IMG/VR virus record: IMGVR_UViG_3300042868_002089 | Source of the DNA: an uncultured virus (IMG/VR IMGVR_UViG_3300042868_002089) | Lineage: Duplodnaviria > Heunggongvirae > Uroviricota > Caudoviricetes | Strand: one strand, 5' to 3' | Length of the DNA stretch: 64,000 bases | Shown here: in pieces, positions 1-64,000 of the stretch | How the letters are laid out: each line of letters begins with the position of its first letter | Position numbering within the stretch: the stretch's first letter is position 1 | Position numbers and translations under genes: made by a program | Notes under the pieces: model-generated | The model's database searches: none | What the model saw: the letters and a program-made list of their open reading frames with translations, nothing else | What the model was told of the DNA's origin: nothing

Positions 1-188
1 TCTGATTGTTCAACTTTCTGTAGCAGGTCGAGGAGATAACGCTCTGCAAGGGCTAGACCCGAAATAATCCCGCAGAGTTTTTGGTATTCATCAAATGATC
101 GACACGATCCCGCAGCCAAGTCATCTGCGTAGTTGTTCATGTCAGTACGTATTTTGTCGCGCAATACGGATGCGAATTCTTGGATCAT
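1..188 (-). CDS. Small phage protein downstream of portal (truncated by window edge)
   Basis: Manual translation MIQEFASVLRDKIRTDMNNYADDLAAGSCRSFDEYQKLCGIISGLALAERYLLDLLQKVEQS; ATG overlaps the portal stop (ATGA). Confidence 0.75.
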   Translation of the reverse strand, partial: MIQEFASVLRDKIRTDMNNYADDLAAGSCRSFDEYQKLCGIISGLALAERYLLDLLQKVEQS

Positions 189-2800
189 TTGGGTTCCTTA
201 CCTTGTGGCTGGCTTTTATCTGCAAACTGCAAAGACGTAGTGCGGGCTTGCAAATCCATTTCTTTTTGCCTCTTAGAAATTTCAGAGCCTAGCTTCACGC
301 CTGCAAGCTCTTGGTCAAACTGCTGTTTGGCTTTGCTCTCATTGATCTGAGCACCAATACGCATACCCTCAAGTTCTTTATCACTACGCAGTTTCTCGGT
401 GTCCAAATCAAGTTTGTCGGACTTGGCAGTCATGTCAGCCACCATCTTCTGGGCATCCAACTGCGCGGCTTGTTGTTTAAGCTGGAAGTCTTGTTGCATC
501 TTCTGCGCTTCCATTTGCAAACGTTGTTGTCCCAACTGGATGTTGGCCTGAACTTCCTGTTGCTTGACCTGCATCTCAGCTTGCTTGAGTTGCAACTCTT
601 GTTGTTGCATCTGGATGAGCGGGTCTTGCGCTTGTTGCTGAGCTTGCTGTTGTGCGGCTTGCGCTTGGTTTTGCTGCAGCATCTGCTGGGCCGCTTGCGC
701 CATCATGCTGGCCATTGCGTTGGCAACTGCTGTTGGCACCTGCTCGTCTTCTTTTGGAATTGTCATACCAAGTTGTTTCTCCAACTGCAACTTGTACTGG
801 AACCCTACGTGCTCTGCGATGTGTGCAGTCAGCGCCGCTTGAATCTGAGGAGCTTTGGGGTTCTGGCCAATCAACTGCATCACGGTTGGGTCTTGCATTA
901 TGCTGGTGTGCACAGCAAGGTGCGCGGCATGGTCTTGCTCTACAAACGCTTTGAGTGGCTCGCCCTTGAGCACAGCCATGTTCTCTGTCACAGGGTCTTT
1001 GGGTTTCTGGTCATCCTCAAGTGGTACAAGCTTGTCTGCGTTCTTGATACCCAACACCTCCAACATGTTGCGGTGCAACTGTGGCAGGTCATAGATATCT
1101 GGAGCCATCTGCGCCATCTGAATGACGGCTTGGTACTGCACCACACGCTGAGACATGGTGGCCGCATTGGGATCAGACACGGGGATAACGTCTACATGCG
1201 CGTAGTCAGACTTCTTAGCGCGTGGGCCGTCGTCGCCTTCTGGCTCGTATGAGTATGTGTCATCTGTGTAGTCACGGATGATGTCACGCAGAAGCTGCAA
1301 CTCTTGCTTCAAGGCGTAGTGCACACGGGCCTGCACAGCCGTCATGACTTTAAGCTGGCGCTCAAGCAGTGCCAGCGTTGTGCCGACAGGAGCCTGTGCA
1401 GACATGTCGGACACTTTCATATCCGCAGTAGCCGCAAAACGTCGTCCTTCGTCTACGATCTTATCGAGCAGTGCGGCAAGCACTGCTGAAGGCTCTTTAT
1501 ACGGCAGGGGCAGGATGCTGTCACGGATGGTGCCAGAGCCAATGTCTACGTCACGGAATTCACCCGGAGCGATTGGCGTGTCATCTCCCTTGATGCGCAG
1601 TCCTCTAGACTTGAGGCCACCGGGCAAGTTGGACAGTGTTCCTGCATCAATGAGCTGGCGCATGATGCTTGTAGCGGATTTAGCAAAGCCTCCGATAAGA
1701 TGGAACAGCCCGAAGCCATAAGCTCCAAAGCCCGGAATATACTGGTAGTGCACGAAGTGCTGGCGTTTGAGTTTGAGTGGATCATCTTCCTCCCAATTAC
1801 GGCGAATAGCTAAAACATCGTTTGTGCCGCGAATGATTGTCACCACGTACGGAAGCGCGATGCCTGTTGGCTCGCCATCGTCGTCCAAGTCTTCGTGACC
1901 CTTGATATCCAAGTCAACGTGGCACTCAAGGAGCGTGAAGCGGTCATCGTTCAGATCGCTAAAGCCTGTCTCTTTGTCCTTGGCTTTCTGAATATCGCCA
2001 ACAACTTTGTCTGGCTCACCCAGTTCTACTTCACAGTAAAACCCAGCTTGCTGCAGTTTCAAAATCTCATTCTTGGTCTTGCGCATAACGTGCGTGACGC
2101 GGTAGCAAGTCTGAATGTCCGATGTGCCGTATGGCAAGATCATGTCTTCCGCAGGGATAAAGATAGACACTTGGCGGCCAAGTGAGGGGTCGTAGTACAC
2201 CTTCTTAAATGCGGAGCCTGTGGCCGGCAGTGACCACAACATGCGCTCATGCTCAGGACGGAACTCAACCATCTTCTCAGTCAGCTGGTAGTTCATATCC
2301 GCTTCTACGCGCACAGCCGCTTCTTGCTTCTGAGGTGTCTCTTTACCAAGGATTTTGGTACGCACGGGGCCTTGCGCGGGGAATGTCTCGGTGATTGTCT
2401 CTGACTGGAAGCGCACAACAGCTTCTGTAATCATCGGGTGGAACACACCAGAGGCTCCGTTCCAAGGCTCGGTGCGCTCTTCCATCTGCAAGCCCAGAAG
2501 CTTCAAGCCTTCTGTGTAGGCTTTCTCCCAATCCTTGCGGGAGCTCTTATCTTGCTCAATGTCGCCTGCCAAGTCACTGGCCAGCGTCTCCATAGCGCTC
2601 TCGTCCATGTACTCAGCCAAGTTAGCGTCAAAGTCTTCAGCAGACGGCTCGCCCGGCTCGATCTCAATCTCCATACCGTCTATGCCAATCTTGACCATTT
2701 CAGGATCAACGATCTCAATCTCGATGGGAGACTCGTCCTCTGCCAGCTCTTCAATGCCTGTTGGAGATTGGTACAGCGCTTTGTCAATGTTCGTTGCCAT
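185..2800 (-). CDS. Portal protein
   Basis: 871 aa directly downstream of TerL; P22-like portal layout (SRKDWE, PWNGASGVFHP, GSAFKKVYYD, GAYGFGL) with a Q-rich C-terminal coiled coil. Confidence 0.9.
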   Translation of the reverse strand: MATNIDKALYQSPTGIEELAEDESPIEIEIVDPEMVKIGIDGMEIEIEPGEPSAEDFDANLAEYMDESAMETLASDLAGDIEQDKSSRKDWEKAYTEGLKLLGLQMEERTEPWNGASGVFHPMITEAVVRFQSETITETFPAQGPVRTKILGKETPQKQEAAVRVEADMNYQLTEKMVEFRPEHERMLWSLPATGSAFKKVYYDPSLGRQVSIFIPAEDMILPYGTSDIQTCYRVTHVMRKTKNEILKLQQAGFYCEVELGEPDKVVGDIQKAKDKETGFSDLNDDRFTLLECHVDLDIKGHEDLDDDGEPTGIALPYVVTIIRGTNDVLAIRRNWEEDDPLKLKRQHFVHYQYIPGFGAYGFGLFHLIGGFAKSATSIMRQLIDAGTLSNLPGGLKSRGLRIKGDDTPIAPGEFRDVDIGSGTIRDSILPLPYKEPSAVLAALLDKIVDEGRRFAATADMKVSDMSAQAPVGTTLALLERQLKVMTAVQARVHYALKQELQLLRDIIRDYTDDTYSYEPEGDDGPRAKKSDYAHVDVIPVSDPNAATMSQRVVQYQAVIQMAQMAPDIYDLPQLHRNMLEVLGIKNADKLVPLEDDQKPKDPVTENMAVLKGEPLKAFVEQDHAAHLAVHTSIMQDPTVMQLIGQNPKAPQIQAALTAHIAEHVGFQYKLQLEKQLGMTIPKEDEQVPTAVANAMASMMAQAAQQMLQQNQAQAAQQQAQQQAQDPLIQMQQQELQLKQAEMQVKQQEVQANIQLGQQRLQMEAQKMQQDFQLKQQAAQLDAQKMVADMTAKSDKLDLDTEKLRSDKELEGMRIGAQINESKAKQQFDQELAGVKLGSEISKRQKEMDLQARTTSLQFADKSQPQGKEPK

Positions 2801-2808
2801 GTGTGTTC

Positions 2809-4350
2809 CTAATAGTATGCGTACGACTTGCGGCGGAAGTAATCAGGGTCATCCTTCGCATCCGTGTTCAAAGTGATAAAACCGCCTTGCCTAAAGCGTA
2901 GCAGTGCTTGTGTGGTCGTGTCCACGAAGTCATCGTGCTCCCCAACTGGGAAAGCCGCCATCTCTTCGATCACTTCTCGTGCCCAGCGTGTGTCCGGTGC
3001 CCAGACCATGCCAGAGGCAAACAAATCAGCCACTGCGTTTAATCGTACCATCTTGTCGTTGCCGCGGCTAGGATTTGTTTCCTGCACGGGAATGTCCATA
3101 GCCCGCAGTTCTTGGATCAGCGGAGCGCCTGCGGCCTTCTTCTCCACGATGAACGCATCTGGCTCCCACTCCTTGTAGTGCTTAAGCGCAACTTCTTTAA
3201 GTTCAGGGAACGTCATGCGGTCTTTGAACGCATCAAGCAAGATAATCTGCGTCGCGTCCTTCTCCTCTTCGTTGAAGAACACGCCCCATGTGGTGCAGGC
3301 TGAATAGTCAGAGTTGTTCTTGGTCTCAAACGCCGTATCCCACGACTGAATGACGTAATCGCACTGCGGCGGGTCTTCAGACTCCCATATGCGCCACATT
3401 TTGCGCCCAACGATGGCTGAGTTCTCGCTTGTGGGCTGCTGCATGTACTGCGCGTTCCAATACCTAGGCTCAATGGACGCTTTAGTCGCTTTAAGTGCGG
3501 CGAGAGGCCACTGCTCTGGCCACAAGGACTTCTCCGTGTCCTGATCTTCGTTGAGAATGGCGGGAAGCTCCACGATTTCCCATGGAATAGCCTCGGGGTT
3601 GCGAGCTTGGTAGTCAATCAAGCGCCCAGTCAGGTCTAACAGCGACCATCTGGTCATAATCACAATGATCGCACCACCGGGCATCAAGCGTTGCAAGGGG
3701 CCGGTTTGGAACCAAGACCATGCAGTGTCAAAAGCAAGCCGTGAGTTGGCTTTTACGTCTTGTTCTGAATGAGGGTCATCAATGACGAAAAGATCAGCCC
3801 CACGGCCAGCCAGTGCGCCACCAACACCAGCAGCATAATACTGACCACCAGCAGAAGTCGACCACTTACCGGCAGCTTTCTGATCGTCTGCGACCATTGT
3901 TTGGGGGAAAACTTCACGATACTCCTCCGATTCAATCAAGTTACGCACTCTACGGCCAAAGTCTTCAGACAAACCAGCGGTGTGGGTGCCCATGATGATC
4001 TTCTTATTAGGGTATTTACCTAGGAAGTACGCAGGGAACAGGTATGAGGAGAACTCTGACTTACCCATACGTGGCGCGATGTTGATAATCACGCGCTTTT
4101 TCTTGCCCTCGACCACATCTGTGAAGATTTTGGCCAGTTTCCTGTGGTGCGGCCCGATCTTAAAGCCCGGATAGACGCTCTGAGCGAACCCCAACATGTT
4201 TGTTTTGGCCGCCTGCAAGCTGGCGCGGGCTTCACGCATCTCCAAGTCTTGGAAGAGCTCCATCTTTTCTGCCAACGTCATGTGCGGCAGTGCCTTGGCC
4301 ATTGCTTCTAGCTCAAGTTTGCTAAGAGTTGTGAACTTTTCAGTCTTCAT
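2809..4350 (-). CDS. terL: Terminase large subunit
   Basis: Walker A-like APRMGKS, Walker B-like FVIDDP, RNase H-like nuclease SWDTA...DYSA and HDDFVDTTTQAL. Confidence 0.95.
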   Translation of the reverse strand: MKTEKFTTLSKLELEAMAKALPHMTLAEKMELFQDLEMREARASLQAAKTNMLGFAQSVYPGFKIGPHHRKLAKIFTDVVEGKKKRVIINIAPRMGKSEFSSYLFPAYFLGKYPNKKIIMGTHTAGLSEDFGRRVRNLIESEEYREVFPQTMVADDQKAAGKWSTSAGGQYYAAGVGGALAGRGADLFVIDDPHSEQDVKANSRLAFDTAWSWFQTGPLQRLMPGGAIIVIMTRWSLLDLTGRLIDYQARNPEAIPWEIVELPAILNEDQDTEKSLWPEQWPLAALKATKASIEPRYWNAQYMQQPTSENSAIVGRKMWRIWESEDPPQCDYVIQSWDTAFETKNNSDYSACTTWGVFFNEEEKDATQIILLDAFKDRMTFPELKEVALKHYKEWEPDAFIVEKKAAGAPLIQELRAMDIPVQETNPSRGNDKMVRLNAVADLFASGMVWAPDTRWAREVIEEMAAFPVGEHDDFVDTTTQALLRFRQGGFITLNTDAKDDPDYFRRKSYAYY

Positions 4351-4921
4351 CTGACTTTTCTTCAGACACGTCGACTACATCGATCACACCCATGAACCTA
4401 TTGAGCTTGTCTTTGATCCGCGCTTCAAGCTCAACGTCTGACATTTCGGTCTTCTTGACCTCGACTCGCTCCGTGAACAGCGCAACCTCAGTGACTTTAC
4501 CCAGCATGTCTAGCGCTTTGAGCCGTATGCGCGCATCTGGGTGGTCTACTTCTTCTAAGATCTTAGCTACGGCAAAACCGCGCAGTTCTTTGGCTTGCTC
4601 CACAAACGCCCAATCGTAGGCGGTAAGCATTCCCACCAAATGCTGGACTGCCGCTGGCGCTTTAATGTTAGCAAGTGCTTGCTGTGTGTTCTGTGGCGGC
4701 TGGCCGGTGACTAAAGATGCAAAAGATTGCCGCGCTGCTTGGGCGTCTGCCTTGGACTCTACTGCTTCGTCGTCTAGCTCCAGCTCTTTAAGCCAGTCGG
4801 CAGTTTTGACTTGTGCATCAATGATGGTTGCAGGCTCAGCCTTATCAAGCGGCAAAAGCGTAGCCGCAGTCATATCGACTACGTCTGGGTGAAATTCGCC
4901 GTGAATAAGATGTTCTAGCAT
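4340..4921 (-). CDS. terS: Probable terminase small subunit (start reassigned to ATG at 4921)
   Basis: Immediately upstream of and overlapping terL; RLKALDMLGK motif typical of TerS; the longer upstream extension runs through promoter/terminator sequence. Confidence 0.7.
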   Translation of the reverse strand: MLEHLIHGEFHPDVVDMTAATLLPLDKAEPATIIDAQVKTADWLKELELDDEAVESKADAQAARQSFASLVTGQPPQNTQQALANIKAPAAVQHLVGMLTAYDWAFVEQAKELRGFAVAKILEEVDHPDARIRLKALDMLGKVTEVALFTERVEVKKTEMSDVELEARIKDKLNRFMGVIDVVDVSEEKSDED

Positions 4922-4950
4922 TTTTGCGTAGGTTAGTGCTGGCGTCGCAC

Positions 4951-4999
4951 TTGTTGCCTCGTTGCAGTTAGTGTACACTTCTTTTTGGCAATGGTGCAA
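4951..4999. promoter_or_regulatory. Bidirectional sigma70-like promoter built on the palindrome AGTGTACACT
   Basis: Plus: TTGTTG(4951-4956)-17bp-TACACT(4974-4979). Minus: TTGCAC(4999-4994)-18bp-TACACT(4975-4970), pointing at terS. Confidence 0.55.
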
Positions 5000-5070
5000 A
5001 TTTTTTGTTCTGTTGCTTCTCCTTGAGGTTCGCCTCCTTGCGCCCCGGCTAAACACCGGGGCTCTTTTTT
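4986..5070 (+). ncRNA. Putative anti-Shine-Dalgarno small RNA
   Basis: Own predicted promoter; single-stranded TTGCTTCTCCTT (5013-5024); GAGG-TTCG-CCTC hairpin (5025-5036); intrinsic terminator; complementary to early/middle RBSs. Confidence 0.6.
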
Positions 5071-5073
5071 ATT
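5042..5073 (+). terminator. Rho-independent terminator
   Basis: GCCCCGG-ctaaaca-CCGGGGC followed by TCTTTTTTATT. Confidence 0.8.
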
Positions 5074-5078
5074 GGCCA

Positions 5079-5094
5079 TGTCAAACGTTGGACA
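5079..5094. promoter_or_regulatory. Operator-like 16-bp imperfect palindrome (copy 1)
   Basis: TGTCAAACGTTGGACA; reverse complement TGTCCAACGTTTGACA matches copies at 13540 and 22894. Confidence 0.55.
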
Positions 5095-5287
5095 TTGGTC
5101 TTTGAAATTTTTTATAGTGGGGTGGGGGGTGGCGTTTTGGCTTTGAGATTTTGAAAAATTGGATTTGCGGGTGAGAAACAGTGTTTATGTGGACATGGTG
5201 CACCTACCCATTTTAGGGGTCATGGGGGTATGGTGGGGTCAACAGAACCCCAAAATAGGTACTTTCGTTTCTCATTCAGACCCCTCA

Positions 5288-5296
5288 TGGTAAAAT
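5288..5296 (+). promoter_or_regulatory. Early promoter, extended -10
   Basis: TGgTAAAAT upstream of the first plus-strand gene; predicted start about 5303, coinciding with the base of a hairpin. Confidence 0.55.
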
Positions 5297-5331
5297 AGAG
5301 GTATCGGTTAGGGAATCAGTCCTAGTCGATG

Positions 5332-5349
5332 CGGGGAGATTCCTCCCCG
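5332..5349. repeat. GGGGAGA-type palindrome copy 1
   Basis: CGGGGAG-attc-CTCCCCG. Confidence 0.8.
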
Positions 5350-5382
5350 ACAACAAACCATAGTCAACTCAAGGAGATCATC

Positions 5383-5832
5383 ATGACTAAATCAACTCTC
5401 ATCAATGTTACTTACTCTCAGTTTGCAGAGGGTGTCGGTCGCACAGATCGCATGACACTCGAAGCAAGTCTTGCATGGCACAAGGCATATGTGAAGCTCG
5501 ACAAGGAATCACAGTCAGCATGGCGTGACGACTTTGTGCTGAACTATGTTGTGGGTAAGCTCGATACCACAATGAAGCAAGCTGAGATTATTTATGCTCA
5601 GACTCGTGTCGAACGCACAGCCGAGCACGAGAAGGCTGTCAATGCGGGTTGTGCTAAGTTCCGCCACCACATCAGCCGCCCTGAGAAATCAGACGGCAAG
5701 AAGGTTGTGGTCAAGTTCACTCGTGAGCAGGTTAGTGCTTGCGACAATGCGCTTGCGGCTTTCGAGGCTGAGACACTTGCCGAGCAGATCAAGATGTTGC
5801 GTGCTTACCTCGCTACTCTCGAAACTAAATAA
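5383..5832 (+). CDS. Early hypothetical protein (first early gene)
   Basis: 149 aa MTKSTLIN...; RBS CTCAAGGAGA at 5368-5377. Confidence 0.85.
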   Translation: MTKSTLINVTYSQFAEGVGRTDRMTLEASLAWHKAYVKLDKESQSAWRDDFVLNYVVGKLDTTMKQAEIIYAQTRVERTAEHEKAVNAGCAKFRHHISRPEKSDGKKVVVKFTREQVSACDNALAAFEAETLAEQIKMLRAYLATLETK

Positions 5833-5835
5833 TCT

Positions 5836-5852
5836 CGGGAGATTTCTCCCCG
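5836..5852. repeat. GGGGAGA-type palindrome copy 2
   Basis: cGGGAGA-tt-TCTCCCcg. Confidence 0.75.
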
Positions 5853-5891
5853 ACACCGCAAGGGCGAGTCTCTTGCGGTGTTTCATTCTTT
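5853..5891 (+). terminator. Terminator-like hairpin
   Basis: ACACCGCAAG-9nt-CTTGCGGTGT followed by TTCATTCTTT. Confidence 0.55.
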
Positions 5892-5920
5892 GTCCAATCA
5901 ATAATCTCAAGGAGATCATC

Positions 5921-6103
5921 ATGCAATTCTCAGCACCCTACACACCCATCGAGTTCTACGATGCGAGCTTCAACACAGACTCAAAGCACACATTGTGGTG
6001 CGTTCGTGTCACAGGTGCTACTCGTTACGAGCCAATGCCTATGCCCAAAGGTCATTGCGTTGCGCCACCTGACGATAGCGATCTCGACAACATCTCGTTC
6101 TAA
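5921..6103 (+). CDS. Early hypothetical protein
   Basis: MQFSAPY... 60 aa; RBS CTCAAGGAGA 5906-5915. Confidence 0.75.
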   Translation: MQFSAPYTPIEFYDASFNTDSKHTLWCVRVTGATRYEPMPMPKGHCVAPPDDSDLDNISF

Positions 6104-6174
6104 GGAAACTCTACAAGCATAGCGTGCTGTGCTTGTGGGGCAATCCTGCCCACATAACTCTCAAGGAGAAAATC

Positions 6175-6351
6175 ATGACACCAACCAAAGTCATCTCACA
6201 CATCGTGTGTTCACTCGCACTCGTCACATCCATCATCGTGGGTTTGTGGTGCATGAACGAATACGGCGTTGCCCCATTGTGGGCATTGCTCACGCTTGGC
6301 GGATCGTTCTTGTTCGGCACTCAACTCATGCTCATCATCACAGGAGAATAA
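6175..6351 (+). CDS. Small two-TM membrane protein
   Basis: MTPTKVISH...; two hydrophobic stretches; RBS CTCAAGGAGAA. Confidence 0.75.
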   Translation: MTPTKVISHIVCSLALVTSIIVGLWCMNEYGVAPLWALLTLGGSFLFGTQLMLIITGE

Positions 6352-6353
6352 CC

Positions 6354-6602
6354 ATGTACCAACTGTTCAATCAATACCGCACCAAAGAAGTAGGCATCGT
6401 CAAACTTGGCGCTCAAGAGTATCACCTGCAATACCACTACCCCAACGGAGGCAGCAACTACGTTGTCTACGTCTTCAGCAAGAACCTAGCCGAGAGAGGG
6501 CGTGTATTCAGCACAGACGATGCGTTCTTCGCATGGCTCGAAGCCCAGCCCAAGCAACTGAATTTACCTTTCGGGGAGACATCTCCCCGAGATCATCAAT
6601 AA
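6354..6602 (+). CDS. Early hypothetical protein
   Basis: MYQLFNQY...; RBS AGGAGAA. Confidence 0.75.
   Translation: MYQLFNQYRTKEVGIVKLGAQEYHLQYHYPNGGSNYVVYVFSKNLAERGRVFSTDDAFFAWLEAQPKQLNLPFGETSPRDHQ
6571..6590. repeat. GGGGAGA-type palindrome copy 3
   Basis: TCGGGGAGA-ca-TCTCCCCGA. Confidence 0.85.
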
Positions 6603-6631
6603 TCTACATTATTGAGGCAAAAAACCAGTCA

Positions 6632-6938
6632 CGGCCAAATGTCCAACACTACAACCCGTGAACTAAGTTCCGTGTAACCCCGCAACCCGCATGAACAGTA
6701 GCGTTCCGCAAAAACTGTCCTATCTATCTATCTATTTAATATATATTTATATATATAGATGTGTCTATTAGGGGGTGCTCATTCTTTTTCTTTGGGACAC
6801 TTGCTTTTTTAAGTTGGCGTTAGCTTCCCAGAAAAAAGATAGATAGTTCGCACACTTTTCGTGCTAAGCTAGCATTGGTGCGGGTTCAGAACCTACACGG
6901 AAATTAGTCACAGCCCTTTAGTGTTGGACATTTGGCCG
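6632..6938. repeat. Long imperfect inverted repeat around an AT-rich core (candidate origin)
   Basis: Perfect 20-bp outer IR (6632-6651 / 6919-6938), degenerate arms of about 100 bp, TATC repeats and an A/T-only tract at about 6733-6757. Confidence 0.8.
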
Positions 6939-6965
6939 ACACTCAATTTTGGAGTCAATAATCTC

Positions 6966-7670
6966 ATGTACGAAACATACCTCAAACTCAGCGCAAACGA
7001 GCTTCACAACCGCTTAACCGAGCGCAACCTGCACCCAGCCGAGATCGAAAGAATAAAAAACGAGGTGCAATCTTTGAAAGAAACCCTGCGTGTCTCACGC
7101 ATCACACGCACACAGCGCAAGGCAGAGTGGGACAAAGTACTGCAACCCCTGCGCTACGAGATCAATAATGCCAAAGTTGGCATGAGATACGGCGGGGAGA
7201 AAGTCTCCCCAGAACGACAACACGCCTTCAGCGAGTACGTACGCATCATGGAGAAGCTGCTTGCCATGCTAGATGCCCCATTCAAAGCGCTAGACCACAC
7301 GCCCATACAGATCGCTCGTGACAAGGGACTGCCCAACGATGGCGAGCATTGGACTGACTGGATACCTGCAAGGGTCAAGGAGAAGGTAACGGATCTATTC
7401 AATCAAATCGAGGTAGCACCAAGGGGCAAGCGTAAGACGCCCTTCCAACGCACGATGCTCCCTCATCAGCACGAAACAGCCAAGGTGAGATTATTGACCA
7501 AGACAAAGAAAGAGATGGAAACGCTCGAACGCAAGATCGCAATCAACGCATCAGACGAGCGCACAGCCAAGCTCAAACAGATGCAACGAGCCATCAAGAT
7601 TATTGAGGCTCTGGACAAGAACGAAGCTGTACCAGCCACATGGACAAAACTCAACATGGGGGAGGACTGA
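6966..7670 (+). CDS. Hypothetical basic, helical protein
   Basis: MYETYLKLS... 234 aa; RBS GGAG. Confidence 0.85.
   Translation: MYETYLKLSANELHNRLTERNLHPAEIERIKNEVQSLKETLRVSRITRTQRKAEWDKVLQPLRYEINNAKVGMRYGGEKVSPERQHAFSEYVRIMEKLLAMLDAPFKALDHTPIQIARDKGLPNDGEHWTDWIPARVKEKVTDLFNQIEVAPRGKRKTPFQRTMLPHQHETAKVRLLTKTKKEMETLERKIAINASDERTAKLKQMQRAIKIIEALDKNEAVPATWTKLNMGED
7194..7210. repeat. GGGGAGA-type palindrome copy 4 (intragenic)
   Basis: GGGGAGA-aag-TCTCCCC. Confidence 0.75.
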
Positions 7671-7688
7671 CTATCAACATTCTTTCTT

Positions 7689-7719
7689 TTGGGGAGATAT
7701 CTCCCCAAGGGAATTCCCT
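7689..7719. repeat. GGGGAGA-type palindrome copy 5 plus adjacent 12-bp palindrome
   Basis: TTGGGGAGATATCTCCCCAA (perfect 20 bp) then AGGGAATTCCCT. Confidence 0.85.
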
Positions 7720-7781
7720 GTGCTCGGCACTTGGGCAACGCTGTGCACCATCCGCAACCTGCCTAATCAAGGAGAAACAAA

Positions 7782-7970
7782 ATGAAAAGAGAACCACACA
7801 GCAAGTACACCCACGCCATCGTGGAAGTCAAACTAACTGTCACATGGAACGATGGCATCGTTGAGGACTTAACGCCTCACCTACCGCCTGAGCTTCAGTC
7901 GAACATCGAGGAGTACCTCGTTGAGATGGATGACCTGCGTACGCAGAACCCTGCCAACTATTTTCTGTAA
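7782..7970 (+). CDS. Early hypothetical protein
   Basis: 62 aa; RBS TCAAGGAGAAACAA. Confidence 0.8.
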   Translation: MKREPHSKYTHAIVEVKLTVTWNDGIVEDLTPHLPPELQSNIEEYLVEMDDLRTQNPANYFL

Positions 7971-7981
7971 GGAGAAACAAA

Positions 7982-8398
7982 ATGAAATATGAAACGCTAA
8001 TGGAAGCGCAACTGAGCGCCTACCCTGACAGCATCAAGCTGACTGACCTACAGATGATGGATACCTTACGCACCGCCACACCTGACTGGCTCAGCTATCG
8101 CAAGCTCAAGGAGTGGCGGTACTACTCTGACTTGAGCGATGCGTTGAAGGAAGACGAGTGGCTTGTCAATCGTATGTATGAGACCTCGGTGGATCTGCAA
8201 AGTGAAGAGGCACGAGCGCAATGGGCGAGGAACGCCTTCATCTATCGGGCAGAGACGCCCGAAGGGTTCTTCTACGCCTGTTGCAAACAACCTGACGGCA
8301 AATACAAGTTCGTTGGGTTCAGGTACGGACTCGAAGACAGCGAGTACGCATCAGGGTTCGGTGGCATGAATTACACACCAGAAGGAGAAAGCAAATGA
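7982..8398 (+). CDS. Early hypothetical protein
   Basis: 138 aa; RBS AAGGAGAAACAA. Confidence 0.8.
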   Translation: MKYETLMEAQLSAYPDSIKLTDLQMMDTLRTATPDWLSYRKLKEWRYYSDLSDALKEDEWLVNRMYETSVDLQSEEARAQWARNAFIYRAETPEGFFYACCKQPDGKYKFVGFRYGLEDSEYASGFGGMNYTPEGESK

Positions 8399-8679
8399 GC
8401 AAGACAGCAGACATTTTCGGTAAGTCATACGCCGTATATGAACCAGAGGTGGACATAACAGGCAAATGGAATCTACGCAGGGTAGATAAGACACGCACCG
8501 ATGGTGGGTGGGAAATCATGGAGGTGTACTACGACAGCAAGGATCGCCCCGTTGGGGCGTGTGCGTTCTCGGTCTCTAAATCAGAGAGCGCTAACTTCAC
8601 AGATGTGATCGGGATGCTTCAGTCAGCGCAAGCCAAGCCTGTACTGAAGTTGGCGAAAGATGGCAAGTTCATTATTTAA
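8395..8679 (+). CDS. Early hypothetical protein
   Basis: 94 aa; RBS AAGGAGAAAGCAA; ATGA overlap. Confidence 0.8.
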   Translation: MSKTADIFGKSYAVYEPEVDITGKWNLRRVDKTRTDGGWEIMEVYYDSKDRPVGACAFSVSKSESANFTDVIGMLQSAQAKPVLKLAKDGKFII

Positions 8680-8690
8680 GGAGAAAGCAA

Positions 8691-8915
8691 ATGACTAAAG
8701 CCAAACACAAGACCAACATCCAGTTGGTCACAGACCTCATGTCGCACTCACAGCAGGGCGCTCTCATGCAGGCGTTCATCATCGAGGCGATATCCAAGTA
8801 CTCAGAACAAACCAAAGTCTCACCGCCTTGGTCTAACCAAAGCTTCATCAGCGAGGCCGCATGGCGTGCGTGTGCTGACGAGGCGCTCGAAGCAATCAAC
8901 AACAGGAGTAAGTGA
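8691..8915 (+). CDS. Early hypothetical protein
   Basis: 74 aa; RBS AAGGAGAAAGCAA. Confidence 0.8.
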   Translation: MTKAKHKTNIQLVTDLMSHSQQGALMQAFIIEAISKYSEQTKVSPPWSNQSFISEAAWRACADEALEAINNRSK

Positions 8916-8916
8916 A

Positions 8917-9156
8917 ATGAGAGTAGTAAAAATCCGTGTGTTCGGCACATACAAACAGCCGTTCAACAATGCGTTCAAAGCAGACTGTATTGTCCTGCCC
9001 GCTGAGTTATCAGACTCGATGCGTGATGAGGTGTTACGCAAGCATGACGATTTGTTCTTTGTGTTCACCTCTGGTGATCCGATCGTGGGTGAGCACCACA
9101 CCTTCGAGGTGTATTCGTTCGATGTAATTAGTGAAGAGGAGGTAGCCCTCGCCTGA
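8917..9156 (+). CDS. Early hypothetical protein
   Basis: MRVVKIRVFG...; RBS AGGAG. Confidence 0.7.
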   Translation: MRVVKIRVFGTYKQPFNNAFKADCIVLPAELSDSMRDEVLRKHDDLFFVFTSGDPIVGEHHTFEVYSFDVISEEEVALA

Positions 9157-9189
9157 GCAACAGGCGTGTTCGTTAGTGTGTTAGTTCAA

Positions 9190-9208
9190 CGGGGACACCA
9201 TGTCCCCG
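9190..9208. repeat. GGGGACA-type palindrome copy 6
   Basis: CGGGGACA-cca-TGTCCCCG upstream of the amidoligase gene. Confidence 0.75.
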
Positions 9209-9245
9209 ATGTGTATTTATTTTTTTATAACTCAAGGAGAAGTAT

Positions 9246-11315
9246 ATGTTTACATTTACAAAGTTCGTTGTGGTTGATTCTGTTGACCGCACCACAGGTA
9301 TGCTGCTTGTGTCGTTCAGCAACAAGTACGCTTTGTACAACGCCAGTCGGCGTCGTGTTATGACTGATGTGATGCGTGCCGACAGTGGTGTTGACCCTAT
9401 CACTCTCATCAATAACGCTCAGTTTGGTATCTGGTTTCATGGCAGTAACTATCGCATGAGCCCTGTTCATGCAGTCGAGACGCTGTCGTTTCCCGATGCG
9501 CTTCTGTACGCCAGTGACCGCTACGATATCCACCAGATGATGCGTGCTGTGCTTCGGCCTGCCAGTGCTTCAGATGCGCGTATCCACCCAGTTGATCGCC
9601 GTCTTATCAATCAGCGTGTCGAGGTCATCGTTGATAAGTACATAGCCAAGCAGACAGGCAATGTGGCAACCATCTCGCCACACGCTAGGTTCAAGGGCGG
9701 GTACTACTACCTTCCGTCTACACTCCTTGCCGCACGCAATGCGTTCCGTGAGTTCGGTCACTTGGTTGCTCGTGCCAAGGCAGATGATCCGTCAGCCGAC
9801 TCCGATGCACTGCGTGAGGCGTTCTACGAGCTTGACAATCGCTATCACGACTTCGATACGCATATCAACAGCGCGTTCTGTGCTCTCGAGGACTTCGGTC
9901 TTGGCATTGTGCACTGTGACTGCGGTCACTACGAAAGCGATGAGAACACGCACGATGTGCGTAACGACACATGGTGTGACTCGTGCTTCGATGATGACGC
10001 TGTGTTCTGCGAGGATGAGAACGAGTACTGGCCTCGTGATGACTGCTACTACTCTGAGTCTCGTGATGCGTACTACTCGTATGATCGTGATGGCGAAGAT
10101 GATGACGATGATGAAGATCGCAACCAACCGATCATGTCGTACTCAACCAATGTGCTCGATGTTATTGGCAATGAGTCAGGCATCAGGTCGTCTCACTTCG
10201 GTGAGTTCACGATGGGCATCGAGCTTGAGATGACTTCGGGTGATGACTACAGCGAGTCAGCCGCTGAGTCTGTGCGTAGCCGTCTCGGTTCCTCATACTG
10301 CATCATCAAGAGTGACGGCTCGCTTCCATCCAATGGCTTCGAGGTCGTGACTTCACCGCATGGTCTTGCCACGCACATCGAGAAGTTCAAGACTTGGGAC
10401 ATTGACCCAGCCTATCGTGCATGGAACACAGGCAAGTGCGGTATGCACGTACACATTGACTCTCGTGCGTTCACTCAGATGACGCTTGGCAAGTTCTTGA
10501 TGTTCATCAACAGCAATGGCAATGTCGACTTCATTCGCAAGATTGCAGGTCGCCATCCATCTGTCGATGACCAAGCCCGTAGCTACTGCGCCGCTGAGCA
10601 CCAGTCCATCCTTGTCAACCCCAAGCAGGCTGTCAAGGGCAAGTCGGGTGAGCGCTATCGCATGGTCAACCTGTGCAATCTCGGTAGCCGTGAGGCTATA
10701 CGCTTGGGTCTTAGCATGGACAACAGCTACAACGGCAGGTACAACACTGTCGAGCTTCGCATCTTCCGTGCTTCGCTCAAGAAGGAACGTCTGCTTGCAC
10801 AGATCGAGTTCACTCATGCGTCTGTCATGTTCTGCCGTGTCGCATCGTGGCGTGATCTCAACGGCACATCGTTCGTCAAGTGGCTCAAGACTGTGGCAGG
10901 TCAGTACCCTGCGCTAGTCAAGTGGTATGGCGTGCGTGCTGTGCATGGTGCATCTAAGCAACCCTCTGCCCCTGCCGAGGTTACTTGCACTGACACTGTG
11001 CCCCCTGTTGTTGCCTTTACAACCCGACGCCCTCACGGGTGTGACCACGAGTATCGGATGGAGATAGCGCATGAGGATGGCGCTGGTATACGTGCCTACG
11101 CTACCCGACACGGGCTGTACTTCACATACTTCAGGGTGATCGGCTTGCAGTTGTGTGTGTTCCCGTACAGCGGCAACGATCAGCAGATCGGTGACGAGGA
11201 TGTGATCTACGTGCGTGACAACGATGTGTGGCGTCTGCAAGACGACGACTTCAACTCATTGATTCAGGGTCAGAGCCCTGTGCCTGCCGATGTTGATGGC
11301 AATGCTTCCGTTTAA
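9246..11315 (+). CDS. Putative amidoligase (COOH-NH2 ligase, Amidoligase_2-like) with Cys-rich N-terminal module
   Basis: GIELE, KSDGSL, GFEVVTSP, CGMHVH, RYRMVN, TVELRIF motifs; HCDC and WCDSC Cys pairs. Confidence 0.8.
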   Translation: MFTFTKFVVVDSVDRTTGMLLVSFSNKYALYNASRRRVMTDVMRADSGVDPITLINNAQFGIWFHGSNYRMSPVHAVETLSFPDALLYASDRYDIHQMMRAVLRPASASDARIHPVDRRLINQRVEVIVDKYIAKQTGNVATISPHARFKGGYYYLPSTLLAARNAFREFGHLVARAKADDPSADSDALREAFYELDNRYHDFDTHINSAFCALEDFGLGIVHCDCGHYESDENTHDVRNDTWCDSCFDDDAVFCEDENEYWPRDDCYYSESRDAYYSYDRDGEDDDDDEDRNQPIMSYSTNVLDVIGNESGIRSSHFGEFTMGIELEMTSGDDYSESAAESVRSRLGSSYCIIKSDGSLPSNGFEVVTSPHGLATHIEKFKTWDIDPAYRAWNTGKCGMHVHIDSRAFTQMTLGKFLMFINSNGNVDFIRKIAGRHPSVDDQARSYCAAEHQSILVNPKQAVKGKSGERYRMVNLCNLGSREAIRLGLSMDNSYNGRYNTVELRIFRASLKKERLLAQIEFTHASVMFCRVASWRDLNGTSFVKWLKTVAGQYPALVKWYGVRAVHGASKQPSAPAEVTCTDTVPPVVAFTTRRPHGCDHEYRMEIAHEDGAGIRAYATRHGLYFTYFRVIGLQLCVFPYSGNDQQIGDEDVIYVRDNDVWRLQDDDFNSLIQGQSPVPADVDGNASV

Positions 11316-11331
11316 TTCAACAACAACCATC

Positions 11332-11358
11332 GGGGACAACCTGTCCCCATTCTTTTTT
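11332..11358. repeat. GGGGACA-type palindrome copy 7 with T tract
   Basis: GGGGACA-acc-TGTCCCC attctttttt. Confidence 0.75.
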
Positions 11359-11375
11359 ACCTCAAGGAGTTTATT

Positions 11376-12485
11376 ATGTGTTTAATCATTACAGGTCAGT
11401 CTTCCAAAGTTCGTTCAACCCTGCTCGACACGCACGGGTTACTCAGCGACATCTTCACATCCAACCCTGACGGCATTGGGTTCATGTACGGCACAGCCAA
11501 GGGGCTCAAGGTCACCAAGTCCTTGCCCAAGAATCTCGGCGATGCTTCTGCATTCATTCAGCGCTTGCCTCAAGACGATCGTGAGATTGCTATCCACTTC
11601 CGCTGGACTACACACGGCAAGACCGATATGCTCAACTGCCATCCATACGATGTGATCCCTGGCTTCATCGCCATGATGCACAACGGCGTACTGCATACAG
11701 GCAATGCCGCTGACACGTCCAAGTCTGACACATGGCACTTCATCAAGGACTACTTGCACAGCGCTGTGTCCTCTGCCCCTGACCTTGTGTATGACGCAGG
11801 CTTCGTTGCTATGCTCGAGGAGTTCATCGGCAACAACCGCTTCGTGTTCATGAATGGCGAGGGTCGTATGCAGCACGTCAACTTCGATCAGGGTATCGAG
11901 CACGATGACTTGTGGTTCAGCAATACCTATGCGTGGACACCATCACGCCTGATCCCAAGCTACAAGAGCACGACTGCACTCAAGTCGTACAAGTACACCA
12001 GTGCATACGGCGGCTACATGGATGACGAGTACGACGAGATGTATGACTACAACGCTAGCTTCAACGTCAAGCCCCGTGGTATCAGCGCACACAGCGCCAA
12101 CTACGACGAGACAGCGTACGACTTTCCTGATGACGAGGATGGCTTCGTTCAGCCAACACCTGAAGACCTTGCTGTTGCACTGACCGAGGCTGACGTTGAG
12201 ACGATGGAGATATGGCTTGACCAGATGCCTGCGTACACGCTGACTACTGTGCTCCACTTGTTCCAGCCTGAGCCACTCACGTACACACATCGTGACGACT
12301 TGTGCGTTGCCGAGCAGGGCATCTACGATATGCTGATGGAGGGCGATGCGTCTGGTCTTATCAGCATGGCTACCAAGTCGTATGGTGCGGTCAGTACTAT
12401 CGCTGAGGTCGTGTGTTACTACCTGCAATGGGATGTGCGCAAGCCTGTGTCATTCAAGCCAACCTTGCCTGCACTGTTGACTTGA
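11376..12485 (+). CDS. Class II (Ntn) glutamine amidotransferase
   Basis: N-terminal MC, NPDGIG, HFRWTTHG, NCHPY, HNG, SDT motifs. Confidence 0.9.
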   Translation: MCLIITGQSSKVRSTLLDTHGLLSDIFTSNPDGIGFMYGTAKGLKVTKSLPKNLGDASAFIQRLPQDDREIAIHFRWTTHGKTDMLNCHPYDVIPGFIAMMHNGVLHTGNAADTSKSDTWHFIKDYLHSAVSSAPDLVYDAGFVAMLEEFIGNNRFVFMNGEGRMQHVNFDQGIEHDDLWFSNTYAWTPSRLIPSYKSTTALKSYKYTSAYGGYMDDEYDEMYDYNASFNVKPRGISAHSANYDETAYDFPDDEDGFVQPTPEDLAVALTEADVETMEIWLDQMPAYTLTTVLHLFQPEPLTYTHRDDLCVAEQGIYDMLMEGDASGLISMATKSYGAVSTIAEVVCYYLQWDVRKPVSFKPTLPALLT

Positions 12486-12491
12486 TTTGTA

Positions 12492-12517
12492 GTGGGGGGC
12501 TTGCCCCCCACATTTTT
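12492..12517 (+). terminator. Rho-independent terminator
   Basis: GTGGGGGG-cttg-CCCCCCAC-ATTTTT. Confidence 0.7.
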
Positions 12518-12528
12518 AAGGAGGATGT

Positions 12529-12795
12529 ATGAAACTTTTTACTTCTAAGCTTGACCGAATACCCAACGACAAAAAGGAGCCGCTGTACACATTGGAAGAG
12601 ATAGCCGACAGGCTTGGCGTTGAGCACAAGGTGCTGAAGAGCCTTATTAGCAGGAGTAGTAGGGTGTGCCCATCACCTAAAGCTGTGCTTATAGCCAGAT
12701 CACATAGTCAGATGACTAAGAAGTTATACATGCTGTCTGAATACAAAGCATGGTTTAAACAACGGCAAGACAGTATCAAAGGAGAAAGCAAATGA
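12529..12795 (+). CDS. Small HTH DNA-binding protein (excisionase/MerR-like)
   Basis: LYTLEEIADRLGV pattern. Confidence 0.55.
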   Translation: MKLFTSKLDRIPNDKKEPLYTLEEIADRLGVEHKVLKSLISRSSRVCPSPKAVLIARSHSQMTKKLYMLSEYKAWFKQRQDSIKGESK

Positions 12796-13274
12796 GAAAG
12801 ACAGGGTGGGATCCACCTGCGCTGATGCAGGATGACCACGGAGGGCTAAGCAGATGGTTTGCTACACGCCCTGATGCACGCTATGTTTTTATTAAAAACC
12901 AAAGGAGAAAGCAAATGAAATACAAAATGGAAATAGTCATGTCCTACTGGCAGACAGTAGTGATCGAAGCCGACAGCCGTGCCGATGCTGAGAACAGGGC
13001 GCTCTACGAGTTTGACATCAGCAAGGCACGCATGGGGGATGGTGAGGTGTATGACACAAAGATTGTCTATGAGCCTACGCCAGAAGAGAATGCCTTCTTG
13101 GAAGCATACCTTCGGAATGTTGCCTCTGCATCACGAGACGAAGTGCTGATGTTCCTTGAATACGTGGTCGATGGGGGCATAAACAAAGACAGCTATCACT
13201 GGTGGTCAGGCGTGGAAGACGCATGGCTTATGTGGAAAGACGCTAAGAAATTTTTACAAGGAGAAATCAAATGA
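12792..13274 (+). CDS. Hypothetical protein with a second in-frame start at 12915
   Basis: Two identical RBS-start units AAGGAGAAAGCAAATG in the same frame. Confidence 0.75.
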   Translation: MRKTGWDPPALMQDDHGGLSRWFATRPDARYVFIKNQRRKQMKYKMEIVMSYWQTVVIEADSRADAENRALYEFDISKARMGDGEVYDTKIVYEPTPEENAFLEAYLRNVASASRDEVLMFLEYVVDGGINKDSYHWWSGVEDAWLMWKDAKKFLQGEIK

Positions 13275-13453
13275 AAGTATCAGACACCACAGCGCTACAC
13301 CTGCGCTGTATCGAGGCAGACCTGCGGGACTACCTTATGAACCCTGCCGAGTACCGAGTCACGCACCTTGAGGACATTCATGTCTTGTTGCTCGAGGTCA
13401 TGCGCACACTTGGCGTTGCACCTACAACCGAAGGAGAAAACAATGATGACTAA
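13271..13453 (+). CDS. Hypothetical protein
   Basis: 60 aa; RBS AAGGAGAA. Confidence 0.75.
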   Translation: MKVSDTTALHLRCIEADLRDYLMNPAEYRVTHLEDIHVLLLEVMRTLGVAPTTEGENNDD

Positions 13454-13535
13454 CTGGGAAAAGTTCGAAAGAATAGTACTTTTGTTGGCGGTAATTGTAC
13501 TTATTGCCGATATTTTTTATTGGCGAGGGTATTGA
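13443..13535 (+). CDS. 30-aa single-TM peptide (missing from ORF track)
   Basis: MMTNWEKFERIVLLLAVIVLIADIFYWRGY; RBS AAGGAGAA. Confidence 0.65.
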   Translation: MMTNWEKFERIVLLLAVIVLIADIFYWRGY

Positions 13536-13561
13536 CTTATGTCCAACCCTAGACAAATAAT
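13532..13561 (+). promoter_or_regulatory. Sigma70-like promoter with operator copy 2 in its spacer
   Basis: TTGACT-18bp-AATAAT; TGTCCAACCCTAGACA at 13540-13555. Confidence 0.6.
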
Positions 13562-13585
13562 GTACCCCCAAGGAGAAATAACTAA

Positions 13586-13795
13586 ATGAAACACACACCT
13601 TACGATACGGGCAAGGTCAAGATTGGCTTGCTCTACACACCCCCTACCCCCATACCTACGCCCGAGGAGACTTGGGTGCAATCTATCCTGTTAGGCGACA
13701 AGCAGGGATGGTCAGAAGATACACGCACTTGCGTGCTTTCCGTAGCGGCTCTCGCCGCAATTTTTATTGTCATGCTACTAACAGGAGGAATCTAA
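13586..13795 (+). CDS. Small membrane protein
   Basis: PYDTGKVKIG N-terminus, C-terminal TM helix; RBS AAGGAGAA. Confidence 0.75.
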   Translation: MKHTPYDTGKVKIGLLYTPPTPIPTPEETWVQSILLGDKQGWSEDTRTCVLSVAALAAIFIVMLLTGGI

Positions 13796-14449
13796 ATGCC
13801 TGACATTCAAACTGCCCTGCGCTCTGCGCTAACTAAGACTCTGCAAGCTTGGGATGATGACGAGGTGGCACCCCCTCCTCCCTCTGCCCAACCAGTGTCA
13901 ACCTCTTCTTCTCCCTCAACTTCAAACCAAAAACCAGCCATGATTAATCAACACAAAATCACAAACAACGTCTCACGCGAAACCTTCAGCTACATCAAGA
14001 ACAACCCCGGCTCCACACGTCTGGAGATCGTCGAAGCGCTTGGGCACAAGGGCTTTGCCAAAGGGTCAGTGTCATCATTGATAGCGCAGATGCGCAGAAG
14101 CTACATGGTTCACGAAACCAACGGCCTGTGGTACGCAGATGTGGATGAGTACGCACCTATCAAGAACGTGAACTACAAGCGGAAAAAGAAAGCCAAGACA
14201 CAGAAGAAGCCTGCGACAGGTATCGGTGCGCTGTTGAAAGCCAAGCTAGAAGCTACGCCTGTGCCTACGCCTATGCCTAGCCAAGATGCGCTTGATGCTG
14301 CAGCGTACGCTATGAGTGGGGTTGAGGTTGCGCCCAAACGCATGGTGACCCTTGTACGTACAAAGACACCCGAAGACATTATTGGCAACATGACTGTGTA
14401 TCAGGCACGTGAGTTGTATGTGCACTTGAAGCAGATGTTTGGAGGTTAA
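13796..14449 (+). CDS. Hypothetical protein, possible winged-helix domain
   Basis: 217 aa; TFSYIKNNPGSTRLEI...SVSSLIAQM pattern. Confidence 0.7.
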   Translation: MPDIQTALRSALTKTLQAWDDDEVAPPPPSAQPVSTSSSPSTSNQKPAMINQHKITNNVSRETFSYIKNNPGSTRLEIVEALGHKGFAKGSVSSLIAQMRRSYMVHETNGLWYADVDEYAPIKNVNYKRKKKAKTQKKPATGIGALLKAKLEATPVPTPMPSQDALDAAAYAMSGVEVAPKRMVTLVRTKTPEDIIGNMTVYQARELYVHLKQMFGG

Positions 14450-14450
14450 G

Positions 14451-14660
14451 ATGGACATACTAGCGTTTCCACAAGGCGATAAAGTCACTACCGCAATTTC
14501 AATTGCAAACAGTCAAGGCATGACCCTGCGTGACTACTTTGCGGCTAAGGCTATGCAAGCAATTGTTAGCAAGGAAGTAAGCCACGTATCGTGGGTTGAT
14601 GAATACGCAAAGAACGCATACAAGATGGCAGACGCAATGCTGAAAGCGAGGGGAGCATGA
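14451..14660 (+). CDS. Conserved phage protein
   Basis: GMTLRDYFAAKAMQ...AYKMADAMLKAR motif common in phages. Confidence 0.8.
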   Translation: MDILAFPQGDKVTTAISIANSQGMTLRDYFAAKAMQAIVSKEVSHVSWVDEYAKNAYKMADAMLKARGA

Positions 14661-14908
14661 AAGAAATTAACATCACAATTTATACCAAGGCAAACTGCCC
14701 CAACTGCATAACAGCCAAGCTCGTACTGGGTTCGCTCAACTTACCATTCAATGAGGTGGACATCGAGGTGGGCGACCGCCTTGGCAACCTGCTCAAAGAG
14801 TTCCCTGATGCGCGTCAGATGCCGCAGATATTCTTCAACGACCAACGCGTGGGTGGCTTGGCAGGACTACAAGCCGCGCTTAAACAACTTGGGAGTGTGC
14901 CGCTATGA
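14657..14908 (+). CDS. Glutaredoxin
   Basis: CPNC active site, MPQIF, VGG. Confidence 0.9.
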   Translation: MKEINITIYTKANCPNCITAKLVLGSLNLPFNEVDIEVGDRLGNLLKEFPDARQMPQIFFNDQRVGGLAGLQAALKQLGSVPL

Positions 14909-15291
14909 CTACAGAAAAAGATTGGGTAACAAAGGCAGGCTACCGCGCTGTGGTGTGCGCTACCCCCATGGGACACCGCTGTGGGTACGTGGCAATACCG
15001 GTAGGGCATAAGCTTTACGGCGTTGCGTATGATGATGCTGACGTTGATGTACATGGCGGCCTGACCTTTGCAGGGGGCAACGGCAAATACCCTGTTGAAG
15101 CTGCCGACTTGTGGTGGTTCGGCTATGACTGCGCACACCTTGGTGATGCGCGTGACCCTGAGTTGATGGCCCCCGAGTACAAAAGCATAAGCGCGTTGTC
15201 GTTGCGGTTCGAAGGTGATGTCATTAGATCACTGGACTTCTGCATTGATGAGTGTGAATCGCTGGCTACGCAATTAAAGGAGGTTGTATGA
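14905..15291 (+). CDS. Conserved phage protein
   Basis: CGYV, VHGGLT, WWFGYDCAH motifs. Confidence 0.8.
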   Translation: MTTEKDWVTKAGYRAVVCATPMGHRCGYVAIPVGHKLYGVAYDDADVDVHGGLTFAGGNGKYPVEAADLWWFGYDCAHLGDARDPELMAPEYKSISALSLRFEGDVIRSLDFCIDECESLATQLKEVV

Positions 15292-15548
15292 CCGACAAAC
15301 CCAAAACACTCAACCCTTGGGAAGAACTTGCACAAGTAGACAGGCCGAGTATTTTTGCAACCGACCAATACTTTCGTGCGCGTAACCCAAGCAATCAACT
15401 CAAAAGCAAAGAAGACCTAGGCTATAAACAGTTCGGCACGTTCACGCGAGCCAAAGAACGACAGCCAAACAAACACGAAGGAGTTTTAACAGATGCCAAG
15501 ACCAAAGCCCCCCGCCCCCCTAAAGGTACGATACGTACGTTTAAGTGA
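15288..15548 (+). CDS. Hypothetical protein
   Basis: 86 aa; RBS AAGGAGG; ATGA overlap. Confidence 0.65.
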   Translation: MTDKPKTLNPWEELAQVDRPSIFATDQYFRARNPSNQLKSKEDLGYKQFGTFTRAKERQPNKHEGVLTDAKTKAPRPPKGTIRTFK

Positions 15549-15714
15549 CAAGCAGTGGATAATTTTTAAACAGCTTGGCGGACTCGATTGGTTGCGTGAG
15601 TTGCTTGACAAGAAAGCGCCCATGCCAAAGAAGTACTACGACAACGAGCTTGAGCGGATACGCAACCCAGCCGATGCCGCCTTTTTAAACAGAAGGAGAG
15701 ACGAGAATGACTAA
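15493..15714 (+). CDS. Small putative DNA-binding protein (ribbon-helix-helix-like)
   Basis: MPRPK...VRLSDKQW...GGLDWLRELLD; RBS AAGGAG. Confidence 0.65.
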   Translation: MPRPKPPAPLKVRYVRLSDKQWIIFKQLGGLDWLRELLDKKAPMPKKYYDNELERIRNPADAAFLNRRRDEND

Positions 15715-15988
15715 GCCACCCATACCGACAAGCGACCAGCTTGATCTGTTTCACGAGACCACGCGCAAGCATGTACAAGCGCTTACAGCCAACGATGTGC
15801 AAGTAGCGGGCACTCACTACAAGGGCAAGGCCATACAACCATGGGACTACATCGTGGGCAACAACCTTGGCTATCTTGAAGGCAACATAGTAAAGTACGT
15901 GTCCCGCTGGAAGGACAAGGGCGGTGTCGATGACCTGAAGAAGGCGCGTCACTACTTAGACAAATTAATAGAAACACAGGAGAAATGA
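15707..15988 (+). CDS. DUF3310 / SaV-like protein
   Basis: QVAGTHY...IQPWD...GNIVKYVSRWKDKGGVDDLKKARHYL. Confidence 0.85.
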   Translation: MTKPPIPTSDQLDLFHETTRKHVQALTANDVQVAGTHYKGKAIQPWDYIVGNNLGYLEGNIVKYVSRWKDKGGVDDLKKARHYLDKLIETQEK

Positions 15989-15989
15989 C

Positions 15990-16217
15990 ATGACCAAAGA
16001 CATTGAAGAAACACGCGCACTCAACAACAAACGCGATCAAGTGGAAGCTGCAGTAGAGATTCTCAAAACCGCAATGGGCACGCAGAAAGTAGACATCGGC
16101 ATATCTGCGCTCATGAGCTACCTGTGCATGCTTGCGTACCACAACGGCTACCCGCTTGACAAGATGGTTGCATACATGGCAACGCTATATGAAATGCATG
16201 GAGCGAAAAACAAATGA
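15990..16217 (+). CDS. Hypothetical protein
   Basis: 75 aa; RBS AGGAGAA. Confidence 0.7.
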   Translation: MTKDIEETRALNNKRDQVEAAVEILKTAMGTQKVDIGISALMSYLCMLAYHNGYPLDKMVAYMATLYEMHGAKNK

Positions 16218-16474
16218 CCTCAGTAGACAAACTCAAGAAGAAAGACTGGGTCGCGTTGCGGCTCTTGTACCTCATACTGGCTTCAGACCCGAGCGCGGCG
16301 GTGTTGCCTGATGTGCAGAAGACAGTTGATCTGTACGGCATGCGCACCATACTGAAAGCGTTTGAGTTGCTCAACCGAGAGATTGCCAACGACGGCAAAA
16401 CTTTTGGGCATCCAGAGGTTAACCTGACAAGGTATGTTGAAGCGAATGGGGGTTACGATGGCTTCGACACCTGA
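16214..16474 (+). CDS. Hypothetical protein
   Basis: 86 aa; ATGA overlap. Confidence 0.7.
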   Translation: MTSVDKLKKKDWVALRLLYLILASDPSAAVLPDVQKTVDLYGMRTILKAFELLNREIANDGKTFGHPEVNLTRYVEANGGYDGFDT

Positions 16475-16769
16475 ATCAAAAGTAAAAGCGAACGTACGGA
16501 AACTACTTGATGAACTCAAAATCTACCACTTCATGCCCCCCGCTAATGGTTTTGGCCGAGCGGGTATACCTGACATCATTGGCTGCATGGACGGACAATT
16601 CATTGCCATCGAATGCAAGGCCGGCAAGGGCACAACCACAGCTCTTCAAGACAGAGAACTCGAAGCCATCCGCAATGCATGGGGTATTGTGTTCATTGCC
16701 CGTGAGCACAACCTTGATGAGCTGAAAACACTACTGGAGCTCAAACGATATGAAATACAAGGACTTTGA
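16458..16769 (+). CDS. VRR-NUC endonuclease / Holliday junction resolvase
   Basis: TPESKVK...GIPDII...AIECKAG...TALQ. Confidence 0.85.
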   Translation: MASTPESKVKANVRKLLDELKIYHFMPPANGFGRAGIPDIIGCMDGQFIAIECKAGKGTTTALQDRELEAIRNAWGIVFIAREHNLDELKTLLELKRYEIQGL

Positions 16770-17046
16770 CGGCTCAATGTCTGAAGCGGAGCTACACAGC
16801 AGGGTGACGGCCATGTCAGACGAAGAGCAAGCCCACTTCAAGCTACTGATCCACAAACTAGTGATGTGCTATGGCGAGGGCAAAGCACAAGGCGTGGTCA
16901 TCGTTGGCCGCGCTGAAGACCAAATAGCAGGAGTCGTTACCCTAAACTGTAACGAGATGGAGGCGTCGCAGCTCATGCTGGCGGCAAACGATTTTTTCGG
17001 CTTTCTAAACTTGCTAGACGCACCACCAAAAGAACACTTTAACTGA
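16750..17046 (+). CDS. Hypothetical protein
   Basis: 98 aa in operon. Confidence 0.7.
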   Translation: MKYKDFDGSMSEAELHSRVTAMSDEEQAHFKLLIHKLVMCYGEGKAQGVVIVGRAEDQIAGVVTLNCNEMEASQLMLAANDFFGFLNLLDAPPKEHFN

Positions 17047-17056
17047 AGGAGAAGCG

Positions 17057-17275
17057 ATGACACAAGATGAAATTTTAGAGGCGCTGCACAAAGTTGTGGC
17101 AGAGAACACGCACTACACAACGTGGACTGTATCAACCCCGCACTTGGTTCTTTTGGTCAACTTAGCCATTGAACAGGAGCGTGAGGCGTGTGCCGACATT
17201 GCTGAGAACTGGAACAGCAATGGGATGCCTAGAACTGGAGTGGCAAATGAAATCAGAGCAAGGGGGCAAGCATGA
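17057..17275 (+). CDS. Conserved phage protein
   Basis: EREACA...IRARG motif; RBS AAGGAGAAGC. Confidence 0.75.
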   Translation: MTQDEILEALHKVVAENTHYTTWTVSTPHLVLLVNLAIEQEREACADIAENWNSNGMPRTGVANEIRARGQA

Positions 17276-17514
17276 CTGACTGGACACCCGAAGAAGACGA
17301 AGCTTTCAACGATGTTGAAAAGCACAGCAACCTTGGCAAGCAGATACTGCGTGACATGGGACAGCCGTATGTGTACGCACCCAAGCGTGAGTGGGTGGGG
17401 CTGACGGATGTAGAGATCGTGGACATTATGGATGTGGAGTTAACTACGCAAAACACTGAGCACTTTGCACTCTGCCAAGCCATTGAAGCCAAACTCAAGG
17501 AGAAGAACACGTGA
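17272..17514 (+). CDS. Conserved phage protein
   Basis: WVGLTD...AIEAKLKEKN motif. Confidence 0.75.
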   Translation: MTDWTPEEDEAFNDVEKHSNLGKQILRDMGQPYVYAPKREWVGLTDVEIVDIMDVELTTQNTEHFALCQAIEAKLKEKNT

Positions 17515-17804
17515 CACCAAACACAATTGAATTTAAAACCACAAGCAACACATTGATGGATGGTTGGGTGATGCGTATCACAGCAGATAGGCGCATTGAA
17601 GTTAATGAAGACGTTGATGTAACTGAAGCCGCAAAGCAGGTGCTAGAGGCTATGCAGTGGATGATTGATAATCAGAAGCGCACATGGGTCGACCTGACCA
17701 ACAAAGAGATCGGTGAGATATACCGCGCAGGGTGGGCAAACAACATGGACTACGCCGAGGCGATTCAGAAAGCACTAAAGGAGAAGAATGAGCGCACCAT
17801 ATGA
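17511..17804 (+). CDS. Conserved phage protein (C-terminus paralogous to previous gene)
   Basis: WVDLTN...AIQKALKEKN; GTG start with RBS CTCAAGGAGAAG. Confidence 0.7.
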   Translation: MTPNTIEFKTTSNTLMDGWVMRITADRRIEVNEDVDVTEAAKQVLEAMQWMIDNQKRTWVDLTNKEIGEIYRAGWANNMDYAEAIQKALKEKNERTI

Positions 17805-19773
17805 CACGATCTTATCGATCGACTTCGAGACCTACTGGGACACCAAGATAGGTTACACACTAACCAAAATGACAACTGAGGAGTACATACGCCATGACTT
17901 ATTTCACGCGTTTGGATGCTGCGTTCATGAGTTCGGATCTGACAGCCCAACTACGTGGGTTAGAGGAGATGGACTACGTGAATACTTTTCTGGAATCGAC
18001 TGGGGACGAACCGCAGTGCTTGCGCACAACGCACAGTTCGATGTATCAATTATGGAGTGGCGATACGGTGTACGCCCATGCTTCATCTTCGATACCCTAT
18101 CAATGGCGCGAGCTTTACGTGGCGTGGAAGTTGGAAACTCACTTGCAAAGCTCGCCCGTGACTTCGGGCTTCCAGATAAAGGTACAGCGGTTCATTCAAC
18201 TAACGGAGTTCACGAGCTGGAACCCAGCCTTGAACGAGAACTCGCTGAATACTGCAAGCATGATGTGTTTCTGTGCGAGGAAATATTCAAACGGCTGGTG
18301 GATGCCTACCCATCGAAGGAACTACGGCTTATAGACATGACCCTCAAGATGTACACCCGTGCATGCCTTGAGCTTGACCCCAACATGCTGACCGACGCCA
18401 TACTAGACGAAAAGGAAAAACGTGAAGCCCTATTACAGAAACTCGGCGTGGACGAAACTGCTCTGGCGTCGAACCCGCAGTTTGCTGCACTACTTGAGAA
18501 ACTCAATGTGGTTCCGCCAACCAAGACAAGTAAGACGACTGGGAAAGAGACACTTGCCCTCGCTAAAAACGATGCCCTATTTCAAGCGCTACTCAATGGT
18601 GAACGTGAGGACGTTGCCCTACTTTGTGAAGCGCGTCTTAAGGTTAAATCTACCACTGAGCGCACCCGTGCACAGCGCTTCTTGGACATCAGCAAACGTG
18701 GCTCGCTTCCAGTTCCGCTTTCGTACTACGGTGCACAGACAGGCCGCTGGACAGCGTCGAAAGGCTCGGCCATCAACATGCAGAACCTCAAGCGAGGCTC
18801 GTTCTTACGCAAAGCAATTATGGCTCCCGCTGGCCACCAACTCGTCGTTGGAGATCTATCGCAGATTGAGCCGCGAGTACTCGCGTGGCTTTCAGACTAC
18901 ACGGACATGCTGGACATCTTCCGCGCTGGGGGTGACCCTTACGCCGCGTTCGGTTCGCAGATGTTTAACATACCCGGACTTAGTAAGGAGTCTCACCCCG
19001 ATCTTAGGCAGTCAGCGAAAAGCGCGCTCCTTGGCTGTGGATACGGTCTTGGCTGGGCGGCTTTTGCTTCACAGCTTCTCACTGGATTCCTTGGGGCACC
19101 ACCACAGCGCTACGACTTGGCCTTTGCAAAGAAGCTTGGCGTTACTCAACAAGCAGCGCAGAAGTTCTTGGAATGGGAAGTCAATGTCGAGAAGCTCCAA
19201 TCCATACCGCACACCTGCACAACCAAGGAGCTAGTCATCCACTGCCTTGCGGCCAAGGCCATCATCGACAAGTACCGCGCTACGGCTACGCCTGTCGTGG
19301 AGTTCTGGGACTTGAACACACAGCTTATCGGTGAGTGTCTGTACAGAGGCAAGACGTACAAGCACAAGTGCCTGACGTACCGCAAGGGGGAGATTGAGCT
19401 GCCCTCTGGCATGAAACTGTTGTATCCTGACCTCAACATCAGGCGCTTTACAGACGAGAAAACAAATAAAGAGCAGACAGAGTGGACATACGGGCCAGAT
19501 CGTACTAAGATATATGCAGGAAAAATAACCAACAATGTCACGCAGGGCGTAGCGAGATGCGTGATGACTGATGGGATGGTACGTACTGCAAAGAGATACT
19601 TTGTGGCGGGGACAGTACATGACGAGCAGATCGTTGTGGTTCCTGACGCTGAAGTAGCTGAAGCTAAGACTTGGGTCTTGGCGCAGATGACTATGGAGCC
19701 GCCTTACATGCCGGGCATTCCATTGGACGCTGACGGTGGCGCGCACCGTAGATATGGGTTAGCAAAAAACTAG
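17788..19773 (+). CDS. polA: DNA polymerase family A with 3'-5' exonuclease
   Basis: DFET, HNAQFD, TGRW, NMQNL, DLSQIEPR (motif A), RQSAKSALLGCGYG (motif B), VHDE (motif C). Confidence 0.95.
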   Translation: MSAPYDTILSIDFETYWDTKIGYTLTKMTTEEYIRHDLFHAFGCCVHEFGSDSPTTWVRGDGLREYFSGIDWGRTAVLAHNAQFDVSIMEWRYGVRPCFIFDTLSMARALRGVEVGNSLAKLARDFGLPDKGTAVHSTNGVHELEPSLERELAEYCKHDVFLCEEIFKRLVDAYPSKELRLIDMTLKMYTRACLELDPNMLTDAILDEKEKREALLQKLGVDETALASNPQFAALLEKLNVVPPTKTSKTTGKETLALAKNDALFQALLNGEREDVALLCEARLKVKSTTERTRAQRFLDISKRGSLPVPLSYYGAQTGRWTASKGSAINMQNLKRGSFLRKAIMAPAGHQLVVGDLSQIEPRVLAWLSDYTDMLDIFRAGGDPYAAFGSQMFNIPGLSKESHPDLRQSAKSALLGCGYGLGWAAFASQLLTGFLGAPPQRYDLAFAKKLGVTQQAAQKFLEWEVNVEKLQSIPHTCTTKELVIHCLAAKAIIDKYRATATPVVEFWDLNTQLIGECLYRGKTYKHKCLTYRKGEIELPSGMKLLYPDLNIRRFTDEKTNKEQTEWTYGPDRTKIYAGKITNNVTQGVARCVMTDGMVRTAKRYFVAGTVHDEQIVVVPDAEVAEAKTWVLAQMTMEPPYMPGIPLDADGGAHRRYGLAKN

Positions 19774-19781
19774 GAGAAGCA

Positions 19782-20087
19782 ATGAAGTTACCAACCAAGA
19801 TAAGAGTTGGGCGAAGGTGGTACTCAGTCGAAGTAGTCGAAGCCATGCTTGACAAGCGTGACATGGGGCGGGTCTTTTACCATGACCAACGCATCCAACT
19901 AGGTCGAACGAGTAACACCACAGGCAGGCAGTTCAAACCAGAGGAGATCGCAGATACCTTCTGGCACGAGGTTGTACACACAATTCTGAGGGACATGGGC
20001 GAGCACCGCCTCAATGCCAACGAAGCGTTTGTCACCAAGTTTGCCAACCGACTCACCGAAGCCATTAACACAGCGAAGTTCGAATGA
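19782..20087 (+). CDS. Small HExxH metallopeptidase-like protein
   Basis: TFWHEVVHTIL...NEAFV. Confidence 0.7.
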   Translation: MKLPTKIRVGRRWYSVEVVEAMLDKRDMGRVFYHDQRIQLGRTSNTTGRQFKPEEIADTFWHEVVHTILRDMGEHRLNANEAFVTKFANRLTEAINTAKFE

Positions 20088-20749
20088 AAAAACAAGCATG
20101 GTCACACAGCAGTCTCAAAGATTTTGAAGGCTGCCAACGCAGATACCACGAAGTCAAGGTCTTGAAGAAGTACCCCTTCCAAGAGACTGAGGCAACAAAG
20201 TACGGCAATCAGGTGCATGAAGCCATTGAACTCTACATCAGAGACAAGAAGCCAATACCGCCTGAGTATGCGCAGTTCCAGTCTGTAGTGGACGCCATGC
20301 TTAAGAAGCCCGGAAGGGCTTTGGCTGAGTACGAAATGGCGCTGACTGTTGACCTACGCCCTACCAACTGGAAGGCTCCCGATGTTTGGGTTCGAGGCAT
20401 TGCCGACATCCTGATCGTAGATGACGAGAACCTTACAGCTTGGGTGGGTGACTGGAAGACTGGCAACAACAAGTACCCCGACAGGGATCAGCTTGTGCTC
20501 ATGTCGCTCATGGTGTTCGCGCATTTCCCGCACATCCGCAAAGTTAACTCTGCGTTGCTGTTCATCGTCAAAGATGATATGGTCAAGATGCAGATGACAC
20601 GAGACCAAGCCGAGCAGTTCTGGTGGAAGTATCGTGAGCGTACTGCGCGTCTTGAAGCATGCTTTGAGACGGGTGTATGGAACCCCAATCAAACCCCACT
20701 TTGCGGATGGTGTCAGGTCACCGGATGCGAGTTCAACCCTAAGCACTAA
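20084..20749 (+). CDS. PD-(D/E)XK Cas4/RecB-like exonuclease
   Basis: WSHSSL..F..C, RGIAD, DWKTG, QL, C-terminal CGWC...C. Confidence 0.9.
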   Translation: MKKQAWSHSSLKDFEGCQRRYHEVKVLKKYPFQETEATKYGNQVHEAIELYIRDKKPIPPEYAQFQSVVDAMLKKPGRALAEYEMALTVDLRPTNWKAPDVWVRGIADILIVDDENLTAWVGDWKTGNNKYPDRDQLVLMSLMVFAHFPHIRKVNSALLFIVKDDMVKMQMTRDQAEQFWWKYRERTARLEACFETGVWNPNQTPLCGWCQVTGCEFNPKH

Positions 20750-20757
20750 GGAAATTT

Positions 20758-21042
20758 ATGTCTTATCTCCACCCAGATGATGTTATTAATTCGTGCCCAA
20801 GCATGTGCCATGTCTGTGGCCATGTTCTACGCTCCGGCGATAGTGCCATCGTACATGATGGGCGGGTACACACCAGTGCGGATAACGGCACTGAGTACGG
20901 ATCAATTGGATTGCACACAGAGTGCGCTACTATTTTGGCAATGCGCTTAATTGCAGATGTAATGAGGCATAGAGGCGTTAAGCATGAGCCTCGTGTAGTG
21001 CTAAGCCTAAGCAGAATTCGTAAAGCAATTTTAGAGGACTGA
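20758..21042 (+). CDS. Hypothetical protein (Cys/His, possible Zn-binding)
   Basis: CHVC...HTEC; RBS AAGGA. Confidence 0.65.
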   Translation: MSYLHPDDVINSCPSMCHVCGHVLRSGDSAIVHDGRVHTSADNGTEYGSIGLHTECATILAMRLIADVMRHRGVKHEPRVVLSLSRIRKAILED

Positions 21043-21044
21043 CC

Positions 21045-21284
21045 ATGACACAAGTAAACGGCAAGCGTGACTACAAACACGCATACAAACTACAAAAGAA
21101 AACAGGTGAAACAGCCGACCAGATCGAGCGTCAAAAAGCTCGTAGAACCTATGACAAGAAGGGCATTGACCGAGCAGGCAAGGACATTGACCACATCAAA
21201 CCTTTGCGTGCAGGCGGCAAGTCAACGACAGGTAACACCCGACTCCGTAACAAGAGCGCTAACCAAAGCGACAACGGAAAATAA
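21045..21284 (+). CDS. Small HNH endonuclease-like protein
   Basis: KDIDHIKPL...GG...N.R....NQSDN. Confidence 0.8.
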   Translation: MTQVNGKRDYKHAYKLQKKTGETADQIERQKARRTYDKKGIDRAGKDIDHIKPLRAGGKSTTGNTRLRNKSANQSDNGK

Positions 21285-21299
21285 TAGCTTGGAGAAGCA

Positions 21300-22859
21300 A
21301 TGGAAATCGTAGAAGACAAAGCACTTATCTTACGCACAAGGAACCCGCACAAGTACTCAATCATCCCAAAGAGCAAGGCCATGCCCCGTGCAGACGGTGG
21401 CTACGATGTCGCTGTTTACTGGGGTCTTGACGAAGCGCGGGTGTTGCGTAACCTAGGTGTTAAAAATGTGCCATCGCCGATTGTTCGGCGCTATGACTGG
21501 CCGGGGCGTTACAAGCCCATGGCGCACCAGATCGAGACTGCATCGTTCCTCACGATGTACAGGAGAGCCTTTGTGTTCTCTGAGCCCGGTACTGGCAAGA
21601 CACTGTCTGCGCTCTGGGCGGCTGACTACTTGATGAAACTCAAGAAGGTGCGTAGGGTTTTGATTCTGTGTCCTCTGTCGATCATGCACAGCGCATGGAT
21701 GGGGGACATCAACAACAGCGTCATTCACCGCTCTGCCGTTATCGCGCACCATCCGCAAGCTAGTCGGCGCATCGAGATGATTCAGCGTGACTACGAGATC
21801 GTCATCACCAACTACGAAGGGCTCAACCTGATTGCGGATGAAGTGCGTAACGATGGCCGCTTCGACCTAGTGATTGTTGACGAAGCCAACGCGTACAAGA
21901 CCATCACCACACGCAGATGGAAGTCGCTCAATTCTATCCTTATGCCGAACACGTACCTGTGGATGATGACTGGTACGCCTGCATCGCAGTCGCCTGTGGA
22001 TGCGTATGGTTTGGCCAAGTTAGTTAACCCAGAGGGCGTGCCCAAGTTCTTCACAGCATGGCGCGATCAGGTGATGAACAAGCTAACGATGTTCAAGTGG
22101 GCTCCTAAGTTTGATGCCAAGGAGAAAGTGCACGAAGCCCTGCAACCTGCGATACGCTTTACCAAAGCACAGTGCCTTGACTTGCCGCCTGTCATCACAA
22201 TGACGCGTGAAGTACCGCTGACCCCACAGCAAGCCAAGTACTACACAATGCTCAAAGACCGCATGCTGGTGCAAGCTGCAGGTGAGACGATCACCGCTGT
22301 CAACGCCGCCGCAGGCGTATCCAAGCTACTGCAGATCAGTTGTGGTGCGGCCTACACAGACGACAAGGAAGTTGTTGAGTTCGACTCAGCGCCCCGCCTG
22401 TCGGTGCTTGAGGAAATCTTGGAGGAGACTGATCGCAAGGTCATCATCTTCGCCCTGTTCCGAAGCACCATCGACACGATCAGTAACTACCTGACCAAGA
22501 AGGGCGTTGTCAACGAGTGCATTCACGGAGACATATCCCCAAGCAAGCGCGGTATAACTATCAACCGCTTCCAGACCGAGCCAAACCCCCGTGTGTTAGT
22601 GATGCAACCAGCCGCTTCTGCCCACGGCATTACGCTGACTGCCGCTGATACTGTGGTGTTCTATGGCCCGCTCATGAGCGTTGAGCAGTACATCCAGTGC
22701 TGTGCCCGTGCTGACCGCAAAGGGCAAGACTCAGACAAAGTTACTGTGATTCACATTCAGAGTAGCCCGATTGAGAAGAAGATGTTTAATGCGTTGGCTG
22801 GGAAAGTTAGCGATAACTTACTTTTGACTGACATGTTTGAAACTGAAATTAAATCTTGA
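21300..22859 (+). CDS. SNF2-family DNA helicase
   Basis: PGTGKT, VDEA, MTGTP, HGITLT, Q...RADRKGQ. Confidence 0.92.
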   Translation: MEIVEDKALILRTRNPHKYSIIPKSKAMPRADGGYDVAVYWGLDEARVLRNLGVKNVPSPIVRRYDWPGRYKPMAHQIETASFLTMYRRAFVFSEPGTGKTLSALWAADYLMKLKKVRRVLILCPLSIMHSAWMGDINNSVIHRSAVIAHHPQASRRIEMIQRDYEIVITNYEGLNLIADEVRNDGRFDLVIVDEANAYKTITTRRWKSLNSILMPNTYLWMMTGTPASQSPVDAYGLAKLVNPEGVPKFFTAWRDQVMNKLTMFKWAPKFDAKEKVHEALQPAIRFTKAQCLDLPPVITMTREVPLTPQQAKYYTMLKDRMLVQAAGETITAVNAAAGVSKLLQISCGAAYTDDKEVVEFDSAPRLSVLEEILEETDRKVIIFALFRSTIDTISNYLTKKGVVNECIHGDISPSKRGITINRFQTEPNPRVLVMQPAASAHGITLTAADTVVFYGPLMSVEQYIQCCARADRKGQDSDKVTVIHIQSSPIEKKMFNALAGKVSDNLLLTDMFETEIKS

Positions 22860-22866
22860 AAGGGGG

Positions 22867-22909
22867 TTGCAACGATCGAAATTACATGTAAACTGTCCAA
22901 CCTTAGACA
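22867..22909 (+). promoter_or_regulatory. Sigma70-like promoter overlapped by operator copy 3
   Basis: TTGCAA-16bp-TAAACT; TGTCCAACCTTAGACA at 22894-22909. Confidence 0.55.
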
Positions 22910-22930
22910 ACAAAATAACAGGAGAAGCAA

Positions 22931-23332
22931 ATGGAAGAAGAAGCAGTACCGCTCGACAAGTTGGTAAAAATCTACCGCAAGTTGCGCACGCGTTTGACCG
23001 AGTTGACCCAAGAGTACGACACCCAAGCGGAAGCACTCAAGGCACAGCAAGACGAGATCAAGAACGCTATCAAAGACCAGATGAAGGCCATGGGGGTCAC
23101 ATCTGTACGCACCACCGAGGGCACGGCAGTCATGTCCGTGAAGACTCGCTACACCACACAAGACTGGGATGAGTTCAAGAAGTTCGTACTGGCACACGAG
23201 GCCGTTGAACTTCTGGAGAAGCGCATTGCGCAATCTAACATGGCTCAGTTCTTGGAAGAAAACCCCGGGGTCGTACCGCCCGGACTCAACTCAGCATCTG
23301 AGTATGACATCTCTGTACGCAAACCTACTTAA
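22931..23332 (+). CDS. Conserved phage replication-module protein
   Basis: 133 aa; coiled coil then SVRT.EGT...DW...LLEKRI. Confidence 0.8.
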   Translation: MEEEAVPLDKLVKIYRKLRTRLTELTQEYDTQAEALKAQQDEIKNAIKDQMKAMGVTSVRTTEGTAVMSVKTRYTTQDWDEFKKFVLAHEAVELLEKRIAQSNMAQFLEENPGVVPPGLNSASEYDISVRKPT

Positions 23333-23344
23333 TTGGAAAACAAA

Positions 23345-24328
23345 ATGAGTAACATTACTATGTTCAGCCCCTCAAACGTGCCCTCATTCGCTAAGAATGC
23401 AGAGTTATCCGCAACCACTTTGGCTCTGGCCGGTAACGTGAACGCCGGTGGTGGCATGAAGCGCGTCTCCATCAAGGGCGGTGTGTTCCGCCTGCTCTCA
23501 AGCGGCAAGGAGATCGCCTCGATTGAAGACCGCCACTTGGACGTCATCATTGTGAAAGCCGCCCCCAAGGTCAGCCGTATTTTCTACGCTGGTGGCTACG
23601 ACAAGGATGCGGCTGCAGCCGCCCCTGACTGCACCTCTGGTGACGGTGAGAAGCCAGATGCAGGCGTTCGCAACAAGCAGTCCTCAAGCTGTGCCACATG
23701 CCCACAGAACATCGCTGGGTCAGGTACAGGTCAGAGCCGTGCATGCCGCTACCAACAGCGCTTGGCTGTGGTGTTGGCCAACAACCCCGAGGGTGATGTG
23801 TTGCAAGTGACTTTGCCTGCGACTTCTATCTTCGGCAAGGAAGACGGCGAGAAGCGCCCATTGCAGGCATACGCCCGTTACATGGCGGCTCAGACTCCTC
23901 CAGTGAACTTGGACTCCATCGTGACCCGTATGAAGTTCGACACCAAGGCTGAGTCTCCCAAGTTGTTCTTCGCCCCTGTGCGTTGGTTGACTGAAGATGA
24001 GTACGATACCGCGCAAGATCAGGCCAAGTCTAAGGACGCTGAGAAGGCCGTGGCTGTTACCCCTGCCTCTGCTGATGGCGTAACCGCCCCTGCACCTCTG
24101 GCCATTGAAGGCAAGCGTCCCACCACCAAGCCTATGGGCGAGATGATGGACGAAGACGAGGCAGAAGCCGTGGCCGAAGTCAAAGCCGCCAAGCCCAAGA
24201 AAGCCAAGCCTGTTGAAGTGGAAGCCGAAGAGGAGCCCGAAGTTCGCAAGGCTCCCGCCAAGGTTGAGTCCGTGCCTGCCAAAAAGGGCAAGCTGGCTGA
24301 CATCGTTGCTGATTGGGATGACGAGTAA
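23345..24328 (+). CDS. Putative single-stranded DNA-binding protein
   Basis: Replication-module position; CATCPQN Cys motif; acidic/aromatic C-terminus ADWDDE. Confidence 0.6.
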   Translation: MSNITMFSPSNVPSFAKNAELSATTLALAGNVNAGGGMKRVSIKGGVFRLLSSGKEIASIEDRHLDVIIVKAAPKVSRIFYAGGYDKDAAAAAPDCTSGDGEKPDAGVRNKQSSSCATCPQNIAGSGTGQSRACRYQQRLAVVLANNPEGDVLQVTLPATSIFGKEDGEKRPLQAYARYMAAQTPPVNLDSIVTRMKFDTKAESPKLFFAPVRWLTEDEYDTAQDQAKSKDAEKAVAVTPASADGVTAPAPLAIEGKRPTTKPMGEMMDEDEAEAVAEVKAAKPKKAKPVEVEAEEEPEVRKAPAKVESVPAKKGKLADIVADWDDE

Positions 24329-24332
24329 TTAA

Positions 24333-24449
24333 AGGTTTCGCTAGGCCGCAGTCGGCGGTCGCATTGCGTGTGCCGGGGGGCTCCATCCTCGTTAAAAAAT
24401 GACTCACATGCACACGACTGCGTTTCCCGTTCTGCGTGTCCTAGCGCCT
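24333..24449 (+). ncRNA. Long structured hairpin RNA element
   Basis: Nested stems CGCTAGG/CCTAGCG, CGCAG/CTGCG, GCGGTCG/CGACTGC, TGCGTGTG/CACATGCA. Confidence 0.5.
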
Positions 24450-24629
24450 AACACTATGGCCATTATTTTTCCTGCAAACACAAGAGGCATGACTGCTGGC
24501 GCTATGCGCCAGATTAAACAACAGGGTTACACCACCGCCGCGGGTGGGTGGCACGAAATAAACCATGTGTATGGAATGGCTGCTGAAGGCAGCATATACC
24601 TTAACGAACGCGAACCATTAGGGAGATTT

Positions 24630-24935
24630 ATGTCAGCACTAGAACAAACTGCAGAAGACGCCAAGGCATTGACAGACGCGCTTCTTAAAAGCACACACGC
24701 CATGGTTGAACAGGCGCGTGAATCAAACAAGCAACTCAACGATGTGAACGGCAAGATGCGTGACGGGGCTGAGAAGCTTGGTCTTGCAATTGAGAGGTTC
24801 AACAAGGTGGCAGGCAACACCAACTTTGCCGAAACAGCCAAGCAAGCTGAGTCGCTTGTCAACAGTCTGGAGCGCCTAGCCGCGCTAGAAGCATCGGGCA
24901 TGTTGGAAAAAGTGATGAAGGCTATGGCCAAATAA
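24630..24935 (+). CDS. Coiled-coil hypothetical protein (start uncertain; ORF open from 24399)
   Basis: RBS GGGAG before ATG at 24630 (MSALEQ...). Confidence 0.6.
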   Translation: MSALEQTAEDAKALTDALLKSTHAMVEQARESNKQLNDVNGKMRDGAEKLGLAIERFNKVAGNTNFAETAKQAESLVNSLERLAALEASGMLEKVMKAMAK

Positions 24936-24936
24936 C

Positions 24937-25230
24937 ATGGCGTACTCACAAAAAATCATTGACGACGTAGCGAAGACACCCAAGTCTCTGGGCAACCAGC
25001 TTGGGCGTTGGGCGATCCATCTTGACTTTCCCGTCACGAAGATTGCCTATGCGCTTGGCGTCTCTCGACAGACTGTATACAACTGGTTTACAGGCACGGA
25101 AGTGTTTGTGGCCTATCGTAACCGCGTCGAATTCTTAACCAAAATAATGCAGACCTCTCGCACAGCAGACGAGGCATGGAGAAAAATATGTACGGAATAC
25201 AACCTAGATCCCTCACCACGCAAGAACTGA
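24937..25230 (+). CDS. Cro/CI-type HTH transcriptional regulator
   Basis: VTKIAYALGVSRQTVYNWF. Confidence 0.8.
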   Translation: MAYSQKIIDDVAKTPKSLGNQLGRWAIHLDFPVTKIAYALGVSRQTVYNWFTGTEVFVAYRNRVEFLTKIMQTSRTADEAWRKICTEYNLDPSPRKN

Positions 25231-25373
25231 TTCGGTTTTGCGCTGAACTCATAGAACTGCCCGCAGGCATGCCCAAAGACTGGCAACACGAAGTCCTGCG
25301 TCGCTTGACGGTGCTGGCTCCGCCTGATGAAGCCCTAGTTAAAGACGCTAAACAGCTCGACCTGTTCCAGTAA
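25176..25373 (+). CDS. Hypothetical protein
   Basis: Ends QLDLFQ, a beta-clamp-binding-like motif. Confidence 0.6.
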   Translation: MEKNMYGIQPRSLTTQELIRFCAELIELPAGMPKDWQHEVLRRLTVLAPPDEALVKDAKQLDLFQ

Positions 25374-25390
25374 CCCAACCAAGGACTTCA

Positions 25391-28282
25391 ATGACCCCGC
25401 TTGAGTTTTTAGCGGTTGTTCTGCCGCCGCCAGTATTTGGCAACTATTGCGTAGCAGAGCTTACTAGGACAAAAGAGCACGTCTTTGTGGACTCGCTCGA
25501 TCAAACAACAGCGCACATCAAGCGCTGGCACGACAACAAGTGTGACGTTTACTTTGCTTTGGCCACCTTTAGCGAAGACAACAACCGCACTGCCGCCAAC
25601 GCTCGGTACGTTAAATCCCTGTTCATCGACATGGATGGGTATGCCACGAAGAAAGATGCCGCCCTTGCGCTCAATGCGTTCTTGGAAAAAACTGGTCTTG
25701 ATGCTTTGGGTACGCCCTACGTGGTGGCGTCTGGTGGCGGCTTGCACTGCTACTGGCCACTGCAGGAGGCTTTGCCTATCGACTCATGGAAGCCTGTGGC
25801 CGAGAACTTTAAGCGCTTGTGCAAACAGGAAGAACTGGCCATCGACATGACTGTGACGGCTGATGCCGCCCGTGTCTTGCGTGTGCCTGAGACTACCAAC
25901 TTTAAGAAGAAGTACGCAACGCCGCGCCCTGTGCGCATACTGACTGAAGGCGACGTGTTCAACTTCGACGACATAGCGGCCATCATCAGGGAAAAGCTTG
26001 TCGGTTCGGTCTACGAGACGCAAGCCCAAAGGCTTGACTTGCCCGGCTCCCGTCCTTCGGCTGCCTCCACTTCCCCGACCAGTGTCAAACTCTTTGAGAA
26101 CAGCGTAACCAAGTTCAAACCAATTTGGCTGGCCACGCAAAACGATCGGGGTTGCAACCAGCTTGCGCACTACGTTGAGCATGCTCAGGAAGAAGGCATG
26201 GAGCCGATCTGGCGTGGTCTTCTGTCATGGACTAAAGTCTGTGAGGACGGCAACCGTGCGGCTGTGTGGCTGAGCAAGATGCACCCGTACGAGCCAGAGC
26301 GTATGAACCAGAAGCTACAAAGCATCAAGGGTCCGTACCCCTGCATTAAGATGGATAGCGAGAACCCCGGTGTATGTCCGTCATGCACACATTGGGGCAA
26401 GATCACCAACCCGCTGATCCTTGGTCGTGAGTTGGCAGTCGAGGTTGAGGAGAAAGAGATTGAAGTAGCGCTGTCTGCTGAAAGCTCGAGTTCCTTAAAA
26501 GAAACCATCAAGGTCATGCGCCCAACACCACCACGCGGCTATGCCTATGGCGCAAATGGTGGCACGTTCATGGAGCGCACAGTAGAAGACGAAGAAGGCA
26601 ACAAGGCCAAGAAGCAGGTCATGTTGTTGCCCTACGAACTGTTCGTTGTTGACATCCTCAACAGCAACGGGGATCACACAGTGCACATGATAGCGCTCAA
26701 GCCTGAAGGTGCAGTGAACGTGACTATGGCTCAGAAGGCTGTGGTCAGTAAAGACGAGACAGTCAAAGCACTGGCTAGTCAAAACATCGTGGCCGCTTTT
26801 GGCCACGGCAACGATAAAAACCTATTTGAATATGTGAGGGCATGCGTGGAAGAAGCTAGCACAAGCAGACCAGCTATAAAGGTCCCTGACAGCTACGGCT
26901 GGCAGGCAGATAACACATACGTCTATGCAGGGCGTATCTTCAGTAAGGGTAAACCCCCAGTCAAAGTCCCGATGCCGGGTCTTGAGAACATCACAGTAAA
27001 CACCGAACCCAAGGGAACCATTGAGGCATGGCGTGACTTCATTAACATGCTGATTGCCAAGAAGATGTGGGGACACCTTGCTGTGATCCTTGCCGGTGCT
27101 GGGTCGCCATTCATGCGCTTTACAGGCATCTACGGCATGACATACCACTGCGCATCAACTGAGTCCGGTACAGGTAAGACCTTGTCTCTGGAAGCTGCAG
27201 CATCTGTATGGGGACACCCGACCCACTACCGCACAGGCAAGAGCACATCTCCTGTGGCCATGCAACAGCGCTTGGGTTTGCTCAACAGCCACCCACTCAT
27301 CACCGATGAGATCACCGCCAAGAACCGCGCCGCTCCTGAGTGGTTGCCTGAGTTCTTGCTTGATATGACCGAAGGCCGTGGCAAGGAGCGTATGGAGTCT
27401 GGCTCCAACAAAGAGCGCTTGAACTTGTCCACATGGATGACTACCTGCCTAATGTCTTCCAACACCCACGTTGTGGACTACCTGACTGGCGGTCGTGACC
27501 ACTCTTCGGAAGGTGAACTGCGCCGCTTGCTTGAGTTTACGTTTGAGGAAGCGCTGGCATGGGAGCCCCATGAGATTGAGATCATCAAGTCCTTGCAGTA
27601 CAACTATGGCGTGGCTGGCTACAAGTTGGTCGAGTACATGGTTGAGCATGTGGATGAGTTCCCAACATCTGTACGCGAAGCAGTAGCCGCCATGTACACA
27701 GAGTTCAACGCCACCAACGATGAGCGCTTCTGGATGGCTGGTATCGGAACCGCAGTCCATGCCCGCAATGCTTTCAAAGCCGCTGGCATTGTGGATATCC
27801 CCCTGCGCCCCGTACTGAACGCTTTCAAGAAGGTCGTGGCATCTATGCGCGCTAGCATGAAGCACAGCCTGCGCACTGCTGAAGATGTGCTGAACTCCTA
27901 CACTCGTGACAGCTACGGCAACTTTGTGGTGATTAAACCCAGCACTGGCGGTCTCATGGCTGAACTCGGTAGCGGTCAGATCATTGACCAGACTATCACA
28001 CGCAACAAGATTCTTGGGCGGGTGGAGCACGGCATAACGCCCGGCTACATTGACTACTTCATTGAGGAGACACTGCTCAAGTCCTATTGCGCTTCCATGA
28101 GTTTCGGTTACGCTTCATTCAAGCGCCAGCTTGAGGATACGTTCCAGATCGAGTATCTTAGGAAGAACATGACAGCCAAGACCAAAGGCCCCGCCATGCG
28201 GGTTCCTGCAATGCGCGTCAGGCGTAAGATGGACGAAATAGATGAAAGTATCATCAATCCACTTCCCGTGGGAGAAACTTGA
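25391..28282 (+). CDS. Primase (RepB-like AEP) fused to DUF927/P-loop domain
   Basis: FIDMD, SGGGLHCYW, RVLRVP; CPSC; SGTGKT; DE. Confidence 0.85.
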   Translation: MTPLEFLAVVLPPPVFGNYCVAELTRTKEHVFVDSLDQTTAHIKRWHDNKCDVYFALATFSEDNNRTAANARYVKSLFIDMDGYATKKDAALALNAFLEKTGLDALGTPYVVASGGGLHCYWPLQEALPIDSWKPVAENFKRLCKQEELAIDMTVTADAARVLRVPETTNFKKKYATPRPVRILTEGDVFNFDDIAAIIREKLVGSVYETQAQRLDLPGSRPSAASTSPTSVKLFENSVTKFKPIWLATQNDRGCNQLAHYVEHAQEEGMEPIWRGLLSWTKVCEDGNRAAVWLSKMHPYEPERMNQKLQSIKGPYPCIKMDSENPGVCPSCTHWGKITNPLILGRELAVEVEEKEIEVALSAESSSSLKETIKVMRPTPPRGYAYGANGGTFMERTVEDEEGNKAKKQVMLLPYELFVVDILNSNGDHTVHMIALKPEGAVNVTMAQKAVVSKDETVKALASQNIVAAFGHGNDKNLFEYVRACVEEASTSRPAIKVPDSYGWQADNTYVYAGRIFSKGKPPVKVPMPGLENITVNTEPKGTIEAWRDFINMLIAKKMWGHLAVILAGAGSPFMRFTGIYGMTYHCASTESGTGKTLSLEAAASVWGHPTHYRTGKSTSPVAMQQRLGLLNSHPLITDEITAKNRAAPEWLPEFLLDMTEGRGKERMESGSNKERLNLSTWMTTCLMSSNTHVVDYLTGGRDHSSEGELRRLLEFTFEEALAWEPHEIEIIKSLQYNYGVAGYKLVEYMVEHVDEFPTSVREAVAAMYTEFNATNDERFWMAGIGTAVHARNAFKAAGIVDIPLRPVLNAFKKVVASMRASMKHSLRTAEDVLNSYTRDSYGNFVVIKPSTGGLMAELGSGQIIDQTITRNKILGRVEHGITPGYIDYFIEETLLKSYCASMSFGYASFKRQLEDTFQIEYLRKNMTAKTKGPAMRVPAMRVRRKMDEIDESIINPLPVGET

Positions 28283-28442
28283 GAAGGGGCAGGGGTTCTT
28301 TATCCCCTGCCTAGACCATGCCGCCATGCGTGAGCTTGGCTTAAAGAAAGCAGTCCTTTGCCGCATACTAGATGCCCGTGCTATCACGGGCATCCACAAT
28401 GGTTTTACTGGGGTACTGTTCTATCGACCGCCCCGCGCATAG
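28242..28442 (+). CDS. Small conserved phage protein
   Basis: FPWEKLEKGQGFFIPC motif. Confidence 0.65.
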   Translation: MKVSSIHFPWEKLEKGQGFFIPCLDHAAMRELGLKKAVLCRILDARAITGIHNGFTGVLFYRPPRA

Positions 28443-31400
28443 TGTCAGCGTACCTGATTTTGATCTTGCGAATCTCATCAAGACGTTCACGCTTTTGCTC
28501 AGGGGTCAGGTTGGATGCACGGATGGCTCTCTCGTACTGGGTCAACTCTCCCATAGTCGATGTGAAGTCGTGTGCAATCTCTCCAGCCGCATACTCATTG
28601 GCTTTGGTGTTGATGAGTTCCAAGGCCTTGGCCTTTTCACCGCGCTCAATCAAATCATCCACAGTAGACTTGACCTTGGAAAACTCGTTCATGCGGTCGT
28701 AGGCCATGTTGATAATGCCGCCAGCATCGTTTGGCTGGAACACAGTGCCCACTACAGGCATCTCTGACAGGCGCTTGAACGCTTTCTCAGGTGAGTCGGA
28801 CTTACCAAACGGCATACTGATAGCCTGCAAGAACGCCAAGCCTAGCGAACCGGTGTAGCCCTGCACCAACTGCTCAAGGATAATCGGAGATACGCCAGCC
28901 GTCGCGCCTATGCTCTTGGCAATCTGTGAGGTATTCTCACGGAACTGTGCTTCAGGCAACAACTTCTGCTCGTGGGGAGACATGATGTCGCGTCCTGTGT
29001 AGAACGACTTGCCAAGGCCAGCTTCGATGGCTGGGCGCATTGCCTGTGGGATGCCGAAGGAAGAACCACCGGGTATTGTGTTGAGCAAGATTTGACGGAA
29101 AGCTTGCACCGCTTGCTCGCCACCGCGCTCATTTACCATGGTGTTGTACAACGCTTCTGGCAACGCCTTAAAGATGTAACCAATCTCAAACGGAATTGGT
29201 AAGCGCACAGCCTCTTCTACGCCGGGGATACGCACAAACCAGTTGCCGTACTTCTGCTCAGGTGTAGCGTTCTGGTAGGCTTCGTCGTCCTGCATCATGG
29301 CAGCATACGCAAGGGTGCCGGCAGCAATCATCAAGCCACGAGTCAACAGCTTCTCTTGAACCTTTAACCGCTCATTGAAAGGCATCTTGCCAGTCATGGA
29401 CTTGTACAGCACGTTCAGGCCTTGAATCTGTGCGTTAAAGAACGGGATCAACGAGTTGGCCATGTGGATGCTAGGGGAAGCACCGCGCTTGGTAAAGTTC
29501 ATTGACTCAAGAGCCATGTACGTGGCTTCCATCTCAGACAAGCCTTGCTTGATGTAGCTGTTGTACTGGGCGCGACGTGACAACGCGTCAGCTTCCATAG
29601 AGATGCTTTCGGCCTTAGACACAAAGTCAGACCAGCCACTCTTGCCAGAGGCGATGCGGCGCATGATGTCGGTAATGTCTGCCGCACCACCCGTGAACAC
29701 CTGACCGCCTGTAATGCCTCGGCTCTCAAGCGTGCCTTTGGTTGCACTGCCAATCTGTCTGAGCGCTCCAGTAACAGGAATGAAATCGGCTCCGGACAGC
29801 AACGGGGCGGCCAGCGAATCACGGAACAACTGACGAGCCGCGTACACAGGCGTTGCTGTAACGGCTTTGCGCAAGAAAGAGGCAGGAGCTGCCAGTACAC
29901 GCAAAGCAAACGGCATCTGGGTTGGGATACCTTCCATGCCCTTGACCAAAATGTCAGCTGGCACGCCTGCTCTATCGGTGTCGACTTGGGCGAAGCGGTC
30001 TTCTCCATCTACCTTGAACTTGATAACGTCAGGGCCAGAGATAGCCTTGTCCGTAATCTTTGCCATGTCCATGTTCTTCAACTCAAACACAGCGTTCTTT
30101 GTGGCCAAGTTACGCAAAGCCATATCCACCATCATGTTGGTGTTTTGCACAGAGCTGACCATGAAGTCCATGATAGGTGCGTCACCGCCCACCAACTCTT
30201 GCAAGTAAGGCTGCTCTTTAATATTGCCAATACGGATTGGGTTTTCTCCACCAATCATCAGCTCAACAACGCCATTGCGCTCACGGTAGAACGGGATGTA
30301 GTCGTTGCTCTTAAGCAGAGCCTCTGCGTCGGCTTTACGGATAGCGCCAGCAGAAACGGCAAAATTTACCAGACCTCGGTTGTACTCGTTGTACTCTTGG
30401 CGAGCACGCTCAAACACATCCTTGATTGTCTTGTTGCCTTCAACTGTGGCCAGTACTCGGTCAAGTTCTGCTTGGGTAATTGTGCCGCTGAAGTTTAGCT
30501 TATCTAAGCCAACACGCTTTGCACGCAAAGCCGCCATGTAAGAAGTAAACGCACGGCTCGCATTATCGGCACCGCCCATAACATCAGAGGCTCCTTTGAG
30601 AATCTCTGACACACCACGCAGGCTTGCACCGGGTCGGCTCTCAATCAGGTACTCTTTTTGGCCGTCAGCACGAACTTTCTCCACAATCTGTAGAGCACCG
30701 TTAGCCGCGGACTGCGCCACAAAGTTCATGCGCTGGTCATACATGCGCAAGTAGTACATCATCTGGATGCCCTTGAGCTTGTCCATGACTTTAGACAGAC
30801 GCTCAAATCCAGCAAAGCGATCAACCAGCTGAGTCTCAAACGCCAAACCTGTAGCGTTAACCTTGATGCTTTCGCTCCAAGTCTTCTGACGGGCAACCAT
30901 CTTGTTGGAGATGTCCACAATGTCATCAAACTCAGAGTCACGCGCACGGTTCAGCCTTGGCTGGTCCAACGTCATGTCGGCTTCAGTAGGTCGTGGCACC
31001 TTAGTCATCAAGCGGTCAACGGCGGCAATAGCCGCTTCGCTCATGTTGGTTGGAGTCTTCACGCCAAGCAAGCGCAAAATGACGCTCTTGAAAGCATCCC
31101 ACATGTACTTAAGCGTCCAAGGCTTGGACTGCATGTAAGTGCGCAACTTAGGACTTGTCAGTGCCTCTGCCGCAAACTCATTTAAGCTGGTAACCAGCTC
31201 GGGGTAAGGCATGCTCTTGTCTGCCTTGAGTGCGTTGTATATGGCAACAAGTTCTTTCTTGGCGGCCAACTGCTCAGGTGTCAGCTGATCTTCTGGCAAA
31301 TTAAGCACACGCTCAACACCGGCGTGAACGCCTTCGTGCAAAGCTGTCTGCTCATTCAAACCATAAGTTTTGTCCAGTTCAATGAACGAGCCATTAGACG

Positions 31401-34400
31401 CGGCAGTTCCGTACACTGCTTCGCCGTTATCACCACGCAAGTCGTCAACCAAGCGCACTTCAGTATTACCAAGAAGCATCTTTAAGCGTTCAGCAATCGC
31501 TCTGTTGATCTCATCGTTGGTACTTGTGCTGATGTTCTGCATGATTGCAGCCGCGCTCTTCTCGGTATCGACTTCGTCTTTTAGCGCGGGGCCTTGGGAC
31601 GCCACAGCCGCAGCTTGCATCAAGCGTTTAGTGCTTGGTTGAATACGAGTCACGTTGCCCAAACCGGCCAGCTCTTCGCGCTTGGCTTCCAGTTGCTCGG
31701 CAATACGAGTCTGGTTATTTGTCAGGGTTTCGATGCGTTTAGTGTCGTTAGCCGCAGTAGCGGCTTCCAAAGCAGCATCGTTGCGCCTATCCAAATCTTC
31801 CAGATAGTTCATCCGGTCCGTGATGCGTTGCAACTCGGTGTCTTTGTTGGCTTCTCTTTGTGCTTGCTTGCTAGTGACGGGGCGTGTTTTGCCAGCCTGA
31901 GTAATCTTGTTCTGGGTAGACAGCTTGCGCTCTTCTGTGGTCGTCACGTCACCCGTGCGCACATTACCTGCCGTAACCGTCTTCTTAACAACAGGACCGA
32001 TCTTGCGCTGGTCAAGGCGTGTGCCGGGAATAACCGACTCTGTCTCTGTGCCAAGCTGAATGTTCTTACGGGTGATACCAGTCTTAGCTGACAAGCGGTC
32101 AAGCAAACGCTGCTTCTCACGCTTAGCCTTGTTCAGTTCCTTAACACGAGACGTACGCAGTTCTGGGCTAATACCAGACTCTTGGCTGGACTCTGTACGG
32201 GTCTTGATGTTTTGTTCAACCTTATCCAAGCGCTTTTGCGTTGCGTCAGACATGGCGGCTGCCACGGATTGAATTGGATTACCCGCAAGGTCATACTCAA
32301 CTTCGTTAGAGAAAATCTGATTGACCGTATCTTCAGCTTCTTTGAGGCGCTCTATAGCATTCTCAGCGTCTTTCTTTTCTTTCTCCAACTGGTCACGCAT
32401 CTTTGTCACGTCGCCAAGCATGGCTTCGTAGTCAGTGATATTGCGTGAGTAAATCTCAAGCTCGACCTTGTTGGCAATTGCCCACTTCTTGTCTTCCTTG
32501 GCTTTTGCAATGTGCTCTTTAATCAAGCGCTCATCTTTAACCAGCTGCTCCAGTTCGGTGTTGGCTTGGTCAATAACGGCATCAAGCTGTGCGTACACTT
32601 CTGGCGTAGCGTTAAGTCTTTCAGCAAGTTTACGGCGCTTATCAAAGGAAATGCGCTCACCTTCAAGTGAAGCCAGTCGGCTGTTGCGCGCATTTTCAAT
32701 ACGCCTGACTTCAGCATCACGGTTTTCTCTGTCCAGTTGGGTCTCTGGTGTTACAGGGAAACCTTCTCTGCGGCCAGCCAAGAACTTGTTAATAGCGTTC
32801 TGTGCGGTCTTTTCAATGTTTCTAGCGGCATCGGCAACAGGTCCAAGCGTGCGAACAAGCTCTTCTTCAGCAACAGTGGCGGCGCGGATTGTCCTGCCGT
32901 TAGTAGAATCTTCTGTAAACCTATGGTTGTTCTTGTACTCTACAACGCCCAGCTTGGCTAACAGTTTGTCAGTTTCAGCTTGTTGGTCAGCAATACGCTT
33001 TTCAGACTCTTCAATAATCTTTTGTGCAGTGCTGATTTCTTCCCGAGCTTTCTTAAGCTCAGTTCTGTTTTGGACACTTCTGTCCTGTGTATTCTTGGCT
33101 AAAGTTAACTCAAGCCCTGCGTCCAACATGTCTTTGCTTAGGCCATCAAACTTTGCAATCTCCGCCTGAAGCTGCATCTGCAAGTCGAGATCTTTGTCCA
33201 AGAACTTAACAATACGGCTTTGCGTTTGATTCAAAGCATAGAGCCTGCGCCACTTAGTTGTAGCGTCAATGATCGCTTGTTGAGCCGCCAATATTTTTGG
33301 AGCTTCTTTTAAACCACGAAGCACGTCAGCCCATGTCTGGCCTTCTTTAACCTTTTGCTCTTCAACCCCACCTTTGAATACGCTTAACGTGTTCAAAGTT
33401 TTAATTGCTTCTGCAAGCTGTTCTTTGGCTTTGAGCACCTCTTGCAAGGCGGCTTCTTCTTTGCCGGTGAAGTTGTTTACGTTGGCTGCAATAGCTTTGG
33501 TGATGTCTTCAGACGTCTTGATAGAGAACTCAAGCGCTGTAGCGGCTTGAATGTACTGCGCTTGCAAACCAAAAAGCTCAGAGTCCAAACGATTAATAAG
33601 CTGGCGCTGACTTTCTTGCGCTTCCTTAAGCATCCGCTGGGCTTCTAACAACTCTTTATTTTCCCGTGCCAAAGCTACCGAATTCATGCTGTCAATTTCA
33701 GCAATCTGGGCTTCCTTATCGGCACGAATCTTGTCGTACTTTTCTACCAGCGCATCGCTCTGTTTGCGCAGGGCGGCGGCTTTATTAGAGAACACACGAA
33801 CGCGGTCAAGCAATCGGGTCAGGGTAGGACGGCCAAGGCCAATAGCCGAGCGCATCTGTTGCAGGGCATCAGAGCCGAGGAACTTATCGAACTCAGCGTA
33901 GTTGGCAAACTTGTAACCGCTGTATTCTTTGTCGCTAAACAAGTCTTCTTGAATAGCTGTAACAGGCTTAGCGGCTGTGCCCCACGCAGTTTCGCGGGTC
34001 TGTACGTCTGTCTCAGACAACTTTGCACGCTCAATAGCGTCAAGCCTTGCTTCTACTCGGTCACGGAACTCTTTGCTTTCTTGGCCAATGCTGACGCTGT
34101 ACAACCATTGTGAAATGTCGTCAGCCAAAGTCGTAGGCAAAGTTCCACGGCGGCTAGGAGGCAGTGCTGTCTCTTCTCCAACAGCGGCGTTGGCCTGTAC
34201 TTCACGCCAGTTATCCCCGATACGGGCAGCTAGTTTGCGTACTTCTGAAGAAGTCTTGTCGTTGGCCAGCGTGCCATCCAACTGCTTGAGCAGGGCTTCT
34301 GGTGAAGTTGTCTCAGGCGCATAAGTGCGGGTAACGCCGGGGCCTTCTGGAGAAATATAGCGGTCACGAATTTGATCCAGACCTTCTTGGATGGCCATGG

Positions 34401-37149
34401 CCGCGGCGTAAGGGTTGCCAAATGTACGGCGCCCTTGTGTGCGTGATTCTCTAGAGGGGTAACCAAAAGGATAGCCAGCTTCGTTAGTAAACTCTCCAGA
34501 CAGTTCTTGTGCGGGAGTAAGTTGTGGCTCCTTGCTAGTACCTTTGTTGTACATGTCGCGGGTATCGCCAAAGCGTGTAATCAGATCACGCAACTCAATG
34601 TTGGCTTCTCGCTCAACAGCAATACGCTCTTGGTCCGTAAGTTTCTGCCCACGCTCAAACTCAACCTCTTTAACAAGACTATCCACCACTTTTTGACGGG
34701 CGGCGTCTAGCTCTTCCTGTTTGGCACGGCCTTTGTTGTAGCGGCTAACAATACGCACCACATCCGCATACGCTTCTTCACGGGCATCGGCCACAGCTTG
34801 GCGCTGGGCAACCTTTTCTGGCATCCGTGTGCCGCCAAGCGTAGTCTCCATAGACTGCTTGGACTCGTCCAGCATACGATTAATTTCATCTTCAGGCACG
34901 CCTTCAGCTCGCATGCGATCAAGATCAACTTGATCCAACTGGCCTGTTCTGGAAATACGGCGGGGTTGCCCTTCAACGCCAAGCTCTGCGGTCAGGCGTT
35001 TGATTTCGTCTTGATTACCAGAAGCATAGGCACGGTCCAGCGCTTCCATTTGTTGTTGGCGCTCACGCTTGGCATCCATGTCAGCCAAGATTTCTTTGAG
35101 GCGTGCAATCTCAGGCTTGTTGCGAGAGGCTTGGGCAATCTGCAACTCAGCGGCAATACGAGCTCTGGACTTATCCGCGGCTGGCAATGTACCGCGCTGA
35201 ACACCGCTACGCAAACTGGGGGAGCCAAACAACTCGCCTTGGTCTTGGAACGGCTGGTTGCGCGGGATGTTCGCCATGTCGGCGACTTCTTTGTCTGTAA
35301 AACCTTCGCGGCGCTGTAAGTCAAGCGTATCCAAGTCTTCCAGATAGCTTGTAACTCCGGGGGCTCCGGCAGGCGCAACAGGTGGCTTTTCCCCCTGTGT
35401 TTTTAAATCTTCTGTACGGGCGGCAAACTCTGCCTTAGCTTGCTTGTCTAGTTCTTTGCCCAACAGTCTGCGCAGGGTGTCTTGCTCGTTAGTCTTTAGT
35501 CCGGGCAACGGCAGGTTTTGGTCAACAATCAAACGCGCTCTATACGGGTCCTGCAGAAGATACGCAATGTAGTCGTCCACATGTGCTTGCTTGTTACCCG
35601 ATGTCTGGCTTTCTGCCAAACGCATACGATCGTTAGCGTATTTAGTAACGTCTTGCGCAGAAGGCGGCTTCGTTTGCGTTGCGGCCGCTAGTGCTGCTGC
35701 CCTCTCTTTGGGCGTTAAAATTTGCTGTTCGTAGTAGCCAATGTTGGCAAGGTCTGCTGACAGCTCTTCTTGTGTTTTTACAGTGCCTTTCTTTTTTGAT
35801 TCAGCAACTGTATCGGTCTGCTCCATCATGTAGTCGTATGGAGACATGCCGGCAATACGGGCCTTCTCTGCGTCTTTGATAGCTTGTTCTGCAAGCTGTT
35901 CGCGCATACCCTTGGTGCGGCGGTACTCAGGTGTCAGCTCTTTGAGCTGCTCACGCAGACTATTGACTTCTGCTTGATTTTCTTTATAGACAGCCCACTC
36001 TTCCGGTGTGCCAGTATCTTTGTTAGGCTTCTTAAGATCACCGCGCTTTTGTTGATACTGTGCCAACAATGCATCGTATCTCTGGCCGAGCTCTGCGGCA
36101 TACTCAGGCGTTTGTTTCTGCGCTTCAAGCTTGTCGGCTTCTTCTTGGGCTTTCTTGGCTTCTTCTTCACGTTGTACGCGAGCTTCTTCTTGCTTGCGCA
36201 CCATGACTTCACCACGCGCACCAGCACGCTCAGACAAACGACCAGCCGCACCTATCGGGGCAAGCAAACCAACTTGGTAAGCAGTCTCTCCGTACTCTTT
36301 CAGCGCATCAGCATCAGTCAGGGACAAGCCTGCTTGCGCACGCTCAAGCATCTGCTGGGTAATCTCTGTTGGGATTTCAGCCAAAGCGCCAGTAGCCGTA
36401 CCTTTAGCCAAAGTGGCCAGCAGTTTTTCATCTGCCAGTTTTGTAACTTCTGCGGCAGATTTACCAAGCAGAGCTTTTTCAGGAATGCCTGTGAGCTTAC
36501 TAACAAGGCGGCCGCCCAAGGGAATCAGAGTGCCTGCAACATCCAAGGCAGCTTGAGGAACAGCTGCAGCGCCGGCAGCGCCGGTGTCAATTTTTAGTGC
36601 TTCGCCACGGGCTTTTTGTTCTGCGGCTTGACGCTCAACGTTACCGCCAAACTGCTGGAATAAAGAAGGAACTGCCGCGCCTGCAAGACCGCCAACAACC
36701 GTACCAACAGGGCCGGCTAAAGAACCAAGTGCCGCGCCAGCACGGGCAGTACCGAATGTGGCCGCAAGGTTAGGCGCTTGTTCAGCAAGTGCCGCAGGGA
36801 TTTGACTGAGGGCTTCACCAGCGGCAGGCAACAGGCCACGTTCTTCATACGCTTTCTTAACCTTGTCAAGGCTGACTTGGTCAGCGTACTTTTGGGAAAT
36901 CTTTTCACCGCGCTCAAGTCCTGCCTGCGCGGCTTCTTCGGCGGAGCCAGTAAGCGCGCCAAACGCGGTACGGCCAGAAGAAATTAAAGACTCAAGGCCT
37001 TTGCTTGCCGCGGCCCCAAGGCCTTCTTTGGGTTTGAGCTGTTTATAGTTTGCTTGAACAAAAGCAACAACTTCATCAGGAGATGCGCCGGGAGGGCCCT
37101 CTACACTATAAATACGACCATCGGGTCCTTCTACTTTGTATATGGGCAT
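28405..37149 (-). CDS. Giant internal virion (ejection) protein, polyvalent type, with zincin-like and LPD38-like domains
   Basis: 2914 aa; long coiled coils; LHEGVH...NEFAAE; C-terminal IPFFNAQIQG...RLPIPFEIG. Confidence 0.8.
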   Translation of the reverse strand: MPIYKVEGPDGRIYSVEGPPGASPDEVVAFVQANYKQLKPKEGLGAAASKGLESLISSGRTAFGALTGSAEEAAQAGLERGEKISQKYADQVSLDKVKKAYEERGLLPAAGEALSQIPAALAEQAPNLAATFGTARAGAALGSLAGPVGTVVGGLAGAAVPSLFQQFGGNVERQAAEQKARGEALKIDTGAAGAAAVPQAALDVAGTLIPLGGRLVSKLTGIPEKALLGKSAAEVTKLADEKLLATLAKGTATGALAEIPTEITQQMLERAQAGLSLTDADALKEYGETAYQVGLLAPIGAAGRLSERAGARGEVMVRKQEEARVQREEEAKKAQEEADKLEAQKQTPEYAAELGQRYDALLAQYQQKRGDLKKPNKDTGTPEEWAVYKENQAEVNSLREQLKELTPEYRRTKGMREQLAEQAIKDAEKARIAGMSPYDYMMEQTDTVAESKKKGTVKTQEELSADLANIGYYEQQILTPKERAAALAAATQTKPPSAQDVTKYANDRMRLAESQTSGNKQAHVDDYIAYLLQDPYRARLIVDQNLPLPGLKTNEQDTLRRLLGKELDKQAKAEFAARTEDLKTQGEKPPVAPAGAPGVTSYLEDLDTLDLQRREGFTDKEVADMANIPRNQPFQDQGELFGSPSLRSGVQRGTLPAADKSRARIAAELQIAQASRNKPEIARLKEILADMDAKRERQQQMEALDRAYASGNQDEIKRLTAELGVEGQPRRISRTGQLDQVDLDRMRAEGVPEDEINRMLDESKQSMETTLGGTRMPEKVAQRQAVADAREEAYADVVRIVSRYNKGRAKQEELDAARQKVVDSLVKEVEFERGQKLTDQERIAVEREANIELRDLITRFGDTRDMYNKGTSKEPQLTPAQELSGEFTNEAGYPFGYPSRESRTQGRRTFGNPYAAAMAIQEGLDQIRDRYISPEGPGVTRTYAPETTSPEALLKQLDGTLANDKTSSEVRKLAARIGDNWREVQANAAVGEETALPPSRRGTLPTTLADDISQWLYSVSIGQESKEFRDRVEARLDAIERAKLSETDVQTRETAWGTAAKPVTAIQEDLFSDKEYSGYKFANYAEFDKFLGSDALQQMRSAIGLGRPTLTRLLDRVRVFSNKAAALRKQSDALVEKYDKIRADKEAQIAEIDSMNSVALARENKELLEAQRMLKEAQESQRQLINRLDSELFGLQAQYIQAATALEFSIKTSEDITKAIAANVNNFTGKEEAALQEVLKAKEQLAEAIKTLNTLSVFKGGVEEQKVKEGQTWADVLRGLKEAPKILAAQQAIIDATTKWRRLYALNQTQSRIVKFLDKDLDLQMQLQAEIAKFDGLSKDMLDAGLELTLAKNTQDRSVQNRTELKKAREEISTAQKIIEESEKRIADQQAETDKLLAKLGVVEYKNNHRFTEDSTNGRTIRAATVAEEELVRTLGPVADAARNIEKTAQNAINKFLAGRREGFPVTPETQLDRENRDAEVRRIENARNSRLASLEGERISFDKRRKLAERLNATPEVYAQLDAVIDQANTELEQLVKDERLIKEHIAKAKEDKKWAIANKVELEIYSRNITDYEAMLGDVTKMRDQLEKEKKDAENAIERLKEAEDTVNQIFSNEVEYDLAGNPIQSVAAAMSDATQKRLDKVEQNIKTRTESSQESGISPELRTSRVKELNKAKREKQRLLDRLSAKTGITRKNIQLGTETESVIPGTRLDQRKIGPVVKKTVTAGNVRTGDVTTTEERKLSTQNKITQAGKTRPVTSKQAQREANKDTELQRITDRMNYLEDLDRRNDAALEAATAANDTKRIETLTNNQTRIAEQLEAKREELAGLGNVTRIQPSTKRLMQAAAVASQGPALKDEVDTEKSAAAIMQNISTSTNDEINRAIAERLKMLLGNTEVRLVDDLRGDNGEAVYGTAASNGSFIELDKTYGLNEQTALHEGVHAGVERVLNLPEDQLTPEQLAAKKELVAIYNALKADKSMPYPELVTSLNEFAAEALTSPKLRTYMQSKPWTLKYMWDAFKSVILRLLGVKTPTNMSEAAIAAVDRLMTKVPRPTEADMTLDQPRLNRARDSEFDDIVDISNKMVARQKTWSESIKVNATGLAFETQLVDRFAGFERLSKVMDKLKGIQMMYYLRMYDQRMNFVAQSAANGALQIVEKVRADGQKEYLIESRPGASLRGVSEILKGASDVMGGADNASRAFTSYMAALRAKRVGLDKLNFSGTITQAELDRVLATVEGNKTIKDVFERARQEYNEYNRGLVNFAVSAGAIRKADAEALLKSNDYIPFYRERNGVVELMIGGENPIRIGNIKEQPYLQELVGGDAPIMDFMVSSVQNTNMMVDMALRNLATKNAVFELKNMDMAKITDKAISGPDVIKFKVDGEDRFAQVDTDRAGVPADILVKGMEGIPTQMPFALRVLAAPASFLRKAVTATPVYAARQLFRDSLAAPLLSGADFIPVTGALRQIGSATKGTLESRGITGGQVFTGGAADITDIMRRIASGKSGWSDFVSKAESISMEADALSRRAQYNSYIKQGLSEMEATYMALESMNFTKRGASPSIHMANSLIPFFNAQIQGLNVLYKSMTGKMPFNERLKVQEKLLTRGLMIAAGTLAYAAMMQDDEAYQNATPEQKYGNWFVRIPGVEEAVRLPIPFEIGYIFKALPEALYNTMVNERGGEQAVQAFRQILLNTIPGGSSFGIPQAMRPAIEAGLGKSFYTGRDIMSPHEQKLLPEAQFRENTSQIAKSIGATAGVSPIILEQLVQGYTGSLGLAFLQAISMPFGKSDSPEKAFKRLSEMPVVGTVFQPNDAGGIINMAYDRMNEFSKVKSTVDDLIERGEKAKALELINTKANEYAAGEIAHDFTSTMGELTQYERAIRASNLTPEQKRERLDEIRKIKIRYADTMRGAVDRTVPQ

Positions 37150-37177
37150 TGCAGCGCATCCTAATTGTTACGGGGTA

Positions 37178-39196
37178 TCAACTAACCCCTAAAAACTTAA
37201 AGCCTCCGCCACCCGCAGGTGCGGCCTGTTTAGCCATTATAGGTTTAACTCCAGCACTTGCATAGATTTGTTCACGAATTCTTTGTTCTTCGCGCATGCG
37301 AGCCGTTGGGTCTTGCAAGGCCAACATCTTGTTGTTCTTGTCCCAGTTGGCCATGTAGTCGTTGACTTCTTTTTCAGCTTCAAAAGATATATTCTTTTCC
37401 TTGGCACCGCGCTCAAGTGCGTCTGCGTACGCAGTCTGATACCTAGTCTGAGCTTCTCTGTAAGCTTTTTCTGTTACTGATTTTTCGCGTTCTTTCTTGT
37501 CAGCCAATGCGCCAAGTCCAGACTCTCCAGCCGCAACCAAGAAGTTTGGATTCTTATTGGCCATCAACCGCAAGCCAAGGGACAAGTAGTCCTCGTTTGA
37601 AAGACTGAAACCTTTCTTCTCTGGCACAACCGCTTTGGCAGTTTCAACAACTTTATCTTTGACAGGTTCTGGCATACCGCCAAACTCGTCAGGGCTAACG
37701 GGTTCCATTTTGTTGGGGTTATAGCCAAGGCCAGAAGCTGCAGAAGCTGCGCCAGCAGAAGCTGTGTCAGCGGGAAACGTTTCATTGGCAAGGGCGCTTA
37801 CGCGTCCAGCAGCCTGAGCTTTTTGACCAGTTTGAGCTAAGCGTTGTGCGGTTGCAACATCCACAGCTTCTCGCGCTTGAGATGCCTGTGCAATCTGTGC
37901 GGCTTTACTTGGGCCTTCTGCGGCACGGCGGGCTTCAATCATTTTGCGCAGATACTCTTGCTCTTCCAATGTAGCGCCAGCGGCTTGTGCTTCTTTAGTG
38001 GCTTGTTGAGTGGCTTCTAGCGCCTTCAAACCGCTAGATTCTTTTTGCAATGCAGCAATTTCTTGCGGCGACATACGGCCAGCAGGCCCTTGCAAAAAGC
38101 CCAGCTTATTACCGATTCTTTCGCCCAAAGCAACAATACCAGACGACCCTGATTTAACTGAACCAATTACAGGAGCCAACGGTGTCGGAGCGTTTAAAGT
38201 GTTGCTGATTTGGCGTTGAGCTTCCAAAGGAATGCCCATTTTGTCAGCCATCCGCCCAAAAAACGAATTGGTTTGGTCGTAGTTAGAAGCAGGCACATCG
38301 TACTTTTCGCCGGGCGCAAGGCTTCTAGAAGGGCTATAACCCGGAATTTGCGAAGCCAAGCTAGTATCCGCAGGGGCTGCGGCTTGCTGTTTTTGTGGTG
38401 TACCCGCTTGGGCAGAACCGATAGGCAACGCAGCAGTCATGCGCTGGGCAATGCTCTTGCCGTACTCAACAGTGTCTGGTGCGTTCGGGTTCTTTGGATC
38501 ACTTACCGCCACGCCTTGGGCCGCTTTTTTCATACCGCCGGGACCGCCGTAGTAGTAAGCGCCAGCCAACACAGGGTCGCCGCCAGCCGCATCAAAGCCT
38601 TTTTTACCGTAGCGAATACCCGCACGCATGTTGTCCAGCGGCTTGTTAATGTCCATGTCTTTGTCAGCCACTTGTTTAAAAGTGGTAGGAAGAATTTGCA
38701 TAGCGCCGCGGGCGTCACGATTAGATGTTTTTGCAGTAGTTTTACCGCTGGATTCTTGGGCGTGAAGCGCCTTTAAGAACGCACGTTCTTTTGGATCGGT
38801 GATGCCTTCCATGTCCAAAGCTTTTTCAAACAACTCTGCGCCTGACATTTTGGTAGGGCCGCCCTTAGACATACGAACCACAGGCTCGTTGCGTTGAGCA
38901 AAGTTAAAGTCATTGTCGTCGTAACCAGCAATACCGCCATCAGCCATGCCTTCAAGATTAGGCGCTTGCAACTGCGCAATACCCATCTGATCTACAGCAG
39001 CATCGGCTACTTTGGGCTGCGCCATCGCCATCTGGGATTGCGCGGCTTGACGCGTGCGTTTACGGCGACCATCTTCAGAGATGATTAAAGGCAGTATGTA
39101 TGGGTCAGCCTTGTGCATCATGGCCATTTGTTTCAAGGCCGCATCAGGCAGTTTTTCTAAACGCGAAAGGATGTTTTCTGAGTTTGGGAGTGCCAT
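37178..39196 (-). CDS. Internal virion protein with lytic transglycosylase (SLT) domain
   Basis: QESSG...ARGAMQILPTT...AYYYGGPG. Confidence 0.85.
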   Translation of the reverse strand: MALPNSENILSRLEKLPDAALKQMAMMHKADPYILPLIISEDGRRKRTRQAAQSQMAMAQPKVADAAVDQMGIAQLQAPNLEGMADGGIAGYDDNDFNFAQRNEPVVRMSKGGPTKMSGAELFEKALDMEGITDPKERAFLKALHAQESSGKTTAKTSNRDARGAMQILPTTFKQVADKDMDINKPLDNMRAGIRYGKKGFDAAGGDPVLAGAYYYGGPGGMKKAAQGVAVSDPKNPNAPDTVEYGKSIAQRMTAALPIGSAQAGTPQKQQAAAPADTSLASQIPGYSPSRSLAPGEKYDVPASNYDQTNSFFGRMADKMGIPLEAQRQISNTLNAPTPLAPVIGSVKSGSSGIVALGERIGNKLGFLQGPAGRMSPQEIAALQKESSGLKALEATQQATKEAQAAGATLEEQEYLRKMIEARRAAEGPSKAAQIAQASQAREAVDVATAQRLAQTGQKAQAAGRVSALANETFPADTASAGAASAASGLGYNPNKMEPVSPDEFGGMPEPVKDKVVETAKAVVPEKKGFSLSNEDYLSLGLRLMANKNPNFLVAAGESGLGALADKKEREKSVTEKAYREAQTRYQTAYADALERGAKEKNISFEAEKEVNDYMANWDKNNKMLALQDPTARMREEQRIREQIYASAGVKPIMAKQAAPAGGGGFKFLGVS

Positions 39197-39201
39197 GTTC
39201 T

Positions 39202-40242
39202 TCAGCCCATGTTATAGATTGCAAGATCAGCCAAGCCTGCGGGTTTATCCCTATACGCGACATCCTCAACAGCGCCGCCCTTCTTGAACACGCCCAATCC
39301 TTTAGCGGCAAGGCCAACACCTGCTATTTGAGAAATTGGGCTTGCAGGAGGTGCGTATATGGTGCTACCCATTTGAGACAGAGGTGCACCGCGAAGAATG
39401 TCAGACATGAAGCCCATTTGTTTGTAGGGCTGGTTCTGAGCGTTGAGCCACTCTTGGTATTGGTTGCCAAGAATAGTATTCATTTGCTGTTGTTGCTGGC
39501 CACCATAAGTATTTTGCAACTTGTTGATGTCCATGCCCTGAGTGAACTGGTTTTGGCCAATTGTGTTCAGTGTGTTGGCGCCTGTAAGAGCTGTTTGCAA
39601 ACCTTGCAGACCAAGACCCGCGCCATACTGGCGTGACTGCTCGTTTAACTGAGCTGCTTGCTGGCGTTGCTGTTGCTCTGTGTTGAACTGATTCAGTGCT
39701 TGGCCGTAAGCGTTTTGCATGCCAGTAGCAAAGATGTCGCCCTTTTGGCGAGCCAAATTACCAGCGGCTTGACCCCGCATAAGATAGTCACCACTACCGC
39801 CAAACGCACCAGTACGAGCCGCTTGAGCTTGCTGAGCTTGTCCTGCAATAGCCGCTTGACGCGCAGCATCGTTTTGCTGGCGCTGAATGACTTGCTGAAC
39901 ATAGGGCGACATGTACTGAGACAGCGCATCACCACCAGTCACGCTACCTGCTTGGTAGTTGCTAGGGCCGTACTGTGTGTTGAGTGCTTGCTGACCCGCT
40001 AACCCCGCCAAACCTGAAGCGCCTGCCAGTTGGTATGAAGGCTGCATTTGCTGAGCGCCTTCAAAGGATTGCTTTTGAAGTGGGGAGAACTGCGCAACAC
40101 GCTCTTTTGTATACGCCTCGTAAGGGATGTTGGGGTCAGCAAAAGCTTCTGCTTTTCCCAGCAATCTTTCCGCGTAAGGGGCAAGTTGAGGCGCAAAACC
40201 TACTTGGTTTTCCGTTGTTTGTTGTAAGACTTGGCTGGCCAT
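39202..40242 (-). CDS. Internal virion / DNA ejection protein
   Basis: Q/A/G-rich; YMSPY and GAFGGS motifs; position among ejection genes. Confidence 0.7.
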   Translation of the reverse strand: MASQVLQQTTENQVGFAPQLAPYAERLLGKAEAFADPNIPYEAYTKERVAQFSPLQKQSFEGAQQMQPSYQLAGASGLAGLAGQQALNTQYGPSNYQAGSVTGGDALSQYMSPYVQQVIQRQQNDAARQAAIAGQAQQAQAARTGAFGGSGDYLMRGQAAGNLARQKGDIFATGMQNAYGQALNQFNTEQQQRQQAAQLNEQSRQYGAGLGLQGLQTALTGANTLNTIGQNQFTQGMDINKLQNTYGGQQQQQMNTILGNQYQEWLNAQNQPYKQMGFMSDILRGAPLSQMGSTIYAPPASPISQIAGVGLAAKGLGVFKKGGAVEDVAYRDKPAGLADLAIYNMG

Positions 40243-40253
40243 TTACTGACTCC

Positions 40254-42731
40254 TTATGCGGGAAGATGTTTCTCAGAGCGGGAGTTGGCGGCTACTTTGC
40301 CCTTACCAACAGTCTTGCCCCGAGCTTTTTGAATACGGTCCATCATGGCGTACAGCTTACGTGCGCCAGCTTCTGTAGAGCCGTTACCCAGCTCAGACAC
40401 AATACGTGCAGGCACTACAAACTCACCATCAGCAAGACGTGCGGGGTGCTTCTTACGGCCAATCGTAGCAGGAATGCTGTCAGACACGCCGTCTCCGGGA
40501 CCCTTGAGCAAACGGCCACCATCAGAGTAACCGCCCAGTGCACCAAGACCACCAAGGGCGTAGCGGGGCATCATGCCGCCGTTAGCGTAGCCCATCAAAC
40601 CGCCGTTGGCACTACCGGCGGACTCATAGTCTTCGTCAAGGCTATTACCGTCATCAAACCACCAATCGCCACCGCCGCCATCGTCATTGCCAATGTATGT
40701 TGGATCGCCGGGGTATGAACCAAACGCGTCTGGCATACCTTCAGGTGACTCAGATGCAGCGCCAGTGTACGTGTTGTTACCGCTGTTTAGCGAGTTGTCA
40801 CCCGCCATAGAGCCGTCGTAGTACCCCGAGTTATCAACGTTTTCCCAAGGCTGAACTTCATAGTACGTGTCTGAGTCAGCATCTACAGGTGTCTCTGGCA
40901 TGCGATCAATAATTTCTTGAATACCTGCAGTTGTTCCATCATCTACAGGTGTCTCTGGCATGCGATCAATAATTTCTTGAATACCTGCAGTTGTACCGTC
41001 GTCTACAGGCGCTTCAGGCAGCCTATCAATAATTTCTTGAATACCTGCAGTTGTACCGTCATCTACAGGCGCTTCAGGCGCTTCAGGCAGCCTATCAATA
41101 ATTTCTTGAATGCCCGGAGTTGTACCGTCATCCACAGGCTCTTCAGGCATCCGGTCAATAATTTCTTGAATGCCCGGAGTTGTGCCGTCATCTACAGGCT
41201 CTTCAGGCATCCGGTCAATAATTTCTTGAATACCTGCAGTTGTACCGTCGTCTACAGGCTCTTCAGGCATCCGGTCAATAATTTCTTGAATGCCCGGAGT
41301 TGTACCGTCATCTTGAATTGTTGGCGTAGGCACACGATCTTCAACAGGTATATCGGGGTTAGGTGGCGCGGGCACAAAGCCTGAATACGTAGATGAGGAC
41401 CCAGTATCGGACCCGGCGTTACCTACGCTTGCACCCCCGCCACCACCTCCACCACCGCCAATACCACCCCCGCCACCACCGCCTGTAACTGGAGTCGTAG
41501 TCATAGACGTAGAAGGTGTTGTAGTTGTAGTTGTAGCTGGAGGGTTTGTGTTTGAAACAACTGGTCTGGTTTGGGTTGCTTGAATCCCCGAGGGGTTAGA
41601 GCCAGCGGTGTTACCCATCAAATAGTCGTACGCATCCTTAGACTGGCCAGACAGGGTGTTAAATCTGGCATACGGATCGTTTGTATTTTGAGCTGGGGCC
41701 TGTGCTTGGGCCTGTGCTTGGGCTTGTGCCTGTGCTTGGGCTTGTTGTGCCTGCGCGTATGCTTGTGCTTCGTCTCGTGCGCGCGCTTGTTGTGCTTGTG
41801 CGTATGCTACTGGGTCTGCTGTTTGTTCTAATTGTTTTAAAATACCGCCAGCAAAATACCTAGCTACCCCGCCGTCAGCCAACGCTACGATACCGCCGCT
41901 GGCCATGCCGGGTGGGAGCTGCTGTCCTAAACCTGTTGGGGGTGCGGATGGTGCGGGGGGTGCGGTTTCCCCTTTACGGATAAAGTCAGGGAACTGACGA
42001 GCGCCCCACTCACTGGCCAATACGGGGTCCATTGCCCTGACTGTACGGGTATTAGCGTCGTATTGGTATGGTCGAATGTATCCCTTATACTGGGATGTAG
42101 GCATTTTGGTCGTTGTTGGGACCATGGCGTCAGCAATAAACGGAGACGCGGCGGCGAGGCCCATCTTCCAATTGTCTTTGGCAAACTGTCCAAATGCAGA
42201 GGGGTCTTTTGTAACGGCTTTAAATCCAGCTCCAATTTTGTCTAGGTTTGATGTAGCCGCAGCGTTGGCGGCGGGGGCAGTGGCGGCATTTTGAAAACCT
42301 AAAGCCTGTGCTTGAGCATCTGTCAAAGATGTTGCTAAGTTAGCACTTTGTGCCCCCACAGCATTTGCTCCAGCACCCATAAATGCTTGGCCTAGACCTG
42401 CACCACCATAAGCACCAAGACCTGCCATCAAGCCTTTAGACAAACTTCCAGTAGCCAAAGCAGTAACGCCGCCAACTGCTAGTCCAGCGCCTGCGGCACT
42501 CATCAAACCAAAACCAGCGGGGCCTAGTGCAAAGCCCGCAATCATGGGCAGGAGCTTCTTCAGAAAGCCAGCTTCAGGCAAACCTGTGTCGGGGTTGATA
42601 GTCAATGAGCCGCCATTTTTCATGGCCAACGCCTGTAGACTCGCCACTTCTTCAGGAGTCATGTGAACAAGCATGGAGTCAGAGCCACGCCCTTTGGTGG
42701 CCATGTGGTTGGCTAATACGTGAAGGCTCAT
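40254..42731 (-). CDS. Internal virion protein with 20-aa tandem repeats
   Basis: N-terminal GRGSDSMLVHM...INPDTGLPEA; C-terminal GPGDGVSDSIPA...LADGEFV. Confidence 0.8.
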   Translation of the reverse strand: MSLHVLANHMATKGRGSDSMLVHMTPEEVASLQALAMKNGGSLTINPDTGLPEAGFLKKLLPMIAGFALGPAGFGLMSAAGAGLAVGGVTALATGSLSKGLMAGLGAYGGAGLGQAFMGAGANAVGAQSANLATSLTDAQAQALGFQNAATAPAANAAATSNLDKIGAGFKAVTKDPSAFGQFAKDNWKMGLAAASPFIADAMVPTTTKMPTSQYKGYIRPYQYDANTRTVRAMDPVLASEWGARQFPDFIRKGETAPPAPSAPPTGLGQQLPPGMASGGIVALADGGVARYFAGGILKQLEQTADPVAYAQAQQARARDEAQAYAQAQQAQAQAQAQAQAQAQAPAQNTNDPYARFNTLSGQSKDAYDYLMGNTAGSNPSGIQATQTRPVVSNTNPPATTTTTTPSTSMTTTPVTGGGGGGGIGGGGGGGGGASVGNAGSDTGSSSTYSGFVPAPPNPDIPVEDRVPTPTIQDDGTTPGIQEIIDRMPEEPVDDGTTAGIQEIIDRMPEEPVDDGTTPGIQEIIDRMPEEPVDDGTTPGIQEIIDRLPEAPEAPVDDGTTAGIQEIIDRLPEAPVDDGTTAGIQEIIDRMPETPVDDGTTAGIQEIIDRMPETPVDADSDTYYEVQPWENVDNSGYYDGSMAGDNSLNSGNNTYTGAASESPEGMPDAFGSYPGDPTYIGNDDGGGGDWWFDDGNSLDEDYESAGSANGGLMGYANGGMMPRYALGGLGALGGYSDGGRLLKGPGDGVSDSIPATIGRKKHPARLADGEFVVPARIVSELGNGSTEAGARKLYAMMDRIQKARGKTVGKGKVAANSRSEKHLPA
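40881..41312 (-). repeat. 7 x 60-bp coding tandem repeat
   Basis: DDGTT(P/A)GIQEIIDR(M/L)PE(E/A/T)PV x7; one copy has a 9-bp duplication. Confidence 0.95.
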
Positions 42732-42759
42732 GTTTGCCTCTCAAAATGGGGGTTAATCA

Positions 42760-42788
42760 AGTTTATCATGTTGATAGCGCAGAGACAA
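42760..42788 (-). promoter_or_regulatory. Sigma70-like promoter for the ejection-protein operon
   Basis: TTGTCT-17bp-TAAACT with TGn extension. Confidence 0.55.
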
Positions 42789-43452
42789 ATGTTATTGATC
42801 CAATTGCAGAAGGAACTGCGGGGTACGCCATAGGGCTTGTTTGAGCTGAGCGGTAGTCGATATAGACCCCTGTTGCTCCGCCAGATGTGGCCGCTTGATC
42901 TGTACCCCACCACAAACCAACAGAGTCGCCTGCTTTTAAAGTAAACACGACTTCGGAATAGCCGCAAACAAAGTTTGGCAGCAGTGCGCTTTTTCGGGCT
43001 TGAAGGGTAAAAATTGTTGTGGAGTTGGTTACGTCAGCGGTGGAAGTGACGCCGTTTACGCGCAACCAAACAATAGCATCGTGAATGGCGTTGTCGTTAT
43101 TTGCAAACTGAAGGCTGTAAGTTATTTTGTACACCCCAGCAATCTGCGCTGTAGCTGTGTTGTTTGTATTTAACGTAAACCCACTGCCTGCATCCAACGT
43201 ATCCCATTGAACTATGGTTGGCGTATTTGCCGCTGTTGCGTATTGAAGTGCTCCGTCAGACGCGGCAATGTAAGGAAAACCAAGGTACTGCCCGCCCGTG
43301 TCGCCAAGCAGTTCACTCAAAGCATTACGCAGCTGGTTAAAGTAAAGACGCAAGATGTTGGTAAACTGGTCTTGATACCTGCGCTCGTACTGCTCCGTAC
43401 CTAACGGCAAGTTAGGTGGTGCCGGGTTAAGGATGCGTTCACTAGAAGCCAT
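42766..43452 (-). CDS. Virion structural protein
   Basis: 228 aa; conserved N-terminus PPNLP...ILRLYFNQL; C1q/TNF-like beta domain. Confidence 0.7.
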   Translation of the reverse strand: MASSERILNPAPPNLPLGTEQYERRYQDQFTNILRLYFNQLRNALSELLGDTGGQYLGFPYIAASDGALQYATAANTPTIVQWDTLDAGSGFTLNTNNTATAQIAGVYKITYSLQFANNDNAIHDAIVWLRVNGVTSTADVTNSTTIFTLQARKSALLPNFVCGYSEVVFTLKAGDSVGLWWGTDQAATSGGATGVYIDYRSAQTSPMAYPAVPSAIGSITFVSALST

Positions 43453-45530
43453 CAGCGTCTTCCGTCCGCACGAATATCAATACGAGGAGCGCCCAACTGC
43501 CAAGCAGTGTTGATTTGGTTAGAACTGATCTTGAAGATCATTTGGCGGCCACGCAAGCGTGTGTAAATCTGACCCGTGAACTCTTCCGTAATGTTGTACG
43601 TACTGCTTGAAGCCACAGGCTGGCCTGCATCACTTGTCACACCAGAGCCTGAATTAGCTAAACCAAACAGTTCCATGGTCACTGTTGGCGTAGTGCCAGA
43701 TGGGGAGTTCGTAGAGTTCTCAAAGGTCAGGTCTGGCAAGATACGCCACACAAAACCAAAGTTGTGGCCATCGCCAATATCAAACTCAGACGAAGAAATA
43801 TAAGCATTAAGCGGCAGAACTTCAGGGGTCTCAACATCGTTTAACCCAAACTCATGGTTGACCAAATTGGAACTATACGTGGCCGCAATTGGTGTTGGCA
43901 ATAGCCCAGAATCAAGCCAAGCAGTACGCGCCATAGTTCCGTAGTACCATATTTTCTCGACGTAGTTGTAGATCACATACTTGTCCACAGTCGTGCTGCT
44001 GCCAGAACAATAGAACCACCAGACTTCATTGAAGCCTTCGTTAGTGCCGCAGAAAATCTGAAGCGTTTGATCTGGGTTCAGGTCTTGGAAAATGTAGCGG
44101 CGCAAGTCGCAGTTAAGCGTTTGTACACGGCCATCGTATGCGTAGAACTTGTCCACGCCCATCCAGAAAATAATACCTGAAGCAATCACAGCCGCGTTGG
44201 GGCTGATGATAGAAAGGTTGTCGCCTAAAAGCTGAGACGCCCAGACATACGGGGGGCCAAGGTATTGAAGCGAATACGCGCTTGAGTCAGTAAACACCAC
44301 AATCTCTTGACGGGCCTGCACAGTCGTAATGATCTGCGAACCGTGGGATAGTCGGGTAAACCCTGCCTGATTGGTGGGGTCTGGCGTCCAGTTATAGGGG
44401 TCGTTCTGGCCTGACCAACGGATCAGCATAGGGTCAATTGCACTAGAGCCGTAGTCGTTTGTACCAAACACCATCACAAAGCGCGAAGCATCTGAGACAG
44501 TCAGCGTGTTTTGTACAACCGGCGCATCGACAATGTTTGAGATGTAAACGCCCGAGCCCGTAGATGTGGTGCTGACTTCGTTGCCCGCCGCGTCAAGAAG
44601 ACCAAAAGTCAAGCCGTCAACACTGAACGCATAGTACGTAGTTGCCACAACAATCCCGGTTGGCAAAGATGTCGTAGCGGCAAACTGAAGCGCAGCGCCT
44701 TCGGTAAATGCAACCGTGGAAGTCACGACAGTAGGCACACCCGTCACAGCGCTGTTGGTAAACGTCACATTCCCGCCCAGCGTGTTCAAAGCTACGCCTC
44801 GGCTAGACAAGCCTGCGGTGGCATCCCAATAATACAACCCGCCGCCGCGGGGACCAAACACAAGGTCTTCACCGTAGTTAATCTGGCTCCAAATCTGCAA
44901 AGCGCTGGTACTTGTAGTGCCTGTGCCCCAAGGACCTTCGCCCCATCCGCCTGCACCCCAGCCTGTCAAAGGAACCGCGTAGGCCGGGCCAGCATTGATT
45001 TGGTACGCGGCAACGACAGCGGAGCCGCCATAAGAACCGGCAGGAATTGCCGACGGCACTGTGATGATAAAAGAGTCAAGGCTTACAACAGTAAGTTGGT
45101 ACTCGGCATTCCATGTTGAAGCGTACGTGCCTGTTGCACCACTGAAGGTAACAAACGAGCCGGTAGTAGCGCCGTGCGCTATGGAACTTACTACAACTGT
45201 AGTTGTGCCGTCAGCCGTGAATGGGTTTGCCCCCAAAGTAACCGTCGAGCGGATGGGTGTGATGTCGTTGTAAACGCCACCCTTTTCAATGTAGAACTTA
45301 GTATTTGTTCCGACACCAACCAAATTCAAAAATCCAAGCGTTACCCAGTTCCACAATGAGCGGCACACACCGTTAAATGTGTATTCAGAAATCTGCTCCC
45401 AGCCACCAATAACTTCAGGGTTGCCTTGACGGAAACGGATTTTGTCGCAGTCGTACCAACCACCTTCGGTGGTATAGCGCGTATTCTCTTTATTTACGCC
45501 GGGCTTGAACAGAATCTTTTGTAATGGCAT
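43452..45530 (-). CDS. Tail tube/nozzle (stabilisation) protein
   Basis: 692 aa beta-rich; IRWS, FNEVWWFY, RTAWLD motifs. Confidence 0.7.
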   Translation of the reverse strand: MPLQKILFKPGVNKENTRYTTEGGWYDCDKIRFRQGNPEVIGGWEQISEYTFNGVCRSLWNWVTLGFLNLVGVGTNTKFYIEKGGVYNDITPIRSTVTLGANPFTADGTTTVVVSSIAHGATTGSFVTFSGATGTYASTWNAEYQLTVVSLDSFIITVPSAIPAGSYGGSAVVAAYQINAGPAYAVPLTGWGAGGWGEGPWGTGTTSTSALQIWSQINYGEDLVFGPRGGGLYYWDATAGLSSRGVALNTLGGNVTFTNSAVTGVPTVVTSTVAFTEGAALQFAATTSLPTGIVVATTYYAFSVDGLTFGLLDAAGNEVSTTSTGSGVYISNIVDAPVVQNTLTVSDASRFVMVFGTNDYGSSAIDPMLIRWSGQNDPYNWTPDPTNQAGFTRLSHGSQIITTVQARQEIVVFTDSSAYSLQYLGPPYVWASQLLGDNLSIISPNAAVIASGIIFWMGVDKFYAYDGRVQTLNCDLRRYIFQDLNPDQTLQIFCGTNEGFNEVWWFYCSGSSTTVDKYVIYNYVEKIWYYGTMARTAWLDSGLLPTPIAATYSSNLVNHEFGLNDVETPEVLPLNAYISSSEFDIGDGHNFGFVWRILPDLTFENSTNSPSGTTPTVTMELFGLANSGSGVTSDAGQPVASSSTYNITEEFTGQIYTRLRGRQMIFKISSNQINTAWQLGAPRIDIRADGRR

Positions 45531-45560
45531 GGCTCATTTTCCCATCAATTTGGGTGCGCA

Positions 45561-45989
45561 TCAAGCATAAAGCCGTGTGCCTGTTTTATCGATAATCAGC
45601 GCTTGTTTTCTTGGCTTGGCGTCTGGTGTGTTTGGAATGCTCACATGGGTCCAGCGGTCAAACTCTCGAATGACTTGGTCGTAGGGCAGCCCAGACGCAA
45701 TGATGGTTTTGACCACTTCGTCAGGGGTCAGTTGAGGTACTCGGATGTCCACAGCACAACCAATACGATGCTGGCTAGTATCTTTAGAACCAACAGCATC
45801 ATTGACTTGCTTGCTGCGAAAAGCAGAATTAACCATGACTGGTCTTCCGCCCAAGGCAGTTTTGACTTCCTCAAGGAAGGCGGCGAGCCGCTTAATGTTC
45901 TCCAGCTCGGCTTCGTTGGGGGTGTTGTCATACTGTCTGTGGTCAGTGTGCGTAAGTTCTTCAAGGGTGAAATGTGGTGTCAGATTCAT
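45561..45989 (-). CDS. Endolysin, peptidase M15A family
   Basis: HFTLEEL, SAFRS, SQHRIGCAVD, WTHVS. Confidence 0.9.
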   Translation of the reverse strand: MNLTPHFTLEELTHTDHRQYDNTPNEAELENIKRLAAFLEEVKTALGGRPVMVNSAFRSKQVNDAVGSKDTSQHRIGCAVDIRVPQLTPDEVVKTIIASGLPYDQVIREFDRWTHVSIPNTPDAKPRKQALIIDKTGTRLYA

Positions 45990-46393
45990 TTTTTAATCCT
46001 ATCTGCAATCTTTTCCATAGTGCGTCCACCGAAGTAGAACGACATCACGAGCATGCCCCATTGTCCCAGCAATTCAACGTAAGCGCCACGGGTTTCGTAT
46101 TCAAATATTGAGGCAATAGCAAACCCAGAATACGCCACCAATAAGAAGATCAGCGTCATGGGACGGATGTTCTTAGAGAGCCAAGAGTCGCTTGCCATGT
46201 CTGCTTTGACTCTATCGGTCAGGTTGTTCTGCTCAGTCTTGTACAGTTCAGTTTCATTGGCCATCTTAGCCAGCTCACCGTCCTGCGCCATCTTCTGTAG
46301 TTCCAATTGCGCCTTGGCCTTGGCTTCTGGGTCTGGGATCAGCTTGTCTATGAGCTTACCGCCCACGTTTAAAAGTGCGTCTAGTCCAATCAT
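45986..46393 (-). CDS. Putative holin (3TM/GTA-like)
   Basis: WLSKNIRP, TM segments, FYFGGRT.EK; adjacent to endolysin. Confidence 0.75.
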   Translation of the reverse strand: MIGLDALLNVGGKLIDKLIPDPEAKAKAQLELQKMAQDGELAKMANETELYKTEQNNLTDRVKADMASDSWLSKNIRPMTLIFLLVAYSGFAIASIFEYETRGAYVELLGQWGMLVMSFYFGGRTMEKIADRIKK

Positions 46394-46403
46394 TGTTTAC
46401 TCC

Positions 46404-47150
46404 TTATTCATCAGACATGTCAGTTGAAGCCAAATTGATGCGGGTTTTTAAAGCTGAAATATCTTCAGGCTTTTCTTTAAAACCAATTGCCAAATAGCCA
46501 GCAAACTTACCGGGGTCAGGTGGGATTGAGCCACGGCACATGAACTTCACACCCTGCTTAACGCCCCACTCACCTACCTTGGACGAAGGGTTGAACTCTT
46601 CGCAGAGCACTTCATTGTTCAGCATGGCAACCATAGCTGCGTTACGGTCGGGGCTTGCGTTAAACAAAGAGGTGACTGTGCCCTCAATCTTCTTTTCCCG
46701 TGAGCCGTCAGCATTGATGGCCAGTACAGTGGTGCGTGAATTGGTTGTAAGGTTGGCTTTGTGTACCAGCACAACTAAGCCGTCTACATCCTTCATCAAG
46801 CTCTTGGCAGGGTCAACCAAGTCATCTTGCTTCACCAGCTGGGGCATGTGGTCTTGGTTCTGGATGGCTTGCAATATAACTTGGCGCGAGTCCCAAGCAA
46901 AGTAGCCAGCAAACGCCAAGAACGAAAGCAAGATAACCGTCAGTAGTTTAAACGGGCTGTCCACCCATTTAATGAGGTCTGTAATACGCCCTATAGCGTC
47001 TGTCTTTGCAGCTTCAGCGGGTTTTTGTTTTATAGCAGGAGCTTCCACCTTTGGTTTAGGCGTTCTACGTTTAACCGGCGCTACCTTTGCGGGTGCTTTA
47101 GCCGGTGCTTTGGCGGCAGTTTTTGCCGGTACTTTTTTAGCTGTAACCAT
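46404..47150 (-). CDS. Membrane-anchored hypothetical protein
   Basis: K/A/P-rich N-terminus, single TM helix, soluble C-terminal domain. Confidence 0.75.
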   Translation of the reverse strand: MVTAKKVPAKTAAKAPAKAPAKVAPVKRRTPKPKVEAPAIKQKPAEAAKTDAIGRITDLIKWVDSPFKLLTVILLSFLAFAGYFAWDSRQVILQAIQNQDHMPQLVKQDDLVDPAKSLMKDVDGLVVLVHKANLTTNSRTTVLAINADGSREKKIEGTVTSLFNASPDRNAAMVAMLNNEVLCEEFNPSSKVGEWGVKQGVKFMCRGSIPPDPGKFAGYLAIGFKEKPEDISALKTRINLASTDMSDE

Positions 47151-47156
47151 ACGTCC

Positions 47157-47393
47157 TCATACAAAAATTTGAAACCGTCTGCGGTCTTCAAACGACCCTA
47201 GCTCAATTGTGTTCTGCCTAGCCCTTTTGTCGTAAAGTTCCAGTTCCAAATCTTCAGTTTTTCTAACTTGTTTAAGACATTCCATTGCATATCTGTATTC
47301 TTCCTGAACTTTCTCCACTGCTTTGTCAAACGCCAATTCTCTAGCAGTGTGAGTGGGTTGAACTAACGGATACCATTTGTTTAAGGTAATCAT
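47157..47393 (-). CDS. Hypothetical protein
   Basis: 78 aa in operon. Confidence 0.65.
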   Translation of the reverse strand: MITLNKWYPLVQPTHTARELAFDKAVEKVQEEYRYAMECLKQVRKTEDLELELYDKRARQNTIELGSFEDRRRFQIFV

Positions 47394-47674
47394 TTCTTTT
47401 CCCTTTCCATTGCCCTTGCGTAGTAATACAACACCTTGGCTCTCAACTCCGCACTATCCGAAGCCCCCGCCCAAAGCGCAAGGTTGTTCCAGATTCCCAC
47501 TAACTGCGCTGAACTACAGCCATCGCCGTTTACTTCAAGCCACCGAGATAACTCAATGTGGCGCAGGGTTGGGTCGTTTATCCAACTCAACCTGTAAAAA
47601 TCTGAAATGATGCACGGGGTCTTGGCACTTGCCCAAAAAAAGCAACTTACAAGTAGTACAAAGAACCAGCGCAT
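47390..47674 (-). CDS. Secreted/periplasmic hypothetical protein
   Basis: Signal-peptide-like N-terminus. Confidence 0.65.
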   Translation of the reverse strand: MRWFFVLLVSCFFWASAKTPCIISDFYRLSWINDPTLRHIELSRWLEVNGDGCSSAQLVGIWNNLALWAGASDSAELRAKVLYYYARAMEREKK

Positions 47675-47689
47675 TCATGTTAAATACTT

Positions 47690-48283
47690 TTAGAAAGCAA
47701 TCTCCGCAGCTATCTCAATACTTGTTACAGTTGCAACAATGTTAGAACCACCGCTATCAGAAGCAATTTGGATAGTGTATGTACGGCTGCCGTAACCACC
47801 AAGAGTTCTTTGAACCCCAAAATATGGCGAACCACTAAGTGCAACCCAAGTGTTTCTAGCGCTGCCAGTCTCGTTAGTTCCGCTGACACTGCTAGTCTGT
47901 GTAAATCTAACCCAATAGCTAGAACCAACCCCGCCAGTGGTAGGTGTTGCCCAGTTGGTAAAGCTACCGGAACCATCGCTACCTGCCCAACCTGCTACGC
48001 CATTAGAATACAAAGTTATTTCAGCGTAAGCAGGGCCGGGGCCAGAATAAACAGTGCCGGAAATACTATAAAATCCCGCTAAAGAAATTGTGATGGCGGG
48101 GCTTGGGCCTTTGTTATAAAACTCATTAAACGAAATTGCGCCAGATGAAAACGTGCCGGAGCCGCCACCAGCCGTGTACCACTGCGTACCGCGATAAGCG
48201 TTTAAATTTAAACCGCGACCATCAAACACTGAATTGATAGTCGAAAACGCAAGTGCGCCACTGCCGGGAAGGTATCCTGCCAT
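47690..48283 (-). CDS. Tail fibre-associated adhesin-like protein
   Basis: SG.LAFSTIN...GAISFNEFY N-terminus resembling gp38-like adhesins; G/S/T-rich; follows fibre gene. Confidence 0.6.
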   Translation of the reverse strand: MAGYLPGSGALAFSTINSVFDGRGLNLNAYRGTQWYTAGGGSGTFSSGAISFNEFYNKGPSPAITISLAGFYSISGTVYSGPGPAYAEITLYSNGVAGWAGSDGSGSFTNWATPTTGGVGSSYWVRFTQTSSVSGTNETGSARNTWVALSGSPYFGVQRTLGGYGSRTYTIQIASDSGGSNIVATVTSIEIAAEIAF

Positions 48284-48286
48284 TTT

Positions 48287-49885
48287 TTACTCCTTGGCTT
48301 TTAACTGCTTTTCCAAAGACACAATTCGCTTGGCCAACTCAATCACAGCCGCAAGAGCCGCGTTGCCGTAAGACACACCAAGCAAGCCATTTCTTTTCTC
48401 AACCGCATCGGGCATAACCTTTTGCAACGAGCCAGCGCCAACACCAACTTGTGTTTGCTGTCTGTCTATACGGTCATAAATGCCGTTTTGTACCTGCGCC
48501 AATTGCTCAATGAAGTCGTCAGGGAATCCGCGCCAGTTCATCTTCAGCGTTTCGTCAGAGTAAGCCGTCACGTTGCCGTTGGAATACAAAGCGCCTGCAG
48601 TCAGGGTTGTGCCGTCAAAAGTTAAGTTTCCAGAGCCAACCGCTGTACCGCCGCTGTTGTAAATAACTTGTCCAGACGAGCCACCAATCGGGCCAGTGGG
48701 GCCAGTCGGTCCTGTGGGTCCTGTGGGTCCAACGGGGCCAAGGCCTCCGGTAGGTCCGGGGGCTCCTGTGTTACCAGTCAAACCTGTGGGGCCAGCGGGT
48801 CCTGTAGGTCCAACCGCGCCGTTTGTGCCTGCTGGGCCAGTAGGTCCTGTAGGTCCGGGGGGTCCGGCAACAGTTGAAGCAGGTCCAGTGGGGCCAGCAG
48901 GGCCAGCAGGGCCGGGACCGCCAGTTGCTCCGGGGGGTCCAGCAACAGTAGAAGCAGGGCCTGTGGGTCCAGTCGGTCCAGTAGGGCCGGGAGGTCCGGG
49001 AACAGTCGAGCCGGGTCCTGTAGGTCCAGCGGGTCCAACAGGCCCTGTGGGTCCAGTAGCGCCTTGGGGAACCGTGAAGTCAAACACCGCAGCAGACGAT
49101 GTGCCACTATTCACGACAGCCGCAGGGCCGGTAGAAGTTGTGCCGACAGTAACCGTGGCGGCTGCGCCAGAAGGCCCAGTGGGTCCGGTAGGGCCGGGGT
49201 TGCCCGTAGGTCCGGGGCCGCCAGTAAGTCCGGTAGGACCAGTAAGTCCGGTGGGTCCTGTGGGACCTGTAGGTCCGGGAGCGCCTTGGCCACCGGGAGA
49301 CCATGTGCCATCACCACGCCAAAACGTTGCAGTTGAAGCACCGGTGCCACCGTTTAAATTTGTTACGGGTAGATTGCCTGTAACATTTGTAGCAAGGTTG
49401 ACAAACGTCGTGGAGCTTGTGCCCGTACCGCCAGATGTGATTGGCAGGGGTGTGCCCAGAGCCAGCGTAGACAAATAGTCAATTTGGTTGCCAACGTCAG
49501 TGCCGTTGTTGTAGACCACCGTGCGCTTGCCAGACGGCACAGACACACCTGTTTGGCCAGAGACCTTGACGGTGATTGCAAAAGAGTCGTTGTTAATAAT
49601 CAGATACGGCTTCTGGATTGCGGGGACGTTTAGCGTACCGGCAGCAGACAAGCATCCTGAAGAGATCACCAAGCACAGCGCCCGAGCATTTTGAGCCGAA
49701 GTTGTGTTGGACAGCGTGAGTGTGGCTACGTTGGTCGTGAAGTTGGCAGAGGTTAGTGTGGCCATACCAACAATGGCTTGCTCAATGGCGGTGCCGATAT
49801 TGCTGTTGGTTGTCGTGCCCCACACGCCCGGCTGTTCGCCCGTCGTGATTAGCTCAAACTTTAGATTGGAAAAGGTGCTTGGCAT
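48287..49885 (-). CDS. Collagen-like tail fibre with C-terminal S74-like chaperone domain
   Basis: (G-P-T/X)n blocks; AYSDETLK cleavage motif; C-terminal coiled coil. Confidence 0.85.
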
Positions 49886-49905
49886 AATTCATTCCTTTGG
49901 AATAA

Positions 49906-50871
49906 CTAAGTGTTGTTGATGTCGTCCCAAGACGGGTTTTGTGGGGTATCAATCAGCGTCCAGCCTGACGACTGGGGGTCCATAATTATTGCCCACCCAG
50001 CGTTTTGCGTAGAGCTAATACCCGTCCAACCAGCGTTTTGCGTACCTGTAATGTTTACCCATTCAGCATCCATACCGGTCTCAATCTTGAACCAGCCAAC
50101 AACAACTGTATTTTGCGCCATTTCAATGGCTTCGGCAATACTTGTTTGGAAGTCTGCACGAATCTGCAAAACGTCTTCCAGCGTGGTGTTTTCAGTGATG
50201 CTGAAGTAAAAGCCCTGAGACGCGGTGTTGCTGTCCGCAAGGGTCGAGTTCTCTGTAATAGAGAAGAAAATGTTTAAAACAGCAACCTGCGAGTCGCCCA
50301 GCGTAGAGTCCTCAGAAATGGAAGAAACAAACTGGGCAGCAATATTTATCACATCGGCCATATCTACGGCTTCTGTGACGGCCTGAGCAAACTGCGCAGT
50401 AATGACTTCTATCGAGGCTAGGTCAGCGTTCTCTGTAATGGTCTGGCCAAAGTTTGACTGCTGAGTAGAAAAGTCGGCAACCTCAAGAATCGGCTCAGAA
50501 AGGCTTTCCAAGAATTCGGTGTACGCCTCTTGGCTGTCGGCAATGGCTGAATCTTCTGTGATAGAAGAGGCAAAGTCGGCTTGGATTTCAGCGCTGTCAG
50601 CAGGTAAAGAGTCCTCGGATATGGACTGCAAGAAGGCGTACAGCTGGGTGCTGGAGTCGGCAAGCCCCGTGTCTTCGTAGACAAGAGCATAAAAGTCACC
50701 CGCCGTAGCGTCGATGTCATCAATCGCGCTGTCTTCTGAGATGCTTTGCAGGAACGCAAACACCTGTGTATTGGCGTCCGCAGACTCAAATCCCTCGGAA
50801 ATATCAAAGACAAAAGCGTTCCCGGCTAAGGAAGCAAATGGGACTTGGGCGAAGCTTGCAAAGCCGAACAC
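49906..50871 (-). CDS. Acidic repetitive virion protein
   Basis: MFG..SFAQ.PFA N-terminus; about 22-aa SI(S/T)E(D/N)S..AD repeats; Trp-spaced C-terminal repeats. Confidence 0.75.
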   Translation of the reverse strand: MFGFASFAQVPFASLAGNAFVFDISEGFESADANTQVFAFLQSISEDSAIDDIDATAGDFYALVYEDTGLADSSTQLYAFLQSISEDSLPADSAEIQADFASSITEDSAIADSQEAYTEFLESLSEPILEVADFSTQQSNFGQTITENADLASIEVITAQFAQAVTEAVDMADVINIAAQFVSSISEDSTLGDSQVAVLNIFFSITENSTLADSNTASQGFYFSITENTTLEDVLQIRADFQTSIAEAIEMAQNTVVVGWFKIETGMDAEWVNITGTQNAGWTGISSTQNAGWAIIMDPQSSGWTLIDTPQNPSWDDINNT

Positions 50872-50880
50872 GGCAAGCTC

Positions 50881-51420
50881 CTATCGGAACCTTGGTCCGT
50901 TGAACCAAACAGTTGCTGAATAGCGAATACCAGAGAGCACCGGCGTGACGCGGTGCTCAAGAATAGATGGGAACGCAATCATCGTCCCTTTTTGTAGCGG
51001 TGCGCTGTAGTCGCTGTACAACCGCACTTGAAACTCGCCGCCTTCAAACTCGTCATTGAGTAGGCAAACCACGGTAATCTTGCGCTCGGTCGGTTTGCCA
51101 GAAAGGGTGAAAGTGTCTGTGTGCCATGTGTAGTGTTGCTCGGGGCCGTACTCAGCCAACTGCACATTCTCACGACCAGTGACATGGTATTCCCAGCCAC
51201 AATGTTTGTTGGCTTCCATGGCAAACTGCTCAAGGCGGTCTGTCAGCCAGTAATCTGATCCGCCAAAACGCACGTTGGTGTTGCGCGTTCTGGTGTCTTT
51301 TTCGGTTCCCTCTACCCCCATGGTTGCATCACGCACTTCGATGCCCGACAACTCTGCAATGACTTGATTACAGGTGTCGCCGTCCAGTTGACCTAGATAC
51401 CACAGGGGGAGATGTGCCAT
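50881..51420 (-). CDS. 2OG-Fe(II) oxygenase (prolyl-4-hydroxylase-like)
   Basis: WHTD (HxD), RKIT, FEGGEF, FPS..EHRVTPV..G.RYS. Confidence 0.92.
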   Translation of the reverse strand: MAHLPLWYLGQLDGDTCNQVIAELSGIEVRDATMGVEGTEKDTRTRNTNVRFGGSDYWLTDRLEQFAMEANKHCGWEYHVTGRENVQLAEYGPEQHYTWHTDTFTLSGKPTERKITVVCLLNDEFEGGEFQVRLYSDYSAPLQKGTMIAFPSILEHRVTPVLSGIRYSATVWFNGPRFR

Positions 51421-51421
51421 G

Positions 51422-51619
51422 TTAGCCTTGTTTCAAATCAGCAGCTGCTGGTGGGGGTGGGCGGATGCCGTTTTGCTGGGCCATCTGAAAATCTTGGCCA
51501 AGCTTGCTCAAACGCATGAACAGGTCGATGCACTCACCCAGTTGACCAGCGGCCAGCTGTTTCATGATGACGTTGAATTCTGCAACGGTTACTTCTCCAA
51601 TATTGATCTTATCGTTCAT
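51422..51619 (-). CDS. Small tail-fibre-associated protein
   Basis: 65 aa in fibre cluster. Confidence 0.65.
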   Translation of the reverse strand: MNDKINIGEVTVAEFNVIMKQLAAGQLGECIDLFMRLSKLGQDFQMAQQNGIRPPPPAAADLKQG

Positions 51620-51628
51620 GCTTTCCTC

Positions 51629-51985
51629 TTAGGGGGTTGGTGGGGTTGGGGGTGTAGGCGGTGCCCAAGGTAGTGCAGGCTCCGTTACGGGGTCAATCTT
51701 AGCCGCAATTTGGGCCGCGATTGCGTCATTGACATGGGTTTCATAGCCGCCAACAACGACAGGTTGAATCCAGCCAAGAACAATTTCTTGTGTCAGCTGG
51801 TCGTAAGGAATGAAGTCTGGCTGATCTGGGTTGGGGTCCAGAGGTGTAGCGCCACTGAACACGCCCGTGTTGCCGTTCTCGTCAGTACCGGTTTTGGTCC
51901 AATATGTCTGAACAACGTAGTCAGCTTCGGAGCCAACTGTTGTGACCTTCATGCCTGTGACGGCCCATGTGTATGTGATTGCCAT
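51629..51985 (-). CDS. Tail-fibre-associated conserved protein
   Basis: ITYTW...FIPYDQLT...W...LPW motif. Confidence 0.75.
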   Translation of the reverse strand: MAITYTWAVTGMKVTTVGSEADYVVQTYWTKTGTDENGNTGVFSGATPLDPNPDQPDFIPYDQLTQEIVLGWIQPVVVGGYETHVNDAIAAQIAAKIDPVTEPALPWAPPTPPTPPTP

Positions 51986-51987
51986 GG

Positions 51988-54900
51988 TTAGTCTCCAATG
52001 AGTTTGTGGATAAGGGATTCTAGTTGAGCTACGCGATTTCGTAAATCAACAACTTCTTGGTTTTGCTCTTTTGTAGACTCGATCAGCAGGCCGGCAATGT
52101 TTCCGTAGTCTACCGCCAACAACTCTTGAGTCTCTTCAGTTGATGGGTTGGTGTCTGAAACCAAACGAACAACTTCTGGCAACACCGTTTCAATTTCTTG
52201 CGCAATGACGCCTACACGGCGTTCGGGGTTGCCAATTTTGTTGTAGTAGACACCACGCAATTTTAAAACTTTGGCTAAAGCCGAGTCAATTGTTACGACG
52301 TTTTCTTTGAGGCGAGCATCCGAGTAAGCAGTTACGTTGCCAGTAAAAGTAACATTACCGCCGGAGTCGCACGTCATGACGTTAGTGCCATCAGAACGCC
52401 GAAAAATCATGTTGGAATTAAATTGCAAATACCAATTGTTTGCGTGGTACTGCATCTTGCCTGAAAACTCACCCGTCCATGTGGAGGAGTCAGAACGCCA
52501 ATCTCCTACAGTGCGCAGCGAGTTAGTGCTTGCAGGGTCTAAGTAATAGCCTGTGTTGTTAGCATCGTAAAAAATAGTACCGTCTACGCGACCGTCAAAA
52601 TAACCGCCTTTAACAACATAGATGCCGTAAGCAGAACCTGTAGCTGAAGTGCCAACCCCCATACAGTTGTTGCCAACGCTGTGATAAAGGTACCATCTGC
52701 CTTGAGCTTCGCGGTAAACACCGCCGTTACCAGCGCTATCGTACATCATCCCGTTAACAGCGCTGTGGGAAATATACATACCACTGTACGAATTTTTGCT
52801 GCCGTCTATCTGCAACTGTGTGTACGTGGAACCACCATTTGGGTAAAAATGCGCACCATAGTGGTTTGGCCAATAGATTCCTGCGGAAGTGTCACACTGA
52901 ATCCAACTGTTAGGTCGGAAATACATGTTGCCCGACAACACAATACCGTACAAAAGTGAACTGCCATTTGGGTTTAAATAGTAACCTGTGTCGTTGCTAT
53001 CGTAAAAAATTGGCGCTCTTAAACTACTTGAATGCTGTAACAAAGAACTATTAATATCTACAAAAGTAGCACTAGAATCATTGCTACGCAGATAATAATT
53101 TGACGCATTCATGTAAATAGACGCATCGTTACCCAACCAAAATTTGGTTGCCCCTGAAGGGTCTCTAAATTCAGTCCAAGTAGCACCCCTACTTATAACA
53201 TTAACCCCAGACAGGGATAACACACCACTAGTCAAATTAAGACCATTTAAAACAGAAGTACTTGCGGGGTCTAAATAGAAGCTAGTGTTGTCGCGCTCAT
53301 AAAAAATTGGCGCTCTATAACTGCCGGATGCAAACGAACTACCATCACTGTTAATGCTGCCTAATACTACTGACCAAGCGTAATCTACAACTTCAAAACT
53401 CCTGCCAGAGCTTGATCCACCCCCTAATTGAACAGTAAATGTTCCAGAGCTTCTATCTGATGCCCTTCCCAGCCAAGCTTCCCCCGAGTTTGTCTGCGAG
53501 TTATTAAAAGTGCCTACCTGTATTCTTCCTTGAAAGTTTGCCGAAATTCCATTTGCACCGGGGGCAGGGTCTACATAGAATCCTGTGTTGCTGCTGTCGT
53601 AGAAAATTGGTGCGCGAAAACTGTTATTGGCTGCAGCATAGCCATCTTGCAAAACAAAATAGTTGTTGTACCCATTATTGGAGCTGTTTGGCGAAATGAA
53701 CTGCACGCCATTGCGAAACATGACTTCGCCGCCATTGCCGTTAAACGAACCGCTGGGGTTGGCAATAGGATCAACGTTAAAACAAGGTGTTACGCTCCCG
53801 CTTGTCACACCATAAATGATTGTGCCGTATCCGGACGAATAACCATAATAACTACCTCTAGCGGCGTTTACAAACCCGGGAGAACCAGCGGGTACATTGA
53901 TACCGTTTAAGTTTGATGTGCTTGCCGGGTCTACGTAATACGCAGTGTTGTTGCTGTCGTAGAAGATTGGTGCACGATACGAACCTATTGATTCTGAGTA
54001 GCTGCTGTATACTGATTGAACTTCACTGCCGTTTACAGCCAGCGCCAGTCGGTGATTTGACATCGTGCCGACAAAGCCTCGGTTTTGACCGTTGTGGCTG
54101 TACATGGTGGTGATAATTCCGTCACCGGCGGCTCGTACATCAAGCCGTGCGTGAGGAGTTCCGCCTACATTCAGTCGCGCTCCCCAGCTACCATCATCAC
54201 TGCCATAGTTGCCACCAATACCGACAAATGCTGCAAAAGAACCAGAGGTAGCGCCAGCGGGGTTTACGTAGTACGCAGTGTTGTCGCTGTCGTAGAAAAT
54301 TGGTGCGCGTAGTGATCCGCCTGCTTGTGTAAACCCGCCGTCATCAGACAGATAAACAACGCCATAAGATGTTGCAGGTGCTGTTGGAGCGCCTGCTCTT
54401 AGGTATAAATCTCCACCCGCAAGCCCCCCACCGTTATCAGAATTACCCGCTTTAACAATTAAATTTCGACCAAACCCCGTACCTTTTGTGGCAGGTGTTG
54501 CGCCCCCGGAGCCGATGATACTGATAGTCCAAGGGCCGGCTTCATTGGTACTTGAGCCAAAATTAATGTTTGCGCTTTGGGCAAATGAAAGACTGCCCGT
54601 CATTGTGCCCCCACTCAAAGGTAAATAACCCGAAACAGACCCAGCGGACCCCGTGATGTTAATATTCCAAGTACCTGAAGCACCGGAACCGGTTAGAGAA
54701 GGGGCGTAGGAGGTGTAGTTGGCAGCAGACAAAACCTGCGAACCGCCAATTGTCAGGTTGCTAAAGTTTGTTTGAGATGTTGTCGCAGCATTCCCAGTAA
54801 TATTAATACCCCAAGTCCCGCTTGCGCCTGAACCTGTTGTTGAGGGGACATCTAAACTTGTACGCGCACCCGATGCCGTGGTTGCTGCTGTGCCGCCCGC

Positions 54901-55848
54901 AGTTAAAGGCAAAGTGCCAGATGTCAGTGTTGAAGAGCTGTTAGCGTAGACTGCGCCGCCGCTTGTGTAGCTTGTAAGGCCCGTGCCGCCGTAGCCTGTT
55001 TGGATTGTTCCGCCCTGCCATGTGCCGCCAGAGATAATTGACGTGCCAAGATTAAAAGCGTTCGTGCCAAAAGTTACGCCTTCCGGGAGATACGCATGAA
55101 GGTCCCAAGTTCCGCCAGTCGTGCTGTTGAGTGTTAAAAAGACTGCAACTGCGCCGCCACTAGGAACAGTTCCAATAGTGGTACCCGCAAAATTTGCAAG
55201 AGTTAGTGTGCCTGTTGCTAGGTTGTTAAAAACAAACGCTACCCCGGTTGTCAGAGTGGTTGCATCAGGCAGCGTGTAAGTCTGGCCGCCAGTCCCAACA
55301 AGAGTATGGATATAGCTTGATGCCGCCGTCAATGCCGTTGTTCCGCCAGCAGCAGTTGTGTTTGTGTTTGATTGGTTTACTCTGTTGACCGCAATGTTTT
55401 GATTGCTATCACGCAGCACCACAGAGTTTGCGCCAGAAGAAGCGGTTACACCTGTGCCACCATAAGCCACACCAACGGTTGAGCCTTGCCATACACCAGA
55501 AGACACTGTGCCCAGAGGACTAACGTTGCCGCTCTCGTTTAAGTTAACTGACTTACCTGCGGGGTATGTCAGGAACACGCTCTTGGTCCCAGCCGCCAAA
55601 GTAATTGGCGAAGTGTTGCCATTGGAGTTAGACAGAACAGTTGTACGCGCAAGCGTAGGGCCAGACGTAGAGTACGTACCAGTGCCTACTTCCCATGCAG
55701 AACCGTCTACGATGGTGTAGTAGCAAGTATTCCCATTGCCAACGACGGCAAACGACTGAAAGCCGGGGACAGCACCAGCCAGCGTTACCGAGCCAGTGCC
55801 TGTTGTTGTCGTTGTTTCCTGTACGCGATCAAAAAGTGCCAGAGCCAT
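51988..55848 (-). CDS. Long tail fibre with peptidase S74 chaperone domain
   Basis: DRVQETTTTTGTG anchor; six RAPIFYD-type junction repeats; AYSDARLKEN...GVIAQE...VDYG. Confidence 0.9.
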   Translation of the reverse strand: MALALFDRVQETTTTTGTGSVTLAGAVPGFQSFAVVGNGNTCYYTIVDGSAWEVGTGTYSTSGPTLARTTVLSNSNGNTSPITLAAGTKSVFLTYPAGKSVNLNESGNVSPLGTVSSGVWQGSTVGVAYGGTGVTASSGANSVVLRDSNQNIAVNRVNQSNTNTTAAGGTTALTAASSYIHTLVGTGGQTYTLPDATTLTTGVAFVFNNLATGTLTLANFAGTTIGTVPSGGAVAVFLTLNSTTGGTWDLHAYLPEGVTFGTNAFNLGTSIISGGTWQGGTIQTGYGGTGLTSYTSGGAVYANSSSTLTSGTLPLTAGGTAATTASGARTSLDVPSTTGSGASGTWGINITGNAATTSQTNFSNLTIGGSQVLSAANYTSYAPSLTGSGASGTWNINITGSAGSVSGYLPLSGGTMTGSLSFAQSANINFGSSTNEAGPWTISIIGSGGATPATKGTGFGRNLIVKAGNSDNGGGLAGGDLYLRAGAPTAPATSYGVVYLSDDGGFTQAGGSLRAPIFYDSDNTAYYVNPAGATSGSFAAFVGIGGNYGSDDGSWGARLNVGGTPHARLDVRAAGDGIITTMYSHNGQNRGFVGTMSNHRLALAVNGSEVQSVYSSYSESIGSYRAPIFYDSNNTAYYVDPASTSNLNGINVPAGSPGFVNAARGSYYGYSSGYGTIIYGVTSGSVTPCFNVDPIANPSGSFNGNGGEVMFRNGVQFISPNSSNNGYNNYFVLQDGYAAANNSFRAPIFYDSSNTGFYVDPAPGANGISANFQGRIQVGTFNNSQTNSGEAWLGRASDRSSGTFTVQLGGGSSSGRSFEVVDYAWSVVLGSINSDGSSFASGSYRAPIFYERDNTSFYLDPASTSVLNGLNLTSGVLSLSGVNVISRGATWTEFRDPSGATKFWLGNDASIYMNASNYYLRSNDSSATFVDINSSLLQHSSSLRAPIFYDSNDTGYYLNPNGSSLLYGIVLSGNMYFRPNSWIQCDTSAGIYWPNHYGAHFYPNGGSTYTQLQIDGSKNSYSGMYISHSAVNGMMYDSAGNGGVYREAQGRWYLYHSVGNNCMGVGTSATGSAYGIYVVKGGYFDGRVDGTIFYDANNTGYYLDPASTNSLRTVGDWRSDSSTWTGEFSGKMQYHANNWYLQFNSNMIFRRSDGTNVMTCDSGGNVTFTGNVTAYSDARLKENVVTIDSALAKVLKLRGVYYNKIGNPERRVGVIAQEIETVLPEVVRLVSDTNPSTEETQELLAVDYGNIAGLLIESTKEQNQEVVDLRNRVAQLESLIHKLIGD

Positions 55849-55851
55849 GTT

Positions 55852-56319
55852 CTATCCTTCGTACTTTATTGCTTTGCTGCGGTTGGCCTGCATTTTAATG
55901 ACCTGCAAATTATTTGCCACATGTAATCCACAAACCTTTTTGCCTTGAAGAGGAACCGCATGGTCAACTTCGTATTTAACACCTGTCACTTGTGACATAA
56001 AAGCTGCTTCAGCATAAATTCTATTTATTGCTTGCATGTCTGCCCATGCTGGTGTTGCACTAAGTATAGTGGCTCTACGCTTTGCGCGATACAAACGTTT
56101 TTTACCGCGATTGTTTTTTGCCCATTCAGATGCTTGTATGAGCGTTAACTCTTTGTTGTCTTCGTAGTGTTTTTTTCTATACTCAACTCGGCACATTTTG
56201 CACGTTGTGTTTACTCCGTGCTTACCAGTAGGGTGCTTAGCAAAATAAGAAAGCTGCTTAACCTCGCCGCATTTGTAACAACGCTGCGTAATTTCTGAGG
56301 AGAGGTCAAGCAGAGTCAC
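55852..56319 (-). CDS. Free-standing HNH (homing) endonuclease
   Basis: CYKC...CKMC Zn finger, ATPAWAD, EVDHAVPLQG..VCGLHV..NL....NRSK; AT-richer than neighbours. Confidence 0.85.
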   Translation of the reverse strand: MTLLDLSSEITQRCYKCGEVKQLSYFAKHPTGKHGVNTTCKMCRVEYRKKHYEDNKELTLIQASEWAKNNRGKKRLYRAKRRATILSATPAWADMQAINRIYAEAAFMSQVTGVKYEVDHAVPLQGKKVCGLHVANNLQVIKMQANRSKAIKYEG

Positions 56320-56332
56320 TCAAGACTCCAAT

Positions 56333-56935
56333 TTAGCTTGTTGCAGTGGTGCTGTATGTAACTGAAACAGTATCGCCAGCGGTGGTAACTTTAGCAGTGG
56401 CAAACGCGCCAGCGCTATACAGAGTACCAGAAGTATTGCCTTGTGTCGTAGACGCGCCTGAACCTGTCACCAAGAAGCAACCGCCAACTGTACCGCCGCC
56501 ACCTGTAATGGTGTAGGTAATAGCCGTAGCAGTCTTTGTGGTCACGTTGGTTGGCGTTGTGCCAGTCGAAGTTGCAGAAGCAAACACAGCCGTGCCGCGC
56601 ACTGCTGAGCCGCCCACAGTGTAGTTCGTGAACTCCGTCCATGTTTTTGAAGACATGGTGTCAGCGGCGGCAAAAGTCAAACCTGTACCAGAAATCAAAC
56701 CAAGGTATGGTCCGACTGTGGTGTAAGAAACGCCAGACAACAATGTGTCAAGCATCAACTGTTTACCAACGGCGTTGACCAGATTGGGGAAGCCTTCTTC
56801 CCATTTGATGTTGCCATCAGCATCGCGGCAGACTACGTGGTAGACGCCTTCAATGCCAACAGTCTCGGAGCCTGTGACGTTTGACTGCATGCTGATTTGC
56901 GCATTGTCGCCAAAGCTAGAAAATTCTTTAGTCAT
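56333..56935 (-). CDS. Virion structural (tail) protein
   Basis: T/G-rich 200 aa; NLVN.VGK, GTLYSAG.F, GDTVSVTY. Confidence 0.7.
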   Translation of the reverse strand: MTKEFSSFGDNAQISMQSNVTGSETVGIEGVYHVVCRDADGNIKWEEGFPNLVNAVGKQLMLDTLLSGVSYTTVGPYLGLISGTGLTFAAADTMSSKTWTEFTNYTVGGSAVRGTAVFASATSTGTTPTNVTTKTATAITYTITGGGGTVGGCFLVTGSGASTTQGNTSGTLYSAGAFATAKVTTAGDTVSVTYSTTATS

Positions 56936-56944
56936 GATAAGTCC

Positions 56945-57391
56945 TTAAGAGATGCGCACGATGGCACTGTTGGCATCGGAAGCAGGGAAAATGATCTGGA
57001 AGGTGTCATTGCTGACAGTCTTGTCTGCGCCAAAATCTAACACAGCCACAGATTTGTTACCTTGGCTGACATTGTAAATTAGCGCACCACGACATGTAAA
57101 TGACGCATTTGCCCAGCTTGTGTTGGCAAACGAGATATATGCAGTTGGCACGTACCCTGTGTTGTTGCCTGAAGTTGGTGATGTGGAGATTGTCAGCGTG
57201 TTGCCACCAGCGGAGTAGCCCGTACCCACCACTTCGCCACTTGTTGTGTACACAGTTGTGTCGGGTCCGATGTTGGCCGCGCCTGTGTACAGGGCAAGCT
57301 TAAAAGTGTTAGGTGACGTAGGGCCAAAGTTGTGGATTGCTTGAAGCAGCTCCACCCGAAAGCTTGTAGTCGTGGTTTGCGCAATTGACAT
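56945..57391 (-). CDS. Virion structural (tail) protein
   Basis: FKLALYT, GYSAGG, GALIYN, VLDFG. Confidence 0.7.
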   Translation of the reverse strand: MSIAQTTTTSFRVELLQAIHNFGPTSPNTFKLALYTGAANIGPDTTVYTTSGEVVGTGYSAGGNTLTISTSPTSGNNTGYVPTAYISFANTSWANASFTCRGALIYNVSQGNKSVAVLDFGADKTVSNDTFQIIFPASDANSAIVRIS

Positions 57392-57392
57392 G

Positions 57393-58085
57393 TCACATTA
57401 CCTTCTGACGGTATTGGCCAGAGCGGTACGCGTCTTGACGCTCCATACCATCGCCCAGACGTTTTGCCAACATCAGCGCTTCCTGATACTTGGTGTTGTA
57501 CATTGTCATCATGTCCGCTTCACCCTTCATGTAGGTGTAGGCTTCCACCAAAGAACCGTACAAAAGCACTGAGTCAAAGTTATCACCCAACCATGTCTGG
57601 CCGCCTGCCGCAGTCGTAATGGACTCAGGGTAGTAGTAATAGTGCAACTCGACGTTGTACTCTTGGTTGGGGGTCGGGCCAATGATAAACGTCAGCTCAT
57701 TAGAAATTGTGGCACCAGTCACAGTGGGACCAAACAACGCGTAATACTTTGGTACGCCCTTATCATCAGGTACAGGGTACGCTTGACGGATAAAGTTCAC
57801 GTCCTTGTTCAACAAGTACTCGTACGTGCCGGTGTTCAGGTCATTAGCTGTCACGTCCGTAATCACCGCCAAGGAATATGTGGCCAAGTAGTCAGTCGGT
57901 GCAGACAGGTACTTGTTGTTGGCGGCAATCACGCCCGTCATGTTTTTACGCAATGACGGGAACTGGACGGTGTTGTAAATACGCTGCTCAGCTTGCTGAA
58001 CGAACACGGGTATCTGAGCAATAAAGCTTGCTTCGGTATTTTCCGTGTACGCCTGAATAGCGTTGCTGAGTTGCGTATAGTTCAT
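57393..58085 (-). CDS. Head-tail adaptor-like protein
   Basis: MNYTQL..AIQAY, AEQRI, PKYYA, LLYGSLVEAY. Confidence 0.7.
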   Translation of the reverse strand: MNYTQLSNAIQAYTENTEASFIAQIPVFVQQAEQRIYNTVQFPSLRKNMTGVIAANNKYLSAPTDYLATYSLAVITDVTANDLNTGTYEYLLNKDVNFIRQAYPVPDDKGVPKYYALFGPTVTGATISNELTFIIGPTPNQEYNVELHYYYYPESITTAAGGQTWLGDNFDSVLLYGSLVEAYTYMKGEADMMTMYNTKYQEALMLAKRLGDGMERQDAYRSGQYRQKVM

Positions 58086-58279
58086 GCCATCGGACCTCGG
58101 GCCATTGTGCCTTTAGTAGCGCATCCAGTACCGCGAATCTTGATGCCAGAAGTCTTCACGCCGTCGTAGGGGTTGCTACGCTCATTGGCAATAGACATGT
58201 TGGCCTTCAAAGCTTCTTTAACAGGCATCTGACCAACAACAACGGTTGGTTCTTTCTTTGGTTGTCTGTATGTAGCCAT
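58082..58279 (-). CDS. Small basic protein
   Basis: MATYRQ...RGTGCATKG; RBS GGAGG. Confidence 0.7.
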   Translation of the reverse strand: MATYRQPKKEPTVVVGQMPVKEALKANMSIANERSNPYDGVKTSGIKIRGTGCATKGTMARGPMA

Positions 58280-58280
58280 C

Positions 58281-58472
58281 TTAACCTCCACGACCAACAG
58301 AGCGCTGGTTCATGACCTTGGCCATGTTGCGGCCATACTTAAGCATGTCGCTGTTAGTCTTACCACCAGCTTTGAGCTTAGTAGGCTTTTTACCGGGGTG
58401 CATGTTTTTCTCATGCTTGCCAACGGCAGACTTAATCATCTTCTTGTCTTGGGCTAAATCTTTTTTGTCCAT
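58281..58472 (-). CDS. Small basic protein
   Basis: K-rich; KHEKNMH; LKAGG. Confidence 0.7.
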   Translation of the reverse strand: MDKKDLAQDKKMIKSAVGKHEKNMHPGKKPTKLKAGGKTNSDMLKYGRNMAKVMNQRSVGRGG

Positions 58473-58473
58473 G

Positions 58474-58905
58474 TCAGACTCCTATCTGTATCGTTACTGT
58501 ACCAACTTGTGCTGCCATTGCCAAGTCATTTGGCGTTAAAGCAGTGTCAAAAACTCTGGCTCCCCCAACAGGATTCCAGCCCCACTGAAAAACCCTGCTA
58601 CCTTCAGACGGTAGCCCTGCCGCATCTTTGCCTGAACTGTTGGTCAGAACAATCTGCAAGCCCGTGTTACCAGACTGATAGTAGCTCACGTCAGGACGCG
58701 GATCACGCACACCTTGCGGGTCATCCACCGGATACATACCCAACTGCAACTGCGGCTGGTCAGGGTCCCAACATGTTTTGCAAACCAAGAGATTGTAGTT
58801 CTTGGTTTTGATAATTTCTTTACGTAATTCGTGCAGCTTAAAGCGAAACCCACAGCGGTCACATTCCGCAATGGAGTTCTTGCCGGACGAAAACCGGTTT
58901 CCCAT
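58474..58905 (-). CDS. Zn-finger conserved phage protein
   Basis: CDRCG...VCKTCWD..QPQL...DPQ....RPD. Confidence 0.75.
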   Translation of the reverse strand: MGNRFSSGKNSIAECDRCGFRFKLHELRKEIIKTKNYNLLVCKTCWDPDQPQLQLGMYPVDDPQGVRDPRPDVSYYQSGNTGLQIVLTNSSGKDAAGLPSEGSRVFQWGWNPVGGARVFDTALTPNDLAMAAQVGTVTIQIGV

Positions 58906-59853
58906 TTACGTGCCGCTTCCAATGTACTGTTGACGAGGCACAAAGCGTACTGCCGCCTTTTCTTGGTCTTCGCCTGCGGCTCTGTCCCAAGCTTCGTCAT
59001 ATTGTTGCTTCAAAACATCAAGGCGCTGTAAACCCTCGGGCACTTTGAGCGCGATGTAGTAAGCCAGACCTGCGGCCAAGCAGGGCACAAAACGGAAAGG
59101 CACATCCATAGTCTTAGTGCCGCCACCAGCGTCTTGAATACGGCGCATGCGCCAGTAGACGAACTGATACGTTGTGCCGGGGTTAGGGGTTGGCCACACA
59201 GTGATACTGTTCTTCTGAACCAAGCTCATGGCCGCGCCAGTTGTGTGGCTAGCCGCAGTTGTGCCGTCCTGCCCACGCGTGCAGTTGAGCAAGTACGCAG
59301 GTGTAGCGCCACTAGCTGGGGTTGTCTCGTTGTATCCAATCAACTCTGCGCCAATCTGGATGAAACCAGCAGTTGGCACGCCCACCAAAGAGGTGATTGG
59401 AATAGTTGTGGCGGTTGCATTGATGGTCGACTGGACTGTGCCAACCAAAACGCTGGAGTTACCCGTCAAACGCTGTACCCAAACCTGAATAGGACGGCCT
59501 TGGATCAATTTATTTGGGATGGTGGCATACGTGGGCATGCTGATCCGCGTAATCGTCAGGTCGGCCTGATTATTGGCTACGTTGGCGTTTGTTCGGATGA
59601 CATGGTCAAGCAAGTCAACAGTGTCGTCCGGGATTGCGTACGTTGGCTGGCCAGTCACAAGCGTGATGGTGTTTTGCTCAAACGTCCACATGTTCACGCC
59701 ACGGTTTGCCCAGTCAGCAAACAGTAAGTTAAGCGATCGACGGGCAGTGCGCAAGTCATAGCCCGTGCGGAGTTCAGAACCCGCCCGTTCAAAAGCCTCC
59801 TCAACCATGTCGTTGAGGTCGAGGTTAAACGAGGTGAGTCCTGAAGTAGTCAT
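58906..59853 (-). CDS. Head-tail connector / tail adaptor protein
   Basis: EEAFER.G, ARRSLNL, WANRG.N.W, VPFRF.PCL.AGLAYY. Confidence 0.7.
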   Translation of the reverse strand: MTTSGLTSFNLDLNDMVEEAFERAGSELRTGYDLRTARRSLNLLFADWANRGVNMWTFEQNTITLVTGQPTYAIPDDTVDLLDHVIRTNANVANNQADLTITRISMPTYATIPNKLIQGRPIQVWVQRLTGNSSVLVGTVQSTINATATTIPITSLVGVPTAGFIQIGAELIGYNETTPASGATPAYLLNCTRGQDGTTAASHTTGAAMSLVQKNSITVWPTPNPGTTYQFVYWRMRRIQDAGGGTKTMDVPFRFVPCLAAGLAYYIALKVPEGLQRLDVLKQQYDEAWDRAAGEDQEKAAVRFVPRQQYIGSGT

Positions 59854-60083
59854 CTAAATCCTGCCGTTTTCTTTGCAATCGTTTTAGGTTGCGCTACGAA
59901 TTGTTTTCCGGCTTTTTTGCCCGCACGTTTCGCACGCGTTGTCGCAGCGTACTCAGCAGGACTGAGGCTTTTAATCGCAGCACTAGGAAGGTATCGCTCA
60001 CCCGTGTCAGAAGATTTCTTACCACTTTTGGTTCTCCATTTCTGGTCGCCCCAGTCCTTCAATGATTTCTGAGGCGCTTTCAA
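59850..60083 (-). CDS. Small basic conserved phage protein
   Basis: SLKDW..QKWRTKSGK...GERYLP. Confidence 0.75.
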   Translation of the reverse strand: MKAPQKSLKDWGDQKWRTKSGKKSSDTGERYLPSAAIKSLSPAEYAATTRAKRAGKKAGKQFVAQPKTIAKKTAGFR

Positions 60084-60355
60084 TCTCGGTAACCCCCGCC
60101 AGCCGCCTTGTACTTCTTGGCAACTAGCTGAGCTTTACGAGCCGACCACTGGCCTGCGCCAGTGCCGTGGGTGGCCGCGGCTTTTACTTGAGACACAATC
60201 TTCTTGCGAAGACCGGGCTTTGTGTAATTGCCTGCGGCGTTAACCTTCCCACCCTCTTTGTATTGGGTGAAGTCAGTATCGTCCCGTCGGGCTTTCTTAA
60301 CGCCCTTGGGCATTTTAGAGGGGGCAATATCCCCCATCCCACGGCTGGCCATCAT
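60080..60355 (-). CDS. Small basic conserved phage protein
   Basis: NYTKP.LRK...GQWSARKAQ...YK..GGGY. Confidence 0.75.
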   Translation of the reverse strand: MMASRGMGDIAPSKMPKGVKKARRDDTDFTQYKEGGKVNAAGNYTKPGLRKKIVSQVKAAATHGTGAGQWSARKAQLVAKKYKAAGGGYRD

Positions 60356-60358
60356 GAT

Positions 60359-60781
60359 TTAGCAGGCCTTGCCGCCCATGTTCATCTTCTTGGTCATGCC
60401 GCCCTTTTTCATACCCAAGGGGGTGCTGCCCTTCATAGAGACCATAGTGCCTTTGGTCTTGCCTTTAGAAGCAATACCGTCACGGCTAGGAGCCGCTGTA
60501 CGCACTGAACCCATTTTGGCAGTAGTGATGCCGTTGTTTTTACGTGTAGCCATGATAGATCCACCTTCTTTAAAAAGAGCCATTTTCCCGTGATCGGTTT
60601 TAGCTCGGTTTGCCTTCTGAATATCTGGACGGGTTCTCCCGCCAGAGCCAAACTTCTTGCCCTTGTCCGCTTCGTTGAAATCTTTCCCAACGCTTTGCGG
60701 AACTCCCACCTTCTTGGCAAACGCAGGACTGTGCGCTATCGCCGCCATGAAGTTGTGCTGCTTTTTACTCGTCGACGGCAT
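60359..60781 (-). CDS. Basic conserved phage protein
   Basis: Start MPSTSKKQHNFM; multiple xxxGG motifs. Confidence 0.75.
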   Translation of the reverse strand: MPSTSKKQHNFMAAIAHSPAFAKKVGVPQSVGKDFNEADKGKKFGSGGRTRPDIQKANRAKTDHGKMALFKEGGSIMATRKNNGITTAKMGSVRTAAPSRDGIASKGKTKGTMVSMKGSTPLGMKKGGMTKKMNMGGKAC

Positions 60782-60959
60782 TTTTAGCCTTAGTACGATT
60801 GGTCGCTTCACGAACAGTATCAGACTCCCAGATACGAAGACCAAGGTAGATGATAGTGAACAGAGAAGCCAAAGGCGGCAACCACGTCGCCATAACGCCA
60901 ACAGTTGTTAAGACTGCTGCGCCATCTGCAACTGCTTTAGCTGTGTCGTGTTGAGTCAT
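60765..60959 (-). CDS. Small membrane protein (holin-like)
   Basis: WLPPLASLFTIIYLGLRIWE hydrophobic segment. Confidence 0.65.
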   Translation of the reverse strand: MTQHDTAKAVADGAAVLTTVGVMATWLPPLASLFTIIYLGLRIWESDTVREATNRTKAKNAVDE

Positions 60960-60960
60960 A

Positions 60961-61215
60961 TCAGCAATTCCAAGCCCGAAGGCTTTTGTTGATTCTGGAG
61001 TTCGGGTCTTTCTTGGCCTTCTCTCCGGTCAGCTTCTTCTTCATGCCTTCCATACGGGCGCAAAAAGAGTCGCGGCGTTTGCCGCCCTCTGGTTGAGGAC
61101 GCTTCAAGCCCGGCTTGCCGGGGTTTGCCTTGTTGTACGAGGCCCGTCCCTTGGCGTTCAAGCCGCCCTTCTCGGACTTCCCCTCTTTGCGTTGCCATGC
61201 TGGTGACTTAGCCAT
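60961..61215 (-). CDS. Small basic conserved phage protein
   Basis: GGLNAKGR...RRDSFCARM...SRINKSLRAWNC. Confidence 0.8.
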   Translation of the reverse strand: MAKSPAWQRKEGKSEKGGLNAKGRASYNKANPGKPGLKRPQPEGGKRRDSFCARMEGMKKKLTGEKAKKDPNSRINKSLRAWNC

Positions 61216-61492
61216 AAAACACCGTCACTTTAGCGCCGGTCGGCACTGTTACGTGCACATCGGTATAAAACAAGATGCCCTCGCCGGGAATCAAGTTCGA
61301 AAACGGATTGTTGGTGTTTGCAGGGATATTGAACTGCAAGCGGATAGTGCCAGAAGCACCGCCGTCACGGAAAATAATATCGCCAGCAGTACCGCCAGAC
61401 AGGCATTGGTAGCCTTTAACACGTGTGCGTCCAGACTCCATCGTGCCAGTAGCTTCGATGTGCGAGGACTTTACGTCGGTTTGCATTGTCAT
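61208..61492 (-). CDS. Virion protein
   Basis: MQTDVK...IPGEGILF...TVFYG; RBS AAGGAG. Confidence 0.75.
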   Translation of the reverse strand: MTMQTDVKSSHIEATGTMESGRTRVKGYQCLSGGTAGDIIFRDGGASGTIRLQFNIPANTNNPFSNLIPGEGILFYTDVHVTVPTGAKVTVFYG

Positions 61493-61535
61493 AATCAAGC
61501 TCCTTTAAAAACGGGGCCGAAGCCCCACGGGTTGA

Positions 61536-61844
61536 TTAGCTCAGAGCAGCGCCGATAGCGGTAACCCAAGCAGAGCCAGTAGAGATTACAAGGCAGTATT
61601 CGTTGTTACCTGCACCATTGTCGCTAATCAAGCGAACTTGGCCAGCATTGCCAGCGGCAGCGGTAGGCAAAGCGGTTGTCAGAATGGGGGTTAGTTTAGC
61701 GAAAGATGCGATTGTTAAGCTGTCAACACTGCTAGCGGCACCAAATGTTGCGTCAACAGTAACAGCGCCAGTAGTGCTGTTTGTAGTGATTGATTGAAAG
61801 CCGTTCTGCGAGCGAACTGGGCCGTTAAACGTGGTATTTGCCAT
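61536..61844 (-). CDS. Virion protein (head fibre/decoration-like)
   Basis: MANTTFNGPVRS N-terminus; follows the major capsid gene. Confidence 0.75.
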   Translation of the reverse strand: MANTTFNGPVRSQNGFQSITTNSTTGAVTVDATFGAASSVDSLTIASFAKLTPILTTALPTAAAGNAGQVRLISDNGAGNNEYCLVISTGSAWVTAIGAALS

Positions 61845-61926
61845 GATTATTCCTTACATGCAAGTTGTGGTGTTCTATCTGCATGTCGTCAGCCGGGACT
61901 GTAAGAACACCGGGAAAGCCCGGAAT
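61845..61926 (-). ncRNA. Structured 5' leader (pseudoknot/switch)
   Basis: CCGGG-cttt-CCCGG hairpin; crossing stems GGTGTTCT/AGAACACC and ACATGCA/TGCATGT abutting RBS AAGGA. Confidence 0.55.
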
Positions 61927-61932
61927 GAAGTC

Positions 61933-61971
61933 AATATACACGAAAAGAAAAGGGGGCACAAGCCCCCTTTT
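61933..61971 (-). terminator. Terminator after the major capsid gene, overlapping a sigma70-like promoter
   Basis: AAAAGGGGGC-ttgt-GCCCCCTTTTCTTTT; TTGTGC-17bp-TATATT. Confidence 0.8.
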
Positions 61972-61982
61972 CACAAGTTCAA

Positions 61983-62912
61983 TTAAGAACCTGAAGAACC
62001 CCACATACCGAGGGGATCAGACCAGCCGAAGCTATAACGCTCACGGGCTTTGTAACGAACGTTACCTGTATCGAAGTCACCGTCCATGCTGTTTTGCAAG
62101 GCGATACGCTCGAAATGCTTCATGCCGTTAGGAACGTCGGTCAACAAGTACCAGCCGTTGCTGTCGGTCAAGAAGTGGTTAACAGTGTAACCTTCAGGGA
62201 TTGCACCCATCTGCTTCAACGCGTTGATATCGTTGTCAGCAGTAGAAACACGCAGCTCAGTGTCAAGCAAGCGCTTGGCAACGAACATCAGTGCTGGGGG
62301 AACAACCATCTTACGGGGCTTAGCGGCGATCAACAGACCACGCTCGTCCACCCACGCTGCGATTTGAATCACGGCGTTTTCCAAAGATGTTTCGTTCAAG
62401 TCAACGCCAGTTGTTGGGCTGTTGAAGTTCACACCACCGCTAACGAGGGGGTGACCAACGCGAGTGTTAGAACTGTTGTTGCCGAACAAAGTGACGCCGT
62501 CACCGCCCAAGTATGAACCGTTGAAACCGTTGTTGATAACGGAAGCGGCTTTAACTTGCTTGGTGTAAGACATGGCACGGGCCAAAGCTTTGGTGTAACG
62601 TGCAGACAAAGAGTCATACAAGTTATCTTCCACAGCTTCTTCAGTAATACTGAAGCCCAGAGCGATTGTCTCGTGGTTGTAGCGTGCAGTGAAGGCTTCT
62701 TGCGCATTGTCATAGGCAATGGCTTGACCTTCATTCTTGACGGGAGCAGAAGCAAAGCCAGCAAGCTTTGTCTCTTCTTCGAAGCTACGCTCAGATTTCT
62801 CTGTTTCGTAGATTTCTTTGTGCTCTTCGCCGTAGCGAGCGTATTCCATGCCGAACAAAGCGTTCAGGCCGGGGAGCAACTCTTTAAGTAGTTGTGCGCG
62901 TGAAATAGCCAT
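61983..62912 (-). CDS. Major capsid protein
   Basis: 309 aa MAISRAQLLKELLPGLNALFG...DFDTGNVRYKARERYSFGWSD; strong RBS and terminator. Confidence 0.9.
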   Translation of the reverse strand: MAISRAQLLKELLPGLNALFGMEYARYGEEHKEIYETEKSERSFEEETKLAGFASAPVKNEGQAIAYDNAQEAFTARYNHETIALGFSITEEAVEDNLYDSLSARYTKALARAMSYTKQVKAASVINNGFNGSYLGGDGVTLFGNNSSNTRVGHPLVSGGVNFNSPTTGVDLNETSLENAVIQIAAWVDERGLLIAAKPRKMVVPPALMFVAKRLLDTELRVSTADNDINALKQMGAIPEGYTVNHFLTDSNGWYLLTDVPNGMKHFERIALQNSMDGDFDTGNVRYKARERYSFGWSDPLGMWGSSGS

Positions 62913-62925
62913 GGTTAGTTACTCC

Positions 62926-63555
62926 TTACAGACCAATTGCAATGGTGTATGAGTGGTAGCCGGGGTTGAACTTCACCAGCAAATCAGTATAAGCGTCGCC
63001 AACTTGGGACTGAGCATTGTTCACGAAACCAACAATGCGGAAAGCAGCGGTCGCGGCAGTGGCAGAAGCCGACACAGCAACGTTGCTATTTCCTGTGGTT
63101 GTAGAACCAGTGCTTGTGCTCTGGATGTTAGCCAAGAACACGTTTTGACCCAAAGCAGATGCAGCCACAGTGTTGTTAGCTTGCACGGAGAACACAGCGC
63201 GGTCGTCATCAATGACAAAAGCAATAGCGTTCACAGCGTTAGCTGGGTAGTACTGTGAGTAGATCGTTTGACCTTGTGCGTTCACATAGGAGCAACCGAC
63301 GAAAACGCCGATAGAACCTGTGTTGGTTGCAGAGCCACCGCTTCCTGTGGGGAAGTAGTTGGTAGTTGCGTCAGCACCAGTCGCAGTCACGAGTTGCAGG
63401 TAACCTGACGCAGCCACGTACACCAACGATCCATTAAAGATGTTGACGGCGTAACCGGCAGGGTCTAGGGGGAACGAGCGAGTGCTACCAGCGTATGGTA
63501 GGCCACCCAACTCATTCACGGCTCGGAAGCCGTAAGGGGTTTGTGTAGATGCCAT
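62926..63555 (-). CDS. Capsid decoration/cement protein
   Basis: PYGFR, GVFVGCSY motifs; immediately upstream of the major capsid gene. Confidence 0.65.
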   Translation of the reverse strand: MASTQTPYGFRAVNELGGLPYAGSTRSFPLDPAGYAVNIFNGSLVYVAASGYLQLVTATGADATTNYFPTGSGGSATNTGSIGVFVGCSYVNAQGQTIYSQYYPANAVNAIAFVIDDDRAVFSVQANNTVAASALGQNVFLANIQSTSTGSTTTGNSNVAVSASATAATAAFRIVGFVNNAQSQVGDAYTDLLVKFNPGYHSYTIAIGL

Positions 63556-63572
63556 TTAAGGACTCCTAAAGT

Positions 63573-64000
63573 TTATTTGGAACCAGAACCAAATCCACCA
63601 CGAGTTGAAGTCGACTTGCGGTCGGCAAACAACGGCATGCGTGGATCATTTTGTCGCATGAAGCTATTGTCAACTGAGTCCATCTGGTTTTGAGCTTGCT
63701 GGTCGTAATAAGCTTTACGGGCTTCGAACTTCTCTTTTGGCATCTTGCAGAGCATGAGGCCGCCGATTTCGACGTTGCCAGTCTTATCATTTCCAACCAT
63801 CATCAATTCTGGATGGTCCTCTGCCTTCACCGGCTCCCAACCTTCACGCATTTTGCGCGATACGTTGGTCACTTCCGACTGTCCCAGAACGTGCGTAGCC
63901 ACCCAGTGGTACACCCAGCCCGGTTCAGGCGTTGGATCAGGCAAGTTGCTCGGCGGTACGTATACAGCACGGGCAGATTTTTCGCGTGTCGTCAGATCAC
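63573..64000 (-). CDS. Conserved head-module protein (5' end beyond window)
   Basis: P.P.PGWVYHW, REGWEPV, IGGLMLCK motifs. Confidence 0.75.
   Translation of the reverse strand, partial: DLTTREKSARAVYVPPSNLPDPTPEPGWVYHWVATHVLGQSEVTNVSRKMREGWEPVKAEDHPELMMVGNDKTGNVEIGGLMLCKMPKEKFEARKAYYDQQAQNQMDSVDNSFMRQNDPRMPLFADRKSTSTRGGFGSGSK

Follow-up and report, generated by a model that had tools for sequence, protein, structure and literature searches.

On the plus strand of the phage DNA analysed here (64,000 nt, referred to as the window), a sigma-70-type promoter, an ORF-less unit of 84 nt and an intrinsic terminator follow each other at 4951-5071. Comparison with relatives supports the view that this is the gene of a discrete non-coding RNA which is read from promoter to terminator on the plus strand and would expose an anti-Shine-Dalgarno stretch. 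We put the chance only a little short of even that this RNA is an anti-ribosome-site small RNA, putatively repressing the early and middle genes of the phage itself. The comparison itself shows on which strand the unit lies and how it folds, what geometry its promoter has, that the seed is conserved and how the motif is distributed between early and late genes.

The mechanism that we envisage is the following. Host RNA polymerase would transcribe an RNA of about 84 nt (4987-5070) from the unit's own weak sigma-70-type promoter, and the unit's own intrinsic terminator would end it just upstream of the early promoter. In its folded form the RNA would consist of stem-loop 1, a linker UCUCCUU that is single-stranded, stem-loop 2 and a terminator hairpin. 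The linker would pair with AAGGAGA, and opening of stem-loop 1 would extend the pairing to AAGGAGAAGCAA. The latter appears to be a private ribosome-binding motif, carried by about a third to half of the early/middle genes, among them those of the DNA polymerase and the SNF2 helicase, and by no late gene. Once paired, the ribosome-binding site would be closed to ribosomes, and translation of the motif-bearing gene set would fall. In relatives that have a start codon of a terS leader behind the mirror copy of the motif, that is, its reverse-oriented copy in the RNA gene, the RNA would also be a perfect antisense to that site. Production of the RNA, its timing and the repression are what we infer. 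A single run labelled RNA-Seq has sequence words in common with the window, and it behaves like DNA. An anti-Shine-Dalgarno stretch of 6-7 nt would touch late and host sites bearing AAGGAG as well.

Layout of the unit

The unit is located between the packaging gene terS and the early genes of an uncultured freshwater phage. Its parts and its neighbours are:

4951-4956, plus strand: -35 hexamer of the small-RNA promoter, TTGTTG; all of 82 distinct relatives have TTGT.G
4974-4979, plus strand: -10 hexamer TACACT, 17-nt spacer from the -35; variants TACAAT and TATACT at the identical position
4970-4979: 10-bp palindrome AGTGTACACT, containing the -10 hexamer, with TACACT on the minus strand too
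4987-5070, plus strand: predicted small RNA, 84 nt; putative start at a G 8 nt past the -10, end in the U-run
4987-5017, plus strand: stem-loop 1, GGCAAUGG paired with CUGUUGCU; the loop is a variable spacer
5011-5024, plus strand: pyrimidine tract, as read from the sequence
5018-5024, plus strand: single-stranded linker UCUCCUU (anti-Shine-Dalgarno core), predicted unpaired
5025-5036, plus strand: stem-loop 2, GAGG-UUCG-CCUC, from sequence and covariation
5042-5071, plus strand: intrinsic terminator, stem 5042-5062 and then a U-run; also recovered by a terminator scan
5079-5118, plus strand: early promoter TGGACA-18-TATAGT, palindrome TGTCAAACGTTGGACA over the -35; directly 3' of the small-RNA terminator
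4340-4921, minus strand: terS, 193 aa, ATG at 4921 (MLEH...); no Shine-Dalgarno sequence immediately upstream
2809-4350: terL, after terS; Terminase_6C/6N
4970-4999, minus strand: candidate divergent terS promoter, TTGCAC (4999-4994)-N18-TACACT (4975-4970), putative

A preliminary description of this DNA had named the promoter, the pyrimidine tract, the GAGG-TTCG-CCTC hairpin and the terminator, and all of them are present where it placed them. Its notion of an unpaired pyrimidine tract has to be narrowed: the tract exists, but the prediction leaves just UCUCCUU (5018-5024) unpaired, as UGUUGCU forms pairs with the 5' end of the small RNA. The statement that the unit has no ORF is right in so far as no ORF is conserved, but a mechanical plus-strand ORF of 47 aa (4962-5105) exists. 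Across the unit, 10 of the 82 relatives have no open frame at all, and the open frame differs in others.

The palindromic -10 region is shared with the candidate divergent terS promoter, which fits co-regulation of the two promoters and equally competition between them; the palindrome has no second copy in the window. A phage-type promoter motif, CCCCACTATAAAAA, was rejected since it does not recur (7 matches in the window versus 4 expected), and none of the large early proteins is a phage RNA polymerase by Pfam. A 9-nt complementarity between 5007-5015 and the early leader at 5240-5248 was dropped, as it is not conserved in the relatives compared.

Conservation in related phages

The RNA unit has the same location in 82 distinct close relatives, and a covariance model of it (R1) has one match in the window and one per related locus. 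In a more distant clade, found with a TerS 52% identical to that of the window, 77 of 80 loci have the RNA at the same place and on the same strand; the position adjoining terS is thus kept across both clades. The related loci in IMG/VR number 366 and 170, and the TerS homologues 4279. The sequences compared are related, and the counts given here are therefore not independent events.

The promoter geometry TTGnnn-N17-TA(T/C)ACT-N7-GG is present in 77/77 near and 45/55 distant distinct sequences, with a spacer sequence that differs between the clades, and stem-loop 1 has its first base right at the predicted transcription start. The 14-mer of the seed at 5013-5026 occurs without any change in 88 of 88 distinct leaders of the near clade, whereas the spacer and the two hairpins are variable. 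Among 51 distinct distant sequences, 3 have CUCUCUC as their core; GGAG is retained at the early sites there. Bounded by a promoter and a Rho-independent terminator and without an ORF, the unit has in silico the build of a trans-acting sRNA gene.

A DNA search of cultured phages gave no match to the window. Judged by TerL (about 50% identity), the closest cultured phages are HTVC027P/023P, DSL-LC04 and 023Pt_psg01, in which the gene order is different, and model R1 found no copy in two stretches from these phages. None of the 4227 Rfam models reached its gathering threshold; the best plus-strand matches were PsrR1 (RF02701; 24.9 bits, gathering 42) and suhB/MmgR (RF00519; 23.5 bits, gathering 41).

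Fold and strand of the RNA

The RNA of the window has a minimum free energy of -30.7 kcal/mol (z -3.64) on the plus strand versus -25.6 kcal/mol (z -2.31) on the minus strand. Unconstrained folding of 82 sequences led to an identical layout of three hairpins and to a lower free energy of the plus strand in 81 of them, the means being -35.1 and -26.3 kcal/mol. Across these 82 sequences CUCCUU of the linker is unpaired with a probability of 0.97; for UUGCU, likewise in the seed but tied up in stem-loop 1, this probability is 0.07.

When the raw MAFFT alignment was given to RNAalifold, stem-loop 1 and hairpin 3 came out correctly, but indels led to mispairing of the other hairpins; therefore, a hand-written structure and the covariance model R1 were used, and the alignments fitted in this way lean towards the model. 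In the model-fitted alignment of the near clade (65 distinct rows), 95.1% of 1537 pair cells are standard pairs, compared to 87.4% in shuffled alignments, none of which (0/500) reached the observed value. Pairing dropped to 36-52% when the partners were slid along the alignment, and 11 of 24 pairs have changed on both sides in a compensatory manner. The pair cells include 379 G-U but only 19 A-C combinations, and the same helices therefore pair to 95.1% on the plus strand and to 71.6% on the minus strand. In the distant clade 88.2% of the cells pair versus 67.0% after shuffling, and 18 of 24 pairs have changed on both sides.

The helix of stem-loop 1 is paired to 99.2% with many G-U pairs, and its pairing is kept through the changes on the plus strand only; length changes and an extra hairpin, seen in two loci (L013, L150), are confined to its loop. 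Stem-loop 2 varies in the sequence and length of its stem, with compensatory changes in 3 of 6 pairs in the near and 6 of 6 pairs in the distant clade. The terminator is far more stable on the plus strand because of G-U pairs, and its T-run is kept in all relatives. A conserved secondary structure is thus combined with a conserved single-stranded seed, as is expected of a trans-acting base-pairing sRNA.

A motif at early and middle gene starts

The reverse complement of 5013-5030 is AACCTCAAGGAGAAGCAA. The plus strand has 21 exact stretches of at least 9 nt in common with this sequence; the minus strand has one, which is the element itself. The proposal that the sequence matches the ribosome-binding sites of many plus-strand genes was borne out: 15 of the 21 stretches are at gene starts, from 5368 to 22930, with the positions as claimed. 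Likewise, AAGGAGA, the complement of the linker, is present 20 times on the plus strand of the window and once, in the element itself, on the minus strand. Early/middle starts carry it in 16 of 44 cases, late starts in 0 of 39 (Fisher p = 9e-6). That no more than this part of the early/middle starts has the 7-mer counts against the proposed role; the preliminary description went further still, with an RNA that would silence the entire early/middle programme, drive the early-to-late switch and be switched on together with terS, all of which is putative. In near-complete relatives (n = 5) the numbers on the early-sense versus the other strand are 17/3, 15/3, 12/4, 19/2 and 18/1, whereas AAGGAG followed by C, G or T is strand-symmetric and at control level. 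The longer GGAGAA(N)GCAA has 1-7 copies on the early strand and exactly one, at the RNA gene, on the other strand in 5/5 relatives (controls 0-1). These distributions support an extended ribosome-site motif that marks early/middle genes and not late genes. The following sites are candidate targets:

5368-5377, plus strand: ribosome-binding site CTCAAGGAGA of the first early gene, ATG 5383; predicted duplex -21.3 kcal/mol
9231-9242, plus strand: ribosome-binding site of a 689-aa amidoligase-domain gene; motif match, predicted duplex
17494-17505, plus strand: ribosome-binding site CTCAAGGAGAAG, GTG 17511; best predicted duplex, -25.6 kcal/mol
17778-17786, plus strand: ribosome-binding site of the family A DNA polymerase; motif match
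19772-19782, plus strand: gene start AGGAGAAGCAATG; motif match
21291-21300, plus strand: start of the SNF2 helicase, GGAGAAGCAATG; motif match
22920-22930, plus strand: gene start AGGAGAAGCAAATG; motif match

The predicted seed duplex has a median of -15.2 kcal/mol with early versus -10.7 kcal/mol with late initiation regions (p = 1.6e-5). The canonical 16S tail also pairs better with early regions (-8.8 versus -6.4 kcal/mol, p = 4e-5), and the excess of pairing that is specific to the small RNA over the 16S tail is modest (p = 0.007). Covariation between the seed and the consensus of the ribosome-binding sites, which the preliminary description had suggested as a check, gave a mixed picture: the class of the seed (UU or UUU) is associated with that of the sites (AA or AAA), but not strictly. 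Loci with a UUU seed have GGAGAAAGCAA 63 times and GGAGAAGCAA once, those with a UU seed 23 and 9 times. Exceptions are two genomes (G007 and G009) that have a UU seed yet 5-6 AAA-type sites, and the window itself with 4 AAA-type and 3 AA-type sites; the CUCUCUC cores that go with GGAG sites do not fit either.

The terS leader and alternative explanations

The absence of a usable minus-strand start codon, claimed earlier, is true of the window, in which the nearest start codon is a TTG 19 nt past GGAG, but not of most relatives: in 63 of 82 distinct relatives an ATG follows 5 nt after GGAG, the canonical spacing. Of these 63, 42 have the ATG in the frame of terS, with 15 frames open into terS and 27 that stop 12 nt before its ATG. 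Longer forms of TerS are often reported by gene callers. Because of the ATG at gene-start spacing and these longer calls, the mirror copy may be a working ribosome-binding site in most relatives, and control of the terS leader in cis is therefore a live rival. On the other hand, 19 of 82 distinct relatives, the window included, keep the whole unit without a minus-strand start codon, which argues for a role beyond that of a minus-strand ribosome-binding site. The candidate terS promoter, TTG[C/T]nn-N17-19-TAnA[A/C/T]T, is found in 77/77 near and 35/55 distant distinct sequences; it lies downstream of the Shine-Dalgarno-like motif, and its mRNA would therefore be without this site. Three other ways to connect the leader with terS, namely a +1 shift of frame out of the leader ORF, initiation at the GUG of GAGG-N6-GTG and a Shine-Dalgarno-hairpin-AUG bridge, were rejected as the codons or frames are not conserved.

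It could be that the RNA is real and acts in cis only, like sar of P22 and c4 of P1/P7, as an antisense to the leader of a late terS transcript. It would then block the start codon of a leader ORF or long TerS together with its strong ribosome-binding site, so that terminase and late expression are delayed, and its likeness to early ribosome sites would be a by-product of the leader's similar ribosome-binding site. The RNA is by construction perfectly complementary to the minus strand, its place beside terS is kept in both clades, and the frequent ATG behind GGAG, in the terS frame in two thirds of the cases (42/63), is as expected; moreover, terS in the near clade lacks a Shine-Dalgarno sequence of its own before its ATG, which fits coupling to an upstream ORF. 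Yet the window and 18 other distinct relatives have promoter, fold and seed intact without the start codon, neither the frame nor the end of the leader ORF is conserved, and its changes are non-synonymous while the plus-strand helix is preserved. In addition, a promoter scan of the window gave no minus-strand promoter upstream of the motif, in contrast to the conserved candidate downstream of it, and the early-specific extended motif is left unexplained. Taken together, we regard action in cis alone as unlikely. That there is no regulatory RNA at all is in our view highly improbable. The minus-strand motif would then be the ribosome-binding site of a longer TerS or leader peptide, in line with the ATG at canonical spacing and the longer gene calls, and the plus-strand hairpin and T-run would be an insulating terminator that keeps stray antisense transcription from the early promoter; the terminator indeed abuts the early promoter and its operator. 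This leaves unexplained the covariation of stem-loops 1 and 2 and their pairing on the plus strand only, the conserved promoter geometry with a predicted start at the first base of stem-loop 1, and the persistence of the unit where there is no start codon.

A real RNA may also expose its pyrimidines for a purpose other than pairing with the ribosome sites of the phage, for example as a decoy of the 16S rRNA 3' tail for protein or host mRNAs, or in a put-like antitermination in cis towards the early genes. UCUCCUU is nearly the anti-Shine-Dalgarno core of 16S rRNA, the few CUCUCUC cores of the distant clade (3/51) would be compatible with this, the only resemblances in Rfam are the sub-threshold matches to anti-Shine-Dalgarno-type bacterial sRNAs, and the RNA gene is co-directional with and directly upstream of the early promoter. 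However, the RNA of every relative ends at a strong, conserved terminator, and neither a decoy nor antitermination would lead one to expect the extended AGCAA complementarity to early starts and a single mirror copy per genome. We consider this purpose quite improbable.

Relation to known systems

The putative anti-ribosome-site RNA has parallels in phages and bacteria. The sar RNA of P22 is a small phage RNA that blocks translation by pairing around a ribosome-binding site. The c4 antisense RNA of P1/P7 does the same (PMC12197685). Both c4 and sar, like the RNA of the window, have the complementary bases in an exposed part of a folded RNA, but their target is one antirepressor gene that takes part in controlling the immunity of temperate phages. 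Neither by sequence nor by Rfam are they related to the window RNA, the complement of which matches a whole class of early/middle starts, and the window is without the opposite start codon. In T4, early translation is shut down during infection; the endoribonuclease RegB cuts within GGAG, and RegA is a translational repressor. Here, too, a device encoded by the phage recognises the ribosome-binding region of many early mRNAs, but RegB and RegA are proteins whereas the effector proposed for the window is an RNA that would act by base pairing.

Bacterial sRNAs with C/U-rich loops are known as RsaE/RoxS, csRNAs and the "cuckoo" CcsR RNAs. Together with PsrR1 and MmgR/suhB, these anti-Shine-Dalgarno sRNAs share with the window RNA their own promoter, an intrinsic terminator and exposed pyrimidines that are complementary to the Shine-Dalgarno sequences of many targets. 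The window RNA is not a member of these families; it is encoded by a phage and matches the genes of that phage best. In open-access full texts and in passages of a 2025 review of phage small RNAs (PMC12197685) we found no described case of such a phage RNA.

Phages are known to time their genes mostly through transcription and by means of a few proteins. If the proposed mechanism is true, the RNA would be a counterpart of RegA/RegB of T4, and a post-transcriptional layer would be added to the early-to-late transition by way of a private tag on ribosome sites. It is tempting, though on balance doubtful, to go further and postulate a widespread class of "anti-start-site" sRNAs in lytic phages, each the mirror of a private start-associated motif and each shutting off a set of genes by pairing. 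The phage group considered here is very abundant in lakes and drinking water. The proposal offers a concrete hypothesis for why some phages bear start-associated motifs that are longer than a Shine-Dalgarno sequence.

A further likeness is to the start-associated sequences (SAS) of Cluster K mycobacteriophages, motifs before start codons with a trans factor that would be "either RNA or protein" (PMC3203893). Why phages bear such motifs has been asked since 2011, and the function of SAS was still regarded as unverified in 2025 (PMC3203893, PMC12699233). Both SAS and the motif of the window are longer than a Shine-Dalgarno sequence and are located few bases (3-8 nt) before start codons, and both are found in the non-structural half only and in one orientation, apart from a single reverse-oriented copy. 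By its features, the motif of the window would work like SAS; the two are not homologous. SAS differs in sequence (GGGATAGGAGCCC), host and phage type, and these sources describe no RNA partner for it, whereas the reverse copy of the window's motif is inside a covarying RNA unit that extends from promoter to terminator. If such a class of RNAs exists, an RNA working along these lines may be the trans factor still missing for SAS. In Adephagia and Anaya, a single reverse-oriented SAS is located in the loop of a conserved hairpin, within a non-coding gap of about 400 nt.

Gene layout and relatives

The window holds most of a phage genome. Its gene layout puts the candidate small-RNA gene, which runs from promoter to terminator (4951-5073, plus strand), in a divergent control region, with the first packaging gene on one side and the early promoter on the other.

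Main features of the window around the candidate small-RNA gene
4921-4340, leftward: terS, first packaging gene
Leftward, with terS: terL (Terminase_6C/6N)
Leftward, alongside terS and terL: ORF of 871 aa
5089-5118: early promoter TGGACA-18-TATAGT (promoter/terminator scan)
5383 to 28282, rightward: about 44 small and replication genes
64000 to 28405, leftward: about 36 late genes

The rightward set includes a family A DNA polymerase, an SNF2 helicase, a PD-(D/E)XK nuclease and a DUF927 primase-helicase; no phage RNA polymerase was found with Pfam among the large early proteins of the window. The late arm ends in one ORF of 2914 aa (28405-37149, minus strand). By TerL, the closest cultured phages are the pelagiphages HTVC027P/023P and the lake phage DSL-LC04 (~50% identity), and the DNA runs that contain the window sequence come from lake and drinking-water metagenomes. 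A TerS query of IMG/VR gave 366 related loci, of which 80 were kept, and a pattern scan supplied more; the stretch from terS to the terminator is present in this near clade in 82 distinct versions, window included. The distant clade consists of 80 further loci, obtained with a TerS that shares only 52% identity with that of the window.

Promoters and terminator

The elements of the preliminary description are present in the window: a promoter (TTGTTG, 4951-4956, and TACACT, 4974-4979, 17 nt apart), a pyrimidine tract followed by a GAGG-TTCG-CCTC hairpin (5025-5036), and a G+C-rich hairpin (5042-5062) with a T-run, which is also found by a terminator scan. In the near clade the entire block around the promoter is invariant and by itself hardly informative. 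The geometry TTGnnn-N17-TA(T/C)ACT-N7-GG is kept in 77/77 near and 45/55 distant distinct sequences, with a different intervening sequence in the distant clade, and three near-clade variants have TACAAT in place of the -10 hexamer at the same position. The hexamer is part of a palindrome (AGTGTACACT or AGTATATACT) that likewise gives a -10 in the minus-strand direction, where TTGC(A/G)C is found 18 nt upstream of the mirrored -10 in all 77 near and 35 of the 55 distant sequences. This suggests that the small RNA and terS have back-to-back promoters with a common -10 region; if so, the terS mRNA would start at ~4966 and be devoid of the Shine-Dalgarno-like motif.

On the other side of the gene, an operator-like palindrome (TGTCnAACGTTnGACA, 5079-5094) covers the -35 of the early promoter and is kept in relatives. 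Related copies precede middle genes at 13540-13555 and 22894-22909 (2 and 1 mismatches), and an early/middle regulator may bind to the palindrome. The region from the early promoter to the first gene (5120-5300) contains G-rich blocks (GGGGTGGGGGG, GGTGGGGGTAGGGTGGGG) and a AAAATTGGATTTGCGGGTG.GGAACAGTGTTTAT block, all of them conserved, and a second, extended -10 promoter-like site (5269-5296); the conserved blocks may serve as an origin or as an element of the leader. A 9-nt perfect complementarity of 5007-5015 (3' arm of stem-loop 1) to 5240-5248 in the early leader is not conserved among the relatives compared and is probably due to chance.

Fold and strand of the predicted RNA

Predicted transcripts of 80-120 nt, with the G 8 nt downstream of the -10 hexamer as first nucleotide and the U-run as end, were folded without constraints. 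The relatives have a common layout: stem-loop 1, which starts at nucleotide 1, is joined to stem-loop 2 by a single-stranded UCUCCUU linker, and the terminator follows. The bracket pattern of the seed region is identical in 70/82 sequences, with a near variant in 11, and CUCCUU is unpaired with a probability of 0.97 in the predicted folds of the 82 sequences. In 81/82 the plus strand is more stable than its complement (mean -35.1 vs -26.3 kcal/mol); for the window the minimum free energies are -30.7 (z -3.64) and -25.6 kcal/mol (z -2.31), respectively.

A structure written by hand was the basis of a covariance model, which has a single match in each locus and a single match in the 64-kb window; in the distant clade it matches 77/80 loci at unchanged place and strand. 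Since the model shaped the alignments and the sequences have common ancestry, the following pairing figures overstate independence, although the free folds are concordant: 95.1% of 1537 pair cells are standard in the near clade (shuffles 87.4%, 0/500 as high; slid partners 36-52%), with changes on both sides in 11/24 pairs, and 88.2% (67.0% shuffled) pair in the distant clade, with such changes in 18/24 pairs, among them all 6 of stem-loop 2. The near-clade cells include 379 G-U and 19 A-C, and therefore the same helices pair in only 71.6% of minus-strand cells. Length variation of 2 to ~50 nt falls in the loop of stem-loop 1. Two related loci (L013:1000-1119, L150:281-392) have an additional hairpin in this loop (GGCTT(T/C)CAGCC core), and a contig of sequencing run X3 has the same type of inserted hairpin at window 5010-5013.

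Match of the seed to early gene starts

The reverse complement of 5013-5030 is AACCTCAAGGAGAAGCAA. Exact shared stretches of at least 9 nt occur 21 times on the plus strand of the window and once on the minus strand, at the element itself. As noted before, this complement recurs at ribosome-binding sites: 15/21 plus-strand matches are at gene starts (5368 to 22930), in the places reported. The 14-mer TTGCTTCTCCTTGA is exact in 88/88 distinct near-clade leaders, despite variable hairpins and spacer. The window has 20 copies of AAGGAGA on the plus and a single copy on the minus strand; the heptamer is found at 16/44 early vs 0/39 late starts (p=9e-6), and A follows GGAG at 25/39 early vs 3/19 late sites (p=7e-4). 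Five near-complete relatives have AAGGAGA 17/3, 15/3, 12/4, 19/2 and 18/1 times on the early-sense/other strand (reversed-pattern controls, 0-4); with C, G or T as the next base, AAGGAG is strand-symmetric and at control level. The same genomes have 1-7 copies of GGAGAA(N)GCAA on the early strand and just one on the other, at the RNA gene. AGCAA is not known to pair with the 16S rRNA tail, and therefore a factor other than the tail of the ribosome appears to constrain early gene starts. The predicted seed duplex is stronger at early than at late initiation regions (median -15.2 vs -10.7 kcal/mol, p=1.6e-5); the canonical 16S tail also pairs better with early regions (p=4e-5), and the seed-specific excess is modest (p=0.007).

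The distant clade has two seed types, GC-UU-CUCC and GC-UUU-CUCC. In early flanks of up to 4 kb, UU-seed loci (59 loci, 152 kb) have GGAGAAGCAA 9 times and GGAGAAAGCAA 23 times; UUU-seed loci (33 loci, 115 kb) have them once and 63 times, respectively. For covariation of seed and ribosome site, a check proposed in the preliminary description, these counts give a skew of site class with seed type, and one whole contig (G010) is concordant, with a UUU seed, 12 AAA-type early-strand sites and the self copy. There are exceptions: contigs G007 and G009 have a UU seed yet 5-6 AAA-type sites, and in three distinct sequences with a CUCUCUC core the early genes keep GGAG with AAG(C/T)AAATG. The window itself has 3 AA-type and 4 AAA-type sites. 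Seed-target covariation is therefore suggestive, but not decisive.

Proposed mechanism and alternatives

Strand, fold, promoter geometry, conservation of the seed and motif distribution are shown by the comparison of relatives. That the gene encodes a small RNA directed against the ribosome sites of early/middle genes is a tentative proposal, to which we give somewhat less than an even chance; we infer expression of the RNA, its timing and the repression. The host polymerase would transcribe the RNA from its own promoter, the exposed UCUCCUU would nucleate pairing with AAGGAGA at early/middle gene starts, opening of stem-loop 1 would let pairing extend into AGCAA, and gene starts paired in this way would exclude the 30S subunit. 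That the RNA is real and has another role is rather improbable, and that there is no regulatory RNA is very improbable.

The mirror copy on the minus strand was said to have no start codon at usable spacing. This holds for the window and 18 other distinct relatives, but 63/82 have an ATG at early-gene spacing. Of these 63 leader ORFs, 15 read through into terS in its frame, 27 share that frame but stop 12 nt before the terS ATG, 10 continue in another frame and 11 end far upstream. Since gene callers also give TerS forms of 193 aa and longer, the mirror copy may be, in the family, the ribosome-binding site of a leader ORF or a longer TerS, and the small RNA would then be perfectly cis-antisense to that site. 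The ATG in 63/82 speaks for a role in cis only, on the terS leader, which we nevertheless consider unlikely. Several observations speak against a function on the minus strand alone: relatives that lack the ATG still have the unit intact; the leader ORF is conserved neither in its frame nor in its end; the exchanges ATG vs CAG and ACT vs GCT alter the peptide and preserve the plus-strand helix via G-U intermediates; and the site is upstream of the candidate terS promoter, which is conserved.

In the near clade, no Shine-Dalgarno sequence precedes the start codon of terS (CCTACGCA(AAA)ATG, window 4919-4940, minus strand); AGGA is found at this place in the distant clade. Between this ATG and the -35 hexamer there is a third small hairpin, AGTGC-TGGCGTC-GCACT (4925-4952), with compensatory changes from UA to CG in 8 and from GC to AU in 11 of 82 sequences and an insertion of ~20 nt in some relatives. 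This hairpin is possibly the terS 5' leader.

Relation to known systems

Rfam gave no family at threshold; the best sub-threshold plus-strand matches are PsrR1 and MmgR, both bacterial sRNAs of the anti-SD type. The phage RNA sar blocks a ribosome-binding site, as proposed here. In T4, RegA/RegB have the function that an RNA would have in the phage of the window. The c4 phage RNA is likewise described as blocking a ribosome-binding site in the available part of a 2025 review (PMC12197685). Unlike c4 and sar, the RNA predicted here matches a class of genes. No described phage RNA of this kind was found in the open-access full texts searched or in the available part of that review (PMC12197685).

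The distribution of the AAGGAGA-type sites resembles that of the start-associated sequences (SAS) of Cluster K mycobacteriophages, which, in the available text, are found only at non-structural genes, precede the start codon by 3-7 bp, share one orientation except for a single reversed copy, and are attributed to a factor that is 'either RNA or protein' (PMC3203893); in a 2025 paper, as far as its available text goes, their function is still unverified (PMC12699233). In Adephagia (L204:38660-38716) the single reverse SAS is in the loop of a 9-bp stem within a 430-nt non-coding gap, and the stem is kept in Anaya (L205:4855-4900), where C is changed to U without loss of pairing on the gene strand. 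In both phages the stem (GTCGACCAG/CTGGTCGAC) lies in a ~400-nt non-coding gap close to the right end of the genome and is on the same strand as the genes around it, and this hairpin could be an anti-SAS RNA element.

Follow-up and report, generated by a model that had tools for sequence, protein, structure and literature searches.

Organization of the locus

The window, by which we mean the whole 64-kb stretch of DNA analysed here, is nearly the whole genome of a freshwater podovirus-like phage of ~65 kb whose genes form two convergent arms (Table 1). The leftward late arm begins with terS, which has the full density of restriction sites from its first bases. Between terS and the first early gene lies a short divergent junction with two sigma-70-like sites on the + strand (5089-5118 and 5269-5296); the last two CCGG sites ahead of a long gap in that word fall within a GC hairpin at 5042-5062. 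The early genes that follow vary greatly in content between relatives. The first of them (5383-5832) encodes a basic product with a pI of 8.8.

The non-coding element has perfect 19-nt inverted repeats as its arms (6633-6651 and 6920-6938), and its core at 6680-6758 is kept in relatives whose remaining early DNA fails to align. An Rfam scan of positions 4800-15000 gave no match at E <= 0.1. The 234-aa protein encoded next to this element is the only early gene product present across most of the clade, with 27 distinct homologues at 30-87% identity. Its model is all-helical (pLDDT 89.5); Foldseek found no match to it in the PDB at E <= 0.001, the matches in BFVD are to uncharacterised phage proteins only, and the ESM Atlas gave no usable match. 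When the profile was compared with PDB sequences, only designed PPR proteins were recovered, through a single 23-residue stretch, and these were judged spurious. This protein is a candidate for the clade-wide early function. Further along, the protein starting with MCLIITG is presumably a class-II glutamine amidotransferase; amidoligase and amidotransferase genes are paired in published genomes too. At the right border of the variable block, a terminator-like hairpin (13483-13512) is followed by a promoter-like site (13532-13561).

Table 1. Coordinates of the features of the window, with the basis or content of each
Feature	Position	Strand	Basis or content
Small terminase (terS), ORF directly upstream of terL	4340..5056	-	Position only, no family match
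Divergent intergenic junction, terS/first early gene	5057..5382	none	Site density falls from full to zero
Palindrome-purged block	5057..14006	none	0 CCGG, CCSGG and GGNCC; 3 CGCG; 6 GGCC; 4 GCWGC
Early genes (15 curated ORFs)	5383..13453	+	Mostly without known family
Non-coding element	6603..6965	none	AT-rich core (TATATA runs) within inverted arms
Conserved early protein, 234 aa, pI 9.6	6966..7670	+	Homologue search, structure model
Amidoligase_2-domain protein, 689 aa	9246..11315	+	Pfam
Protein starting MCLIITG	11376..12485	+	No Pfam match; C-terminal half acidic
Right border of the variable block	13442..13585	+	Alignments to several relatives begin at 13442/13443
Replication arm	14007..28282	+	Glutaredoxin, DNA polymerase A, PD-(D/E)XK nuclease, SNF2 helicase, primase-helicase
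Giant late protein, 2914 aa, LPD38 (polyvalent-protein) domain	28405..37149	-	Domain match

Restriction-site palindromes are depleted in the early block

The word CCGG occurs 146 times in the window and never within 5057-14006. The resulting gap (5056 to 14007) is 8951 bp long, and the second-largest is 2353 bp; computed counts thus bear out the original prediction, which had seen no CCGG between 5056-5059 and about 14007. GGCC is found six times in 5060-14004 against 230 times across the window. Its scarcity had been noticed correctly, but the count had been put at about five, with the site at 5074 overlooked and the one at 8855 placed at 8854; the other survivors are at 6633, 6934, 9556 and 10030, and two of the six fall in the inverted arms of the non-coding element. 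Four more depleted words had been missed altogether. CGCG is present only at 9577, 9872 and 13976, compared with 186 sites window-wide, while ~22 GGNCC, ~8 CCSGG and ~28 GCWGC sites would be expected in the block where zero, zero and four are observed. The depletion is confirmed as real, and it is stronger than first described. GC content is 50.3% in the block and 51.2% in the window.

At the density found elsewhere in the window, the block should contain 23.7 CCGG, 36.4 GGCC and 29.7 CGCG sites, and its own Markov model predicts 11.0, 25.4 and 30.0, respectively. Synonymous-codon shuffles (n = 1000) of the 17 curated early ORFs, in which protein sequence and codon usage are kept, yield 11.5 ± 2.8 CCGG (minimum 2, observed 0), 27.7 ± 3.8 GGCC (minimum 15, observed 6) and 38.3 ± 4.6 CGCG (minimum 24, observed 3). 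Since not one of the 1000 shuffles reaches the observed counts for these words, codon usage, which the original prediction had named as the explanation to be feared, is ruled out. The fractions of the codons GCC, GGC, CGC and GCG in the early block are like those of the replication genes. When the same shuffling is applied to the replication and late blocks, observed/expected ratios for CCGG, GGCC and CGCG are 0.52-0.85; at 0.76-0.85 in the late arm, these three words are not avoided genome-wide.

The loss is also specific to palindromes. Counting words that fall to 25% or less of their late-region density in the window and 23 relatives, 49 of 360 palindromic tests are flagged, versus 2 of 2871 non-palindromic ones. 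Among all 136 four-letter words, those that are near-absent are almost exclusively palindromes.

Recurrence and turnover in related phages

For terL, 597 relatives were reported. CCGG is depleted at the same block in 20 of the 23 related contigs, which are phylogenetically non-independent, and the DNA 1 to 5 kb upstream of terL is CCGG-free at 27 of 31 loci examined (out of 80). Four loci have early DNA with no tblastn match to the 17 early window proteins tested, and their CCGG counts against those expected from late density are 1/35 (L010), 0/31 (L021), 1/17 (L024) and 0/16 (L025). The most distant relatives (L068, L072 and L074, GC 52-58%) have no CCGG purge, which counts against the interpretation proposed below.

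Other relatives have purged ACGT, GATC, AGCT, GTAC and GCGC in different combinations. The set is ACGT, AGCT, CCGG, GATC, GGCC and GTAC in G003, and L008 adds GCGC to it. In L004, whose terL is 98% identical to that of the window, ACGT is purged and CGCG is not. Over 5848 bases aligned between the two, none of the window's 13 ACGT sites is retained in L004, six of them having been lost through a single synonymous change each. Avoidance therefore follows position rather than descent, and the purged words turn over in place. Because the depletion is palindrome-specific, independent of codons and recurrent where the relatives' early genes differ, it indicates selection against restriction sites that acts on the early block alone. 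To this extent the shuffles, the word test and the relatives uphold the earlier interpretation; its further proposals, that the segment is injected first and that one of its small ORFs is an anti-restriction factor, are weighed below.

Site density along the genome

At the terS/early junction the CCGG profile steps sharply, from 13 sites in 1-5056 to none. On the far side, sites resume with CGCG at 13976, CCGG at 14007 and GGCC at 14123. The return is graded: in five genomes the density of depleted words is far lower in the early genes than in the middle (replication) genes, and lower there than in the late genes. In the replication arm of the window CCGG stands at about half its late density, the late arm having ~125 sites. 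GGNCC is low along the whole rightward arm, with six sites in the replication arm against ~45 expected, and its GGWCC form does not appear until 26330. The relative G002 has 0 early, 1 middle and 137 late GCWGC sites, that is, one site in 23 kb versus 137. Two words are avoided throughout: CCWGG occurs once across the window where ~125 are expected, being avoided in G002 and G003 too, and TGATCA is absent where 17 are expected.

Comparison with known systems

A narrow literature search for restriction-site avoidance in phage early regions retrieved no paper; a broader one led to phages T5/BF23 and to Murciavirus. In the passages on these phages, sites matter only inside the region that enters first. 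The window shows restriction-site avoidance limited to its early arm, and in this it is like the first-step-transfer DNA of T5 and the DNA that T7-like phages inject early. The earlier statement that first-entering DNA of T7 and T5 is depleted of sites was sound in so far as T5/BF23 and Murciavirus are fair precedents, but for T7 it was worded more loosely than the papers allow.

According to the passages on T5/BF23, Type I and Type II systems restrict these phages only through sites in the first-step-transfer region, and the T5 pre-early function that protects against them had not been identified to date. The resemblance lies in ~8-10 kb of host-takeover genes that are small and for the most part unknown, with sites abundant outside and not tolerated inside. 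In the window, too, sites are missing from the segment and present in the remaining genome. T5 is nevertheless a siphovirus of 122 kb, whereas the present phage is podovirus-like and ~65 kb long, and unlike in T5 the purge in this clade spans many 4-5-bp words, varies from one close relative to the next and tails off gradually through the replication arm. T5 DNA is injected in two steps, with a stop signal and a second step that depends on pre-early proteins, and the T5 segment lies in a terminal direct repeat of ~10 kb. In the window, the repeat-rich element at 6603-6965 lies 1.5 kb into the block and not at its distal border. Profile searches found no A1- or A2-named family in the PHROGs and Pfam matches of the 17-18 early ORFs.

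In Murciavirus (Autographiviridae; NAR 2025, PMC12455610), a Type I motif is described as mattering only in the early-injected, highly variable region, and the authors propose that restriction systems exert selection at a sub-genomic scale. The motif there was established by experiment, while the footprint in the window, which would fit a dependence on the leading, variable region, is Type II-like, palindromic and known from the letters of the DNA. Further differences separate the window from T7-like phages. In those phages a single-subunit RNA polymerase and co-oriented genes allow entry to be driven by transcription. In the window the late genes are on the opposite strand, their transcription running counter to the way the DNA is presumed to enter, and no phage RNA polymerase or Ocr family was found in the rightward ORFs (39 searched with PHROGs, 40 with Pfam). 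Nor is an Ocr-type DNA mimic the first gene, which has no Pfam match to one and whose product is basic.

In architecture, the window resembles LUZ24-like phages (tf, PaP3, LUZ24), described as having two convergent units: a left arm of early and replication genes, and a right arm of packaging, portal, head and tail genes. For phage tf, the passages report an early-arm amidoligase and glutamine amidotransferase, a right arm opening with packaging genes, and 186-bp terminal repeats at the genome ends. The window likewise has convergent units, one arm beginning with packaging genes and the other containing the putative amidoligase-amidotransferase pair, a comparison that concerns architecture only. 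The physical ends of LUZ24-like phages, with short direct terminal repeats, are reported where the arms diverge; regional site avoidance is absent from the passages on them. For conjugative plasmids, the leading region is also reported to be depleted in restriction targets (PMC12455610; see also PMC11541004 and PMC13478746), but these are another kind of element, transferred single-stranded by conjugation.

A proposed model for exposure of the early block

Selection against Type II sites is much stronger in the early block than elsewhere in the genome. The probable reason is that this DNA is exposed to host endonucleases until a phage counter-measure acts, the block being most plausibly the leading end. 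The genome would be linear with its ends at the terS/early junction (5057-5382), and the opening ~9 kb of the rightward arm would enter and be expressed first. The replication arm would come next, partly exposed, and the late arm would arrive or turn accessible only once protection is in place. The sequences themselves show the depletion, its restriction to palindromes, its independence from codon usage and gene content, its recurrence and turnover among relatives, and the graded profile; the polarity of entry, the position of the genome ends, and the existence and identity of a protecting function are inferred from these.

Several results weigh on this model. None of the 18 early ORFs matches an anti-restriction family in Pfam, the sole Pfam match being Amidoligase_2. 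More broadly, known anti-restriction, methyltransferase and base-modification families are missing from the ORFs scanned (some small ORFs lie outside the scan), which counts against it. Twenty public runs were found, all in the form of Logan contigs, which are uninformative on molecule ends or copy number. Four of the runs were aligned to the window: contigs of three bridge the junction, a point against the model, and the alignments show the early block to be mosaic. No second copy of the early segment is present within the window, and no near-identical phage records were found. Twelve of about 70 contigs of relatives start near the junction, 680-1040 bp upstream of terL; these starts map to scattered window positions (~5077-5376), and we rejected them as termini, taking them for breaks in assembly where the variable block begins. 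The "direct terminal repeat" of G003 was likewise set aside, as it is a 69-bp overlap inside late genes and points to a circular assembly only. At ~30% identity, the nearest terL relatives from cultured phages include Aaphi23 and Listeria phage B054, both of which we take to be headful packagers, and this also speaks against the model. If the ends were random, avoiding sites at one position would serve no purpose, a point made in the Murciavirus paper (PMC12455610).

The strongest alternative, which we still think unlikely, holds that order of need rather than of entry is what matters. The whole genome would enter together, the late arm being shielded by co-injected virion proteins or cuts in it being tolerated; only naked, promptly transcribed DNA would have to be site-free, and an early anti-restriction ORF would be unnecessary. 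P1 DarA and DarB are cited as co-injected protectors (PMC12455610), and the candidate shield here would be the 2914-aa LPD38 protein, acting as the Dar proteins do on P1 DNA. Its gene adjoins those of an SLT-transglycosylase protein and a "DNA ejection protein", and it may be co-injected and offer another source of protection; the lack of known anti-restriction families among the early ORFs fits as well. Yet the gradient from early through middle to late is more in keeping with progressive exposure than with a shield of the all-or-none kind, and unshielded DNA would be shredded at the ~125 CCGG sites that the late arm contains.

Mosaic origin is an improbable explanation, in which the early block would be a pool of horizontally exchanged cassettes with a composition of their own, derived from phages whose whole genomes avoid these words, and would owe nothing to selection at this position. 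The block is indeed hypervariable, with alignments stopping at ~5.1-5.9 kb and restarting at 13442 and with many indel joints in metagenome contigs, and no other segment of the window deviates as much in raw 4-mer frequencies (r 0.44-0.79 to other segments). These frequencies, and the coincidence of the purged and hypervariable blocks to within ~0.5 kb, also count against the exposure model, and gene exchange with a separate pool may contribute. But a mosaic origin accounts poorly for a depletion limited to palindromes, for homologous genes of L004 and the window that purge different words via synonymous changes, and for conserved replication genes that are purged too (of GGNCC in the window, of GCWGC in G002). 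Nor is the Markov-normalised signature foreign: for non-palindromic 4-mers the correlation between block and replication arm is 0.56-0.58, and that between the two halves of the replication arm is 0.57.

Slightly less probable again is self-avoidance, with an early phage nuclease of restriction-like specificity degrading host DNA, so that the phage DNA then in the cell has to be site-free. Davison is reported to have proposed such a nuclease role for T5 A1, and a CCGG loss common to nearly the whole clade is what one conserved phage enzyme would produce. Against this, the 18 early ORFs contain no nuclease family, the other purged words vary between close relatives in a way that changing host enzymes fit better, and the 125 CCGG sites of the late arm would still need protection on arrival. 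Chance, codon usage or amino-acid composition is already refuted: Gly and Ala are scarcer in the block than in the late genes, and this brings the raw CCGG expectation down from ~24 to ~11, but no shuffle reaches the observed counts, codon fractions are normal against replication genes, and dozens of relatives show the same pattern.

Returning to exposure of the early block before a counter-measure acts, the depleted words can be sorted into three tiers: those avoided everywhere (CCWGG and TGATCA), those avoided from end to end of the 23-kb rightward arm (GGNCC, and GCWGC in G002), and those avoided in the first 9 kb only (CCGG in nearly all phages, with CGCG, GGCC, ACGT, GATC, AGCT, GTAC and GCGC depending on lineage). 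A bolder reading, which we advance only tentatively, is that in this abundant freshwater clade these tiers record a gated, polar entry of the DNA and the times in its course at which the different classes of host enzyme are neutralised. The early block would then encode a broad Type II inhibitor, with the 234-aa protein as prime candidate, and its function would be the same as that of the T5 protector.

Regional and genome-wide avoidance

For an uncultured phage, such a footprint predicts the leading end, the limit of the early block and the restriction specificities of its hosts, and it leaves only a few early genes among which to look for a broad function against restriction. As close relatives have purged different words, the clade is also a natural series in which to follow the pace of restriction-driven DNA change. 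Surveys of site avoidance usually score whole genomes, and since the signal here sits in 14% of the DNA, a whole-genome score would miss most of it. A BMC Genomics study from 2018 (PMC6286503) is said to exemplify the classical, genome-wide avoidance of restriction sites in phages. The main finding in the window differs from it in being regional, and only CCWGG and TGATCA are avoided genome-wide. Under codon shuffling, TCGA (0.48) and GATC (0.67) are also low in the late arm, although with Markov normalisation both are only mildly so.

Genome organization

The window (64 kb, GC 51.2%) spans nearly all of an uncultured podovirus-like phage genome, with two convergent gene arms. The rightward arm begins with about 17 small ORFs, most of them without a known family, and its replication genes encode a glutaredoxin, a family-A DNA polymerase, a PD-(D/E)XK nuclease, an SNF2 helicase and a primase-helicase. 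The leftward arm exits the window at base 1 and reappears from 64000 down to 28405, where it carries head, tail, fibre and lysis genes together with a "DNA ejection protein" and an SLT-transglycosylase protein. LPD38, the sole recognised domain of its giant product, is a domain of "polyvalent proteins" in phages and conjugative elements. The closest cultured relatives by large terminase (terL) are the pelagiphages HTVC027P and HTVC023P, at about 50% identity, and the public metagenomes with the window sequence are from lakes, freshwater and drinking water.

Principal features of the window
Feature	Position	Strand	Remarks
Portal	185-2800	-	leftward arm
Large terminase	2809-4350	-	leftward arm
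Small terminase, putative	from 5056	-	leftward arm; assigned by position
Rightward arm	5329-28282	+	early ORFs, then replication genes
AT-rich non-coding element	6603-6965		363 bp; CTAT repeats and TATATA runs in core
Amidoligase_2 protein	9246-11315	+	in early block
Protein starting MCLIITG	11376-12485	+	adjoins Amidoligase_2 gene
Terminator-like hairpin	13483-13512		near right edge of early block
Promoter-like site	13532-13561		near right edge of early block
2914-aa late protein	28405-37149	-	only recognised domain LPD38, residues 2622-2800

Palindrome depletion in the early block

The original prediction that CCGG is missing from 5060-14004 is borne out: the window has 146 sites, with none between 5056 and 14007, and this gap of 8951 bp compares with 2353 bp for the next largest. 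GGCC is indeed scarce over the same stretch, but there are six sites and not five, since 5074 had been overlooked, and the site placed at 8854 lies at 8855. CGCG, also overlooked, has three sites in the early block (5057-14006, GC 50.3%), where its gaps reach 4846 and 4104 bp against 1407 bp for the next largest in the window. Under a dinucleotide model, GGNCC (0 against about 22 expected), CCSGG (0 against about 8) and GCWGC (4 against about 28) are depleted as well. Enzyme names for the words, such as HpaII (CCGG) and HaeIII (GGCC), are not relied on here.

Neither composition nor codon usage accounts for the scarcity of CCGG, GGCC and CGCG. The density in the rest of the window predicts 23.7 CCGG, 36.4 GGCC and 29.7 CGCG in the block, and the block's own Markov model 11.0, 25.4 and 30.0. 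Early genes resemble replication genes in their fractions of GCC, GGC, CGC and GCG codons. When synonymous codons were shuffled 1000 times among 17 early ORFs, whose starts are our own curation, the means were 11.5 CCGG, 27.7 GGCC and 38.3 CGCG, and no shuffle was as low as observed (lowest 2 against 0, 15 against 6 and 24 against 3, respectively). Ranked by z-score among the 136 strand-symmetric 4-mers, CGCG and GGCC are the two lowest in the block, and CCGG alone is missing altogether. The same three words reach 0.52-0.85 of expectation in the replication and late blocks.

On its left side the depletion begins abruptly: 1-5059 has 13 CCGG, 23 GGCC and 20 CGCG, and almost none follow. A GC hairpin at 5042-5062 (7-bp stem) holds the last two CCGG at the junction between the small terminase and first early genes; the left end published for phage tf begins CCCCGG, a likeness that may be coincidence. 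The right edge for CCGG, GGCC and CGCG lies at 13976-14123, about 0.5 kb past 13442/13443, where alignment to several relatives restarts. Past this edge the depleted words are graded, in the window and in four relatives (G002-G005): their density is far lower in the early part than in the middle part (replication genes), and lower there than in the late part. From early to late, GGNCC counts in the window are 0, 5 and 115 (Markov expectation 9, 32 and 110), and GCWGC counts in G002 are 0, 1 and 137 (17, 28 and 173). The first 26329 bases contain no GGWCC. Across the whole window CCWGG has one site (11658) against about 125 expected, TGATCA none against 17 and GGCGCC two against 15; G002 and G003 (62-66 kb) have one and three CCWGG. 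Word by word, avoidance thus falls into three tiers, covering the genome as a whole, the entire rightward arm, or the early block alone.

Recurrence and turnover among relatives

Searching IMG/VR with terL gave 600 matched stretches, of which 597 were confirmed as relatives; 80 loci were retained, and 31 of these have enough DNA upstream of terL for counting. At 1-5 kb upstream, CCGG is absent from 27 of the 31 and single in one, and the three most distant loci (L068, L072 and L074; GC 52-58%) have 7-21 sites; downstream, all 31 have 2-5 per kb. Words with at least 6 expected sites were then called purged at 25% or less of late-region density. This covered the window plus 23 relatives for which roughly 4 kb or more of early DNA was available, excluding near-duplicates (L045, L077) and loci that were too short (L012, L038). 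With an uncertainty of tens of bases in the junctions of the relatives, 49 of 360 palindromic tests were flagged against 2 of 2871 non-palindromic ones, counts that are not independent trials as the relatives share phylogeny. CCGG is purged in 20 of the 23. The other words differ: CGCG and GGCC in several relatives, GCGC in L008, ACGT in L004, and ACGT, AGCT, GATC, GTAC and GGCC in L076.

Many of the relatives' early blocks do not align with that of the window as DNA. In four of the loci (L010, L021, L024 and L025) tblastn with the 17 early window proteins finds no match at E <= 1e-4, and CCGG stands at 1/35, 0/31, 1/17 and 0/16 of the number expected from their own late DNA. Judged from sequence, CCGG depletion follows position, not descent. 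Turnover is visible in L004, whose terL is 98% identical to that of the window: its early block keeps CGCG and has no ACGT. Over 5848 aligned bases, none of the window's 13 ACGT sites is kept, and six differ by one synonymous change each. GGCC at 6633, 6934 and 10030 is common to both. The first two sites lie within the perfect 19-nt inverted arms (6633-6651 and 6920-6938) of the non-coding element, and have probably survived because the arms are constrained. The arms contain a TTGGACA motif that recurs at 5088, and the core at 6680-6758 keeps 82-86% identity in relatives with early DNA that does not align elsewhere; the element may act as an origin or as a region of divergent promoters.

Proposed mechanism and protecting function

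The purge is best read as the outcome of selection imposed by host Type II restriction enzymes: in this proposal, the early block is DNA exposed before a phage counter-measure acts. This early-region principle has already been published for both T5-like and T7-like phages. According to the BF23 paper, Type I and II systems are effective against T5-like phages only where the first-step-transfer region contains sites, and the protecting function is described there as not known. For Murciavirus, a Type I motif is reported to count only in the early-injected region, the authors favour sub-genomic selection, and their discussion holds that headful packaging would render such avoidance irrelevant (PMC12455610). 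What is added here is a new, abundant freshwater clade with a purged early block, a many-word Type II footprint with quick turnover among close relatives, and a profile graded in three tiers.

Since headful packaging would void avoidance, the footprint predicts fixed genome ends. Phage tf and its LUZ24-like relatives are described as sharing this division into two arms: amidoligase and glutamine amidotransferase are encoded in the left arm, the right arm opens with the packaging genes, and terminal repeats of 186 bp occupy the ends. By analogy, we infer that the window phage would have its ends at 5057-5382, and this would account for the abrupt change in site density there.

Among the ORFs scanned, no early one matches a known anti-restriction family, and none could be recognised as a methyltransferase or base-modification enzyme. 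A single early gene, 6966-7670 (234 aa, basic; 27 distinct homologues), recurs in most of the clade and is a candidate anti-restriction factor, nothing more. Its confident AlphaFold model (pLDDT 89.5) is all-helical; nothing in the PDB matches it at E <= 0.001, and its structural neighbours are all uncharacterised phage proteins. Alternatively, the protector would be the giant protein encoded at 28405-37149, co-injected with the DNA. A further rival is that early DNA avoids the sites of a phage nuclease, of the kind Davison proposed for T5 A1. A foreign block purged through horizontal exchange of early cassettes is another reading: the exchange is real, and no other part of the window deviates as much in raw 4-mer frequencies (r 0.44-0.79 to other segments), but the block's Markov-normalised non-palindromic signature correlates with the replication arm at 0.56-0.58 (the halves of that arm with each other at 0.57), conserved replication genes are likewise purged, and exchange by itself cannot yield palindrome-specific, lineage-specific losses within homologous genes.

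Early cassettes and late-gene repeats

In lake and drinking-water assemblies (runs X1-X3 and X6), many alternative joints skip 70-6000 bp over 5100-14600, which indicates that co-occurring strains gain and lose early cassettes. A 26-nt ribosome-binding-site and start region (AAGGAGAAAGCAAATGA...) occurs five times on the plus strand (8382, 8678, 12779, 12902 and 13258) ahead of early ORFs, the copy at 12902 being internal to ORF 12792-13274; its repetition suggests cassette-like genes sharing a translation start. The Amidoligase_2 and MCLIITG proteins have long acidic stretches and a net charge of -25 each. Their gene pair is present in 5-8 of 25 relatives, and is reported from OM43 phages, phiEco32 and LUZ24-like phages, where the functions given are speculative.

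In the leftward arm, the tail-fibre gene (48287-49885, minus strand) encodes long collagen-like Gly-X-Y repeats, which account for much of the CCGG, GGCC and GGWCC in the window. Two genes away, the product of a 2OG-Fe(II) oxygenase gene (50881-51420, minus) may be a prolyl hydroxylase acting on the fibre. A 60-69-nt unit is repeated seven times in tandem at 40820-41373 (minus), within an 825-aa late gene (40254-42731).

What the first reader, a model, noticed from the sequence alone, without database searches (positions are those of the whole stretch)
5368..22930. RBS dichotomy: early/middle genes use GGAGAA, late genes avoid it
Seen: most plus-strand genes carry (A)AGGAGA(A) with downstream (A)GCAA/ACAA. 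Minus-strand late genes inspected use AAGGAGTAAC (major capsid), AGGAGTCC (63555), AAGGAGTAAA (48283, 46393), AAGGAGTCAG (40242), AGGAGTCTG (58472), AAGGAGCTT (61492), AGGAACAC (portal) and AAGGAAT (61844, 49885). These break pairing to the putative sRNA right after GGAG. Inference: this is the address code that lets late mRNAs escape. Exceptions exist; the primase RBS AAGGACTT is not a target.
Basis: partly seen in the sequence, partly recalled or inferred. Interest (0 to 1): 0.75.

Follow-up and report, generated by a model that had tools for sequence, protein, structure and literature searches.

The report
Phage early genes share ribosome tag
In this uncultured phage and its relatives the early and replication genes share one stereotyped ribosome-binding sequence that the late structural genes never use, and a conserved small antisense RNA beside the early promoter carries its exact complement, so the tag may let the phage control the two gene classes separately.

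Summary
With an SD-blind-to-next-base gene finder, GGAGAA precedes 17 of 41 plus-strand (early/replication) genes and 0 of 38 minus-strand (late) genes (Fisher p=2e-6); among GGAG-bearing sites A follows in 20/29 versus 1/11 (p=0.001). AAGGAGAA occurs 17 times (1.6 expected). The bias recurs in six related phage records (71-96% identity) and is specific to start sites.

The 'putative sRNA' also looks real: window 4984-5070 (+) is a three-stem-loop RNA with intrinsic terminator, found once per relative (75 hits), always antisense to the terminase leader, with strong covariation (94.7% of cells paired vs 76.4% shuffled) and about 250 G-U cells that fix the strand. Its unpaired UCUCCUU complements AAGGAGA.

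Whether the tag is an 'address code' is unproven. The RNA's perfect target is in cis, on the late strand; only half the early genes carry the tag; early sites are also simply stronger (GGAG 29/41 vs 11/38); a distant phage without this RNA shows a similar A bias; seed/site covariation is weak. No RNA data exist. Closest precedent: T4 RegB/S1, which cuts GGAG+A-rich early Shine-Dalgarno sites. Verdict: real class-specific ribosome-site dialect; the RNA reader is plausible (about one in three).

The parts
5371..5385 (+). early-type start site AAGGAGATCATC-ATG (gene 5383..5832)
5909..5923 (+). early-type start site AAGGAGATCATC-ATG (gene 5921..6103), identical to the one at 5371
6163..6177 (+). 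early-type start site AAGGAGAAAATC-ATG
6341..6356 (+). early-type start site CAGGAGAATAACC-ATG
7769..7784 (+). early-type start site AAGGAGAAACAAA-ATG
7969..7984 (+). early-type start site AAGGAGAAACAAA-ATG
8382..8397 (+). early-type start site AAGGAGAAAGCAA-ATG (ATGA overlap with upstream stop)
8678..8693 (+). early-type start site AAGGAGAAAGCAA-ATG
9234..9248 (+). early-type start site (CTC)AAGGAGAAGTAT-ATG, amidoligase-like 689-aa gene
12779..12794 (+). early-type start site AAGGAGAAAGCAA-ATG (12792; read by eye, missed by my gene finder)
12902..12917 (+). second identical site AAGGAGAAAGCAA-ATG, in frame inside the same ORF
13258..13273 (+). early-type start site AAGGAGAAATCAA-ATG
13431..13445 (+). 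early-type start site AAGGAGAAAACA-ATG (30-codon ORF, uncertain gene)
13570..13588 (+). early-type start site AAGGAGAAATAACTAA-ATG
15693..15709 (+). start site AAGGAGAGACGAGA-ATG (GGAGA, not GGAGAA)
15977..15992 (+). early-type start site CAGGAGAAATGAC-ATG
17046..17059 (+). early-type start site AAGGAGAAGCG-ATG
17497..17513 (+). early-type start site (CTC)AAGGAGAAGAACAC-GTG
17778..17790 (+). early-type start site AAGGAGAAGA-ATG, DNA polymerase A
19772..19784 (+). early-type start site AGGAGAAGCA-ATG (19782; read by eye)
21289..21302 (+). early-type start site TTGGAGAAGCA-ATG, SNF2-type helicase
22919..22933 (+). early-type start site CAGGAGAAGCAA-ATG
25178..25190 (+). start site GGAGAAAAAT-ATG (25188; read by eye, start uncertain)
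25378..25393 (+). primase start site CAAGGACTTCA-ATG: early-strand gene without the tag
63553..63568 (-). late start site TAGGAGTCCTTAA-ATG
62910..62927 (-). late start site AAGGAGTAACTAACC-ATG, major capsid protein
61490..61505 (-). late start site AAGGAGCTTGATT-ATG
58470..58484 (-). late start site TAGGAGTCTGAC-ATG
58277..58291 (-). late start site GTGGAGGTTAAG-ATG
56317..56331 (-). late start site TTGGAGTCTTGA-GTG
51983..51998 (-). the one late GGAGA site: TTGGAGACTAACC-ATG (GGAGAC, not GGAGAA)
50869..50883 (-). late start site TAGGAGCTTGCC-GTG
48281..48295 (-). late start site AAGGAGTAAAAA-ATG
46391..46405 (-). late start site AAGGAGTAAACA-ATG, holin
40240..40255 (-). late start site AAGGAGTCAGTAA-ATG
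4984..5070 (+). candidate small RNA (about 87 nt): SL1, unpaired anti-SD, SL2, intrinsic terminator
   Evidence: covariance model hit E=1.4e-6, one per record; covariation; fold; terminator scan
4951..4979 (+). promoter-like block TTGTTG-17 nt-TACACT (weak sigma-70 match, 7 of 12); -10 lies in the 10-nt palindrome AGTGTACACT (4970-4979)
   Evidence: conserved TTG and TA(C/T)ACT columns in 42 relatives; not reported by the consensus scan; inference
4987..5017 (+). SL1: GGCAAUGG ... CUGUUGCU with conserved GCAA in the loop; 3' arm is the 5' part of the complement to GGAGAAGCAA
   Evidence: helices 1-2: 97.5% and 89.4% of cells paired, 8 of 9 pairs with double changes
5018..5024 (+). unpaired UCUCCUU = complement of AAGGAGA (invariant core GCTTCTCCT in 42 of 42 aligned relatives)
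5025..5036 (+). SL2 GAGG-UUCG-CCUC (GAUGG...CCAUC in most relatives)
   Evidence: helix 3: 97.9% paired, 4 of 5 pairs with double changes
5042..5070 (+). intrinsic terminator GCCCCGG-CTAAACA-CCGGGGC + TCTTTTTT
   Evidence: helix 4: 92.8% paired, 7 of 8 pairs with double changes
5013..5024 (-). the only early-type SD on the late strand, AAGGAGAAGCAA; no start codon within 3-11 nt in this phage, ATG/GTG at 4-8 nt in 39 of 64 variants
4340..4921 (-). first late gene (small-terminase position, 193 aa); conserved ATG at 4921, no SD
   Evidence: third-position variation starts at this ATG, indels not multiples of 3 upstream
5089..5118 (+). early promoter TGGACA-18-TATAGT (10 of 12), directly after the RNA terminator
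   Evidence: conserved in relatives
5269..5296 (+). second promoter-like site TTCTCA-16-TAAAAT with TG extension, upstream of the first early gene
   Evidence: TGCTATAAT at the same place in G002 and G003

Best explanation
The two strands use two translation-initiation dialects. Early/replication genes (plus strand, made from sigma-70-type promoters at 5089-5118 and 5269-5296) mostly start with one stereotyped, strong cassette, (CTC)AAGGAGAA(A)(G)CAA-ATG: a 6-7 nt Shine-Dalgarno match plus an A-rich spacer. Late structural genes use weaker, mixed sites (AGGAGT, AGGA, GAGG or none). I take the primary cause to be translation strategy and cassette ancestry: short early messages must capture ribosomes fast, and the same optimal cassette has spread among the small, frequently exchanged early genes, while late genes in one long operon need less. 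Shown: the bias, its restriction to start sites, its persistence across the clade. The conserved RNA at 4984-5070 is, in this reading, chiefly a cis-antisense regulator of the terminase-operon leader, which carries the single early-type site on the late strand; its complementarity to the early sites follows from that site being a member of the same family. Inferred, not shown: transcription of the RNA, the late promoter, any repression. Trans action on early messages is possible on top of this.
For: Early sites are stronger in general, not only different after GGAG: GGAG in 29/41 early vs 11/38 late genes (p=2.9e-4), A fraction of the spacer 0.54 vs 0.36. Only 17-20 of 41 early genes carry GGAGA(A); primase, exonuclease and others do not. 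Site type is kept between orthologues in nearer relatives (G004 11+13 of 29 concordant, p=1.3e-4; G005 p=0.005; G006 p=0.003) but not in the two most distant (G002 p=1, G003 p=0.38), while the class-level bias persists there (GGAGAA 10/42 vs 1/43 and 20/43 vs 2/45): a class habit, not a fixed regulon. Phage DSL-LC04, with no significant match to the RNA model (best E=0.76, 50 of 61.5 kb scanned), has A after GGAG in 13/15 replication-region vs 6/19 structural sites, p=0.002. On the late strand the motif is followed by ATG or GTG at 4-8 nt in 39 of 64 distinct variants, i.e. it is an ordinary start site for a short upstream ORF in most lineages, and the terminase small-subunit gene behind it has no SD of its own. 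In type-A-seed phages 63 of 78 early GGAGAA sites continue with A, which mismatches the RNA.
Against: Optimal-site selection does not explain shared flanks (CTCA upstream, GCAA downstream) or why 0 of 200 seeds with shuffled flanks pair as well with early sites. 16 of 64 variants have no start codon within 3-11 nt of the late-strand motif (8 more only a TTG at 8-11 nt), the window's own clade included, yet 63 of 64 keep GGAGA: conservation does not depend on the upstream ORF. Late sites have A after GGAG in 1/11 against 37% inside late genes. Two weak covariation trends go the way the trans model predicts (GGAGAAG share 15/78 with seed type A vs 2/45 with type B, p=0.029; CAGGAG share higher in the one CUCCUGA-seed phage, p=0.016; loci are related, so these are not independent). 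The upstream ORF varies from 8 to 31 codons and changes frame, so its peptide is not conserved.
Confidence: 0.4

Rival explanations
1. Address code read by the small RNA. The RNA from 4984-5070 accumulates, its unpaired UCUCCUU nucleates on AAGGAGA and pairing extends into GCAA/CTCA flanks, blocking ribosome entry on tagged early/replication messages; late sites, with U, C or no GGAG, pair 4 kcal/mol less well and escape.
For: A structured plus-sense RNA is well supported: one model hit per record, 75 in 92 sources, always antisense to TerL; 94.7% of 1331 cells paired vs 76.4% in shuffles (0/500), 19 of 22 pairs with double changes, slid controls 38-54%; about 251 G-U cells by my sum of that table, which would be A-C mismatches on the other strand; plus-sense folds more stable in 36 of 43; U-run after the last hairpin in all. 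Pairing: early median -13.7 vs late -9.4 kcal/mol (p=1.4e-5), similar in G001, G004, G005, G006. Motif conserved where no start codon follows. Weak covariation in the predicted direction. Hairpin, U-rich linker and U-tailed terminator resemble the Hfq-binding module of trans-acting sRNAs (recalled).
Against: No RNA data. Perfect target is cis and on the late strand. Half the early genes lack the tag. G002: early vs late pairing p=0.027 and 23.5% of flank-shuffled seeds do as well; G003 was not computed (script stopped). Most early sites mismatch the seed right after GGAGAA. DSL-LC04 shows the A bias without this RNA. The gene sits next to the early promoter with a sigma-70-like promoter, so it may be made early, an odd time for a shut-off unless it works as a slow timer. 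The covariation alignment was fitted to the model, which favours the structure.
Confidence: 0.33
2. Address code read by a protein, as in T4: a RegB-like endoribonuclease (with ribosomal protein S1) cutting GGAG followed by an A-rich stretch, or a RegA-like repressor binding the shared start region of early messages.
For: T4 RegB cuts GG*AG in early Shine-Dalgarno sites; strong sites fit GGAGRAYARAA with an A-rich 3' side, and most middle and all late GGAG-bearing messages resist (PMC3014915, passages read). Here GGAG is enriched in early sites and followed by A-rich sequence. About 25 small early proteins have no family assignment.
Against: No RegB or RegA family among 51 window proteins scanned against Pfam at E<=0.01, nor among 82 against PHROGs. 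The local consensus GGAGAA(A)GCAA fits the T4 consensus only at the first six positions and the last two.
Confidence: 0.1
3. Recombination scar: the 13-17 nt identical start cassettes are junctions at which small early genes are exchanged or duplicated, and have no regulatory meaning; late genes are not shuffled and so lack them.
For: Identical cassettes at 5371/5909, 7769/7969, 8382/8678/12779/12902; two in-frame copies 123 nt apart in one ORF (12779, 12902); early regions are the least alignable part between relatives (23-29 kb of 64 kb aligned to G002-G006).
Against: Does not explain the A-vs-T difference among GGAG sites of conserved core genes (polymerase, helicase) nor the antisense RNA; not tested directly (breakpoints were not mapped).
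Confidence: 0.12
4. Chance or start-calling artefact.
For: Start choice in small ORFs is uncertain; my gene finder mis-started several genes.
Against: Motif counts need no gene calls (17 vs 1.59 expected; 16 vs 1 by strand); the finder is blind to the base after GGAG; replicated in six relatives.
Confidence: 0.02

Closest known systems
Phage T4 RegB endoribonuclease with ribosomal protein S1 (review PMC3014915, passages read)
   Same: A Shine-Dalgarno-level sequence tag marks one temporal class: GGAG, followed by an A-rich stretch, is typical of early start sites and makes them targets for inactivation, while late messages escape.
   Different: The local motif matches GGAGRAYARAA only in part. 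Here a complementary RNA exists instead.
Trans-acting sRNAs with unpaired C/U-rich anti-SD motifs
   Same: Short structured RNA, terminator-ended, that shows a pyrimidine anti-SD stretch able to pair with many ribosome-binding sites.
   Different: Not a member of any: best Rfam scores are below the curated thresholds (PsrR1 24.9 vs 42 bits, suhB/MmgR 23.5 vs 41; none at gathering). Those are cellular RNAs; this one is phage-encoded, overlaps a late-operon leader, and its motif lies in a linker between two stems, not in a loop.
Phage cis-antisense RNAs that cover a ribosome-binding site: P22 sar, lambda OOP, P1/P7 c4 (recalled; lambda OOP paper PMC5869508 seen only in a search listing)
   Same: Small RNA with its own terminator, transcribed against the leader of a phage operon, complementary to that operon's start site.
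   Different: Those act on one target. Here the same sequence is also repeated at about 20 start sites on the RNA's own strand, so many trans targets are possible. Transcription is not shown here.
T4 RegA translational repressor (PMC3014915)
   Same: One factor competes with ribosomes at the start regions of about 30 early and middle messages.
   Different: RegA sites are A+U-rich around the AUG without a sharp consensus; no RegA homologue here.

Membership tests
T4 RegB/S1 early-message inactivation | a RegB-family endoribonuclease gene | tested here: not met
   0 of 51 proteins (Pfam, E<=0.01) and 0 of 82 (PHROGs) match RegB; remote homologues could be missed
T4 RegB/S1 early-message inactivation | GGAG-type SD enriched in early, under-used or resistant in late start sites | tested here: met
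   GGAG 29/41 early vs 11/38 late, p=2.9e-4
T4 RegB/S1 early-message inactivation | strong-site consensus GGAGRAYARAA | tested here: inconclusive
   A-rich 3' side is present (A 68% and 59% at -6/-5) but GGAGAAAGCAA and GGAGAAGCAA depart at positions 7-9 of the consensus quoted
T4 RegB/S1 early-message inactivation | cleavage between G and A of GGAG in vivo | not testable with these tools
   no RNA run holds the phage
Rfam PsrR1 (RF02701) and suhB/MmgR (RF00519) | score at or above the family's gathering threshold | tested here: not met
   24.9 vs 42 bits and 23.5 vs 41 bits, both on the + strand at 4996-5079; no family at gathering
cis-antisense RBS-covering phage RNA (sar/OOP/c4 kind) | RNA gene overlaps, on the opposite strand, an SD of the target operon's leader | tested here: met
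   4984-5070 (+) covers AAGGAGAAGCAA at 5013-5024 (-), 92 nt upstream of the TerS ATG at 4921
cis-antisense RBS-covering phage RNA (sar/OOP/c4 kind) | own promoter and own terminator | tested here: inconclusive
   terminator found and covarying; promoter is only a conserved weak match TTGnnn-17-TA(C/T)ACT, below the scan's cut-off
cis-antisense RBS-covering phage RNA (sar/OOP/c4 kind) | the target leader is transcribed through the overlap | not testable with these tools
   late promoter not identified; no RNA data
trans-acting base-pairing sRNA | conserved unpaired seed | tested here: met
   GCTTCTCCT invariant in 42 of 42; unpaired between SL1 and SL2 in the window fold and the model
trans-acting base-pairing sRNA | several targets with complementarity beyond chance | tested here: met
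   13/41 early sites with >=9 nt runs vs 0/38 late; 0/200 flank-shuffled seeds as good; computational only
trans-acting base-pairing sRNA | seed and targets covary between relatives | tested here: inconclusive
   two weak trends, p=0.029 and 0.016, loci related, one counter-example L016
trans-acting base-pairing sRNA | expression and target repression | not testable with these tools
   no RNA holder listed

The most novel reading that the evidence does not exclude
An abundant clade of uncultured phages times its own translation with a trans-acting anti-Shine-Dalgarno RNA: the roughly 87-nt RNA made beside the early promoter reads a private extension of the SD (A, then AGCAA, after GGAG) that tags early and replication messages, shuts them off as it accumulates, and spares late messages that differ by as little as one base after GGAG. 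The same RNA also gates the terminase operon in cis. This would be an RNA counterpart of T4 RegB.
Probability: 0.3. Interest if true: 0.85.

Novelty: new variant of a known kind. Interest (0 to 1): 0.6.

Why it matters
Temporal control in phages is usually explained by transcription. A class-wide tag at the ribosome-binding site is known in detail only for T4 (RegB, RegA). Here the same logic appears in an unrelated, environmentally widespread phage group (at least 597 related contigs matched TerL in one collection), together with a conserved RNA that could read the tag. If the RNA acts in trans, one base after GGAG would decide whether a message is silenced, which is directly testable with reporters and would give a compact, portable switch. 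Even if it does not, the RNA is an undescribed family, absent from Rfam, at the junction of the early and late transcription units.

Tried and rejected
N4-like reading: I first took the 2914-aa protein for a virion RNA polymerase and the GGGGAG hairpins for N4-type promoters. Pfam shows only a large-polyvalent-protein domain (LPD38), no RNA polymerase was found, and sigma-70-type early promoters are present; dropped.

ORF 5056..4340 as the gene served by AAGGAGAAGCAA: rejected. The conserved start is the ATG at 4921, with frame-breaking indels upstream.

AAGGAGG at 5031-5037 (-) as a second orphan SD: it is the 5' arm of SL2 read on the other strand, replaced by GATGG...CCATC in most relatives.

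T after GGAG in late genes as part of an upstream stop codon: true only for 48283; elsewhere the stop precedes GGAG.

General avoidance of GGAGA inside late genes: not seen.

Expression: no RNA holder listed. The 20 listed runs are DNA, the best two (0.83 and 0.81 of sampled words) labelled lake water metagenome. Read laying was not used because contigs cannot show strand or ends.

DNA searches of the phage collection with 17788-22859 found nothing in either mode. The window's own assembly is not held.

RNAalifold on the MAFFT alignment recovered only SL1, because the other hairpins were misaligned; solved with a covariance model.

Pelagibacter phage HTVC027P as an outgroup shows no dichotomy (GGAGAA 3/26 vs 9/47, p=0.52), but its gene order and base composition (35% G+C) differ.

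A search for any anti-SD-plus-terminator element in DSL-LC04 gave two weak candidates that I did not pursue.

Earlier notes of this scan by place and by sequence: nothing.

Full report
WHAT THE WINDOW IS. The window is most of a phage genome, permuted. A late block runs on the minus strand: 5056->1 (small-terminase position, TerL 4350..2809, portal 2800..185) and 64000->28405 (major capsid 62912..61983, fibres, holin and endolysin, ejection proteins, a 2914-aa protein). An early/replication block runs on the plus strand from 5383 to 28282 (many small ORFs, family-A DNA polymerase 17788, SNF2 helicase 21300, primase 25391). No phage RNA polymerase was found; the giant protein has only an LPD38 domain. 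Sigma-70-type promoters stand in front of the early block: TGGACA-18-TATAGT at 5089-5118 and TTCTCA-16-TAAAAT with TG at 5269-5296. The nearest cultured relatives by TerL are HTVC023P-type Pelagibacter phages and lake phage DSL-LC04, at 49-52% identity. In IMG/VR, 597 of 600 candidate stretches encode a TerL relative, and the 80 loci kept are 82-100% identical.

- All the quoted sites are present.
- Without any gene model, AAGGAGAA occurs 17 times against 1.59 expected (0 of 100 shuffles). Sixteen copies are on the plus strand between 6163 and 22126, and one is on the minus strand at 5017-5024.
- I wrote a small gene finder (codon log-odds plus an SD score that ignores what follows GGAG, weighted interval scheduling over both strands). 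It gives 41 early and 38 late genes:

| Site | Early (41 genes) | Late (38 genes) | Fisher p |
|---|---|---|---|
| GGAGAA | 17 | 0 | 2.3e-6 |
| GGAGA among GGAG sites | 20/29 | 1/11 | 0.001 |
| GGAGT among GGAG sites | 4/29 | 7/11 | 0.0037 |
| GGAG | 29 | 11 | 2.9e-4 |

(All.)
- The finder mis-handled 12529, 12792, 19782, 20084, 20758, 25188 and TerS. Reading these by eye would add three GGAGAA sites to the early side.
- Inside genes the base after GGAG does not differ by strand (p=0.70).
- Aligned on the start codon, the two classes differ at -6 and -5.

IT IS A CLADE-WIDE HABIT. I fetched six related records whole (71-96% identity over 23-46 kb). GGAGAA per gene, early vs late:

| Record | Early | Late | p |
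|---|---|---|---|
| G001 | 11/24 | 1/40 | — |
| G002 | 10/42 | 1/43 | — |
| G003 | 20/43 | 2/45 | — |
| G004 | 19/46 | 1/22 | — |
| G005 | 14/33 | 0/38 | — |
| G006 | 12/34 | 1/10 | 0.24 (only 10 late genes) |

For G001-G005 the p values range from 3e-3 to 3e-6. Orthologues keep their site type in G004-G006 even at 40-60% protein identity, but not in G002 and G003. The class bias therefore outlives the individual sites.

THE RNA.
On the plus strand, 5005-5070 reads UUGCUUCUCCUUGAGGUUCGCCUCCUUGCG, then a 7-bp G+C hairpin and UCUUUUUU. The scan calls this a terminator.
- The ORF that seems to contain it (5056..4340) is not real over this stretch. In 30 aligned relatives, third-position variation begins at the ATG at 4921, and frame-breaking indels lie just upstream.
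- An alignment of 42 relatives shows five features in order: a conserved block TTGnnn-17-TA(C/T)ACT; a conserved GG(Y)(R)AUGG...GCAA segment; a variable insert; the invariant GCTTCTCCT; and two hairpins whose arms change together.
- RNAalifold found the first helix, which pairs GGUGAUGG with UCAUUGCU. Four of its eight pairs are G-U.
- A covariance model built from 22 sequences finds 75 matches in 92 sources, at most one per source. All are antisense to TerL. The window's match is at 4984-5070 (+), E=1.4e-6.
- The nine TerL loci without a match have at most 1142 nt upstream of TerL. Eight of them have less than the roughly 720 nt needed.
- On the resulting alignment, 94.7% of 1331 cells pair, against 76.4% in shuffles (0/500) and 38-54% when partners are slid. 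Nineteen of 22 pairs show double changes. The caveat is that the alignment was fitted to the model.
- By my sum of the pair table, about 251 cells are G-U. These would be A-C on the other strand.
- Folding both senses of 43 element sequences (one locus entered at two lengths), the plus sense is more stable in 36, equal in 1 and less stable in 6, the window's own among those six.
- The terminator's U-run is present in all. The RNA is therefore a plus-strand molecule: SL1 (4987-5017, GCAA in the loop), unpaired UCUCCUU (5018-5024), SL2 (5025-5036), terminator (5042-5070).
- It matches no Rfam family at threshold. The best sub-threshold matches, all on the plus strand, are to the sRNAs PsrR1 and MmgR.

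HOW THE RNA RELATES TO THE DICHOTOMY.
- The unpaired heptamer is the complement of AAGGAGA, so its first U meets the very base that separates the classes.
- Predicted duplexes of a 19-nt seed window with each start region are stronger for early than for late genes: median -13.7 vs -9.4 kcal/mol, p=1.4e-5. Thirteen of 41 early sites have perfect runs of 9 nt or more, against 0 of 38 late sites. None of 200 seeds with the same CUCC core but shuffled flanks does as well.
- G001, G004, G005 and G006 behave alike. G002 is weak (p=0.027; 23.5% of shuffles as good). G003 was not computed because my script stopped.

FOR A MERELY CIS ROLE.
- On the late strand the motif is followed by ATG or GTG at 4-8 nt in 39 of 64 distinct variants. 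This opens a short ORF of 8-31 codons that ends next to, or overlaps, the SD-less terminase gene.

AGAINST A MERELY CIS ROLE.
- Sixteen of 64 variants have no start codon within 3-11 nt, and eight more have only a TTG at 8-11 nt. Yet 63 of 64 keep GGAGA.
- The ORF's length and frame are not conserved.

FOR A TRANS ROLE.
- There are two weak covariation trends. Neither is phylogenetically corrected, and L016 goes the other way.
  - Where the seed complements GGAGAAGC, 15 of 78 early GGAGAA sites continue with G. Where it complements GGAGAAAGC, 2 of 45 do (p=0.029).
  - The one phage with a CUCCUGA seed has 7 CAGGAG against 5 CAAGGAG sites, compared with 32 against 102 elsewhere (p=0.016).

AGAINST A TRANS ROLE.
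- Most early sites still mismatch the seed just after GGAGAA.
- Half the early genes lack the tag.
- The RNA gene sits beside the early promoter.
- DSL-LC04, which has no significant model hit in the 50 kb scanned (E=0.76), shows A after GGAG in 13/15 replication-region sites against 6/19 structural sites (p=0.002).
- HTVC027P shows no bias.

KNOWN PRECEDENTS.
- The nearest is T4. RegB with protein S1 cuts GG*AG in early Shine-Dalgarno sites; strong sites fit GGAGRAYARAA with an A-rich 3' side; most middle and all late GGAG-bearing messages resist. RegA represses about 30 start regions (PMC3014915, passages read).
- No RegB or RegA homologue is detectable here.
- RNA precedents are recalled, not read: anti-SD sRNAs such as RsaE/RoxS, LhrC and the cuckoo RNAs, and the phage antisense RNAs sar, OOP and c4.
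- Two literature searches listed no paper describing a phage sRNA that discriminates temporal classes by SD context. I read only titles and abstract openings of those listings, apart from the T4 review.
- Earlier notes of this scan report similar anti-SD RNA candidates in other phage windows. They are unchecked leads, not support.

VERDICT.
- The dichotomy is real, start-site-specific and conserved.
- The RNA is very probably real.
- I put about 0.4 on the plain reading: a strong early cassette, with an RNA that acts mainly in cis.
- I put about 0.33 on the address code read by the RNA, about 0.1 on a protein reader, and about 0.12 on a recombination scar.
- No expression data could be obtained.

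Noticed in passing
window 5079-5094: Inverted repeat TGTCAAACGTTGGACA overlapping the -35 of the early promoter, the best-conserved 15 nt of the intergenic region (0.97). In G003 it reads TGTCTAGAGTTAGACA, so both arms changed together: probably an operator for a dimeric regulator of early transcription.
   Followed up: partly
window 4925-4990 and 4970-4979: The stretch between the RNA promoter-like block and the TerS ATG is more conserved (0.91-0.97) than the TerS gene body (0.73-0.97, mostly 0.8-0.9). It contains the perfect 10-nt palindrome AGTGTACACT, so TACACT can be read as a -10 on either strand: possibly face-to-face promoters for the RNA and the late operon.
   Followed up: partly
window 5331-5350, 5835-5853, 6574-6594: Three hairpins of the type GGGGAGA-N3-4-TCTCCCC in the early leader and between early genes, plus a 13-bp hairpin at 5852-5882. 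The first has a counterpart in G003. Their 3' arms are themselves anti-SD-like. Function unknown.
   Followed up: no
window 12779-12797 and 12902-12920: A 17-nt exact repeat AAAGGAGAAAGCAAATGA gives two in-frame start sites 123 nt apart in ORF 12792..13274: either a nested shorter product or a fused small gene.
   Followed up: no
window 28405-37149 (-): 2914-aa protein next to the ejection proteins. It has no PHROG match and only an LPD38 'large polyvalent protein' domain at residues 2622-2800. It is not an N4-type virion RNA polymerase by these scans.
   Followed up: partly
window 6603-6965: A 360-nt gap without a gene in the early block, containing CTATCTATCTATCTATTTAATATATATTTATATATATAGATG and a minus-strand promoter-like site TAGACA-18-TATATT (6767-6738). 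Possibly an origin or a regulatory region.
   Followed up: no
window 5120-5133 and 5223-5240: G-rich repeats (GGGGTGGGGGGTGG; GGGGGTATGGTGGGGTC) between the two early promoters, conserved in relatives. Many related contigs end within about 100 nt of here, which may mark the genome ends or an assembly-breaking repeat.
   Followed up: no
window 7377-7384 and 22119-22126: Two AAGGAGAA copies inside genes (6966..7670 and the helicase) that are not at called starts. Internal starts were not examined.
   Followed up: no
L107 (phage DSL-LC04) 16290-16385 (+) and 27960-28014 (-): Two anti-SD-like stretches followed by terminator-like hairpins in the outgroup phage. They might be analogues of the RNA described here.
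   Followed up: no
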